64,000 bases of DNA from contig CM126218.1 in NCBI GenBank assembly GCA_052327205.1, forward strand, positions 37,014,001 to 37,078,000, in the 5' to 3' direction. Shown piece by piece: positions 1 to 64,000 of this stretch. Position 1 is the first letter of the stretch; the number at the start of each line of letters is the position of its first letter. The position numbers and the translations under genes were made by a program. Under the pieces are notes generated by a model. That model made no database searches and was not told the DNA's origin. It worked only from the letters and a program-made list of their open reading frames with translations. Source of the stretch: Somniosus microcephalus (taxonomy: Eukaryota).

Positions 1-1465
1 GCACGCTGAGGCTCTGAGTCTGTATCAGGTTTAAAAACTTACTTTCCTGCTGCACATAGCCGAGCACAAAATTACAAAAATTAAATCTATTCACTTCTAT
101 CTTAGTCTCTCAATAAAATTATTTTAGCAGAAAGAGAATACAACCATATAATGGCCCGTACATTCAGGACATAATTTCATCAAGTATAAGAGTGGCTGGA
201 ATTGTCAGATAGATTTGATCGTGCTATTAATGGAGTTCCTGGAATTTTAGTTTTCAATGTCCAGTGGAAACTGCTTACAATGGACAGATCCATATTGACC
301 CGAGTTCCCAGATCAACAGTGGCTCTGAAAATACTCGAGCAGCAGTCTTGGCGATTATACCAGGGTCACACCTCCCAAGGCCCTCCACAGCTGACCTGAC
401 CAGAATATGTAGGTCAGTGGGAGGTCCTGTCATTTAAATATTATGGCAGGGACCTTCACCACAATATTCAGACACATGCCCTGCTGCTGTTTCTATTCAG
501 TGGAAAGAGATACAAAATTGCTGGCCATGCCCACCTCTGGCCACTTTCTTGATATGTGTGTGGACAGAATATTGGCTTATAATACAGAAGAGCCCGATGC
601 TAGCCCGGAAGGAGGTGAACACATAACAGCTATTCTAAGTTTGATGGCTTTTCCAAACTGACTTGTGCAATACTTTATCACATTATGTTTATAAAATTTC
701 ACTATTTTGGTGGAAAGAATATCAAGCCAGCACAACCTTTGACTGCATGACTGGTCGAGCACCAGGTTGTTTTATCATACTCGTAGTTCATTCATCATTT
801 GAAAGATTAAGGAGGTGATTTTTAGCTGCCTGTGAGGGGAGATGAAATTGTACAAAAAAATCTACTACCCAGAGGCCGCCCGACTCAATTTTCTAGCGGG
901 CATTGAAACAAAAACTGCCGAACCCTGTACCTAGTCTCAGAACGGTGAGGAATAGTCCGACAGGGTTTTGCAGCTGAACCTGTAGCATGGAGAGAGATGG
1001 ATCGGCTATATGACTTTCTCTCATTCCTTGATATGGTTTTACATACTCAGTTTAAATATTGTGTGACAAATAATTTTGATAACTGAAAACATGTTATTTA
1101 ATATATATTTTAATACATCCTTCTCGCTTGGAGGATCGCACAGCGGGGGCACATCATAGGAATAGAAGCGTGGAAGTTAATGCACATCGCAAAATAATCC
1201 ATCAATTGGCCTCAAATTCCTCATTTGCATCACACTCCGCTAAACATTATGTCAGGAGCACAATTTCCTAAAAGCGCCCCTATAGGTTACAACATAATGA
1301 CCAGAGATACAAACATTTCCAAAGCAAGCAATTAGAAAGGAAAATTTGAGATGTAAAAATGAAAGCCGTGTTTTGTTACCTACTCAATGACAGACCACAT
1401 GGAGTTAGAAACAATCCACTTGTGGAGACAGACTTGGTGCAAGGTATAAAACTGCTGTCACTTAC

Positions 1466-1525
1466 CAGGTATGTAGCTGGTGGTAGACGTAGTGATAATC
1501 GGTGTCACTTCTGGTGACGTAATTT
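1466..1525 (-). CDS. 60-nt PTS repeat exon, type [21 protein letters not shown]
   Basis: ctctatag/gtaagt, phase 1-1. Confidence 0.85.
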
Positions 1526-4500
1526 CTATAGAGCAGGAAAAACATTTCAACCTGTTACACTGCACGCTGAGGCTCTGAGTCTGTATCAGGTTTAAAAACT
1601 TACTTTCCTGCTGCACATAGCCGAGCACAAAAGTTGCGAAAATTAAATCTATTCACTTCTATCTAAATCTATTCAATAAAATTATTTGAGCTGACAGAAT
1701 ACAACTAGTTAATGGCATTTACAGTAAGAACATCTTTTCCACAAGTATAAGAGTGGCTGGAATTGTCAGATAGATTTGATCGTGCTGTTAATGGAGTTCT
1801 TCGAAATATGAGTTTCAATGTCCAGTGGAAACTGCTTACAATGGACAGATCCATATTGACCCGAGTTCCCAGATGGTGGCTCTGAAAATCCTCAGGCAGC
1901 AATCCTGGCGATTATACCAGGGTCACACCTCCCAGGGCCCTCCACAGCTGACCTGACCAGAGTATGTAGGTCAGTGGGAGGTCCTGTTATTTAAATATTA
2001 TGGCAGGGACCTTCACCACAACATTCAGACACATGCCCTGCTGCTGTTTCTATTCAGTGGAAATATAAATTAACCTGCTGGCCATGCCGACATCTGCATC
2101 GGTCAGATTCTTGATATGTGTGTGGGCAGAATATTGGCTTATAATGCAGAAGAGCCCTATGCTAGCCCGGAACTTGGTGAACACATAACAGCTATTCTAA
2201 GTTTGCTGACTTTTCCAAACTGACTTGTGCAATACTTTATCACATTCTAGTTACACAATTTCACCACAATGATGTAAAGTACACCAAGCCAGCACAACAT
2301 TTGACTCTATGACTGATCTACCATCAAAGTGTTTTATCATGCTAGGTTTACATTCATCATTTGAAAGATCAAGGGGTGATTTTCATCTGCTTCCAAGGGT
2401 GGCAGTGGCGGAGGGAAAGTAATTCTAAAAAAGAACCGACTGCCCAGAGGCCGGCTGACTCGATTTTCTACCAGACATTGAAACAAGAACTGGTGAGCCC
2501 TGTACTTGGGCCCGGAACGGTGAGGAATAGTGCGACAGAGTTTTGCTGCTGAACATGTATGAATGGGTGAGTTGGGTCGGCTACATGACTTTCTATCATT
2601 CCTTGTTATTGTTTTACAACCTCAGTGTTGGACATTGTGTGACAAATAAATGAAAACGTGTTATTTAATAAGAATATATATTATAATACACCCTTCTCGC
2701 TTGGAACTTCCCTTGCCGGGGACACAGAACAGGAATAAGGGCGTGGATGTTAATGCACATTGCAAAATAATACGTCAATTGGTGTCAAATTCCTGATTTG
2801 CATCACACTATAATGACCAGAGATACAAACATTTCCAAAGCAAACAATTAGAAAGGAAAATTTGAGATGTAAAAATGAAAGCCGTGTTTTGTTACCTACT
2901 CAATGACAGACCACATGGAGTTAGAAACAATTCCCTTGAGGAGACAGACTTGGTGCAAGGTATCACTTACCAGGTATGTAGCTGGTGGTAGACGTAGTGG
3001 TAATCGGTGTCACTTCTGGTGATGTAATTTCTATAGAGCAGGAAAAACATTTCAACCTGTTACACTGCACGCTGAGGCTCTGAGTCTGTATCAGGTTTAA
3101 AAACTTACTTTCCTGCTGCACATAGCCGAGCACAAAATTACAAAAATTAAATCTATTCACTTCTATCTTAGTCTCTCAATAAAATTATTTTAGCAGAAAG
3201 AGAATACAACCATATAATGGCCCGTACATTCAGGACATAATTTCATCAAGTATAAGAGTGGCTGGAATTGTCAGATAGATTTGATCGTGCTATTAATGGA
3301 GTTCCTGGAATTTTAGTTTTCAATGTCCAGTGGAAACTGCTTACAATGGACAGATCCATATTGACCCGAGTTCCCAGATCAACAGTGGCTCTGAAAATAC
3401 TCGAGCAGCAGTCTTGGCGATTATACCAGGGTCACACCTCCCAAGGCCCTCCACAGCTGACCTGACCAGAATATGTAGGTCAGTGGGAGGTCCTGTCATT
3501 TAAATATTATGGCAGGGACCTTCACCACAATATTCAGACACATGCCCTGCTGCTGTTTCTATTCAGTGGAAAGAGATATGAAATTGCTGGCCATGCCCAC
3601 CTCTGGCCACTTTCTTGATATGTGTGTGGACAGAATATTGGCTTATAATACAGAAGAGCCCGATGCTAGCCCGGAAGGAGGTGAACACATAACAGCTATT
3701 CTAAGTTTGATGGCTTTTCCAAACTGACTTACATAGATACATAGATACATAGAAGATAGGAGCAGGAGTAGGCCATTCGGCCCTTCGTGCCTGCTCCGCC
3801 ATTCAATGAGATCATGGCTGATCCTTTAATTCAGTATCCCGTCCCCGCCTTCTCTCCGTAACCCTTAACCCCTTTTGCCCGTAGAAATATATCTAATTCC
3901 CTCTTAAATATATTTAATGAGCTGGCGTACACTGCCCTCTGTGGCAATGAGTTCCACAGGTTCACCACTCTCTGAGTGAAGAAATTCCCCCTCATCTCTG
4001 TCCTAAATGGTTTAGCCCTTATCCTTAAATTATGTCCTCTAGTTCTGTTCTCACCCGCCAAGGGAAACATTCCTTCTGCATCCAGTCTGTCTAGACCTGT
4101 CAGAATTTTATACACTTCTATGAGGTCCCCTCTCAATCTTCTAAACTCCAGTGTGTACATCCCTAAACTACATAGTCTCTCCTCATAGGTCATTCCCGCC
4201 ATTCCTGGTATCAGCCTGGTGAATCGCCGCTGCACCCCCTCCATGGCAAGAACATCCTTCCTCAGATGAGGCGACCAAAACTGTACACAGTACTCGAGGT
4301 GTGGTCTCACCAGTGCCCTGTACAGCTGCAGCAAGGTATCCCTGTTCCTGTATTCTAACCCTTTTGCTATGAAGGCCAGCATACCGTTTGCCTTCTTGAC
4401 CGCCTGTTGCACCTGCATGCTCGCCTTCAGTGACTGGTGTACAAGAACACCCAGGTCTCTCTGTACTTCCCCCTCTCCCAATCTATTGCCATTTAAATAA

Positions 4501-7500
4501 TAATTTGCCCTCCCGTTCCTGCACCCAAGGTGGATAACTTCGCACTTGTCCACATTATAGTGCATCTGCCATTTATCCGCCCAATCGCCCAGTCTGTCCA
4601 AATCGCTCTGGAGCTTCCTGGTCTCTTCCTCTGAGCCCACCCCCCCTCCTAGTTTAGTGTCGTCTGCAAATTTGGAAATGCTGCATCCGACTCCCTGATC
4701 CAGGTCATTAATGTAAATTGTGAACAGCTGGGGGCCCAGGACAGATCCCTGTGGTACCCCACTTGTTACTGCCTGCCATTCAGAAAATGAGCCGTTTATT
4801 CCAACTCTCTGTTTTCTATCTGACAGCCAGTTCCCTATCCACGCCAATACTTTCCCCTTTATCCCATGAGCCTCAATTTTCCATGCTAATCTTTTATGTG
4901 GGACCTTATCGAAGGCCTTTTGGAAGTCCAGGTACACCACATCTACTGGCTCTCCCCCATCTATTCTACCAGTTACTCCCTCAAAAAATTCCAATAGATT
5001 AGTCAAGCACGATTTACCCTTTGTAAATCCATGTTGACTCTGTCCTATCCTGTCCCCATTTGCTAAGTGCTCCGCTATTTCATCCTTAATGATGGACTCC
5101 AGCATTTTGCCCACAACTGATGTAAGGCTTACAGGTCTGTAATTACCTGCTTTTTCCCTACCCCCCTTTTTGAATAGTGGGGTAACGTTAGCTACCCTCC
5201 AATCCATGGGCACTGTTCCCGAGTCTAATGAATTCTGAAAAATCATCCTTAGTGCATCCGCTATCTCTAGGGCCACCTCCTTCAGTACCCTAGGATGCAT
5301 GTTATCAGGCCCTGGGGATTTGTCCACCTTCAATCCCTTTAGCTTCCTTAACACCATATCCTTAGAGATATTGATTTGCGTCAGTTCCTCCTTTGCCAAT
5401 GTCCCTATTTTTCCCGATATCCCAGGGAGGTTTTTTGTGTCTTCCTTCGTAAAGACTGACCCAAAGTATGCATTTAGTTGATCTGCCATTTCCTTATTTC
5501 CCATTATATATTCCCCCGTATCTGACTGCAATGGACCAACTTTGGTTTTCACCAGTCTTTTCCTTTTGATATACTTATAAAAGCTTTTGGAGTTAGTTTT
5601 TATATTTTCCGCCAGCTTGTTTTCGTAAGCTATTTTGCCCCTCTTGATTATGCCCTTTGCCCTCCTTTGCTCTATCTTAAACTGTTCCCAATCTTCCGCT
5701 CTGGCGCTTTTTTTGGCTATTTTATACGCCCTATCTTTGGATTTTATGCTGTCTCTAATTTCCCCTGTTATCCACGGTTGAGTCACCTTTTTAGATTTCC
5801 TTTTATGCCAGATTGGTATAAACAATTTTTGCAATTTTGTCATTCTATCTTTAAATGTTTGCCATTGTTTATCTACCTCCAGTCCTCCCAGGAACGTTGT
5901 CCAATCAGACCTACTCAGTTCCCGTCTCATGGCATCATAATTCCCCTTGTTTAAATTCAGGACCTTAGTCTCTGAGTCAATTTCTTCGCTCTCCATTTCG
6001 AGTGAGAAATCGATCATGTTATGATCGCTCTGACCCAAGGGTCCCCGTACAACAAGATTACTGATTAGTCCCTTCTCATTGCACAGTACCCAGTCCAATA
6101 TAGCCTGTTCCCGAGTTGGTTCCTCGACATATTGATCCAGATAACCATCCCTTAAACACTCAAGGAATTCCTCCTCCTCATTATTTTTACTGATTAGGCT
6201 AGTCCAATCTATATGTAAGTTAAAGTCACCTATGATGACAGCTGTGCTCTTATTGCACGCTTCTCTAATTTCCCTCGTGATGCCCTCCCTAACCTCTATT
6301 TTACTATTTGGAGGCCTATATACCACTCCTATTAATGTTTTTCGCCCCTCGCTATTTCTTAGCTCCACCCATATAGATTCTGTATTAACTGAGTTAATAT
6401 CCTTCCTTTCAATTGCATTTATCCCCTTTTTTACTAGCAATGCTACCCCTCCTCCCTTTCTTTTTTGTCGATCCTTCCTAAATACTGAATACCCCTGTAT
6501 GTTAAGCTCCCAGCCCTGCTCACCCTGCAACCATGTTTCCGTAATCCCAATTAGATCATAATTATTAACCTCTATTTCCACAGCTAATTCATCTACCTTG
6601 TTCCTGATGCTTCTCGCATTAAGGTATAAAACCCTCAGGCTTTTTTTATGCTCACATTTTTTATGAATTAGTTTGGCCCTTTGTTTTTTGTTCCTCACCC
6701 TTTTACCATTTATTTCTGTCTGCCTTTCACTTTCCTCTATTTCACTACATAGGTTTCTAGCCCCCTGCCATACTAGTTTAAATGCTCCCGAACTGCTTTA
6801 TCAAAAATTACCCCGAGAACATCAGTTCCATCTCTGCACAGGTGTAGACCGTCCCTTTTGTATAGGTCACACCTACCACAAAACTGGTTCCAATGCCTCA
6901 AAAATTTAAAACCCTCCCTCTTACACCACTGCTCAAGCCACGTATTTAGCCTAACTATCCTGTTCTCTGTACTCTTACTAGCACGTGGCACTGGTAGTAA
7001 TCCAGAGATTACTACCTTCGAGGTCCTACTTTTTAGCTTGGCTCCTAACTCCCTAAATTCTACTTGTAGGACCTCTTCCCTTTTTTTAGCTACGTCGTTG
7101 GTACCAACATGTATCACGACAACTGGCTGTTCCCCCTCCCCCTCCAGAATGTTCTGCACCCGCGCCGAGACATCCTTGACCCTTGCACCAGGGAGGCAAC
7201 ATACCATCCTGGAGTCTCGGTCGCGACCACAGAAACCCCTATCTATTCCCCTTACAATCGAATCCCCTATTACTATAGCCCTGCCACTCTTTTTCCCTCC
7301 CTTCTTTGCAACAGAGCCAGTCATGGTGCCATGAGCCTGGCTGCTGGTGCCTTCCCCCGATGTGTCACCCCCCCCGACAACAGTACCTAAGGCGGTGAAC
7401 CTGTTGCTAAGGGAGACAACCCCAGGGGATTTCTGCACTACCTTCCTGCCCTTGCTCTGCCTTTTGGTCACCCATGTACTGTCTACGCTGGCCTTAACCT

Positions 7501-10500
7501 GCGGTGTGACCAACTCACTAAATGTGCTATCCACACCCCTCTCAGAATCGTGGATGCTCCAAAGTGAGTCCATCTGCAGCTCAAGGGACTTGTGCAATGC
7601 TTTATCACATTATGTTTATAAAATTTCACTATTTTGGTGAAAAGAATATCAAGCCAGCACAACCTTTGACTGCATGACTGGTCGAGCACCAGGTTGTTTT
7701 ATCATACTCGTAGTTCATTCATCATTTGAAAGATTAAGGAGGTGATTTTTAGCTGCCTGTGAGGGGAGATGAAATTGTACAAAAAAATCTACTACCCAGA
7801 GGCCGCCCGACTCAATTTTCTAGCGGGCATTGAAACAAAAACTGCCAAACCCTGTACCTAGTCTCAGAACGGTGAGGAATAGTCCGACAGGGTTTTGCAG
7901 CTGAACCTGTAGCATGGAGAGAGATGGATCGGCTATATGACTTTCTCTCATTCCTTGATATGGTTTTACATACTCAGTTTAAATATTGTGTGACAAATAA
8001 TTTTGATAACTGAAAACATGTTATTTAATAATATATATTTCAATACATCCTTCTCGCTTGGAGGATCGCACAGCGGGGGCACATCATAGGAATAGAAGCG
8101 TGGAAGTTAATGCACATCGCAAAATAATCCATCAATTGGCCTCAAATTCCTCATTTGCATCACACTCCGCTAAACATTATGTCAGGAGCACAATTTCCTA
8201 AAAGCGCCCCTATAGGTTACAACATAATGACCAGAGATACAAACATTTCCAAAGCAAGCAATTAGAAAGGAAAATTTGAGATGTAAAAATGAAAGCCGTG
8301 TTTTGTTACCTACTCAATGACAGACCACATGGAGTTAGAAACAATCCACTTGTGGAGACAGACTTGGTGCAAGGTATAAAACTGCTGTCACTTACCAGGC
8401 ATGTAGCTGGTGGTAGACGTAGTGATAATCGGTGTCACTTCTGGTGACGTAATTTCTATAGAGCAGGAAAAACATTTCAACTTGTTACACTGCACGCTGA
8501 GGCTCTGAGTCTGTATCAGGTTTAAAAACTTACTTTCCTGCTGCACATAGCCGAGCACAAAAGTTGCGAAAATTAAATCTATTCACTTCTATCTAAATCT
8601 ATTCAATAAAATTATTTGAGCTGACAGAATACAACTAGTTAATGGCATTTACAGTAAGAACATCTTTTCCACAAGTATAAGAGTGGCTGGAATTGTCAGA
8701 TAGATTTGATCGTGCTGTTAATGGAGTTCTTCGAAATATGAGTTTCAATGTCCAGTGGAAACTGCTTACAATGGACAGATCCATATTGACCCGAGTTCCC
8801 AGCTGGTGGCTCTGAAAATCCTCGGGCAGCAATCCTGGCGATTATACCAGGGTCACACCTCCCAGGGCCCTCCACAGCTGACCTGACCAGAGTATGTAGG
8901 TCAGTGGGAGGTCCTGTTATTTAAATATTATGGCAGGGACCTTCACCACAACATTCAGACACATGCCCTGCTGCTGTTTCTATTCAGTGGAAATATAAAT
9001 TAACCTGCTGGCCATGCCGACATCTGCATCGGTCAGATTCTTGATATGTGTGTGGGCAGAATATTGGCTTATAATGCAGAAGAGCCCTATGCTAACCCGG
9101 AACTTGGTGAACACATAACAGCTATTCTAAGTTTGCTGACTTTTCCAAACTGACTTGTGCAATACTTTATCACATTCTAGTTACACAATTTCACCACAAT
9201 GATGTAAAGTACACCAAGCCAGCACAACATTTGACTCTATGACTGATCTACCATCAAAGTGTTTTATCATGCTAGGTTTACATTCATCATTTGAAAGATC
9301 AAGGGGTGATTTTCATCTGCTTCCAAGGGTGGCAGTGGCGGAGGGAAAGTAATTCTAAAAAAGAACCGACTGCCCAGAGGCCGGCTGACTCGATTTTCTA
9401 CCAGACATTGAAACAAGAACTGGTGAGCCCTGTACTTGGGCCCGGAACGGTGAGGAATAGTGCGATAGAGTTTTGCTGCTGAACCTGTATGAATGGGTGA
9501 GTTGGGTCGGCTACATGACTTTCTATCATTCCTTGTTATTGTTTTACAACCTCAGTGTTGGACATTGTGTGACAAATAAATGAAAACGTGTTATTTAATA
9601 AGAATATATATTATAATACACCCTTCTCGCTTGGAACTTCCCTTGCCGGGGACACAGAACAGGAATAAGGGCGTGGATGTTAATGCACATTGCAAAATAA
9701 TACGTCAATTGGTGTCAAATTCCTGATTTGCATCACACTATAATGACCAGAGATACAAACATTTCCAAAGCAAACAATTAGAAAGGAAAATTTGAGATGT
9801 AAAAATGAAAGCCGTGTTTTGTTACCTACTCAATGACAGACCACATGGAGTTAGAAACAATTCCCTTGAGGAGACAGACTTGGTGCAAGGTATCACTTAC
9901 CAGGTATGTAGCTGGTGGTAGACGTAGTGGTAATCGGTGTCACTTCTGGTGATGTAATTTCTATAGAGCAGGAAAAACATTTCAACCTGTTACACTGCAC
10001 GCTGAGGCTCTGAGTCTGTATCAGGTTTAAAAACTTACTTTCCTGCTGCACATAGCCGAGCACAAAATTACAAAAATTAAATCTATTCACTTCTATCTTA
10101 GTCTCTCAATAAAATTATTTTAGCAGAAAGAGAATACAACCATATAATGGCCCGTACATTCAGGACATAATTTCATCAAGTATAAGAGTGGCTGGAATTG
10201 TCAGATAGATTTGATCGTGCTATTAATGGAGTTCCTGGAATTTTAGTTTTCAATGTCCAGTGGAAACTGGTTACAATGGACAGATCCATATTGACCCGAG
10301 TTCCCAGATCAACAGTGGCTCTGAAAATACTCGAGCAGCAGTCTTGGCGATTATACCAGGGTCACACCTCCACAGCTGACCTGACCAGAATATGTAGGTC
10401 AGTGGGAGGTCCTGTCATTTAAATATTATGGCAGGGACCTTCACCACAATATTCAGACACATGCCCTGCTGCTGTTTCTATTCAGTGGAAAGAGATATGA

Positions 10501-13500
10501 AATTGCTGGCCATGCCCACCTCTGGCCACTTTCTTGATATGTGTGTGGACAGAATATTGGCTTATAATACAGAAGAGCCCGATGCTAGCCCGGAAGGAGG
10601 TGAACACATAACAGCTATTCTAAGTTTGATGGCTTTTCCAAACTGACTTGTGCAATGCTTTATCACATTATGTTTATAAAATTTCACTATTTTGGTGAAA
10701 AGAATATCAAGCCAGCACAACCTTTGACTGCATGACTGGTCGAGCACCAGGTTGTTTTATCATACTCGTAGTTCATTCATCATTTGAAAGATTAAGGAGG
10801 TGATTTTTAGCTGCCTGTGAGGGGAGATGAAATTGTACAAAAAAATCTACTACCCAGAGGCCGCCCGACTCAATTTTCTAGCGGGCATTGAAACAAAAAC
10901 TGCCGAAACCTGTACCTAGTCTCAGAACGGTGAGGAATAGTTCGACAGGGTTTTGCAGCTGAACCTGTAGCATGGAGAGAGATGGATCGGCTATATGACT
11001 TTCTCTCATTCCTTGATATGGTTTTACATACTCAGTTTAAATATTGTGTGACAAATCATTTTGATAACTGAAAACATGTTATTTAATAATATATATTTTA
11101 ATACATCCTTCTCGCTTGGAGGATCGCACAGCGGGGGCACATCATAGGAATAGAAGCGTGGAAGTTAATGCACATCGCAAAATAATCCATCAATTGGCCT
11201 CAAATTCCTCATTTGCATCACACTCCGCTAAACATTATGTCAGGAGCACAATTTCCTAAATGCGCCCCTATAGGTTACAACATAATGACCAGAGATACAA
11301 ACATTTCCAAAGCAAGCAATTAGAAAGGAAAATTTGAGATGTAAAAATGAAAGCCGTGTTTTGTTACCTACTCAATGACAGACCACATGGAGTTAGAAAC
11401 AATCCACTTGTGGAGACAGACTTGGTGCAAGGTATAAAACTGCTGTCACTTACCAGGTATGTAGCTGGTGGTAGACGTAGTGATAATCGGTGTCACTTCT
11501 GGTGACGTAATTTCTATAGAGCAGGAAAAACATTTCAACTTGTTACACTGCACGCTGAGGCTCTGAGTCTGTATCAGGTTTAAAAACTTACTTTCCTGCT
11601 GCACATAGCCGAGCACAAAAGTTGCGAAAATTAAATCTATTCACTTCTATCTAAATCTATTCAATAAAATTATTTGAGCTGACAGAATACAACTAGTTAA
11701 TGGCATTTACAGTAAGAACATCTTTTCCACAAGTATAAGAGTGGCTGGAATTGTCAGATAGATTTGATCGTGCTGTTAATGGAGTTCTTCGAAATATGAG
11801 TTTCAATGTCCAGTGGAAACTGCTTACAATGGACAGATCCATATTGACCCGAGTTCCCAGATGGTGGCTCTGAAAATCCTCGGGCAGCAATCCTGGCGAT
11901 TATACCAGGGTCACACCTCCCAGGGCCCTCCACAGCTGACCTGACCAGAGTATGTAGGTCAGTGGGAGGTCCTGTTATTTAAATATTATGGCAGGGACCT
12001 TCACCACAACATTCAGACACATGCCCTGCTGCTGTTTCTATTCAGTGGAAATATAAATTAACCTGCTGGCCATGCCGACATCTGCATCGGTCAGATTCTT
12101 GATATGTGTGTGGGCAGAATATTGGCTTATAATGCAGAAGAGCCCTATGCTAGCCCGGAACTTGGTGAACACATAACAGCTATTCTAAGTTTGCTGACTT
12201 TTCCAAACTGACTTGTGCAATACTTTATCACATTCTAGTTACACAATTTCACCACAATGATGTAAAGTACACCAAGCCAGCACAACATTTGACTCTATGA
12301 CTGATCTACCATCAAAGTGTTTTATCATGCTAGGTTTACATTCATCATTTGAAAGATCAAGGGGTGATTTTCATCTGCTTCCAAGGGTGGCAGTGGCGGA
12401 GGGAAAGTAATTCTAAAAAAGAACCGACTGCCCAGAGGCCGGCTGACTCGATTTTCTACCAGACATTGAAACAAGAACTGGTGAGCCCTGTACTTGGGCC
12501 CGGAACGGTGAGGAATAGTGCGATAGAGTTTTGCTGCTGAACCTGTATGATGGGGTGAGTTGGGTCGGCTACATGACTTTCTATCATTCCTTGTTATTGT
12601 TTTACAACCTCAGTGTTGGACATTGTGTGACAAATAAATGAAAACGTGTTATTTAATAAGAATATATATTATAATACACCCTTCTCGCTTGGAACTTCCC
12701 TTGCCGGGGACACAGAACAGGAATAAGGGCGTGGATGTTAATGCACATTGCAAAATAATACGTCAATTGGTGTCAAATTCCTGATTTGCATCACACTATA
12801 ATGACCAGAGATACAAACATTTCCAAAGCAAACAATTAGAAAGGAAAATTTGAGATGTAAAAATGAAAGCCGTGTTTTGTTACCTACTCAATGACAGACC
12901 ACATGGAGTTAGAAACAATTCCCTTGAGGAGACAGACTTGGTGCAAGGTATCACTTACCAGGTATGTAGCTGGTGGTAGACGTAGTGGTAATCGGTGTCA
13001 CTTCTGGTGATGTAATTTCTATAGAGCAGGAAAAACATTTCAACCTGTTACACTGCACGCTGAGGCTCTGAGTCTGTATCAGGTTTAAAAACTTACTTTC
13101 CTGCTGCACATAGCCGAGCACAAAATTACAAAAATTAAATCTATTCACTTCTATCTTAGTCTCTCAATAAAATTATTTTAGCAGAAAGAGAATACAACCA
13201 TATAATGGCCCGTACATTCAGGACATAATTTCATCAAGTATAAGAGTGGCTGGAATTGTCAGATAGATTTGATCGTGCTATTAATGGAGTTCCTGGAATT
13301 TTAGTTTTCAATGTCCAGTGGAAACTGCTTACAATGGACAGATCCATATTGACCCGAGTTCCCAGATCAACAGTGGCTCTGAAAATACTCGAGCAGCAGT
13401 CTTGGCGATTATACCAGGGTCACACCTCCCAAGGCCCTCCACAGCTGACCTGACCAGAATATGTAGGTCAGTGGGAGGTCCTGTCATTTAAATATTATGG

Positions 13501-16500
13501 CAGGGACCTTCACCACAATATTCAGACACATGCCCTGCTGCTGTTTCTATTCAGTGGAAAGAGATATGAAATTGCTGGCCATGCCCACCTCTGGCCACTT
13601 TCTTGATATGTGTGTGGACAGAATATTGGCTTATAATACAGAAGAGCCCGATGCTAGCCCGGAAGGAGGTGAACACATAACAGCTATTCTAAGTTTGATG
13701 GCTTTTCCAAACTGACTTGTGCAATGCTTTATCACATTATGTTTATAAAATTTCACTATTTTGGTGAAAAGAATATCAAGCCAGCACAACCTTTGACTGC
13801 ATGACTGGTCGAGCACCAGGTTGTTTTATCATACTCGTAGTTCATTCATCATTTGAAAGATTAAGGAGGTGATTTTTAGCTGCCTGTGAGGGGAGATGAA
13901 ATTGTACAAAAAAATCTACTACCCAGAGGCCGCCCGACTCAATTTTCTAGCGGGCATTGAAACAAAAACTGCCGAACCCTGTACCTAGTCTCAGAACGGT
14001 GAGGAATAGTCCGACAGGGTTTTGCAGCTGAACCTGTAGCATGGAGAGAGATGGATCAGCTATATGACTTTCTCTCATTCCTTGATATGGTTTTACATAC
14101 TCAGTTTAAATATTGTGTGACAAATAATTTTGATAACTGAAAACATGTTATTTAATAATATATATTTTAATACATCCTTCTCGCTTGGAGGATCGCACAG
14201 CGGGGGCACATCATAGGAATAGAAGCGTGGAAGTTAATGCACATCGCAAAATAATCCATCAATTGGCCTCAAATTCCTCATTTGCATCACACTCCGCTAA
14301 ACATTATGTCAGGAGCACAATTTCCTAAAAGCGCCCCTATAGGTTACAACATAATGACCAGAGATACAAACATTTCCAAAGCAAGCAATTAGAAAGGAAA
14401 ATTTGAGATGTAAAAATGAAAGCCGTGTTTTGTTACCTACTCAATGACAGACCACATGGAGTTAGAAACAATCCACTTGTGGAGACAGACTTGGTGCAAG
14501 GTATAAAACTGCTGTCACTTACCAGGCATGTAGCTGGTGGTAGACGTAGTGATAATCGGTGTCACTTCTGGTGACGTAATTTCTATAGAGCAGGAAAAAC
14601 ATTTCAACTTGTTACACTGCACGCTGAGGCTCTGAGTCTGTATCAGGTTTAAAAACTTACTTTCCTGCTGCACATAGCCGAGCACAAAAGTTGCGAAAAT
14701 TAAATCTATTCACTTCTATCTAAATCTATTCAATAAAATTATTTGAGCTGACAGAATACAACTAGTTAATGGCATTTACAGTAAGAACATCTTTTCCACA
14801 AGTATAAGAGTGGCTGGAATTGTCAGATAGATTTGATCGTGCTGTTAATGGAGTTCTTCGAAATATGAGTTTCAATGTCCAGTGGAAACTGCTTACAATG
14901 GACAGATCCATATTGACCCGAGTTCCCAGATGGTGGCTCTGAAAATCCTCGGGCAGCAATCCTGGCGATTATACCAGGGTCACACCTCCCAGGGCCCTCC
15001 ACAGCTGACCTGACCAGAGTATGTAGGTCAGTGGGAGGTCCTGTTATTTAAATATTATGGCAGGGACCTTCACCACAACATTCAGACACATGCCCTGCTG
15101 CTGTTTCTATTCAGTGGAAATATAAATTAACCTGCTGGCCATGCCGACATCTGCATCGGTCAGATTCTTGATATGTGTGTGGGCAGAATATTGGCTTATA
15201 ATGCAGAAGAGCCCTATGCTAGCCCGGAACTTGGTGAACACATAACAGCTATTCTAAGTTTGCTGACTTTTCCAAACTGACTTGTGCAATACTTTATCAC
15301 ATTCTAGTTACACAATTTCACCACAATGATGTAAAGTACACCAAGCCAGCACAACATTTGACTCTATGACTGATCTACCATCAAAGTGTTTTATCATGCT
15401 AGGTTTACATTCATCATTTGAAAGATCAAGGGGTGATTTTCATCTGCTTCCAAGGGTGGCAGTGGCGGAGGGAAAGTAATTCTAAAAAAGAACCGACTGC
15501 CCAGAGGCCGGCTGACTCGATTTTCTACCAGACATTGAAACAAGAACTGGTGAGCCCTGTACTTGGGCCCGGAACGGTGAGGAATAGTGCGATAGAGTTT
15601 TGCTGCTGAACCTGTATGAATGGGTGAGTTGGGTCGGCTACATGACTTTCTATCATTCCTTGTTATTGTTTTACAACCTCAGTGTTGGACATTGTGTGAC
15701 AAATAAATGAAAACGTGTTATTTAATAAGAATATATATTATAATACACCCTTCTCGCTTGGAACTTCCCTTGCCGGGGACACAGAACAGGAATAAGGGCG
15801 TGGATGTTAATGCACATTGCAAAATAATACGTCAATTGGTGTCAAATTCCTGATTTGCATCACACTATAATGACCAGAGATACAAACATTTCCAAAGCAA
15901 ACAATTAGAAAGGAAAATTTAAGATGTAAAAATGAAAGCCGTGTTTTGTTACCTACTCAATGACAGACCACATGGAGTTAGAAACAATTCCCTTGAGGAG
16001 ACAGACTTGGTGCAAGGTATCACTTACCAGGTATGTAGCTGGTGGTAGACGTAGTGGTAATCGGTGTCACTTCTGGTGATGTAATTTCTATAGAGCAGGA
16101 AAAACATTTCAACCTGTTACACTGCACGCTGAGGCTCTGAGTCTGTATCAGGTTTAAAAACTTACTTTCCTGCTGCACATAGCCGAGCACAAAATTACAA
16201 AAATTAAATCTATTCACTTCTATCTTAGTCTCTCAATAAAATTATTTTAGCAGAAAGAGAATACAACCATATAATGGCCCGTACATTCAGGACATAATTT
16301 CATCAAGTATAAGAGTGGCTGGAATTGTCAGATAGATTTGATCGTGCTATTAATGGAGTTCCTGGAATTTTAGTTTTCAATGTCCAGTGGAAACTGCTTA
16401 CAATGGACAGATCCATATTGACCCGAGTTCCCAGATCAACAGTGGCTCTGAAAATACTCGAGCAGCAGTCTTGGCGATTATACCAGGGTCACACCTCCCA

Positions 16501-19500
16501 AGGCCCTCCACAGCTGACCTGACCAGAATATGTAGGTCAGTGGGAGGTCCTGTCATTTAAATATTATGGCAGGGACCTTCACCACAATATTCAGACACAT
16601 GCCCTGCTGCTGTTTCTATTCAATGGAAAGAGATATGAAATTGCTGGCCATGCCCACCTCTGGCCACTTTCTTGATATGTGTGTGGACAGAATATTGGCT
16701 TATAATACAGAAGAGCCCGATGCTAGCCCGGAAGGAGGTGAACACATAACAGCTATTCTAAGTTTGATGGCTTTTCCAAACTGACTTGTGCAATGCTTTA
16801 TCACATTATGTTTATAAAATTTCACTATTTTGGTGAAAAGAATATCAAGCCAGCACAACCTTTGACTGCATGACTGGTCGAGCACCAGGTTGTTTTATCA
16901 TACTCGTAGTTCATTCATCATTTGAAAGATTAAGGAGGTGATTTTTAGCTGCCTGTGAGGGGAGATGAAATTGTACAAAAAAATCTACTACCCAGAGGCC
17001 GCCCGACTCAATTTTCTAGCGGGCATTGAAACAAAAACTGCCAAACCCTGTACCTAGTCTCAGAACGGTGAGGAATAGTCCGACAGGGTTTTGCAGCTGA
17101 ACCTGTAGCATGGAGAGAGATGGATCGGCTATATGACTTTCTCTCATTCCTTGATATGGTTTTACATACTCAGTTTAAATATTGTGTGACAAATAATTTT
17201 GATAACTGAAAACATGTTATTTAATATATATTTTAATACATCCTTCTCGCTTGGAGGATCGCACAGCGGGGGCACATCATAGGAATAGAAGCGTGGAAGT
17301 TAATGCACATCGCAAAATAATCCATCAATTGGCCTCAAATTCCTCATTTGCATCACACTCCGCTAAACATTATGTCAGGAGCACAATTTCCTAAAAGCGC
17401 CCCTATAGGTTACAACATAATGACCAGAGATACAAACATTTCCAAAGCAAGCAATTAGAAAGGAAAATTTGAGATGTAAAAATGAAAGCCGTGTTTTGTT
17501 GCCTACTCAATGACAGACCACATGGAGTTAGAAACAATCCACTTGTGGAGACAGACTTGGTGCAAGGTATAAAACTGCTGTCACTTACCAGGCATGTAGC
17601 TGGTGGTAGACGTAGTGATAATCGGTGTCACTTCTGGTGACGTAATTTCTATAGAGCAGGAAAAACATTTCAACTTGTTACACTGCACGCTGAGGCTCTG
17701 AGTCTGTATCAGGTTTAAAAACTTACTTTCCTGCTGCACATAGCCGAGCACAAAAGTTGCGAAAATTAAATCTATTCACTTCTATCTAAATCTATTCAAT
17801 AAAATTATTTGAGCTGACAGAATACAACTAGTTAATGGCATTTACAGTAAGAACATCTTTTCCACAAGTATAAGAGTGGCTGGAATTGTCAGATAGATTT
17901 GATCGTGCTGTTAATGGAGTTCTTCGAAATATGAGTTTCAATGTCCAGTGGAAACTGCTTACAATGGACAGATCCATATTGACCCGAGTTCCCAGATGGT
18001 GGCTCTGAAAATCCTCGGGCAGCAATCCTGGCGATTATACCAGGGTCACACCTCCCAGGGCCCTCCACAGCTGACCTGACCAGAGTATGTAGGTCAGTGG
18101 GAGGTCCTGTTATTTAAATATTATGGCAGGGACCTTCACCACAACATTCAGACACATGCCCTGCTGCTGTTTCTATTCAGTGGAAATATAAATTAACCTG
18201 CTGGCCATGCCGACATCTGCATCGGTCAGATTCTTGATATGTGTGTGGGCAGAATATTGGCTTATAATGCAGAAGAGCCCTATGCTAGCCCGGAACTTGG
18301 TGAACACATAACAGCTATTCTAAGTTTGCTGACTTTTCCAAACTGACTTGTGCAATACTTTATCACATTCTAGTTACACAATTTCACCACAATGATGTAA
18401 AGTACACCAAGCCAGCACAACATTTGACTCTATGACTGATCTACCATCAAAGTGTTTTATCATGCTAGGTTTACATTCATCATTTGAAAGATCAAGGGGT
18501 GATTTTCATCTGCTTCCAAGGGTGGCAGTGGCGGAGGGAAAGTAATTCTAAAAAAGAACCGACTGCCCAGAGGCCGGCTGACTCGATTTTCTACCAGACA
18601 TTGAAACAAGAACTGGTGAGCCCTGTACTTGGGCCCGGAACGGTGAGGAATAGTGCGATAGAGTTTTGCTGCTGAACCTGTATGATGGGGTGAGTTGGGT
18701 CGGCTACATGACTTTCTATCATTCCTTGTTATTGTTTTACAACCTCAGTGTTGGACATTGTGTGACAAATAAATGAAAACGTGTTATTTAATAAGAATAT
18801 ATATTATAATACACCCTTCTCGCTTGGAACTTCCCTTGCCGGGGACACAGAACAGGAATAAGGGCGTGGATGTTAATGCACATTGCAAAATAATACGTCA
18901 ATTGGTGTCAAATTCCTGATTTGCATCACACTATAATGACCAGAGATACAAACATTTCCAAAGCAAACAATTAGAAAGGAAAATTTGAGATGTAAAAATG
19001 AAAGCCGTGTTTTGTTACCTACTCAATGACAGACCACATGGAGTTAGAAACAATTCCCTTGAGGAGACAGACTTGGTGCAAGGTATCACTTACCAGGTAT
19101 GTAGCTGGTGGTAGACGTAGTGGTAATCGGTGTCACTTCTGGTGATGTAATTTCTATAGAGCAGGAAAAACATTTCAACCTGTTACACTGCACGCTGAGG
19201 CTCTGAGTCTGTATCAGGTTTAAAAACTTACTTTCCTGCTGCACATAGCCGAGCACAAAATTACAAAAATTAAATCTATTCACTTCTATCTTAGTCTCTC
19301 AATAAAATTATTTTAGCAGAAAGAGAATACAACCATATAATGGCCCGTACATTCAGGACATAATTTCATCAAGTATAAGAGTGGCTGGAATTGTCAGATA
19401 GATTTGATCGTGCTATTAATGGAGTTCCTGGAATTTTAGTTTTCAATGTCCAGTGGAAACTGCTTACAATGGACAGATCCATATTGACCCGAGTTCCCAG

Positions 19501-22500
19501 ATCAACAGTGGCTCTGAAAATACTCGAGCAGCAGTCTTGGCGATTATACCAGGGTCACACCTCCCAAGGCCCTCCACAGCTGACCTGACCAGAATATGTA
19601 GGTCAGTGGGAGGTCCTGTCATTTAAATATTATGGCAGGGACCTTCACCACAATATTCAGACACATGCCCTGCTGCTGTTTCTATTCAGTGGAAAGAGAT
19701 ATGAAATTGCTGGCCATGCCCACCTCTGGCCACTTTCTTGATATGTGTGTGGACAGAATATTGGCTTATAATACAGAAGAGCCCGATGCTAGCCCGGAAG
19801 GAGGTGAACACATAACAGCTATTCTAAGTTTGATGGCTTTTCCAAACTGACTTGTGCAATGCTTTATCACATTATGTTTATAAAATTTCACTATTTTGGT
19901 GAAAAGAATATCAAGCCAGCACAACCTTTGACTGCATGACTGGTCGAGCACCAGGTTGTTTTATCATACTCGTAGTTCATTCATCATTTGAAAGATTAAG
20001 GAGGTGATTTTTAGCTGCCTGTGAGGGGAGATGAAATTGTACAAAAAAATCTACTACCCAGAGGCCGCCCGACTCAATTTTCTAGCGGGCATTGAAACAA
20101 AAACTGCCGAACCCTGTACCTAGTCTCAGAACGGTGAGGAATAGTCCGACAGGGTTTTGCAGCTGAACCTGTAGCATGGAGAGAGATGGATCGGCTATAT
20201 GACTTTCTCTCATTCCTCGATATGGTTTTACATACTCAGTTTAAATATTGTGTGACAAATCATTTTGATAACTGAAAACATGTTATTTAATAATATATAT
20301 TTTAATACATCCTTCTTGCTTGGAGGATCGCACAGCGGGGGCACATCATAGGAATAGAAGCGTGGAAGTTAATGCACATCGCAAAATAATCCATCAATTG
20401 GCCTCAAATTCCTCATTTGCATCACACTCCGCTAAACATTATGTCAGGAGCACAATTTCCTAAAAGCGCCCCTATAGGTTACAACATAATGACCAGAGAT
20501 ACAAACATTTCCAAAGCAAGCAATTAGAAAGGAAAATTTGAGATGTAAAAATGAAAGCCGTGTTTTGTTACCTACTCAATGACAGACCACATGGAGTTAG
20601 AAACAATCCACTTGTGGAGACAGACTTGGTGCAAGGTATAAAACTGCTGTCACTTACCAGGCATGTAGCTGGTGGTAGACGTAGTGATAATCGGTGTCAC
20701 TTCTGGTGACGTAATTTCTATAGAGCAGGAAAAACATTTCAACTTGTTACACTGCACGCTGAGGCTCTGAGTCTGTATCAGGTTTAAAAACTTACTTTCC
20801 TGCTGCACATAGCCGAGCACAAAAGTTGCGAAAATTAAATCTATTCACTTCTATCTAAATCTATTCAATAAAATTATTTGAGCTGACAGAATACAACTAG
20901 TTAATGGCATTTACAGTAAGAACATCTTTTCCACAAGTATAAGAGTGGCTGGAATTGTCAGATAGATTTGATCGTGCTGTTAATGGAGTTCTTCGAAATA
21001 TGAGTTTCAATGTCCAGTGGAAACTGCTTACAATGGACAGATCCATATTGACCCGAGTTCCCAGATGGTGGCTCTGAAAATCCTCGGGCAGCAATCCTGG
21101 CGATTATACCAGGGTCACACCTCCCAGGGCCCTCCACAGCTGACCTGACCAGAGTATGTAGGTCAGTGGGAGGTCCTGTTATTTAAATATTATGGCAGGG
21201 ACCTTCACCACAACATTCAGACACATGCCCTGCTGCTGTTTCTATTCAGTGGAAATATAAATTAACCTGCTGGCCATGCCGACATCTGCATCGGTCAGAT
21301 TCTTGATATGTGTGTGGGCAGAATATTGGCTTATAATGCAGAAGAGCCCTATGCTAGCCCGGAACTTGGTGAACACATAACAGCTATTCTAAGTTTGCTG
21401 ACTTTTCCAAACTGACTTGTGCAATACTTTATCACATTCTAGTTACACAATTTCACCACAATGATGTAAAGTACACCAAGCCAGCACAACATTTGACTCT
21501 ATGACTGATCTACCATCAAAGTGTTTTATCATGCTAGGTTTACATTCATCATTTGAAAGATCAAGGGGTGATTTTCATCTGCTTCCAAGGGTGGCAGTGG
21601 CGGAGGGAAAGTAATTCTAAAAAAGAACCGACTGCCCAGAGGCCGGCTGACTCGATTTTCTACCAGACATTGAAACAAGAACTGGTGAGCCCTGTACTTG
21701 GGCCCGGAACGGTGAGGAATAGTGCGATAGAGTTTTGCTGCTGAACCTGTATGAATGGGTGAGTTGGGTCGGCTACATGACTTTCTATCATTCCTTGTTA
21801 TTGTTTTACAACCTCAGTGTTGGACATTGTGTGACAAATAAATGAAAACGTGTTATTTAATAAGAATATATATTATAATACACCCTTCTCGCTTGGAACT
21901 TCCCTTGCCGGGGACACAGAACAGGAATAAGGGCGTGGATGTTAATGCACATTGCAAAATAATACGTCAATTGGTGTCAAATTCCTGATTTGCATCACAC
22001 TATAATGACCAGAGATACAAACATTTCCAAAGCAAACAATTAGAAAGGAAAATTTGAGATGTAAAAATGAAAGCCGTGTTTTGTTACCTACTCAATGACA
22101 GACCACATGGAGTTAGAAACAATTCCCTTGAGGAGACAGACTTGGTGCAAGGTATCACTTACCAGGTATGTAGCTGGTGGTAGACGTAGTGGTAATCGGT
22201 GTCACTTCTGGTGATGTAATTTCTATAGAGCAGGAAAAACATTTCAACCTGTTACACTGCACGCTGAGGCTCTGAGTCTGTATCAGGTTTAAAAACTTAC
22301 TTTCCTGCTGCACATAGCCGAGCACAAAATTACAAAAATTAAATCTATTCACTTCTATCTTAGTCTCTCAATAAAATTATTTTAGCAGAAAGAGAATACA
22401 ACCATATAATGGCCCGTACATTCAGGACATAATTTCATCAAGTATAAGAGTGGCTGGAATTGTCAGATAGATTTGATCGTGCTATTAATGGAGTTCCTGG

Positions 22501-25500
22501 AATTTTAGTTTTCAATGTCCAGTGGAAACTGCTTACAATGGACAGATCCATATTGACCCGAGTTCCCAGATCAACAGTGGCTCTGAAAATACTCGAGCAG
22601 CAGTCTTGGCGATTATACCAGGGTCACACCTCCCAAGGCCCTCCACAGCTGACCTGACCAGAATATGTAGGTCAGTGGGAGGTCCTGTCATTTAAATATT
22701 ATGGCAGGGACCTTCACCACAATATTCAGACACATGCCCTGCTGCTGTTTCTATTCAATGGAAAGAGATATGAAATTGCTGGCCATGCCCACCTCTGGCC
22801 ACTTTCTTGATATGTGTGTGGACAGAATATTGGCTTATAATACAGAAGAGCCCGATGCTAGCCCGGAAGGAGGTGAACACATAACAGCTATTCTAAGTTT
22901 GATGGCTTTTCCAAACTGACTTGTGCAATGCTTTATCACATTATGTTTATAAAATTTCACTATTTTGGTGAAAAGAATATCAAGCCAGCACAACCTTTGA
23001 CTGCATGACTGGTCGAGCACCAGGTTGTTTTATCATACTCGTAGTTCATTCATCATTTGAAAGATTAAGGAGGTGATTTTTAGCTGCCTGTGAGGGGAGA
23101 TGAAATTGTACAAAAAAATCTACTACCCAGAGGCCGCCCGACTCAATTTTCTAGCGGGCATTGAAACAAAAACTGCCAAACCCTGTACCTAGTCTCAGAA
23201 CGGTGAGGAATAGTCCGACAGGGTTTTGCAGCTGAACCTGTAGCATGGAGAGAGATGGATCGGCTATATGACTTTCTCTCATTCCTTGATATGGTTTTAC
23301 ATACTCAGTTTAAATATTGTGTGACAAATAATTTTGATAACTGAAAACATGTTATTTAATATATATTTTAATACATCCTTCTCGCTTGGAGGATCGCACA
23401 GCGGGGGCACATCATAGGAATAGAAGCGTGGAAGTTAATGCACATCGCAAAATAATCCATCAATTGGCCTCAAATTCCTCATTTGCATCACACTCCGCTA
23501 AACATTATGTCAGGAGCACAATTTCCTAAAAGCGCCCCTATAGGTTACAACATAATGACCAGAGATACAAACATTTCCAAAGCAAGCAATTAGAAAGGAA
23601 AATTTGAGATGTAAAAATGAAAGCCGTGTTTTGTTGCCTACTCAATGACAGACCACATGGAGTTAGAAACAATCCACTTGTGGAGACAGACTTGGTGCAA
23701 GGTATAAAACTGCTGTCACTTACCAGGCATGTAGCTGGTGGTAGACGTAGTGATAATCGGTGTCACTTCTGGTGACGTAATTTCTATAGAGCAGGAAAAA
23801 CATTTCAACTTGTTACACTGCACGCTGAGGCTCTGAGTCTGTATCAGGTTTAAAAACTTACTTTCCTGCTGCACATAGCCGAGCACAAAAGTTGCGAAAA
23901 TTAAATCTATTCACTTCTATCTAAATCTATTCAATAAAATTATTTGAGCTGACAGAATACAACTAGTTAATGGCATTTACAGTAAGAACATCTTTTCCAC
24001 AAGTATAAGAGTGGCTGGAATTGTCAGATAGATTTGATCGTGCTGTTAATGGAGTTCTTCGAAATATGAGTTTCAATGTCCAGTGGAAACTGCTTACAAT
24101 GGACAGATCCATATTGACCCGAGTTCCCAGATGGTGGCTCTGAAAATCCTCGGGCAGCAATCCTGGCGATTATACCAGGGTCACACCTCCCAGGGCCCTC
24201 CACAGCTGACCTGACCAGAGTATGTAGGTCAGTGGGAGGTCCTGTTATTTAAATATTATGGCAGGGACCTTCACCACAACATTCAGACACATGCCCTGCT
24301 GCTGTTTCTATTCAGTGGAAATATAAATTAACCTGCTGGCCATGCCGACATCTGCATCGGTCAGATTCTTGATATGTGTGTGGGCAGAATATTGGCTTAT
24401 AATGCAGAAGAGCCCTATGCTAGCCCGGAACTTGGTGAACACATAACAGCTATTCTAAGTTTGCTGACTTTTCCAAACTGACTTGTGCAATACTTTATCA
24501 CATTCTAGTTACACAATTTCACCACAATGATGTAAAGTACACCAAGCCAGCACAACATTTGACTCTATGACTGATCTACCATCAAAGTGTTTTATCATGC
24601 TAGGTTTACATTCATCATTTGAAAGATCAAGGGGTGATTTTCATCTGCTTCCAAGGGTGGCAGTGGCGGAGGGAAAGTAATTCTAAAAAAGAACCGACTG
24701 CCCAGAGGCCGGCTGACTCGATTTTCTACCAGACATTGAAACAAGAACTGGTGAGCCCTGTACTTGGGCCCGGAACGGTGAGGAATAGTGCGATAGAGTT
24801 TTGCTGCTGAACCTGTATGATGGGGTGAGTTGGGTCGGCTACATGACTTTCTATCATTCCTTGTTATTGTTTTACAACCTCAGTGTTGGACATTGTGTGA
24901 CAAATAAATGAAAACGTGTTATTTAATAAGAATATATATTATAATACACCCTTCTCGCTTGGAACTTCCCTTGCCGGGGACACAGAACAGGAATAAGGGC
25001 GTGGATGTTAATGCACATTGCAAAATAATACGTCAATTGGTGTCAAATTCCTGATTTGCATCACACTATAATGACCAGAGATACAAACATTTCCAAAGCA
25101 AACAATTAGAAAGGAAAATTTGAGATGTAAAAATGAAAGCCGTGTTTTGTTACCTACTCAATGACAGACCACATGGAGTTAGAAACAATTCCCTTGAGGA
25201 GACAGACTTGGTGCAAGGTATCACTTACCAGGTATGTAGCTGGTGGTAGACGTAGTGGTAATCGGTGTCACTTCTGGTGATGTAATTTCTATAGAGCAGG
25301 AAAAACATTTCAACCTGTTACACTGCACGCTGAGGCTCTGAGTCTGTATCAGGTTTAAAAACTTACTTTCCTGCTGCACATAGCCGAGCACAAAATTACA
25401 AAAATTAAATCTATTCACTTCTATCTTAGTCTCTCAATAAAATTATTTTAGCAGAAAGAGAATACAACCATATAATGGCCCGTACATTCAGGACATAATT

Positions 25501-28500
25501 TCATCAAGTATAAGAGTGGCTGGAATTGTCAGATAGATTTGATCGTGCTATTAATGGAGTTCCTGGAATTTTAGTTTTCAATGTCCAGTGGAAACTGCTT
25601 ACAATGGACAGATCCATATTGACCCGAGTTCCCAGATCAACAGTGGCTCTGAAAATACTCGAGCAGCAGTCTTGGCGATTATACCAGGGTCACACCTCCC
25701 AAGGCCCTCCACAGCTGACCTGACCAGAATATGTAGGTCAGTGGGAGGTCCTGTCATTTAAATATTATGGCAGGGACCTTCACCACAATATTCAGACACA
25801 TGCCCTGCTGCTGTTTCTATTCAGTGGAAAGAGATATGAAATTGCTGGCCATGCCCACCTCTGGCCACTTTCTTGATATGTGTGTGGACAGAATATTGGC
25901 TTATAATACAGAAGAGCCCGATGCTAGCCCGGAAGGAGGTGAACACATAACAGCTATTCTAAGTTTGATGGCTTTTCCAAACTGACTTGTGCAATGCTTT
26001 ATCACATTATGTTTATAAAATTTCACTATTTTGGTGAAAAGAATATCAAGCCAGCACAACCTTTGACTGCATGACTGGTCGAGCACCAGGTTGTTTTATC
26101 ATACTCGTAGTTCATTCATCATTTGAAAGATTAAGGAGGTGATTTTTAGCTGCCTGTGAGGGGAGATGAAATTGTACAAAAAAATCTACTACCCAGAGGC
26201 CGCCCGACTCAATTTTCTAGCGGGCATTGAAACAAAAACTGCCGAACCCTGTACCTAGTCTCAGAACGGTGAGGAATAGTCCGACAGGGTTTTGCAGCTG
26301 AACCTGTAGCATGGAGAGAGATGGATCGGCTATATGACTTTCTCTCATTCCTTGATATGGTTTTACATACTCAGTTTAAATATTGTGTGACAAATCATTT
26401 TGATAACTGAAAACATGTTATTTAATAATATATATTTTAATACATCCTTCTCGCTTGGAGGATCGCACAGCGGGGGCACATCATAGGAATAGAAGCGTGG
26501 AAGTTAATGCACATCGCAAAATAATCCATCAATTGGCCTCAAATTCCTCATTTGCATCACACTCCGCTAAACATTATGTCAGGAGCACAATTTCCTAAAA
26601 GCGCCCCTATAGGTTACAACATAATGACCAGAGATACAAACATTTCCAAAGCAAGCAATTAGAAAGGAAAATTTGAGATGTAAAAATGAAAGCTGTGTTT
26701 TGTTACCTACTCAATGACAGACCACATGGAGTTAGAAACAATCCACTTGTGGAGACAGACTTGGTGCAAGGTATAAAACTGCTGTCACTTACCAGGCATG
26801 TAGCTGGTGGTAGACGTAGTGATAATCGGTGTCACTTCTGGTGACGTAATTTCTATAGAGCAGGAAAAACATTTCAACTTGTTACACTGCACGCTGAGGC
26901 TCTGAGTCTGTATCAGGTTTAAAAACTTACTTTCCTGCTGCACATAGCCGAGCACAAAAGTTGCGAAAATTAAATCTATTCACTTCTATCTAAATCTATT
27001 CAATAAAATTATTTGAGCTGACAGAATACAACTAGTTAATGGCATTTACAGTAAGAACATCTTTTCCACAAGTATAAGAGTGGCTGGAATTGTCAGATAG
27101 ATTTGATCGTGCTGTTAATGGAGTTCTTCGAAATATGAGTTTCAATGTCCAGTGGAAACTGCTTACAATGGACAGATCCATATTGACCCGAGTTCCCAGA
27201 TGGTGGCTCTGAAAATCCTCGGGCAGCAATCCTGGCGATTATACCAGGGTCACACCTCCCAGGGCCCTCCACAGCTGACCTGACCAGAGTATGTAGGTCA
27301 GTGGGAGGTCCTGTTATTTAAATATTATGGCAGGGACCTTCACCACAACATTCAGACACATGCCCTGCTGCTGTTTCTATTCAGTGGAAATATAAATTAA
27401 CCTGCTGGCCATGCCGACATCTGCATCGGTCAGATTCTTGATATGTGTGTGGGCAGAATATTGGCTTATAATGCAGAAGAGCCCTATGCTAGCCCGGAAC
27501 TTGGTGAACACATAACAGCTATTCTAAGTTTGCTGACTTTTCCAAACTGACTTGTGCAATACTTTATCACATTCTAGTTACACAATTTCACCACAATGAT
27601 GTAAAGTACACCAAGCCAGCACAACATTTGACTCTATGACTGATCTACCATCAAAGTGTTTTATCATGCTAGGTTTACATTCATCATTTGAAAGATCAAG
27701 GGGTGATTTTCATCTGCTTCCAAGGGTGGCAGTGGCGGAGGGAAAGTAATTCTAAAAAAGAACCGACTGCCCAGAGGCCGGCTGACTCGATTTTCTACCA
27801 GACATTGAAACAAGAACTGGTGAGCCCTGTACTTGGGCCCGGAACGGTGAGGAATAGTGCGATAGAGTTTTGCTGCTGAACCTGTATGAATGGGTGAGTT
27901 GGGTCGGCTACATGACTTTCTATCATTCCTTGTTATTGTTTTACAACCTCAGTGTTGGACATTGTGTGACAAATAAATGAAAACGTGTTATTTAATAAGA
28001 ATATATATTATAATACACCCTTCTCGCTTGGAACTTCCCTTGCCGGGGACACAGAACAGGAATAAGGGCGTGGATGTTAATGCACATTGCAAAATAATAC
28101 GTCAATTGGTGTCAAATTCCTGATTTGCATCACACTATAATGACCAGAGATACAAACATTTCCAAAGCAAACAATTAGAAAGGAAAATTTGAGATGTAAA
28201 AATGAAAGCCGTGTTTTGTTACCTACTCAATGACAGACCACATGGAGTTAGAAACAATTCCCTTGAGGAGACAGACTTGGTGCAAGGTATCACTTACCAG
28301 GTATGTAGCTGGTGGTAGACGTAGTGGTAATCGGTGTCACTTCTGGTGATGTAATTTCTATAGAGCAGGAAAAACATTTCAACCTGTTACACTGCACGCT
28401 GAGGCTCTGAGTCTGTATCAGGTTTAAAAACTTACTTTCCTGCTGCACATAGCCGAGCACAAAATTACAAAAATTAAATCTATTCACTTCTATCTTAGTC

Positions 28501-31500
28501 TCTCAATAAAATTATTTTAGCAGAAAGAGAATACAACCATATAATGGCCCGTACATTCAGGACATAATTTCATCAAGTATAAGAGTGGCTGGAATTGTCA
28601 GATAGATTTGATCGTGCTATTAATGGAGTTCCTGGAATTTTAGTTTTCAATGTCCAGTGGAAACTGCTTACAATGGACAGATCCATATTGACCCGAGTTC
28701 CCAGATCAACAGTGGCTCTGAAAATACTCGAGCAGCAGTCTTGGCGATTATACCAGGGTCACACCTCCCAAGGCCCTCCACAGCTGACCTGACCAGAATA
28801 TGTAGGTCAGTGGGAGGTCCTGTCATTTAAATATTATGGCAGGGACCTTCACCACAATATTCAGACACATGCCCTGCTGCTGTTTCTATTCAATGGAAAG
28901 AGATATGAAATTGCTGGCCATGCCCACCTCTGGCCACTTTCTTGATATGTGTGTGGACAGAATATTGGCTTATAATACAGAAGAGCCCGATGCTAGCCCG
29001 GAAGGAGGTGAACACATAACAGCTATTCTAAGTTTGATGGCTTTTCCAAACTGACTTGTGCAATGCTTTATCACATTATGTTTATAAAATTTCACTATTT
29101 TGGTGAAAAGAATATCAAGCCAGCACAACCTTTGACTGCATGACTGGTCGAGCACCAGGTTGTTTTATCATACTCGTAGTTCATTCATCATTTGAAAGAT
29201 TAAGGAGGTGATTTTTAGCTGCCTGTGAGGGGAGATGAAATTGTACAAAAAAATCTACTACCCAGAGGCCGCCCGACTCAATTTTCTAGCGGGCATTGAA
29301 ACAAAAACTGCCAAACCCTGTACCTAGTCTCAGAACGGTGAGGAATAGTCCGACAGGGATTTGCAGCTGAACCTGTAGCATGGAGAGAGATGGATCGGCT
29401 ATATGACTTTCTCTCATTCCTTGATATGGTTTTACATACTCAGTTTAAATATTGTGTGACAAATAATTTTGATAACTGAAAACATGTTATTTAATATATA
29501 TTTTAATACATCCTTCTCGCTTGGAGGATCGCACAGCGGGGGCACATCATAGGAATAGAAGCGTGGAAGTTAATGCACATCGCAAAATAATCCATCAATT
29601 GGCCTCAAATTCCTCATTTGCATCACACTCCGCTAAACATTATGTCAGGAGCACAATTTCCTAAAAGCGCCCCTATAGGTTACAACATAATGACCAGAGA
29701 TACAAACATTTCCAAAGCAAGCAATTAGAAAGGAAAATTTGAGATGTAAAAATGAAAGCCGTGTTTTGTTGCCTACTCAATGACAGACCACATGGAGTTA
29801 GAAACAATCCACTTGTGGAGACAGACTTGGTGCAAGGTATAAAACTGCTGTCACTTACCAGGCATGTAGCTGGTGGTAGACGTAGTGATAATCGGTGTCA
29901 CTTCTGGTGACGTAATTTCTATAGAGCAGGAAAAACATTTCAACTTGTTACACTGCACGCTGAGGCTCTGAGTCTGTATCAGGTTTAAAAACTTACTTTC
30001 CTGCTGCACATAGCCGAGCACAAAAGTTGCGAAAATTAAATCTATTCACTTCTATCTAAATCTATTCAATAAAATTATTTGAGCTGACAGAATACAACTA
30101 GTTAATGGCATTTACAGTAAGAACATCTTTTCCACAAGTATAAGAGTGGCTGGAATTGTCAGATAGATTTGATCGTGCTGTTAATGGAGTTCTTCGAAAT
30201 ATGAGTTTCAATGTCCAGTGGAAACTGCTTACAATGGACAGATCCATATTGACCCGAGTTCCCAGATGGTGGCTCTGAAAATCCTCGGGCAGCAATCCTG
30301 GCGATTATACCAGGGTCACACCTCCCAGGGCCCTCCACAGCTGACCTGACCAGAGTATGTAGGTCAGTGGGAGGTCCTGTTATTTAAATATTATGGCAGG
30401 GACCTTCACCACAACATTCAGACACATGCCCTGCTGCTGTTTCTATTCAGTGGAAATATAAATTAACCTGCTGGCCATGCCGACATCTGCATCGGTCAGA
30501 TTCTTGATATGTGTGTGGGCAGAATATTGGCTTATAATGCAGAAGAGCCCTATGCTAGCCCGGAACTTGGTGAACACATAACAGCTATTCTAAGTTTGCT
30601 GACTTTTCCAAACTGACTTGTGCAATACTTTATCACATTCTAGTTACACAATTTCACCACAATGATGTAAAGTACACCAAGCCAGCACAACATTTGACTC
30701 TATGACTGATCTACCATCAAAGTGTTTTATCATGCTAGGTTTACATTCATCATTTGAAAGATCAAGGGGTGATTTTCATCTGCTTCCAAGGGTGGCAGTG
30801 GCGGAGGGAAAGTAATTCTAAAAAAGAACCGACTGCCCAGAGGCCGGCTGACTCGATTTTCTACCAGACATTGAAACAAGAACTGGTGAGCCCTGTACTT
30901 GGGCCCGGAACGGTGAGGAATAGTGCGATAGAGTTTTGCTGCTGAACCTGTATGATGGGGTGAGTTGGGTCGGCTACATGACTTTCTATCATTCCTTGTT
31001 ATTGTTTTACAACCTCAGTGTTGGACATTGTGTGACAAATAAATGAAAACGTGTTATTTAATAAGAATATATATTATAATACACCCTTCTCGCTTGGAAC
31101 TTCCCTTGCCGGGGACACAGAACAGGAATAAGGGCGTGGATGTTAATGCACATTGCAAAATAATACGTCAATTGGTGTCAAATTCCTGATTTGCATCACA
31201 CTATAATGACCAGAGATACAAACATTTCCAAAGCAAACAATTAGAAAGGAAAATTTGAGATGTAAAAATGAAAGCCGTGTTTTGTTACCTACTCAATGAC
31301 AGACCACATGGAGTTAGAAACAATTCCCTTGAGGAGACAGACTTGGTGCAAGGTATCACTTACCAGGTATGTAGCTGGTGGTAGACGTAGTGGTAATCGG
31401 TGTCACTTCTGGTGATGTAATTTCTATAGAGCAGGAAAAACATTTCAACCTGTTACACTGCACGCTGAGGCTCTGAGTCTGTATCAGGTTTAAAAACTTA

Positions 31501-34500
31501 CTTTCCTGCTGCACATAGCCGAGCACAAAATTACAAAAATTAAATCTATTCACTTCTATCTTAGTCTCTCAATAAAATTATTTTAGCAGAAAGAGAATAC
31601 AACCATATAATGGCCCGTACATTCAGGACATAATTTCATCAAGTATAAGAGTGGCTGGAATTGTCAGATAGATTTGATCGTGCTATTAATGGAGTTCCTG
31701 GAATTTTAGTTTTCAATGTCCAGTGGAAACTGCTTACAATGGACAGATCCATATTGACCCGAGTTCCCAGATCAACAGTGGCTCTGAAAATACTCGAGCA
31801 GCAGTCTTGGCGATTATACCAGGGTCACACCTCCCAAGGCCCTCCACAGCTGACCTGACCAGAATATGTAGGTCAGTGGGAGGTCCTGTCATTTAAATAT
31901 TATGGCAGGGACCTTCACCACAATATTCAGACACATGCCCTGCTGCTGTTTCTATTCAGTGGAAAGAGATACGAAATTGCTGGCCATGCCCACCTCTGGC
32001 CACTTTCTTGATATGTGTGTGGACAGAATATTGGCTTATAATACAGAAGAGCCCGATGCTAGCCCGGAAGGAGGTGAACACATAACAGCTATTCTAAGTT
32101 TGATGGCTTTTCCAAACTGACTTGTGCAATGCTTTATCACATTATGTTTATAAAATTTCACTATTTTGGTGAAAAGAATATCAAGCCAGCACAACCTTTG
32201 ACTGCATGACTGGTCGAGCACCAGGTTGTTTTATCATACTCGTAGTTCATTCATCATTTGAAAGATTAAGGAGGTGATTTTTAGCTGCCTGTGAGGGGAG
32301 ATGAAATTGTACAAAAAAATCTACTACCCAGAGGCCGCCCGACTCAATTTTCTAGCGGGCATTGAAACAAAAACTGCCGAACCCTGTACCTAGTCTCAGA
32401 ACGGTGAGGAATAGTCCGACAGGGTTTTGCAGCTGAACCTGTAGCATGGAGAGAGATGGATCGGCTATATGACTTTCTCTCATTCCTTGATATGGTTTTA
32501 CATACTCAGTTTAAATATTGTGTGACAAATCATTTTGATAACTGAAAACATGTTATTTAATAATATATATTTTAATACATCCTTCTCGCTTGGAGGATCG
32601 CACAGCGGGGGCACATCATAGGAATAGAAGCGTGGAAGTTAATGCACATCGCAAAATAATCCATCAATTGGCCTCAAATTCCTCATTTGCATCACACTCC
32701 GCTAAACATTATGTCAGGAGCACAATTTCCTAAAAGCGCCCCTATAGGTTACAACATAATGACCAGAGATACAAACATTTCCAAAGCAAGCAATTAGAAA
32801 GGAAAATTTGAGATGTAAAAATGAAAGCCGTGTTTTGTTACCTACTCAATGACAGACCACATGGAGTTAGAAACAATCCACTTGTGGAGACAGACTTGGT
32901 GCAAGGTATAAAACTGCTGTCACTTACCAGGCATGTAGCTGGTGGTAGACGTAGTGATAATCGGTGTCACTTCTGGTGACGTAATTTCTATAGAGCAGGA
33001 AAAACATTTCAACTTGTTACACTGCACGCTGAGGCTCTGAGTCTGTATCAGGTTTAAAAACTTACTTTCCTGCTGCACATAGCCGAGCACAAAAGTTGCG
33101 AAAATTAAATCTATTCACTTCTATCTAAATCTATTCAATAAAATTATTTGAGCTGACAGAATACAACTAGTTAATGGCATTTACAGTAAGAACATCTTTT
33201 CCACAAGTATAAGAGTGGCTGGAATTGTCAGATAGATTTGATCGTGCTGTTAATGGAGTTCTTCGAAATATGAGTTTCAATGTCCAGTGGAAACTGCTTA
33301 CAATGGACAGATCCATATTGACCCGAGTTCCCAGATGGTGGCTCTGAAAATCCTCGGGCAGCAATCCTGGCGATTATACCAGGGTCACACCTCCCAGGGC
33401 CCTCCACAGCTGACCTGACCAGAGTATGTAGGTCAGTGGGAGGTCCTGTTATTTAAATATTATGGCAGGGACCTTCACCACAACATTCAGACACATGCCC
33501 TGCTGCTGTTTCTATTCAGTGGAAATATAAATTAACCTGCTGGCCATGCCGACATCTGCATCGGTCAGATTCTTGATATGTGTGTGGGCAGAATATTGGC
33601 TTATAATGCAGAAGAGCCCTATGCTAGCCCGGAACTTGGTGAACACATAACAGCTATTCTAAGTTTGCTGACTTTTCCAAACTGACTTGTGCAATACTTT
33701 ATCACATTCTAGTTACACAATTTCACCACAATGATGTAAAGTACACCAAGCCAGCACAACATTTGACTCTATGACTGATCTACCATCAAAGTGTTTTATC
33801 ATGCTAGGTTTACATTCATCATTTGAAAGATCAAGGGGTGATTTTCATCTGCTTCCAAGGGTGGCAGTGGCGGAGGGAAAGTAATTCTAAAAAAGAACCG
33901 ACTGCCCAGAGGCCGGCTGACTCGATTTTCTACCAGACATTGAAACAAGAACTGGTGAGCCCTGTACTTGGGCCCGGAACGGTGAGGAATAGTGCGATAG
34001 AGTTTTGCTGCTGAACCTGTATGATGGGGTGAGTTGGGTCGGCTACATGACTTTCTATCATTCCTTGTTATTGTTTTACAACCTCAGTGTTGGACATTGT
34101 GTGACAAATAAATGAAAACGTGTTATTTAATAAGAATATATATTATAATACACCCTTCTCGCTTGGAACTTCCCTTGCCGGGGACACAGAACAGGAATAA
34201 GGGCGTGGATGTTAATGCACATTGCAAAATAATACGTCAATTGGTGTCAAATTCCTGATTTGCATCACACTATAATGACCAGAGATACAAACATTTCCAA
34301 AGCAAACAATTAGAAAGGAAAATTTGAGATGTAAAAATGAAAGCCGTGTTTTGTTACCTACTCAATGACAGACCACATGGAGTTAGAAACAATTCCCTTG
34401 AGGAGACAGACTTGGTGCAAGGTATCACTTACCAGGTATGTAGCTGGTGGTAGACGTAGTGGTAATCGGTGTCACTTCTGGTGATGTAATTTCTATAGAG

Positions 34501-37500
34501 CAGGAAAAACATTTCAACCTGTTACACTGCACGCTGAGGCTCTGAGTCTGTATCAGGTTTAAAAACTTACTTTCCTGCTGCACATAGCCGAGCACAAAAT
34601 TACAAAAATTAAATCTATTCACTTCTATCTTAGTCTCTCAATAAAATTATTTTAGCAGAAAGAGAATACAACCATATAATGGCCCGTACATTCAGGACAT
34701 AATTTCATCAAGTATAAGAGTGGCTGGAATTGTCAGATAGATTTGATCGTGCTATTAATGGAGTTCCTGGAATTTTAGTTTTCAATGTCCAGTGGAAACT
34801 GCTTACAATGGACAGATCCATATTGACCCGAGTTCCCAGATCAACAGTGGCTCTGAAAATACTCGAGCAGCAGTCTTGGCGATTATACCAGGGTCACACC
34901 TCCCAAGGCCCTCCACAGCTGACCTGACCAGAATATGTAGGTCAGTGGGAGGTCCTGTCATTTAAATATTATGGCAGGGACCTTCACCACAATATTCAGA
35001 CACATGCCCTGCTGCTGTTTCTATTCAATGGAAAGAGATATGAAATTGCTGGCCATGCCCACCTCTGGCCACTTTCTTGATATGTGTGTGGACAGAATAT
35101 TGGCTTATAATACAGAAGAGCCCGATGCTAGCCCGGAAGGAGGTGAACACATAACAGCTATTCTAAGTTTGATGGCTTTTCCAAACTGACTTGTGCAATG
35201 CTTTATCACATTATGTTTATAAAATTTCACTATTTTGGTGAAAAGAATATCAAGCCAGCACAACCTTTGACTGCATGACTGGTCGAGCACCAGGTTGTTT
35301 TATCATACTCGTAGTTCATTCATCATTTGAAAGATTAAGGAGGTGATTTTTAGCTGCCTGTGAGGGGAGATGAAATTGTACAAAAAAATCTACTACCCAG
35401 AGGCCGCCCGACTCAATTTTCTAGCGGGCATTGAAACAAAAACTGCCAAACCCTGTACCTAGTCTCAGAACGGTGAGGAATAGTCCGACAGGGTTTTGCA
35501 GCTGAACCTGTAGCATGGAGAGAGATGGATCGGCTATATGACTTTCTCTCATTCCTTGATATGGTTTTACATACTCAGTTTAAATATTGTGTGACAAATA
35601 ATTTTGATAACTGAAAACATGTTATTTAATATATATTTTAATACATCCTTCTCGCTTGGAGGATCGCACAGCGGGGGCACATCATAGGAATAGAAGCGTG
35701 GAAGTTAATGCACATCGCAAAATAATCCATCAATTGGCCTCAAATTCCTCATTTGCATCACACTCCGCTAAACATTATGTCAGGAGCACAATTTCCTAAA
35801 AGCGCCCCTATAGGTTACAACATAATGACCAGAGATACAAACATTTCCAAAGCAAGCAATTAGAAAGGAAAATTTGAGATGTAAAAATGAAAGCCGTGTT
35901 TTGTTGCCTACTCAATGACAGACCACATGGAGTTAGAAACAATCCACTTGTGGAGACAGACTTGGTGCAAGGTATAAAACTGCTGTCACTTACCAGGCAT
36001 GTAGCTGGTGGTAGACGTAGTGATAATCGGTGTCACTTCTGGTGACGTAATTTCTATAGAGCAGGAAAAACATTTCAACTTGTTACACTGCACGCTGAGG
36101 CTCTGAGTCTGTATCAGGTTTAAAAACTTACTTTCCTGCTGCACATAGCCGAGCACAAAAGTTGCGAAAATTAAATCTATTCACTTCTATCTAAATCTAT
36201 TCAATAAAATTATTTGAGCTGACAGAATACAACTAGTTAATGGCATTTACAGTAAGAACATCTTTTCCACAAGTATAAGAGTGGCTGGAATTGTCAGATA
36301 GATTTGATCGTGCTGTTAATGGAGTTCTTCGAAATATGAGTTTCAATGTCCAGTGGAAACTGCTTACAATGGACAGATCCATATTGACCCGAGTTCCCAG
36401 ATGGTGGCTCTGAAAATCCTCGGGCAGCAATCCTGGCGATTATACCAGGGTCACACCTCCCAGGGCCCTCCACAGCTGACCTGACCAGAGTATGTAGGTC
36501 AGTGGGAGGTCCTGTTATTTAAATATTATGGCAGGGACCTTCACCACAACATTCAGACACATGCCCTGCTGCTGTTTCTATTCAGTGGAAATATAAATTA
36601 ACCTGCTGGCCATGCCGACATCTGCATCGGTCAGATTCTTGATATGTGTGTGGGCAGAATATTGGCTTATAATGCAGAAGAGCCCTATGCTAGCCCGGAA
36701 CTTGGTGAACACATAACAGCTATTCTAAGTTTGCTGACTTTTCCAAACTGACTTGTGCAATACTTTATCACATTCTAGTTACACAATTTCACCACAATGA
36801 TGTAAAGTACACCAAGCCAGCACAACATTTGACTCTATGACTGATCTACCATCAAAGTGTTTTATCATGCTAGGTTTACATTCATCATTTGAAAGATCAA
36901 GGGGTGATTTTCATCTGCTTCCAAGGGTGGCAGTGGCGGAGGGAAAGTAATTCTAAAAAAGAACCGACTGCCCAGAGGCCGGCTGACTCGATTTTCTACC
37001 AGACATTGAAACAAGAACTGGTGAGCCCTGTACTTGGGCCCGGAACGGTGAGGAATAGTGCGATAGAGTTTTGCTGCTGAACCTGTATGAATGGGTGAGT
37101 TGGGTCGGCTACATGACTTTCTATCATTCCTTGTTATTGTTTTACAACCTCAGTGTTGGACATTGAGTGACAAATAAATGAAAACGTGTTATTTAATAAG
37201 AATATATATTATAATACACCCTTCTCGCTTGGAACTTCCCTTGCCGGGGACACAGAACAGGAATAAGGGCGTGGATGTTAATGCACATTGCAAAATAATA
37301 CGTCAATTGGTGTCAAATTCCTGATTTGCATCACACTATAATGACCAGAGATACAAACATTTCCAAAGCAAACAATTAGAAAGGAAAATTTGAGATGTAA
37401 AAATGAAAGCCGTGTTTTGTTACCTACTCAATGACAGACCACATGGAGTTAGAAACAATTCCCTTGAGGAGACAGACTTGGTGCAAGGTATCACTTACCA

Positions 37501-40500
37501 GGTATGTAGCTGGTGGTAGACGTAGTGGTAATCGGTGTCACTTCTGGTGATGTAATTTCTATAGAGCAGGAAAAACATTTCAACCTGTTACACTGCACGC
37601 TGAGGCTCTGAGTCTGTATCAGGTTTAAAAACTTACTTTCCTGCTGCACATAGCCGAGCACAAAATTACAAAAATTAAATCTATTCACTTCTATCTTAGT
37701 CTCTCAATAAAATTATTTTAGCAGAAAGAGAATACAACCATATAATGGCCCGTACATTCAGGACATAATTTCATCAAGTATAAGAGTGGCTGGAATTGTC
37801 AGATAGATTTGATCGTGCTATTAATGGAGTTCCTGGAATTTTAGTTTTCAATGTCCAGTGGAAACTGCTTACAATGGACAGATCCATATTGACCCGAGTT
37901 CCCAGATCAACAGTGGCTCTGAAAATACTCGAGCAGCAGTCTTGGCGATTATACCAGGGTCACACCTCCCAAGGCCCTCCACAGCTGACCTGACCAGAAT
38001 ATGTAGGTCAGTGGGAGGTCCTGTCATTTAAATATTATGGCAGGGACCTTCACCACAATATTCAGACACATGCCCTGCTGCTGTTTCTATTCAGTGGAAA
38101 GAGATATGAAATTGCTGGCCATGCCCACCTCTGGCCACTTTCTTGATATGTGTGTGGACAGAATATTGGCTTATAATACAGAAGAGCCCGATGCTAGCCC
38201 GGAAGGAGGTGAACACATAACAGCTATTCTAAGTTTGATGGCTTTTCCAAACTGACTTGTGCAATGCTTTATCACATTATGTTTATAAAATTTCACTATT
38301 TTAGTGAAAAGAATATCAAGCCAGCACAACCTTTGACTGCATGACTGGTCGAGCACCAGGTTGTTTTATCATACTCGTAGTTCATTCATCATTTGAAAGA
38401 TTAAGGAGGTGATTTTTAGCTGCCTGTGAGGGGAGATGAAATTGTACAAAAAAATCTACTACCCAGAGGCCGCCCGACTCAATTTTCTAGCGGGCATTGA
38501 AACAAAAACTGCCAAACCCTGTACCTAGTCTCAGAACGGTGAGGAATAGTCCGACAGGGTTTTGCAGCTGAACCTGTAGCATGGAGAGAGATGGATCGGC
38601 TATATGACTTTCTCTCATTCCTTGATATGGTTTTACATACTCAGTTTAAATATTGTGTGACAAATAATTTTGATAACTGAAAACATGTTATTTAATAATA
38701 TATATTTTAATACATCCTTCTCGCTTGGAGGATCGCACAGCGGGGGCACATCATAGGAATAGAAGCGTGGAAGTTAATGCACATCGCAAAATAATCCATC
38801 AATTGGCCTCAAATTCCTCATTTGCATCACACTCCGCTAAACATTATGTCAGGAGCACAATTTCCTAAAAGCGCCCCTATAGGTTACAACATAATGACCA
38901 GAGATACAAACATTTCCAAAGCAAGCAATTAGAAAGGAAAATTTGAGATGTAAAAATGAAAGCCGTGTTTTGTTACCTACTCAATGACAGACCACATGGA
39001 GTTAGAAACAATCCACTTGTGGAGACAGACTTGGTGCAAGGTATAAAACTGCTGTCACTTACCAGGCATGTAGCTGGTGGTAGACGTAGTGATAATCGGT
39101 GTCACTTCTGGTGACGTAATTTCTATAGAGCAGGAAAAACATTTCAACTTGTTACACTGCACGCTGAGGCTCTGAGTCTGTATCAGGTTTAAAAACTTAC
39201 TTTCCTGCTGCACATAGCCGAGCACAAAAGTTGCGAAAATTAAATCTATTCACTTCTATCTAAATCTATTCAATAAAATTATTTGAGCTGACAGAATACA
39301 ACTAGTTAATGGCATTTACAGTAAGAACATCTTTTCCACAAGTATAAGAGTGGCTGGAATTGTCAGATAGATTTGATCGTGCTGTTAATGGAGTTCTTCG
39401 AAATATGAGTTTCAATGTCCAGTGGAAACTGCTTACAATGGACAGATCCATATTGACCCGAGTTCCCAGATGGTGGCTCTGAAAATCCTCGGGCAGCAAT
39501 CCTGGCGATTATACCAGGGTCACGCCTCCCAGGGCCCTCCACAGCTGACCTGACCAGAGTATGTAGGTCAGTGGGAGGTCCTGTTATTTAAATATTATGG
39601 CAGGGACCTTCACCACAACATTCAGACACATGCCCTGCTGCTGTTTCTATTCAGTGGAAATATAAATTAACCTGCTGGCCATGCCGACATCTGCATCGGT
39701 CAGATTCTTGATATGTGTGTGGGCAGAATATTGGCTTATAATGCAGAAGAGCCCTATGCTAGCCCGGAACTTGGTGAACACATAACAGCTATTCTAAGTT
39801 TGCTGACTTTTCCAAACTGACTTGTGCAATACTTTATCACATTCTAGTTACACAATTTCACCACAATGATGTAAAGTACACCAAGCCAGCACAACATTTG
39901 ACTCTATGACTGATCTACCATCAAAGTGTTTTATCATGCTAGGTTTACATTCATCATTTGAAAGATCAAGGGGTGATTTTCATCTGCTTCCAAGTGTGGC
40001 AGTGGCGGAGGGAAAGTAATTCTAAAAAAGAACCGACTGCCCAGAGGCCGGCTGACTCGATTTTCTACCAGACATTGAAACAAGAACTGGTGAGCCCTGT
40101 ACTTGGGCCCGGAACGGTGAGGAATAGTGCGATAGAGTTTTGCTGCTGAACCTGTATGAATGGGTGAGTTGGGTCGGCTACATGACTTTCTATCATTCCT
40201 TGTTATTGTTTTACAACCTCAGTGTTGGACATTGTGTGACAAATAAATGAAAACGTGTTATTTAATAAGAATATATATTATAATACACCCTTCTCGCTTG
40301 GAACTTCCCTTGCCGGGGACACAGAACAGGAATAAGGGCGTGGATGTTAATGCACATTGCAAAATAATACGTCAATTGGTGTCAAATTCCTGATTTGCAT
40401 CACACTATAATGACCAGAGATACAAACATTTCCAAAGCAAACAATTAGAAAGGAAAATTTGAGATGTAAAAATGAAAGCCGTGTTTTGTTACCTACTCAA

Positions 40501-43500
40501 TGACAGACCACATGGAGTTAGAAACAATTCCCTTGAGGAGACAGACTTGGTGCAAGGTATCACTTACCAGGTATGTAGCTGGTGGTAGACGTAGTGGTAA
40601 TCGGTGTCACTTCTGGTGATGTAATTTCTATAGAGCAGGAAAAACATTTCAACCTGTTACACTGCACGCTGAGGCTCTGAGTCTGTATCAGGTTTAAAAA
40701 CTTACTTTCCTGCTGCACATAGCCGAGCACAAAATTACAAAAATTAAATCTATTCACTTCTATCTTAGTCTCTCAATAAAATTATTTTAGCAGAAAGAGA
40801 ATACAACCATATAATGGCCCGTACATTCAGGACATAATTACATCAAGTATAAGAGTGGCTGGAATTGTCAGATAGATTTGATCGTGCTATTAATGGAGTT
40901 CCTGGAATTTTAGTTTTCAATGTCCAGTGGAAACTGCTTACAATGGACAGATCCATATTGACCCGAGTTCCCAGATCAACAGTGGCTCTGAAAATACTCG
41001 AGCAGCAGTCTTGGCGATTATACCAGGGTCACACCTCCCAAGGCCCTCCACAGCTGACCTGACCAGAATATGTAGGTCAGTGGGAGGTCCTGTCATTTAA
41101 ATATTATGGCAGGGACCTTCACCACAATATTCAGACACATGCCCTGCTGCTGTTTCGATTCAGTGGAAAGAGATATGAAATTGCTGGCCATGCCCACCTC
41201 TGGCCACTTTCTTGATATGTGTGTGGACAGAATATTGGCTTATAATACAGAAGAGCCCGATGCTAGCCCGGAAGGAGGTGAACACATAACAGCTATTCTA
41301 AGTTTGATGGCTTTTCCAAACTGACTTGTGCAATGCTTTATCACATTATGTTTATAAAATTTCACTATTTTGGTGAAAAGAATATCAAGCCAGCACAACC
41401 TTTGACTGCATGACTGGTCGAGCACCAGGTTGTTTTATCATACTCGTAGTTCATTCATCATTTGAAAGATTAAGGAGGTGATTTTTAGCTGCCTGTGAGG
41501 GGAGATGAAATTGTACAAAAAAATCTACTACCCAGAGGCCGCCCGACTCAATTTTCTAGCGGGCATTGAAACAAAAACTGCCGAACCCTGTACCTAGTCT
41601 CAGAACGGTGAGGAATAGTTCGACAGGGTTTTGCAGCTGAACCTGTAGCATGGAGAGAGATGGATCGGCTATATGACTTTCTCTCATTCCTTGATATGGT
41701 TTTACATACTCAGTTTAAATATTGTGTGACAAATAATTTTGATAACTGAAAACATGTTATTTAATAATATATATTTTAATACATCCTTCTCGCTTGGAGG
41801 ATCGCACAGCGGGGGCACATCATAGGAATAGAAGCGTGGAAGTTAATGCACATCGCAAAATAATCCATCAATTGGCCTCAAATTCCTCATTTGCATCACA
41901 CTCCGCTAAACATTATGTCAGGAGCACAATTTCCTAAAAGCGCCCCTATAGGTTACAACATAATGACCAGAGATACAAACATTTCCAAAGCAAGCAATTA
42001 GAAAGGAAAATTTGAGATGTAAAAATGAAAGCCGTGTTTTGTTACCTACTCAATGACAGACCACATGGAGTTAGAAACAATCCACTTGTGGAGACAGACT
42101 TGGTGCAAGGTATAAAACTGCTGTCACTTACCAGGTATGTAGCTGGTGGTAGACGTAGTGATAATCGGTGTCACTTCTGGTGACGTAATTTCTATAGAGC
42201 AGGAAAAACATTTCAACTTGTTACACTGCACGCTGAGGCTCTGAGTCTGTATCAGGTTTAAAAACTTACTTTCCTGCTGCACATAGCCGAGCACAAAAGT
42301 TGCGAAAATTAAATCTATTCACTTCTATCTAAATCTATTCAATAAAATTATTTGAGCTGACAGAATACAACTAGTTAATGGCATTTACAGTAAGAACATC
42401 TTTTCCACAAGTATAAGAGTGGCTGGAATTGTCAGATAGATTTGATCGTGCTGTTAATGGAGTTCTTCGAAATATGAGTTTCAATGTCCAGTGGAAACTG
42501 CTTACAATGGACAGATCCATATTGACCCGAGTTCCCAGATGGTGGCTCTGAAAATCCTCGGGCAGCAATCCTGGCGATTATACCAGGGTCACGCCTCCCA
42601 GGGCCCTCCACAGCTGACCTGACCAGAGTATGTAGGTCAGTGGGAGGTCCTGTTATTTAAATATTATGGCAGGGACCTTCACCACAACATTCAGACACAT
42701 GCCCTGCTGCTGTTTCTATTCAGTGGAAATATAAATTAACCTGCTGGCCATGCCGACATCTGCATCGGTCAGATTCTTGATATGTGTGTGGGCAGAATAT
42801 TGGCTTATAATGCAGAAGAGCCCTATGCTAGCCCGGAACTTGGTGAACACATAACAGCTATTCTAAGTTTGCTGACTTTTCCAAACTGACTTGTGCAATA
42901 CTTTATCACATTCTAGTTACACAATTTCACCACAATGATGTAAAGTACACCAAGCCAGCACAACATTTGACTCTATGACTGATCTACCATCAAAGTGTTT
43001 TATCATGCTAGGTTTACATTCATCATTTGAAAGATCAAGGGGTGATTTTCATCTGCTTCCAAGTGTGGCAGTGGCGGAGGGAAAGTAATTCTAAAAAAGA
43101 ACCGACTGCCCAGAGGCCGGCTGACTCGATTTTCTACCAGACATTGAAACAAGAACTGGTGAGCCCTGTACTTGGGCCCGGAACGGTGAGGAATAGTGCG
43201 ATAGAGTTTTGCTGCTGAACCTGTATGAATGGGTGAGTTGGGTCGGCTACATGACTTTCTATCATTCCTTGTTATTGTTTTACAACCTCAGTGTTGGACA
43301 TTGTGTGACAAATAAATGAAAACGTGTTATTTAATAAGAATATATATTATAATACACCCTTCTCGCTTGGAACTTCCCTTGCCGGGGACACAGAACAGGA
43401 ATAAGGGCGTGGATGTTAATGCACATTGCAAAATAATACGTCAATTGGTGTCAAATTCCTGATTTGCATCACACTATAATGACCAGAGATACAAACATTT

Positions 43501-46500
43501 CCAAAGCAAACAATTAGAAAGGAAAATTTGAGATGTAAAAATGAAAGCCGTGTTTTGTTACCTACTCAATGACAGACCACATGGAGTTAGAAACAATTCC
43601 CTTGAGGAGACAGACTTGGTGCAAGGTATCACTTACCAGGTATGTAGCTGGTGGTAGACGTAGTGGTAATCGGTGTCACTTCTGGTGATGTAATTTCTAT
43701 AGAGCAGGAAAAACATTTCAACCTGTTACACTGCACGCTGAGGCTCTGAGTCTGTATCAGGTTTAAAAACTTACTTTCCTGCTGCACATAGCCGAGCACA
43801 AAATTACAAAAATTAAATCTATTCACTTCTATCTTAGTCTCTCAATAAAATTATTTTAGCAGAAAGAGAATACAACCATATAATGGCCCGTACATTCAGG
43901 ACATAATTACATCAAGTATAAGAGTGGCTGGAATTGTCAGATAGATTTGATCGTGCTATTAATGGAGTTCCTGGAATTTTAGTTTTCAATGTCCAGTGGA
44001 AACTGCTTACAATGGACAGATCCATATTGACCCGAGTTCCCAGATCAACAGTGGCTCTGAAAATACTCGAGCAGCAGTCTTGGCGATTATACCAGGGTCA
44101 CACCTCCCAAGGCCCTCCACAGCTGACCTGACCAGAATATGTAGGTCAGTGGGAGGTCCTGTCATTTAAATATTATGGCAGGGACCTTCACCACAATATT
44201 CAGACACCTGCCCTGCTGCTGTTTCTATTCAGTGGAAAGAGATATGAAATTGCTGGCCATGCCCACCTCTGGCCACTTTCTTGATATGTGTGTGGACAGA
44301 ATATTGGCTTATAATACAGAAGAGCCCGATGCTAGCCCGGAAGGAGGTGAACACATAACAGCTATTCTAAGTTTGATGGCTTTTCCAAACTGACTTGTGC
44401 AATGCTTTATCACATTATGTTTATAAAATTTCACTATTTTGGTGAAAAGAATATCAAGCCAGCACAACCTTTGACTGCATGACTGGTCGAGCACCAGGTT
44501 GTTTTATCATACTCGTAGTTCATTCATCATTTGAAAGATTAAGGAGGTGATTTTTAGCTGCCTGTGAGGGGAGATGAAATTGTACAAAAAAATCTACTAC
44601 CCAGAGGCCGCCCGACTCAATTTTCTAGCGGGCATTGAAACAAAAACTGCCAAACCCTGTACCTAGTCTCAGAACGGTGAGGAATAGTCCGACAGGGTTT
44701 TGCAGCTGAACCTGTAGCATGGAGAGAGATGGATCGGCTATATGACTTTCTCTCATTCCTTGATATGGTTTTACATACTCAGTTTAAATATTGTGTGACA
44801 AATCATTTTGATAACTGAAAACATGTTATTTAATAATATATATTTTAATACATCCTTCTCGCTTGGAGGATCGCACAGCGGGGGCACATCATAGGAATAG
44901 AAGCGTGGAAGTTAATGCACATCGCAAAATAATCCATCAATTGGCCTCAAATTCCTCATTTGCATCACACTCCGCTAAACATTATGTCAGGAGCACAATT
45001 TCCTAAAAGCGCCCCTATAGGTTACAACATAAGGACCAGAGATACAAACATTTCCAAAGCAAGCAATTAGAAAGGAAAATTTGAGATGTAAAAATGAAAG
45101 CCGTGTTTTGTTACCTACTCAATGACAGACCACATGGAGTTAGAAACAATCCACTTGTGGAGACAGACTTGGTGCAAGGCATAAAACTGCTGTCACTTAC
45201 CAGGCATGTAGCTGGTGGTAGACGTAGTGATAATCGGTGTCACTTCTGGTGACGTAATTTCTATAGAGCAGGAAAAACATTTCAACTTGTTACACTGCAC
45301 GCTGAGGCTCTGAGTCTGTATCAGGTTTAAAAACTTACTTTCCTGCTGCACATAGCCGAGCACAAAAGTTGCGAAAATTAAATCTATTCACTTCTATCTA
45401 AATCTATTCAATAAAATTATTTGAGCTGACAGAATACAACTAGTTAATGGCATTTACAGTAAGAACATCTTTTCCACAAGTATAAGAGTGGCTGGAATTG
45501 TCAGATAGATTTGATCGTGCTGTTAATGGAGTTCTTCGAAATATGAGTTTCAATGTCCAGTGGAAACTGCTTACAATGGACAGATCCATATTGACCCGAG
45601 TTCCCAGATGGTGGCTCTGAAAATCCTCGGGCAGCAATCCTGGCGATTATACCAGGGTCACGCCTCCCAGGGCCCTCCACAGCTGACCTGACCAGAGTAT
45701 GTAGGTCAGTGGGAGGTCCTGTTATTTAAATATTATGGCAGGGACCTTCACCACAACATTCAGACACATGCCCTGCTGCTGTTTCTATTCAGTGGAAATA
45801 TAAATTAACCTGCTGGCCATGCCGACATCTGCATCGGTCAGATTCTTGATATGTGTGTGGGCAGAATATTGGCTTATAATGCAGAAGAGCCCTATGCTAG
45901 CCCGGAACTTGGTGAACACATAACAGCTATTCTAAGTTTGCTGACTTTTCCAAACTGACTTGTGCAATACTTTATCACATTCTAGTTACACAATTTCACC
46001 ACAATGATGTAAAGTACACCAAGCCAGCACAACATTTGACTCTATGACTGATCTACCATCAAAGTGTTTTATCATGCTAGGTTTACATTCATCATTTGAA
46101 AGATCAAGGGGTGATTTTCATCTGCTTCCAAGTGTGGCAGTGGCGGAGGGAAAGTAATTCTAAAAAAGAACCGACTGCCCAGAGGCCGGCTGACTCGATT
46201 TTCTACCAGACATTGAAACAAGAACTGGTGAGCCCTGTACTTGGGCCCGGAACGGTGAGGAATAGTGCGATAGAGTTTTGCTGCTGAACCTGTATGAATG
46301 GGTGAGTTGGGTCGGCTACATGACTTTCTATCATTCCTTGTTATTGTTTTACAACCTCAGTGTTGGACATTGTGTGACAAATAAATGAAAACGTGTTATT
46401 TAATAAGAATATATATTATAATACACCCTTCTCGCTTGGAACTTCCCTTGCCGGGGACACAGAACAGGAATAAGGGCGTGGATGTTAATGCACATTGCAA

Positions 46501-49500
46501 AATAATACGTCAATTGGTGTCAAATTCCTGATTTGCATCACACTATAATGACCAGAGATACAAACATTTCCAAAGCAAACAATTAGAAAGGAAAATTTGA
46601 GATGTAAAAATGAAAGCCGTGTTTTGTTACCTACTCAATGACAGACCACATGGAGTTAGAAACAATTCCCTTGAGGAGACAGACTTGGTGCAAGGTATCA
46701 CTTACCAGGTATGTAGCTGGTGGTAGACGTAGTGGTAATCGGTGTCACTTCTGGTGATGTAATTTCTATAGAGCAGGAAAAACATTTCAACCTGTTACAC
46801 TGCACGCTGAGGCTCTGAGTCTGTATCAGGTTTAAAAACTTACTTTCCTGCTGCACATAGCCGAGCACAAAATTACAAAAATTAAATCTATTCACTTCTA
46901 TCTTAGTCTCTCAATAAAATTATTTTAGCAGAAAGAGAATACAACCATATAATGGCCCGTACATTCAGGACATAATTTCATCAAGTATAAGAGTGGCTGG
47001 AATTGTCAGATAGATTTGATCGTGCTATTAATGGAGTTCCTGGAATTTTAGTTTTCAATGTCCAGTGGAAACTGCTTACAATGGACAGATCCATATTGAC
47101 CCGAGTTCCCAGATCAACAGTGGCTCTGAAAATACTCGAGCAGCAGTCTTGGCGATTATACCAGGGTCACACCTCCCAAGGCCCTCCACAGCTGACCTGA
47201 CCAGAATATGTAGGTCAGTGGGAGGTCCTGTCATTTAAATATTATGGCAGGGACCTTCACCACAATATTCAGACACATGCCCTGCTGCTGTTTCTATTCA
47301 GTGGAAAGAGATATGAAATTGCTGGCCATGCCCACCTCTGGCCACTTTCTTGATATGTGTGTGGACAGAATATTGGCTTATAATACAGAAGAGCCCGATG
47401 CTAGCCCGGAAGGAGGTGAACACATAACAGCTATTCTAAGTTTGATGGCTTTTCCAAACTGACTTGTGCAATGCTTTATCACATTATGTTTATAAAATTT
47501 CACTATTTTGGTGAAAAGAATATCAAGCCAGCACAACCTTTGACTGCATGACTGGTCGAGCACCAGGTTGTTTTATCATACTCGTAGTTCATTCATCATT
47601 TGAAAGATTAAGGAGGTGATTTTTAGCTGCCTGTGAGGGGAGATGAAATTGTACAAAAAAATCTACTACCCAGAGGCCGCCCGACTCAATTTTCTAGCGG
47701 GCATTGAAACAAAAACTGCCGAACCCTGTACCTAGTCTCAGAACGGTGAGGAATAGTCCGACAGGGTTTTGCAGCTGAACCTGTAGCATGGAGAGAGATG
47801 GATCGGCTATATGACTTTCTCTCATTCCTTGATATGGTTTTACATACTCAGTTTAAATATTGTGTGACAAATCATTTTGATAACTGAAAACATGTTATTT
47901 AATAATATATATTTTAATACATCCTTCTCGCTTGGAGGATCGCACAGCGGGGGCACATCATAGGAATAGAAGCGTGGAAGTTAATGCACATCGCAAAATA
48001 ATCCATCAATTGGCCTCAAATTCCTCATTTGCATCACACTCCGCTAAACATTATGTCAGGAGCACAATTTCCTAAAAGCGCCCCTATAGGTTACAACATA
48101 ATGACCAGAGATACAAACATTTCCAAAGCAAGCAATTAGAAAGGAAAATTTGAGATGTAAAAATGAAAGCCGTGTTTTGTTGCCTACTCAATGACAGACC
48201 ACATGGAGTTAGAAACAATCCACTTGTGGAGACAGACTTGGTGCAAGGTATAAAACTGCTGTCACTTACCAGGTATGTAGCTGGTGGTAGACGTAGGGAT
48301 AATCGGTGTCACTTCTGGTGACGTAATTTCTATAGAGCAGGAAAAACATTTCAACTTGTTACACTGCACGCTGAGGCTCTGAGTCTGTATCAGGTTTAAA
48401 AACTTACTTTCCTGCTGCACATAGCCGAGCACAAAAGTTGCGAAAATTAAATCTATTCACTTCTATCTAAATCTATTCAATAAAATTATTTGAGCTGACA
48501 GAATACAACTAGTTAATGGCATTTACAGTAAGAACATCTTTTCCACAAGTATAAGAGTGGCTGGAATTGTCAGATAGATTTGATCGTGCTGTTAATGGAG
48601 TTCTTCGAAATATGAGTTTCAATGTCCAGTGGAAACTGCTTACAATGGACAGATCCATATTGACCCGAGTTCCCAGCTGGTGGCTCTGAAAATCCTCGGG
48701 CAGCAATCCTGGCGATTATACCAGGGTCACACCTCCCAGGGCCCTCCACAGCTGACCTGACCAGAGTATGTAGGTCAGTGGGAGGTCCTGTTATTTAAAT
48801 ATTATGGCAGGGACCTTCACCACAACATTCAAGACACATGCCCTGCTGCTGTTTCTATTCAGTGGAAATATAAATTAACCTGCTGGCCATGCCGACATCT
48901 GCATCGGTCAGATTCTTGATATGTGTGTGGGCAGAATATTGGCTTATAATGCAGAAGAGCCCTATGCTAGCCCGGAACTTGGTGAACACATAACAGCTAT
49001 TCTAAGTTTGCTGACTTTTCCAAACTGACTTGTGCAATACTTTATCACATTCTAGTTCCACAATTTCACCACAATGATGTAAAGTACACCAAGCCAGCAC
49101 AACATTTGACTCTATGACTGATCTACCATCAAAGTGTTTTATCATGCTAGGTTTACATTCATCATTTGAAAGATCAAGGGGTGATTTTCATCTGCTTCCA
49201 AGGGTGGCAGTGGCGGAGGGAAAGTAATTCTAAAAAAGAACCGACTGCCCAGAGGCCGGCTGACTTGATTTTCTACCAGACATTGAAACAAGAACTGGTG
49301 AGCCCTGTACTTGGGCCCGGAACGGTGAGGAATAGTGCGATAGAGTTTTGCTGCTGAACCTGTATGATGGGGTGAGTTGGGTCGGCTACATGACTTTCTA
49401 TCATTCCTTGTTATTGTTTTACAACCTCAGTGTTGGACATTGTGTGACAAATAAATGAAAACGTGTTATTTAATAAGAATATATATTATAATACACCCTT

Positions 49501-52500
49501 CTCGCTTGGAACTTCCCTTGCTGGGGACACAGAACAGGAATAAGGGCGTGGATGTTAATGCACATTGCAAAATAATACGTCAATTGGTGTCAAATTCCTG
49601 ATTTGCATCACACTATAATGACCAGAGATACAAACATTTCCAAAGCAAACAATTAGAAAGGAAAATTTGAGATGTAAAAATGAAAGCCGTGTTTTGTTAC
49701 CTACTCAATGACAGACCACATGGAGTTAGAAATAATTCCCTTGAGGAGACAGACTTGGTGCAAGGTATCACTTACCAGGTATGTAGCTGGTGGTAGACGT
49801 AGTGGTAATCGGTGTCACTTCTGGTGATGTAATTTCTATAGAGCAGGAAAAACATTTCAACCTGTTACACTGCACGCTGAGGCTCTGAGTCTGTATCAGG
49901 TTTAAAAATTTACTTTTCTGCTGAATGTAGCCGAGCACAAAAATTGTGAAAATGAAATCTATTAATTTCCAAGTCTACACAATAAAATTATTTTAGTGGA
50001 GAGAGAATACAACTAATAAACGGCCCTTACATTCAGTACATCATTTCCACAATATAAGAATTGCTGGAATTGTCACCTAGATTTAATGCAGTTCCTGGAA
50101 ATATGATTATTCAATGGCCAGTGGAAACTACTTCCAATGAACAGATCCATATTGACCTCAGCTGTCCAGGTAAACAGTGGCTCTGAAAATACTCGGGCAG
50201 CAATCCTGGCGATTATTCCAGGGTCGCACCTCCCAGGGCCCTCCAGAGCTGACCTGACCAGTGTATGTAGGTCAGTGGGAGGTCCTGTCATTTAAATATT
50301 ATGGCAGGGACCTTCACCACAATATTCAGACACATGCCCTGCTGCTGTTTCTATGCAGTGGAAATAGAAATTACATTTAAGGCCATGCCGAATCCTGCAT
50401 CAGTCACTTTCTTGATATATGTGTGGGCAGCATATTAGCTTATAATGCAGTAGAGCCCAATGCTAGCCCAGAACTTCATGAACATATAACAGCTATTCTA
50501 AGTTTAATGGCTTTTCCATGCAGATTGCAAAATGTGTTTTCACATTCTAGTTACACAATTTCAGCACAATGGTGCGAAGAATATCAAGCCAGCACAACAT
50601 TTGACTCTGTGACTGATCTACCACCAAATTGTTTGGTCATGCTCCTTTTACACTCATCATTTGAAAGATCAAGGGGTGATTTTCATCTGCTTCCAAGGGC
50701 AGCAGTGGCGGAGGGAAAGTAATTCTAACAAATAACCGACTGCCCAGAGGCTGCCTGACTCGAATTTCTAGTGGGCATCGGAACAAAAACTGGCGAGCCC
50801 TGTACTCGGACTGGGATCGGTGAGGAATAGTGCGACAGGGTTTTGTATGATGGGGTGAGATGGATCGGCTACATGATTTTCTCTCATTCCTTGATATGGT
50901 TTTGCAACCTCAGTTTAAATTTTGTGTGACAAATAATTCTGATAACTGAAAACGTGTTATTTAATAATATATATTATAATACACTTTCTCACTTGGAGGA
51001 TCGCACGGTGGGGGCACACAACAGAAATAGAAGTGTGGAAATTAATGCACATTGCAAAATAATCTATCAATTGGCGTCAAATTCCTGATTTGCCTCACAC
51101 TCCACTAAACATTATTACAAAAAGAAAATACTGCAGATGCTGGAAATCTGAAATAAAAACAGAAAATGCTGGAGATACTCAGCAGGTCAGGCAGCATCTG
51201 TGAAGAGAGAAACAGAGTTAATGTTTCAGGTTGATGACCTTTCCTCAGAACTGGAAAAAAGCAGGAAATGGAACAGAGTTTTAAGCAAGTGCAGGGGCTG
51301 GGAAAGGCGGGGAGGGGATGGAAGAACAAAAGGGAAAGTCTGTGATAGGATAGAAGGCAGGAGAGGTTAAGAGACATTAAGAGATATTCAAGGAGATGGT
51401 AATGAACAGGTTAAGAAACAAACATAGAAACATAGAAGATAGGAGCAGGAGTAGGCCATTCGGCCCCTCGAGCCTGCTCCGCCATTCAATGCGATCATGG
51501 CTGATCATCCAAACTCAGTACCCTGTCCCTGCTTTCTCCCCATATCCCTTGATCCCTTTAGCCTTAAGAAATATATCTAACTCCTTCTTGAATATATTTA
51601 ATGAATTGGCCTCAACTGCCTTCTGTGGTAGAGAATTCCACAGGTTCACCACACTCTGGGTGAAGAAATTCCTCCTCATCTCTGTCCTAAATGGCTTACC
51701 CCTTATCTTTAGACTGTGACCCCTGGTTCTGGACTCCCCGGCCATCGGGAACATCCTTCCTGCATCTGGTCTGTCTAGTCCTGTTAGTATTGTATAAGTT
51801 TCAATGAGTTGGGGGAGGTATAAGGGCATGTGTTGCATCTCCTGTGCTTGCACGCCCCTTCCCATTGTCCAGGGCCCCAAACACCCCTTCCAGGTGAAAC
51901 AGCAATTTACTTGTACTTCTTGCAATTTAGTATACTGTACTCGCTGCTCACGATGTGGTCTCCTCTACATTGGGGAGACCAAACACAGATTGGGTGACCG
52001 CTTTGCGGAACACCTCCATTCAGTCCGTAAGGGGGACCCCGAGCTTCCAGTCGCCTGTCACTTTAATTCTCCGCTCCACTCCCACTCAGACCGCACCGTC
52101 CTCGGCCTCTTGCATTGTTCCACGGAAGCTCAGCGTAAGCTCGAGGAACAGCACCTCATCTTTCGATTAGGCACTTTACAGCCCTCTGGACTCAACATTG
52201 GGATCAACAATTTCAGATCATAACCTCGGCCCCTATCATATATATATTTTTTATCCACACCTTTTGTTTGTGTCTTTTCTTCTCTCCCACAGGGCAGCTG
52301 TCTTTCATTCTGCCAGCGCAATTTACACTTCATCTAGAGCCATCCTTTGTTTCTTAACCTGTCCCATTACCATCTCCTTTTGCCTTGAATATCTCTTAAT
52401 GTCTCTTAACCTCTCCTGCCTTCCATCCTATCACAGACCTTCCCTTTTGTTCTTTCATCACCTCCCCCCTTTCCCTGCCCCTACACTTGCTTAAAAATCT

Positions 52501-55500
52501 GTTCCATTTCCTGCTTTTTTCCAGTTCTGACATAAGGTCATCGACCTGAAATGTTAACTCTGTTTCTCTCTTCACAGATGCTGCCTGACCTGCTGAGTAT
52601 CTCCAGCATTTTCTGTTTTTATTTCACTAAACGTTATGTCAGGAGCAGAATTTCCTAAAAGCTGCCCTATAAGTAATAACATAATGACCATTTCCAAAGC
52701 AAACAATTGGAAAGGAAAATTTGTGATTTAAAAATGAAAGTCTTGTTTTGTTACCTACTCAATGACAGATCACATGGAGTTAGAAAACAATCCACTTGTG
52801 GAGACAGACTTGGTGCAAGGTATAAAACCGCTGTCACTTACCAGTTGGGTAGCTGGTGGTAGATGTAGGGATAATCGGTGTCACTTCTGGTGACGTAGTT
52901 TCTATAGAGCAGGAAAAACATTTCAACCTGTTACACTGCACGCTGAGGCTCTGAGTCTGTATCAGGTTTAAAAACTTAGGCCTAGAATTTCGCTATCGCC
53001 GCGCCAGGTGTTTAGCGCCCGAAATTTAGCGCTCGCCCGGATTCCCGTAGCGCCCGCCTGAAATTCAGTTGCAGCGCCCCAAGAGGGAGGCGGGCGCTAT
53101 TGCAGGGTTTGGCCGCCTCACTTGGGGCGCTGAAAGTCAGTTTCAGGCGTCCAGCTGCCGCTGCGCCACCCGATGCGGTGCGGCAGGCTGGGGTACTGCA
53201 GGCCTCCTCCTTCTCTTAAGGAGGAGCTGCCTGCAGCCGTGAGATCGCCGCTGGATTCCCCCGGCAAATGAGCCCGGCACCACGGAGAAGTGCTGGGCTC
53301 GCGGGGGTCAGACACCAATGCCGCGGGGGGGTGGTGTGGGAGTCCGGGGAGGAAGGAGCGGCCAAGCGGCCGCCGGTAAAGCGGACGGCCGCACCTCCAC
53401 CTTTACGCCCCGGCCTCTCGGAGCTGCAAGGCCCCGTTTTACAAACGCTCCTTGCGCCCGCTACGGGTGAGGCGGCGGCAAGTGAATTTGGGTGTTGGGC
53501 CGGCATCGCGTTGAAACCGGGGCGCTGCGCACACCGATGACATCATCGGTGCCGGCACAGCGCTACCGGCTAACGCCACCATTTGCGCTACACTGAATTC
53601 CAGGCTACCAACAGCGCCGGCGCTAAAGACCTCTTTAGGCGCTAAGTGGGCGCTAACACCACTGAATTTCTAGGCCTTACTTTCCTGCTGCACATAGCCG
53701 AGCACAAACATTGTGAAAATTAAATCTATTCACTTGTATCTAAATCTACTCAATAAAGTTATTTGAGCTGACAGAGAATACAACTAGTTAATGGCCCTTA
53801 CAGTAAGAACATCTTTTCCACAAGTATAAGAGTGGCTGGAATTGTCAGATAGATTTGATCGTGCTGTTAATGGAGTTCCTGGTAATATGAGTTTTCAATG
53901 TCCAGTGGAATCTTCTTCCAATGGACAGATCCATATTGACCTCAGCTGTCCAGATAAACAGTGGCTCTGAAAATACTCGGGCAGCAATCCTGGTGATTAT
54001 TCCAGGGTCACACCTCCCAGGGCCCTCCACAGCTGACCTGACCAGAGTATGTAGGTCAGTGGGAGGTCCTGTCATTGAAATATTATGGCAGGGACCTTCA
54101 CCACAATATTCAGACACATGCCCTGCTGCTGTTTCTATTCAGTGGAAATAGAAATTAACCTGCTGGCCATGCCGACCAATGCATCAGTCACTTTCTTGAT
54201 ATGTGTGTGGGCAGAATATTGGCTTATAATGCACAAGAGCCCTATGCTAGCTCGGTACATTATGAACACATAACAGCTATTCTAAGTTTGCTGACTTTTC
54301 AAACTGACTTGTACAATACTTTATCACAGTCTAGTTACACAATTTCACCACAATCAAGTAAAGTACACCAAGCCAGCACAACATTTGACTCTATGACAGA
54401 TCTACCATCAAAGTGTTTTATCATGCTAGGTTTACATTCATCATTTGAAAGATCAAGGGGTGATTTTCATCTGCTTCCAAGGGCGGCAGTGGCGGAGGGA
54501 AAGTAATTCTAAAAAAGAACCAACTACCCAGAGGCCGCCTGACTTGATTTTCCACCAGGCATTGAAACAAAAACTGGCGAGCCCTATACTTGGGCTGGGA
54601 ATGGTGAGGAATAGTGCGATAGGGTTTTGCAGCTGAACCTGTATGATGGGGTGAGATGGATCATCTACATGACCTTCTCTCATTCCTTGTTATGGTTTTA
54701 CAACCTCAGTGTTGACATTGTGTGACAAATAAATGAAAACGTGTTATTTAATAAGAATATATATTATAAAAATACACCCTTCTCACTTGGAACTTCTCTT
54801 GCCGGGGACACAGAACAGGAATAAGGGCATGGATGTTAATGCACATTGCAAAATAATACGTCAATTGGTGCCAAATTCCTGATTTGCATCACACTATAAT
54901 GACCAGAGATACAAACATTTCCAAAGCAAACAATTAGAAAGGAAAATTTGTGATGTAAAAATGAAAGCCGTGTTTTGTTACCTACTCAATGACAGACCAC
55001 ATGGAGTTAGAAAACAATCCACTTGTGGAGACAGACTTGGTGCAAGGTATAAAACCGCTGTCACTTACCAGTTGGGTAGCTGGTGGTAGACGTAGGGATA
55101 ATCGGTGTCACTTCTGGTGAAGTAGTTTCTATAGAGCAGGAAAAACATTTCAACCTGTTACACTGCATGCTGAGGCTCTGAGTCTGTATCAGGTTTAAAA
55201 ACTTACTTTTCTGCTGAATGTAGCTGAGCACAAACATTGTGAAAATGAAATCTATTCATTTCTAAATGTACTCAATAAAATTATTTTAGTGGAGAGAGAA
55301 TATTAACTAATAAACGGCCCTTACACACAAGGGTAGGCATTTGTGTGTTTTAGCCAATGTTCGTGTAAAGTTTCTGTTAATGTGTTGTCAAGCATTGAAA
55401 TCTTTATTTTCGACACTTTGCCTTCTTGGACAGATTTGTGTGCACCTTTGAAAGTGTTTATTAGTGAGTTCCAGTGAATGGTGAGACATAACATCTCCCC

Positions 55501-58500
55501 ACTGCCTTAGCTCCGACACACTCACACAGCCCTGACACATCACACATCCCTGACACACTCACCCTGACACACTCACACAACCCTGACACATTATCTTCAG
55601 ATAGGCTGCTTGTTAATGCAGCAGTACAATCGATAAAACAGATGGAATAAGCAGTGCTATCAGGATATTTTTGTAGATTCTCCTTTTTGGAAATGCATGT
55701 ATCACTCATCTGACTCCCACTAGCAGTCCTTACCTGTCTCCCAGTGTCAGCTTTCAGACTTAAATGAACAGGTTGTATTTACAACTGAGAAGTTTACAAT
55801 GTTAATGAATGGATAATTCCATAAATCAATGAAGCTATTAGCAGCTTAAAATAAAAAGATTAATGTTTGATAAATAGTGAATGTACAAAAGTACGAACAT
55901 TTTGTTACTAATATTGCAGGACATAATTTCAAGGTAAATGTGTTGTAAGAATTTTTTTTTTAAATGGAAAATCTAAGTCATCATTTACCAATTCTGTAGG
56001 TTGTAGTAGATGTGGGTGTTGTCATCACCGTTGTTTTAGATGGTGCTAAACAGCAAAAAAAATCAACAAAATTATTCAAATATACTGTCGACATTTTTAT
56101 AGCAAGTACATACACCTTTGAAGTGAACAGATTATCTGATTGCACGCCTACACAGGGAATGTACCCTGGGCCATGCAAAATAGTGGGCACCTCTCCTGTC
56201 GCAGGCGCAGCACACCTCCAGTACCAGCAGGGGCCCAGAGGGGGAAATGACCCCAATTTCTCCAAATATTGAAACCCATCATTTTGTTTTCTTTTTTCCT
56301 CCTTTATCCACCAATCTTTTCCCCTCTCCTGAAGGTGTTGATTCCTTGCTGGGGTACAATTCCACAAGTGGCACCCCTTCTAAAGAACCTTGCCCAAGAG
56401 ACCATTCTTTATGTGGGAGCTCCAATCGTGAGTTGTGGCAGGCTATTTGACTGCAGGAGCCTAATCCTATCCTCACCTAATGTCCACAGGCACGCACTTC
56501 CAACAGGGGTCGTCAGATAGTGATCAGGAGCAGGAACGCTGGTCAATTTTCTCTTCCCTGACCCATTAGTTCTGAGATGTTGAATTACCTACAGTTGCCT
56601 AGCTGAGGTTAGCTAACTCAGTCTGGGTACGGGCACCCACAACTTTTCAAGAAAGAAACCTAGCACTTCAGCGATCTAACTTTATCTAATAATAAGAGTT
56701 TGAAAGAACATGTTGTTCCGTTACTGTTGGTGTTGGTTCATAGCAATGAAAATGATTAATTTCACAGACTGTTTGTTGCAAGCTGTACATCTCCTGTCAT
56801 TTTATATAGTTCATTTCATAAAGGCACAAGAACTACCACCATGCTTGATTAAACACTAACAGCATTGACACTGTCCAATCATTAGTATGTAAGAATTAAT
56901 AATTCAACCAAATATTAAATACAGTAAAGATCTTTCTAACACACCATTGCATGAATCCAATTTTATTATTCAAATGATGCAAAAATAGAAAGAACTCTGC
57001 ATCTTCCCTGCACTGTACCTGTTCAGCAGATATGTGACGCTGAAACTGGGAGTCAAAAATGAAAAAATGTTCTACAGTCCAGTACATTAGCACCTTACTG
57101 AATACAAAAAAAAATCACTTCAAAAATTATATCTTTAAAACTAAAAATAATCATGTATAACACGTTGAAGCATAAAAAGAGATAACAGAATATTGTAAAA
57201 AATAAGACTTGCTTATTTAAACTATTTTGGTTATTTTGTTCTATATCGCACAAGAGGAAGCCATTACCTGTAGTGGTTGTTGCAGAAGTAGTAGTTCCAG
57301 TAGTTGTTTTTGTTATTACTGTTCAAAAAAATATAAAATAAATTATATAAGTTACAATTCTTATATTTTAAAATACCATTATTAATTTAATACCTTCATG
57401 ATTGAAAGCTAAGACAACAACTTTCTGTACTACACAATTATAAAGTCAGCTCTGAAAGATTTTAAATATGGAGGACAAAAATCCAAAGTCTTTTGAGCGC
57501 ATATCCCCAGAACACTGACATTCCCCAGTACTTTCTGCAGTACTTATGCCCCCCACCCACAGCATGGCTAATGGCATAAGAGGGGGCACGGTTGGGTGTG
57601 GGGACATGGGCGCGAAATGGGTGGCACGCCTGCAATGTACATCCTTCGAGATCGATCGGAGGATCTCCCATTATTAGTCCTTGGATCTCATCTTAATAAT
57701 CTCAGTGAGCTGCCGGCATCTGTCAGGCCTCCAGGGGCAGCTCACCCTGTTGCCACAGGATCAATATGGACTAGCTGCCATGCAAGCGCCGACCCTCAGG
57801 TAAGCCCTGTGGGGTGGGGTGGGTGTGGAGCGGGCTAGCACGGGTTGCTAGTGGCCCACAGTAGTGCTGTGGAGCTGCATTGAACACTCCTGCTCCCCCC
57901 AGCTCCACATAAAGGTAATTTTCAAAGATTGGCTTAGCTTTTTGGTGGCCACCGAGGGGTTCCTTTAAGGGCCACTGGTTAGGCCGCATGACAATTGAAA
58001 AGGCCTTGGGTGCCCTTGGGGATGGTACATTGCACTCCTAAATTGGTCCTTTTAGCCCGTTTGCCATCTGGTGAACGGGCACAACATGGACCAATTTCCC
58101 CCTCCCCATACCACAGCCTAGCAGAGTTTCAGGCCTAGACCCTGAAAGAAATTAAAAATTTAAGGGAGATTTTTGGGTCCCTTCATGCATCCCTAGTGGT
58201 ACAGGTGGCTGCCAGGAATATTTTAACTAATTGACCTCCTCTGACCCTGCCAACTTTGGCAGGGTCAGCATCAGAGGTCACCGGCCCACAGGTCGTCCTG
58301 CCCCATGATCCTTTATGTACTACAGACAACCATTAATGACACCATTATGTAGAAATGTAACAATTGTAGCATAGCACCTATTCATTTTAATGCACGTTAA
58401 ATATTTACAGTAAGATTTACTAACCTATACATCTGACGTTCCCATTCTTGCATTCACTGCAAAAGATTGCAAAGTATATTTAGGCCATTGGGAGAATTGG

Positions 58501-60911
58501 ATAATACATTTCTTGCCATTTCACCTGCTAATTGCCATTAGAAATATTTCTTGGGCAGATACTTACTTTATTACTTTCTTGGCCATGGATGTGGTCATAA
58601 AAAGAGACTTTAAATAAATCGTTATCTGCTGCATTGAATGGACATTTCTTGGTGCTATTACGTCAAAACCTCTGAAGAAAAAGGTATATTGAACCATCCT
58701 GACATTTCAATACCCAGTTAGCCTCCTTCCATTTCCTGATGCCTGCAGCTTTTCACAGAGAGATGGAACACTCACTCTACGCCAACAAAGTGCCTCAGTT
58801 CCAAACTCACAAGAACACCCCGCCCCCATAACAAAGTGATATTTCCATCTCCTGCATATTTTCTTTCTAAGTGGCAGATATTGCTGACCATTTAGAATCA
58901 TAGAAATTTATGGTACAGAAGGAGGCCATTCGTCTGTGCCAGCCGAAAAAGAGCTATCCAGCCTAATCCCACTTTCCAGCTCTTAGTCCGTAGCCTGTAG
59001 GTTACAGCACTTCAAGTGAATATCCAGGTACTTTTTAAATGTGATGAGTGTTTCTGCCTCTACCACCCTTTCTGGCAGTGAGTTTCAAACCCCCACCACC
59101 CTCTGGGTGAAAAAAGTTCTCCTCAACTCCCCTCTAATCCTTCTACCAATTACTTTAAATCTATGCTCCCTGGTTATTGACCTCTTTGCTAGGGGAAATA
59201 GGTCCTTCCTATCCACTCTGAGGCCCCTCATAATTTTACACACCTCAATCAAGTCTCCCCTCAGCCTCCGCTGTTCCAAAGAAAACAACCCCAGCCTATC
59301 CAATCTTTCCTCATAGCTAAAATTCCCCAGTCCTGGCAAAATCCTCGTAAATCTCCTCTGTACCCCCTCTAGTGCAATCACATCTTTCCTGTAATGTGGT
59401 GACCAGAACTGCACGCAGTATTCTAGCTGTGGCCTAACTAGTGTTTTATACAGTTCAAGCATAACCTCCCCGCTCTTATAGCCTATGCCTTGGCTAATAA
59501 AGAAAAGTATCCCGTATGCCTTCTTAACCACCTGTCTTGCTACTTTCAGGATTTATGGACATGCACTCCAAGGTCCCTCTGTTCCTATACACTTCTCAGT
59601 ATCCTACTATTTATTGTTTATTCCCTTGCCTTGTTAGCCCTCCCCAAATGCATTACCTCACACTTCTCCAAATTGAATTCCATTTGCCACTTTTCTGCCC
59701 ACTTGACCAGTCCATTGATATCTTTCCGCAGTCTACAGCTTTCTTCCTCACTATCAACCACATGGCCAATTTTTGTATCATCTGCAAACTTCTTAGTCAT
59801 GCCCCCTATATTAAAGTCTAAATCATTGATATATACCACAAAAAGCAAGGGACCTAGTACTGAGCCCTGTGGAACCCCACTGGAAACAGCCTTCCAGTCA
59901 CAAAAACATCCGTCGACCATTACTCTTTGTTTCCTGCCACTGAGCCAATTTCTTCAAGTTACCAGAGACCTCACAGGATTGAGCCTCATAAAGGATCAGT
60001 GACCTTGTCAAATTCTTTCACCTTTTCCTTCCTTCATTCTTATAAGAAAGGAAGTTAACTCTTGAAATGGATTTCAGATCTCCAGGTAATTCATTACAGT
60101 AGCAGCATCGAATTGTATATTTAAACAAATATTCCCTTGTAATATTTTTTATAGGTAACTGTTTTAATAGGAAAAAAGCAGAAAATTATATTCATTAGTT
60201 CAAACTTTTTCATTCATCGCTAATAAGAACAAAAAATTGAAGGCATTTTTATAGATACCATTCTTCACAGTCGTTCCTTGTTCTTTTGCCTGGTTGCAGT
60301 ATTTTCCCTTTATAATAACAAGTACATTCAGACAAGTTCACACATTTCATTTTGTTTTCGTCCAGATATGGAGCACTCTCTGGGCACTTTGCATAACAAC
60401 CTATATTTAACAGAAAGTGATAATATGAGTGTGGGGCATTGATCATACCTGATTAAGATGGTCACATTTGGCTATATAAATGTTTGCCAACAGTTTCATA
60501 ATTTGTTAGTATAACTCATGAAGACATTTCATATTCTTTTGTCTTGTCATTTTTCCATCAGTATTTAAAATGACAAAATCTTAAGTATCTCAAATCCCAC
60601 CAGAAATCAAATTAAAAAAAAATCTATGCTCTTTTGTTATATAAATTATTAAAAATTTCACATTTGTTAAAACTGTATAAACACTAAGTTGGCATGATTA
60701 TCATTCACATATTACCTTATCATTCATTAATCTTAGAATTCACAAAACATGAATAAAAAACTAAAAAGCATTGTTCAAACACAACCTTCAAGAACTGCAG
60801 AGAACTTCTTTCCAATGTAATGGTCCGAGCATGTTTTTGTTGTTAATGTTCCACATGGCTGATAGTGCCAGCTGCATTCATTGGGGCTGTTATAATAGTC
60901 ACAATATACCG
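1466..60911 (-). CDS. MUC19: Partial multi-exon gel-forming mucin gene (MUC19/submaxillary apomucin-like): end of D3 assembly followed by a PTS domain built from tandem 60-nt exons; gene continues beyond both window edges
   Basis: 37 exons with AG/GT ends splice in one frame: (P)[135 protein letters not shown]-[20-aa repeat]x32. The motifs PVYCDYYN, CxWHYxPCG and [28 protein letters not shown] match my recollection of MUC19/pig submaxillary mucin better than MUC2 or MUC5. Orthology is not tested. Confidence 0.85.
2971..3030 (-). CDS. 60-nt PTS repeat exon, type [21 protein letters not shown]
   Basis: ctctatag/gtaagt, phase 1-1; visible as the tail of track ORF 2963..3160. Confidence 0.85.
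3831..6698 (-). CDS. CR1 LINE ORF2: APE-type endonuclease plus reverse transcriptase, uninterrupted; the frame is open upstream to ~6797 with no AUG start
   Basis: Endonuclease motifs YLNARS, GITETW, GVVYRPP, GDFN, SDHN; RT motifs [41 protein letters not shown]; 955 codons without a stop. Confidence 0.96.
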   Translation of the reverse strand: MRNKKQRAKLIHKKCEHKKSLRVLYLNARSIRNKVDELAVEIEVNNYDLIGITETWLQGEQGWELNIQGYSVFRKDRQKRKGGGVALLVKKGINAIERKDINSVNTESIWVELRNSEGRKTLIGVVYRPPNSKIEVREGITREIREACNKSTAVIIGDFNLHIDWTSLISKNNEEEEFLECLRDGYLDQYVEEPTREQAILDWVLCNEKGLISNLVVRGPLGQSDHNMIDFSLEMESEEIDSETKVLNLNKGNYDAMRRELSRSDWTTFLGGLEVDKQWQTFKDRMTKLQKLFIPIWHKRKSKKVTQPWITGEIRDSIKSKDRAYKIAKKSARAEDWEQFKIEQRRAKGIIKRGKIAYENKLAENIKTNSKSFYKYIKRKRLVKTKVGPLQSDTGEYIMGNKEMADQLNAYFGSVFTKEDTKNLPGISGKIGTLAKEELTQINISKDMVLRKLKGLKVDKSPGPDNMHPRVLKEVALEIADALRMIFQNSLDSGTVPMDWRVANVTPLFKKGGREKAGNYRPVSLTSVVGKMLESIIKDEIAEHLANGDRIGQSQHGFTKGKSCLTNLLEFFEGVTGRIDGGEPVDVVYLDFQKAFDKVPHKRLAWKIEAHGIKGKVLAWIGNWLSDRKQRVGINGSFSEWQAVTSGVPQGSVLGPQLFTIYINDLDQGVGCSISKFADDTKLGGGVGSEEETRKLQSDLDRLGDWADKWQMHYNVDKCEVIHLGCRNGRANYYLNGNRLGEGEVQRDLGVLVHQSLKASMQVQQAVKKANGMLAFIAKGLEYRNRDTLLQLYRALVRPHLEYCVQFWSPHLRKDVLAMEGVQRRFTRLIPGMAGMTYEERLCSLGMYTLEFRRLRGDLIEVYKILTGLDRLDAEGMFPLAGENRTRGHNLRIRAKPFRTEMRGNFFTQRVVNLWNSLPQRAVYASSLNIFKRELDIFLRAKGVKGYGEKAGTGY
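6773..7586 (-). CDS. CR1 LINE ORF1, N-terminally truncated, SGNH/GDSL esterase-like domain
   Basis: SGNH blocks [22 protein letters not shown] and DGLHL, as known for CR1 ORF1p. The track start at 7597 is a TTG in the host repeat, not a real start. Confidence 0.9.
8396..8455 (-). CDS. 60-nt PTS repeat exon, type B (YMP)
   Basis: ctctatag/gtaagt, phase 1-1. Confidence 0.85.
9901..9960 (-). CDS. 60-nt PTS repeat exon, type A
   Basis: ctctatag/gtaagt, phase 1-1. Confidence 0.85.
11454..11513 (-). CDS. 60-nt PTS repeat exon, type B (YIP variant)
   Basis: ctctatag/gtaagt, phase 1-1. Confidence 0.85.
12959..13018 (-). CDS. 60-nt PTS repeat exon, type A
   Basis: ctctatag/gtaagt, phase 1-1. Confidence 0.85.
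14523..14582 (-). CDS. 60-nt PTS repeat exon, type B (YMP)
   Basis: ctctatag/gtaagt, phase 1-1. Confidence 0.85.
16028..16087 (-). CDS. 60-nt PTS repeat exon, type A
   Basis: ctctatag/gtaagt, phase 1-1. Confidence 0.85.
17589..17648 (-). CDS. 60-nt PTS repeat exon, type B (YMP)
   Basis: ctctatag/gtaagt, phase 1-1. Confidence 0.85.
19094..19153 (-). CDS. 60-nt PTS repeat exon, type A
   Basis: ctctatag/gtaagt, phase 1-1. Confidence 0.85.
20658..20717 (-). CDS. 60-nt PTS repeat exon, type B (YMP)
   Basis: ctctatag/gtaagt, phase 1-1. Confidence 0.85.
22163..22222 (-). CDS. 60-nt PTS repeat exon, type A
   Basis: ctctatag/gtaagt, phase 1-1. Confidence 0.85.
23724..23783 (-). CDS. 60-nt PTS repeat exon, type B (YMP)
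   Basis: ctctatag/gtaagt, phase 1-1. Confidence 0.85.
25229..25288 (-). CDS. 60-nt PTS repeat exon, type A
   Basis: ctctatag/gtaagt, phase 1-1. Confidence 0.85.
26793..26852 (-). CDS. 60-nt PTS repeat exon, type B (YMP)
   Basis: ctctatag/gtaagt, phase 1-1. Confidence 0.85.
28298..28357 (-). CDS. 60-nt PTS repeat exon, type A
   Basis: ctctatag/gtaagt, phase 1-1. Confidence 0.85.
29859..29918 (-). CDS. 60-nt PTS repeat exon, type B (YMP)
   Basis: ctctatag/gtaagt, phase 1-1. Confidence 0.85.
31364..31423 (-). CDS. 60-nt PTS repeat exon, type A
   Basis: ctctatag/gtaagt, phase 1-1. Confidence 0.85.
32928..32987 (-). CDS. 60-nt PTS repeat exon, type B (YMP)
   Basis: ctctatag/gtaagt, phase 1-1. 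Confidence 0.85.
34433..34492 (-). CDS. 60-nt PTS repeat exon, type A
   Basis: ctctatag/gtaagt, phase 1-1. Confidence 0.85.
35994..36053 (-). CDS. 60-nt PTS repeat exon, type B (YMP)
   Basis: ctctatag/gtaagt, phase 1-1. Confidence 0.85.
37499..37558 (-). CDS. 60-nt PTS repeat exon, type A
   Basis: ctctatag/gtaagt, phase 1-1. Confidence 0.85.
39063..39122 (-). CDS. 60-nt PTS repeat exon, type B (YMP)
   Basis: ctctatag/gtaagt, phase 1-1. Confidence 0.85.
40568..40627 (-). CDS. 60-nt PTS repeat exon, type A
   Basis: ctctatag/gtaagt, phase 1-1. Confidence 0.85.
42132..42191 (-). CDS. 60-nt PTS repeat exon, type B (YIP variant)
   Basis: ctctatag/gtaagt, phase 1-1. Confidence 0.85.
43637..43696 (-). 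CDS. 60-nt PTS repeat exon, type A
   Basis: ctctatag/gtaagt, phase 1-1. Confidence 0.85.
45201..45260 (-). CDS. 60-nt PTS repeat exon, type [21 protein letters not shown]
   Basis: ctctatag/gtaagt, phase 1-1. Confidence 0.85.
46706..46765 (-). CDS. 60-nt PTS repeat exon, type A
   Basis: ctctatag/gtaagt, phase 1-1. Confidence 0.85.
48270..48329 (-). CDS. 60-nt PTS repeat exon, type B variant [20 protein letters not shown]
   Basis: same splice sites; keeps the edge-type Pro codon. Confidence 0.85.
49776..49835 (-). CDS. 60-nt PTS repeat exon, type [21 protein letters not shown]
   Basis: ctctatag acceptor, gtaagt donor, phase 1-1. Confidence 0.85.
51211..51254 (-). ncRNA. Minimal type I hammerhead ribozyme remnant in the Penelope arm (second, more degenerate copy at ~52521-52565, + strand)
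   Basis: Minus strand ccagtt-CTGAGGA-aaggtcatcaacct-GAAAC-attaactc gives the CUGANGA core, stem II aggt/acct and GAAA; Penelope-like elements are known to carry minimal hammerheads. Confidence 0.55.
51423..51808 (-). mobile_element. CR1/HER1-like LINE 3' fragment nested in the Penelope element
   Basis: TTTCTATG-type tail, same 3' UTR as the 3731-7586 element; encodes ...[21 protein letters not shown]...[10 protein letters not shown]. Confidence 0.9.
51856..52223 (+). pseudogene. Penelope GIY-YIG endonuclease C-terminal fragment (no RT)
   Basis: VY-C-x-x-C-x-x-C...YIGET, HFN and P-x-GLN motifs; upstream part replaced by inverted and CR1 sequence. Confidence 0.85.
52842..52901 (-). CDS. 60-nt PTS repeat exon, edge variant [20 protein letters not shown]
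   Basis: ctctatag acceptor, gtaagt donor, phase 1-1. Confidence 0.85.
52979..53676. mobile_element. GC-rich non-autonomous PIF/Harbinger-type MITE, 698 bp
   Basis: TIRs GGCCTAGAATTTC / GAATTTCTAGGCC (12 of 13 match); TTA duplication at 52976-52978 and 53677-53679; the empty site aaaacTTActttcc is seen in the other units. Confidence 0.88.
55069..55128 (-). CDS. 60-nt PTS repeat exon, edge variant [20 protein letters not shown]
   Basis: tttttcctgctctatag acceptor, CTG|gtaagt donor, phase 1-1. Confidence 0.85.
55515..55590. repeat. Short imperfect tandem repeat of a ccctgacaca(c/t)tca motif
   Basis: ccctgacaca recurs four times within about 60 bp. Confidence 0.6.
55989..56045 (-). CDS. Mucin PTS exon, 57 nt, phase 1-1
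   Basis: tttttgctgtttag acceptor, TTG|gtaaat donor; (A)[18 protein letters not shown], distantly similar to the 60-nt repeat exon. Confidence 0.85.
57268..57318 (-). CDS. Mucin Thr-rich exon, 51 nt, phase 1-1
   Basis: tttttttgaacag acceptor, CAG|gtaatg donor; (V)[16 protein letters not shown]. Confidence 0.85.
58425..58456 (-). CDS. MUC19: Mucin micro-exon, 32 nt, phase 2-1, end of E3 module
   Basis: tcttttgcag acceptor, ATAG|gttagt donor; first T completes the split TG|T Cys codon, then [10 protein letters not shown] (CxCxxGxxxC pattern). Confidence 0.85.
58893..59951 (-). mobile_element. Older CR1 LINE 3' fragment, disrupted RT
   Basis: Track ORFs 59618..59920 ([18 protein letters not shown]) and 59085..59531 ([15 protein letters not shown]) are broken pieces of ORF2; a tagaatcataga tail lies at the left end. 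Confidence 0.9.
60259..60400 (-). CDS. MUC19: Mucin exon, 142 nt, phase 1-2, TIL3/E3 region
   Basis: aatatag acceptor, TG|gtatct donor; encodes (G)[46 protein letters not shown](C); lies within track ORF 60249..60446. Confidence 0.92.
60786..60911 (-). CDS. MUC19: Mucin exon, 126 nt, phase 1-1, D3 assembly (C8-3/TIL3 region)
   Basis: ttatattgcag acceptor, GAAG|gttgtg donor; encodes (P)[41 protein letters not shown](G) with the CxWxYxPCG motif of mucin/VWF D3. Confidence 0.92.
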
Positions 60912-61415
60912 CTGCAATATAAAATGGAAACAGTGATTGGTTTCATTTTTATAAATCCATGTCATTTGTTGTACATGATTAGTGGATTTCCCATGGCATT
61001 GCTCATGACAAGTCAGCGGCCACACTGGCCTGGATTTTGCAGTAAGAATAACAGTGAGGCTATCAGCACTCACCGTTATTAAAGTGTAAATCGGACAGCA
61101 ATTTCCAGCGTCCACTCATGCGTAGTTAAAAGCAGATATCAGAAAGTTCCTGTCCGAGTTGCCCTGCTTTTCCAGGAGCTTCGCTCTAACACTGTCTCAC
61201 CGAGACTTTGCATTGAAATATACGACGGGCATGAAGTTTCAGTACTTACCCACTCGATACTCGCTAAACACACCAGAAAAAGTGAAGGCGTGTCCATTCA
61301 AGTGTAAGTGTATTCTTAATACCAAGATAAGTCTTAATTACTGCCAAAAACCTCGCTGACACTGAAAATTAAATTAAAGTGTGGAGTCTCATTTCATCAG
61401 ATTTGAATTATTGTT

Positions 61416-61954
61416 TGAAAGGGGGAAAGAAGATGTCTGGGGGTTGGTGTGGAGTGCTGCTGCATGGTGGGGATTTGGCTCTGTGGAGGGGGTGGTTAGG
61501 CGAGGCAGTGCATAGCATTACCTCACTTAATCGTGTAACTGGGCTGGCTACAAGGTTTAATCAAAAACATAGAAATGCAAATGTTGTAAGACAAAGGGGA
61601 TGCTCAAGATGTGTAACCGCCCTAGAAACCAGACGGCCTAACAATATCCCAAGGACATTAAGTAGATCAGGAAGCAGACACGAAGTCAACAATTCTTGGG
61701 ACTAGGACCAAGGGCGAGTAAACAAATGCTGATAGGCGATAAAACTGATGCTGTAACGCAGAACATTCTAGAAGGTAGGCGGGAACAATGTATAGCGCAT
61801 CAAACTGTATGTATAAATATCTACTAACTGCTGTAACAATTGGGAGAAGCTTGAGGAAGGCGGAAGCAGGCTGTCTCCCCACCTGTGCGAATAAAGGCTG
61901 TTTGGAACCTCGATCTCGGACTTGTGTTGAGTGATTGTAAATTACTCCACAACA
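61416..61954 (+). mobile_element. Probable solo LTR, 539 bp
   Basis: TG...CA ends, 5-bp direct repeat TTGTT (61411-61415, 61955-61959), TATAAA at 61812 and AATAAA at 61890 in U3-R-U5 order; left boundary not certain. Confidence 0.62.
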
Positions 61955-62757
61955 TTGTTGGAGATTTTAAAAAATGTTTAAATTTTTTTTTTCTTTCTGT
62001 CTCTTTTATCACTCTCTTAATCCCATCTTGATTTCCATCTCTTTATTTCCTTTTCTGTGCATGATTTGTAACTGAATTAAATATTCTAACTTACACTTCC
62101 TGGTTTATACTCTGCAGGCCCGATATTAGCTCGGAGGCAGAGAGCGAGCGGGCGGGGGCTGTTATGTGGAAGAACGGGTTTCCCTCAGGTCCTGCCAAAT
62201 TCAACGACAGGACTTGATTAACATTTTTTGTCTCCATTTCCCGGCCGCTGCCAGCCAGATTGAGAGGCTGGCTGGCTGTCGGGCATGTAAGCCTTCGGCA
62301 CTTGGCCACAGCCAGGGAGCAGAGAGGATGGAGGAATTGGAAAGGCCGGAGGTGCGGGGGGTGGGATGGGGAGATCAGAGTCTGGTGTCGGGTGGCGATC
62401 GGATGTCAAAGGGGAGATTGGAGGCCTCGGTGGGGAGATCGGTAGGGTCGTGGCCCGGGGGGGATGGGGTGGGTGGAGTGGGGGAGATCGGAGTCCGCAG
62501 CCAGGAAGCGCAGTGGAGGTGGGGGAGGAATTGTAAAGACTGGGCGGGGAGGTGGGTGACCATGACTCAGGGGGACTTTGTGGTCGGGGGGAGGTGTCAG
62601 ATCATGGGGGGGTGAGGGGGACAGAAACAGGTAAGCTGGCTCTAGCAGGTAAGTGGAAAGACACTGAACTACTGGATCCAGCAGTCCTCGTGTCCCTTTA
62701 GCTGCCGGTTTTTCCAATGCCCGGAAACCTGGCTGGCCAGGGTTAAATTTACATTGG

Positions 62758-64000
62758 TGTAATGATATCAGCAAATAGTGATGATATTTGTCTGTGTTTG
62801 ATTACTTATGCCTTACAGCATATTTGTCTGTGTTTTTGATTACTTGTGCCTGACCAGCAGAGGTCATGTGAGAGACAAGCAGTCCAGAGGAGTATTACTT
62901 TCAGTTTCATTCTAGATGCATCACAGCATAGTGTGTTCTGTAGAAAGTCTTGAACAAGACTTTAGATTAAACAACATTCTCTTTCAGAAATGAGTCGTTA
63001 TTGAACCCACAAAGAAAACAAAACATGATGTCAGAAGTGGCTGAAAGAGAAAAAATCTGAAGTTAGCAACTTGATGGGACAGTGAAAGCAGTTGTGGCAA
63101 GTAAGCGAAATCAGCTCTCCACATATTAGCAAGCCAGAAGAGAACATCGTTGCTTACCATTAGACAATAGCTAACGAAGTGAAAAATGGAAGGTTTACAC
63201 CCATCGGCGACGCTTCAATTAACAGGTAATGTGGCTGAAAATTGGAGAAGGTTCAAACAACGTTTAGAGTTGTATTTAGCGGCAATCGGAGCTGACAAGA
63301 AAAGTAATAAACAGAAATCGTCACTGTTCTTGCATGTCATGGGTGATGAAGCGCTGGAGGTGTATAATAACTTCACATTCGCTGTTGATGGGGACAAAAT
63401 GAAGCTAGATAAAATAATGGAACAGTTTGAGGCCTACTGCATACCTAAACGCAACGTGACCTTTGAGAGGCACAAATTTTTCACATGTGTGCAGAAAATC
63501 GGCGAGACTATTGATCAGTATGTGACTGAACTGAGAAACCGGAGCAAATCGTGTGAATTTGGGGGACTCACAGACTTGCTGATAAAAGACAGACTGGTGT
63601 GTGGTATTCGAGATAATGGTCTAAGGGAAAGACTGCTAAGAGAGCAAGATCTAGACCTGGGAAAAGCCATAGCACTGTGTAGGGTTACAGAGACTGTGAA
63701 GTTGCAGGCAAAGGAGCTGTTCAGTGACAGTAGCTGCAACGTGGATGCAGTGAGAAAGAACGGATACAAACCGTTTAACAAAGAGAGCGCCAATGTGAAA
63801 AAAGAGACGTGGCCAGCAAACGAAAATGAAAGAGACAATCGGAAGTCATGTAGTCGATGCGGTACACAGCATCCGCCAAGAAAGTGTCCAGCATATGGTA
63901 AAACATGCAATAGATGCAACAAAAACAACCATTATGCCCGTTGCTGCAAGAACCAAGTGCAACAAAGCAAGGTCCATGCAGTAGATGAAAGCGACATAGA
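62758..64000 (+). mobile_element. Gypsy (Mag-like) LTR retrotransposon, 5' portion: LTR ~62758-63025, PBS 63026-63040, gag
   Basis: TGTAAT...AAACA LTR with ATTAAA near 62967; PBS-like TGATGTCAGAAGTGG directly after CA; open gag downstream. The 3' LTR is outside the window, so LTR bounds are inferred. Confidence 0.85.
63186..64000 (+). CDS. Gypsy gag (polyprotein start), runs off the window; missing from the ORF track
   Basis: MEGLHPSATLQLTGNVAENWRRFKQRLELYL...ERHKFF...ETIDQYVTELR...CEFG...IKDRLVCGI...RERLLRE...; two Zn knuckles CSRCGTQHPPRKC and CNRCNKNNHYARCC; no stop to the window end. Confidence 0.92.
   Translation, partial: MEGLHPSATLQLTGNVAENWRRFKQRLELYLAAIGADKKSNKQKSSLFLHVMGDEALEVYNNFTFAVDGDKMKLDKIMEQFEAYCIPKRNVTFERHKFFTCVQKIGETIDQYVTELRNRSKSCEFGGLTDLLIKDRLVCGIRDNGLRERLLREQDLDLGKAIALCRVTETVKLQAKELFSDSSCNVDAVRKNGYKPFNKESANVKKETWPANENERDNRKSCSRCGTQHPPRKCPAYGKTCNRCNKNNHYARCCKNQVQQSKVHAVDESDI

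What the first reader, a model, noticed from the sequence alone, without database searches (positions are those of the whole stretch)
1466..55128. Mucin PTS domain encoded as one micro-exon per ~1.5-kb tandem cassette (32 symmetric exons in view)
Seen: what looks like a 3-kb satellite hides, on the minus strand, a 60-nt exon in every monomer. Each has a polypyrimidine/AG acceptor and a consensus G|GTAAGT donor, is phase 1-1 and stop-free, and continues the frame of the unique mucin exons at 55989-60911. Only about 4% of the array is coding; the 20-mer is 60-65% P/T/S. Established: MUC2, MUC5AC and MUC5B encode their PTS repeats mainly in one large exon, whereas MUC19 and frog FIM-B.1 use many small exons. 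Inference: here whole exon+intron cassettes are amplified and homogenised, so mucin length could vary in 20-aa steps both by unequal crossover and by frame-neutral exon skipping. Repeat masking would hide this from annotation.
Basis: partly seen in the sequence, partly recalled or inferred. Interest (0 to 1): 0.82.

Follow-up and report, generated by a model that had tools for sequence, protein, structure and literature searches.

The report
Shark mucin built from exon cassettes
What looks like satellite DNA is part of a mucus-protein gene, likely from a shark or ray, that spells one of its repeat domains as 51 tiny exons (most of them inside a copied 1.5-kb block) which RNA reads show being spliced together; the array likely grows and shrinks by unequal crossing-over, a design already known from chicken and schistosome mucins.

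Summary
Confirmed. All 32 exons in the window are 60 nt, AG/GTAAGT-bounded, phase 1-1 and stop-free; the array holds 51 over 95 kb. They belong to a 98-exon, 3563-aa open frame: D1-D2-D'D3, 45 micro-exons, CysD, 6 more, CysD plus a conventional large VNTR exon, D4, cystine knot. One same-species RNA run shows the predicted GT-AG junctions: A-to-B 31 reads, B-to-A 12, A-to-A 6, B-to-B none listed. The core is about 19 AB dimers, 99.7% identical, with a tetramer period. The D'D3 tree places it with mammalian MUC19, not MUC2/5/6. Two neighbouring paralogues have their own arrays (141+ and 39 micro-exons), and shark and ray orthologues share the 19-20-aa unit. The design is known (chicken Muc13, SmPoMuc); its scale, higher-order structure and spread across an elasmobranch MUC19-like cluster were not found in ten literature searches.

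The parts
60786..60911 (-). Unique D3-end exon, 126 nt. It is preceded, beyond the window's right end, by 25 exons for the signal peptide, D1, D2, D' and most of D3 (G000:C17:37087034-37139205)
   Evidence: the intron to the next exon is spliced in a contig of a related species (X2, depth 113)
60259..60400 (-). Unique Cys-rich exon, 142 nt
58425..58456 (-). Unique 32-nt Cys-rich exon that sets phase 1 for the PTS exons
   Evidence: model only
57268..57318 (-). Unique 51-nt phase 1-1 Thr-rich exon
   Evidence: model only
55989..56045 (-). Unique 57-nt phase 1-1 PTS exon
   Evidence: model only
55069..55128 (-). Micro-exon 1 of 51, in a diverged 5' flank cassette
52842..52901 (-). Micro-exon 2 of 51, in a flank cassette interrupted by insertions
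1..49835 (-). Homogenised core: 3.07-kb AB dimers, 30 micro-exons in view. Beyond the window's left end follow 19 more micro-exons (to G000:C17:36974332), a CysD exon (36992369-36992710), a 1865-nt CysD+VNTR exon (36957256-36959120) and 12 exons for D4 to the cystine knot (36927992-36952889)
   Evidence: 18 dimers differ by a mean of 10.3 substitutions in 3069 bp; 6135-bp tetramer period at 37558-19153; downstream exons
46706..46765 (-). Representative A exon (60 nt)
   Evidence: joined to a B exon in 31 RNA reads
45261..46705 (-). Representative 1445-nt GT-AG intron between A and B
   Evidence: joint 'skips 1445, CT..AC' in run X16; not listed for DNA-like run X9
45201..45260 (-). Representative B exon (60 nt)
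   Evidence: joined to a following A exon in 12 RNA reads
3731..7586 (-). 3856-bp CR1-like LINE in the intron of one B cassette, with a 988-codon open frame holding an RT domain
1466..1525 (-). Micro-exon 32 of 51, the last in view

Best explanation
This array is the first repeat domain of a MUC19-like gel-forming mucin gene, likely of a shark or ray: 51 symmetric 60-nt exons, which RNA reads show spliced to one another and which are likely included mostly in genomic order, would give a predicted 1020 aa of glycosylatable 20-aa repeats, and the array likely expands and homogenises by unequal crossing-over and gene conversion of whole exon+intron cassettes. Shown: exon anatomy, one open frame through 98 exons, spliced junctions, dimer and tetramer structure, mosaic variants, MUC19-clade placement, similar arrays in two paralogues. 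Inferred: the recombination mechanism (an old A/B duplication, then amplification of the AB dimer, then of a tetramer), O-glycosylation, secretion as a gel-forming polymer, and length polymorphism between individuals in 20- or 40-aa steps. Because every array exon, the first CysD exon included, is phase 1-1, any gain or loss of cassettes keeps the frame.
For: Exons and frame: (no non-canonical splice site among 98 exons; 3563 aa; no stop). Splicing: run X16: 31 A-to-B reads (12 starts, ends CT..AC), 12 B-to-A (6 starts), 6 A-to-A (4 starts), all with the first mate on +, which in most stranded libraries means minus-strand RNA; the main exon bins are covered 29-32x against 0-6x for intron bins; the joined form is absent from the three genomic regions held and not listed for run X9. 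Three reads start an exon with a variant found only in 3' copies of this locus, not in the relic copy. Link to the mucin: X2 contigs join a micro-exon to a CysD start and splice two D3 exons. Order: in-order inclusion predicts 78-90% alternating junctions, random pairing 46-53%; 18 of 22 starts alternate, P=0.002 at 50%. Concerted evolution: core 99.7% identical, flanks about 90%, shared variants in mosaic and alternating patterns. Family. Generality.
Against: Junction evidence comes from 1 of 2 same-species RNA runs, tissue unknown, at low depth (84 reads laid, about 31% of the run read); X15 gave 12 reads and no junction. X16 had no sense-strand depth on the unique D3 and PTS exons, and no listed joint links them to micro-exon 1 (158 joints were not shown). 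X2 is another species and its RNA status is a guess. Short reads cannot count exons per transcript. The exon is not more conserved than its flanks (18 of 60 variable columns against 12 of 63 just downstream), though it has no gap column and AG/GT are intact in 56 of 56 copies, so selection on the peptide is not shown. The tree is a quick LG+G4 tree labelled with database names, with no LRRK2 synteny found. The protein has D4 and CysD, unlike mammalian MUC19.
Confidence: 0.84

Rival explanations
1. Splicing is the main length dial: cells skip frame-neutral micro-exons, and CysD exons, to make a ladder of mucin lengths from one allele.
For: All array exons are phase 1-1. RefSeq isoforms of orthologues differ by whole units: 20, 40 aa and CysD blocks in Pristiophorus, mostly multiples of 19 aa in Scyliorhinus torazame, 18-20 aa in Hemiscyllium and Chiloscyllium. 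Proposed for chicken Muc13 (PMC1552070) and reported for SmPoMuc (PMC2576457) and frog FIM-C.1 (PMC7177656).
Against: No B-to-B joint listed (threshold 3 reads) where random pairing predicts 22% or more; the A-to-A share (6 of 49) is near the 5-10% expected from genomic neighbours. All 51 exons have the same strong donor. Automated isoforms among near-identical exons can come from ambiguous read mapping (inference).
Confidence: 0.2
2. The core is an intronic satellite that took a pseudo-exon along; only a few flank copies are used and the core is spliced out as one large intron.
For: The exon is as variable as nearby intron; no sense reads on unique exons in X16; a paralogue has some copies with damaged splice sites.
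Against: The commonest junctions join core-type A and B exons in alternation; 56 of 56 copies keep AG, GT and length; orthologues carry runs of the same unit in their protein models.
Confidence: 0.06
3. The number of cassettes is inflated or scrambled by assembly of a 99.7%-identical repeat.
For: A 62-kb core of 3-kb units can exceed accurate read lengths (general knowledge). X16 shows an exon variant not found in the assembly.
Against: No N in the region; dimers carry their own variant sets and one has a unique LINE; contigs of DNA-like run X9 show depth 174-222 on the cassette against 7-10 on diverged single copies, roughly matching 20 dimers (weak, because X9 may be the assembly's source and contig depth is not copy number).
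Confidence: 0.07

Closest known systems
Chicken Muc13 (PMC1552070; section 8 and passages read)
   Same: PTS domain with one 20-aa repeat per near-identical exon; the authors propose recombination plus splicing as length controls and suggest the design is ancestral.
   Different: Muc13 is a transmembrane SEA mucin with at least 12 repeats and an assembly gap; the passages seen say nothing on intron homogenisation. Here the gene is a gel-forming MUC19-like one with 51 exons, gap-free, in higher-order repeats.
Schistosoma mansoni SmPoMuc (PMC2576457; passages read)
   Same: A small repeat exon (27 bp) inside a ~1-kb genomic repeat, repeats >93% identical, concerted evolution, multigene cluster.
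   Different: At most 20 repeats, microsatellite spacers, and transcripts with more repeats than the gene. Here 51 to about 165 exons, AB/tetramer hierarchy, and junctions that fit in-order inclusion. Unrelated protein.
Mammalian MUC19 / fish spiggin clade (PMC4948705; passages read)
   Same: D'D3 groups with seven mammalian MUC19; bat MUC19 isoforms differ by 10-31-aa blocks, which implies small exons; three Muc19 paralogues are reported in Callorhinchus.
   Different: Has D4 (as some spiggins) and two CysD, which mammalian MUC19 lacks. PMC13345508 (passage) says the human MUC19 central exon is uninterrupted in the longest isoform. That human MUC19 has well over 100 exons is recalled, not read.
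MUC2 / MUC5AC / MUC5B
   Same: Domain order D1-D2-D'D3, PTS with CysD, D4, cystine knot; the second PTS block is a classic single-exon VNTR. Chicken MUC2 spreads its repeats over exons 32-44 with repeated flanking DNA (PMC3549977; passages).
   Different: Excluded by the tree; human MUC2 has both PTS domains on one large exon (PMC3549977).
Spider silk genes and Coccidioides SOWgp (as described in PMC2576457); LPA KIV-2 and frog FIM-B.1 (recalled, from no call)
   Same: Protein repeats amplified as exon+intron units under concerted evolution, exons no more uniform than introns.
   Different: Different proteins; in LPA the unit is a folded domain of two exons (recalled).

Membership tests
Gel-forming mucin | Signal peptide plus three N-terminal VWD assemblies | tested here: met
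   Exon model matches shark orthologues over residues 1-1180; Pfam VWD on the D1 exon and a second upstream exon; orthologue P0004 matches MUC2/5AC/5B head structures at E<1e-260. The signal peptide is judged by likeness only.
Gel-forming mucin | PTS-rich central domain | tested here: met
   900-aa block before CysD1, 63% P/T/S; second block of 508 aa
Gel-forming mucin | C-terminal cystine knot | tested here: met
   Pfam Cys_knot E 1.7e-5, over cut-off
Gel-forming mucin | Dense O-glycosylation and polymer secretion | not testable with these tools
   Inferred from family
MUC19/spiggin clade | N-terminal D domains group with MUC19 | tested here: met
   48-row D'D3 tree, SH-aLRT 100 for the clade of this locus, 12 chondrichthyan and 7 mammalian MUC19 rows; orthologue P0004 is 57-60% identical to MUC19, 42-48% to MUC2/5, 38-40% to MUC6. 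No row named spiggin was included.
Mammalian-type MUC19 | No fourth VWD (PMC4948705); CysD described there only for MUC2/MUC5 types | tested here: not met
   D4 and two Mucin2_WxxW domains present; so a clade member, not the mammalian architecture
MUC19/spiggin clade | Synteny with LRRK2 (recalled) | tested here: inconclusive
   One COR-domain hit, on contig C27, none on C17; 6 candidates scored, identity of the hit unknown
MUC2/MUC5 | Groups with MUC2 or MUC5 in the D-domain tree | tested here: not met
MUC2/MUC5 | D4 and CysD interspersed in PTS | tested here: met
Exon-cassette repeat genes (Muc13 / SmPoMuc type) | One protein repeat per symmetric exon, spliced | tested here: met
Exon-cassette repeat genes (Muc13 / SmPoMuc type) | Introns homogenised with the exons | tested here: met
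Exon-cassette repeat genes (Muc13 / SmPoMuc type) | Repeat number varied by splicing | tested here: inconclusive
   Alternation fits in-order inclusion in one shallow run; even-numbered skips are invisible
Exon-cassette repeat genes (Muc13 / SmPoMuc type) | Cassette number differs between individuals | not testable with these tools
   One assembly only; one exon variant in X16 is absent from it

The most novel reading that the evidence does not exclude
Sharks and rays have expanded a MUC19-like cluster into a modular mucus toolkit in which ~60-nt phase-1 PTS exons and CysD exons are interchangeable cassettes. Satellite-like turnover sets allele length and CysD spacing (51 exons here, about 165 in one paralogue, 15 CysD-bearing 3.4-kb units in another), and regulated skipping tunes brush length and cross-link spacing per tissue. 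The single large PTS exon of mammals would then be the derived state.
Probability: 0.2. Interest if true: 0.7.

Novelty: new variant of a known kind. Interest (0 to 1): 0.47.

Why it matters
It is a gap-free, RNA-supported case of a gel-forming mucin whose repeat domain evolves like a higher-order satellite, beside a conventional single-exon VNTR in the same gene and beside paralogues that use either design. That makes the 2006 suggestion (PMC1552070) that multi-exon PTS domains are ancestral and tunable by splicing directly testable with long reads. It also warns that elasmobranch 'mucin-2-like' models related to this gene group with MUC19, and that kilobase-period arrays inside genes should not be dismissed as satellites. 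The principle is not new.

Tried and rejected
TRF (period up to 500) misses the array. The run search gave no RNA holder listed; the two same-species RNA runs came in by species label. The first lay was swamped by CR1/SINE reads and showed no joint from unique exons into the array. A-to-A reads were considered as skipping and rejected as evidence: 5 uninterrupted genomic neighbours have that end/start pair (6, one split by a 30-nt exon) and simulation expects 5-10%. A test for purifying selection on the exon was uninformative. The 4-exon copy at C17:34.95 Mb was considered as a second gene; it is a truncated duplicate lacking CysD2-D4-CK and could give some reads but not the 3'-variant ones. 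My initial MUC2-like reading was dropped. LRRK2 synteny was inconclusive. A search for the X16 exon variant found 0 matches in the assembly. Earlier-findings look-ups were empty. PMC2042186 and PMC3175562 are not held, so frog and human MUC19 exon structures were not read; the FIM-B.1 claim remains recalled. No fold or complex was run: the repeat is low-complexity and no binding is claimed.
Full report
Observation. The window lies at G000:C17:37014001-37078000 of a 6.4-Gb genome. All 32 copies of the shared core are 60-nt exons on the minus strand with AG, G|GTAAGT, phase 1-1 and no stop. Real dimers hold 2 such exons; 2000 simulated dimers hold 0 P/T/S-rich ones. With 200 kb fetched on each side the array has 51 exons from C17:37069128 down to 36974332; 4 more lie in a duplicate at C17:34.95 Mb and 1 in an inverted fragment about 55 kb upstream of the gene's first exon.

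The gene. Shark proteins found with the D1 exon and with an orthologue guided an exon model built in a script: 98 exons over 211 kb (C17:37139205 to 36927992), all GT-AG, one open frame of 3563 aa. The order is signal peptide, D1-D2-D'D3, two unique PTS exons, 45 micro-exons (900 aa), a 342-nt CysD exon, 6 micro-exons with two 30-nt and one 57-nt exon, a 1865-nt exon with CysD and a conventional VNTR (about 508 aa), D4 and a cystine knot. Pfam confirms VWD, two Mucin2_WxxW and Cys_knot on 5 of 7 exons submitted; the two short D3-end exons had no hit. One gene thus uses both designs of repeat domain. The closest proteins are all from cartilaginous fishes, hence the inference about the organism.

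Family. Over D'D3 the orthologue P0004 is 57-60% identical to mammalian MUC19, 42-48% to MUC2/MUC5 and 38-40% to MUC6. In a 48-row tree (47 database rows that I picked, plus this locus) the locus and 12 chondrichthyan rows join 7 mammalian MUC19 with SH-aLRT 100 (quick search, with long-branch warnings). It keeps D4, which mammalian MUC19 lacks and some spiggins keep, and has CysD, described for MUC2/MUC5 types (PMC4948705, passages). Synteny was inconclusive.

Splicing. No RNA holder was indexed; two raw RNA runs share the species label of the best DNA holder. On an A-B pair, X16 gave 84 reads: the 1445-nt intron skipped with CT..AC ends in 31 reads (12 starts), B-to-A in 12 (6 starts), A-to-A in 6 (4 starts), no B-to-B listed, all in one orientation. 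X15 gave 12 reads and no joint; DNA-like X9 showed none of these joints. The joined form is absent from the 1.26 Mb of genome held. In a related species, contigs of X2 splice two D3 exons and join a micro-exon to a CysD start. Against: X16 had no sense depth on the unique exons; at roughly 1-2x per exon copy with duplicated reads this is unsurprising by my estimate, but it leaves the 5' link unshown in this species.

Order of inclusion. Simulated reads give 78-90% alternating junctions for in-order inclusion and 46-53% for random pairs. Observed: 43 of 49 reads, 18 of 22 starts (P=0.002 against 50%). Single-exon skipping is therefore not common in this sample. Skips of two, four or more exons look like normal junctions, and the sample is one shallow run of unknown tissue.

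Evolution of the array. 18 of 19 full dimers were aligned (the one with the LINE was left out): mean 10.3 substitutions in 3069 bp, 16 shared variable columns in mosaic patterns, and four alternate dimers (37558, 31423, 25288, 19153) sharing a 3-bp deletion and linked variants, that is a 6135-bp tetramer. A and B are about 84% alike in mid-intron and 95-100% from about -90 to +210 around the exon start; flank cassettes are about 90% alike and carry insertions. A uniform centre with diverged edges is what unequal crossing-over predicts (as argued for SOWgp in PMC2576457); the mechanism itself is inferred. The exon is not more conserved than its flanks but has no indel, and splice dinucleotides are intact in 56 of 56 copies.

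Not a one-off. VWD hits mark several more mucin-like genes on C17 between 34.0 and 37.1 Mb. In the 600 kb examined, one paralogue (36.16-36.45 Mb) has 141 intact-scoring 57-63-nt phase-1 PTS exons among about 165 homologous copies over 250 kb; another (36.56-36.72 Mb) has 39, with 15 CysD exons mostly in 3431-bp units differing by 1-3 bases (5 units compared); the same scan found 0 on the opposite strand, 1 (the orphan copy) in 133 kb upstream of the focal gene, and 0 in the adjacent convergent mucin, which has a large-exon repeat. The focal A cassette does not align to the paralogues' arrays, so the arrays were likely homogenised separately. Orthologues across sharks and rays share a related 19-20-aa unit, and their RefSeq isoforms differ by whole units or CysD blocks. 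That implies the same exon design there; whether the isoforms are real skipping or mapping ambiguity cannot be told. Bat MUC19 and bird MUC2/MUC5 isoforms also differ by short or CysD-sized blocks, so multi-exon repeat domains appear widespread.

Known versus new. One 20-aa repeat per exon is described for chicken Muc13 (PMC1552070, section 8 and passages); a small exon in a homogenised 1-kb genomic repeat for SmPoMuc (PMC2576457, passages); multi-exon PTS for chicken MUC2 (PMC3549977, passages); splicing-based polymorphism for frog FIM-C.1 (PMC7177656, passages). PMC13345508 (listing and passages) treats human mucin VNTRs as large single exons. Ten searches found no description of an elasmobranch MUC19-like cluster with exon-cassette arrays; other hits were seen only as listings, subscription papers are mostly missing, two key papers were not held, and the supplements of PMC4948705, which may show Callorhinchus gene structures, were not opened.

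Verdict. Real, spliced, and mechanistically of a known kind. The variant features are scale, higher-order periodicity, co-existence with a large-exon VNTR, and use across a gene cluster. Interest 0.47.

Noticed in passing
window 3731-7586 (-): CR1-like LINE with an uninterrupted 988-codon frame (RT domain, Pfam E 1.6e-26), a cut upstream frame and a 3' microsatellite tail, in only one dimer of the core; other copies in the DNA held are at most 85% alike. Likely a young insertion that can serve as a marker for array turnover.
   Followed up: partly
G000:C17:36187000-36440000 (L085-L110): Paralogue with about 165 micro-exon copies over 250 kb, local 2.6-3.9-kb higher-order units, tandem NAGNAG acceptors on 72 of 141 exons, no CysD hit, and some copies with damaged splice sites.
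   Followed up: partly
G000:C17:36624500-36694100 (L069-L076): Paralogue whose 3431-bp cassette holds a 63-nt PTS exon, a CysD exon and a 60-nt PTS exon, 15 CysD copies, near identical: CysD spacing is amplified as a unit.
   Followed up: partly
G000:C17:36849100-36852400 (L017), + strand: Adjacent convergent mucin uses a large-exon 24-nt repeat; it is duplicated about 1.9 Mb away at 92-99% identity.
   Followed up: no
G000:C17:34950700-34959000 (L050): Truncated duplicate of the 3' end of the array (4 intact-looking micro-exons) joined to sequence from beyond the gene's last exon.
   Followed up: partly
G000:C17:37193762 (+) (L032): Single orphan micro-exon with intact splice sites in an inverted ~6-kb fragment upstream of the gene.
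   Followed up: partly
run X16 on window 45201: Five reads carry an A-type exon start with one substitution not found in the assembly; probably an allele of another individual.
   Followed up: partly
G000:C38:41280419-41319832 and C12:223332156-223394779: Regularly spaced VWD exons (5.9-kb period with identical scores on C38): other VWD-domain genes, FCGBP-like by guess, amplified as multi-exon cassettes.
   Followed up: no
window 52980-53676: A ~700-bp GC-rich insertion with inverted-looking ends just upstream of micro-exon 2, probably a non-autonomous DNA element.
   Followed up: no
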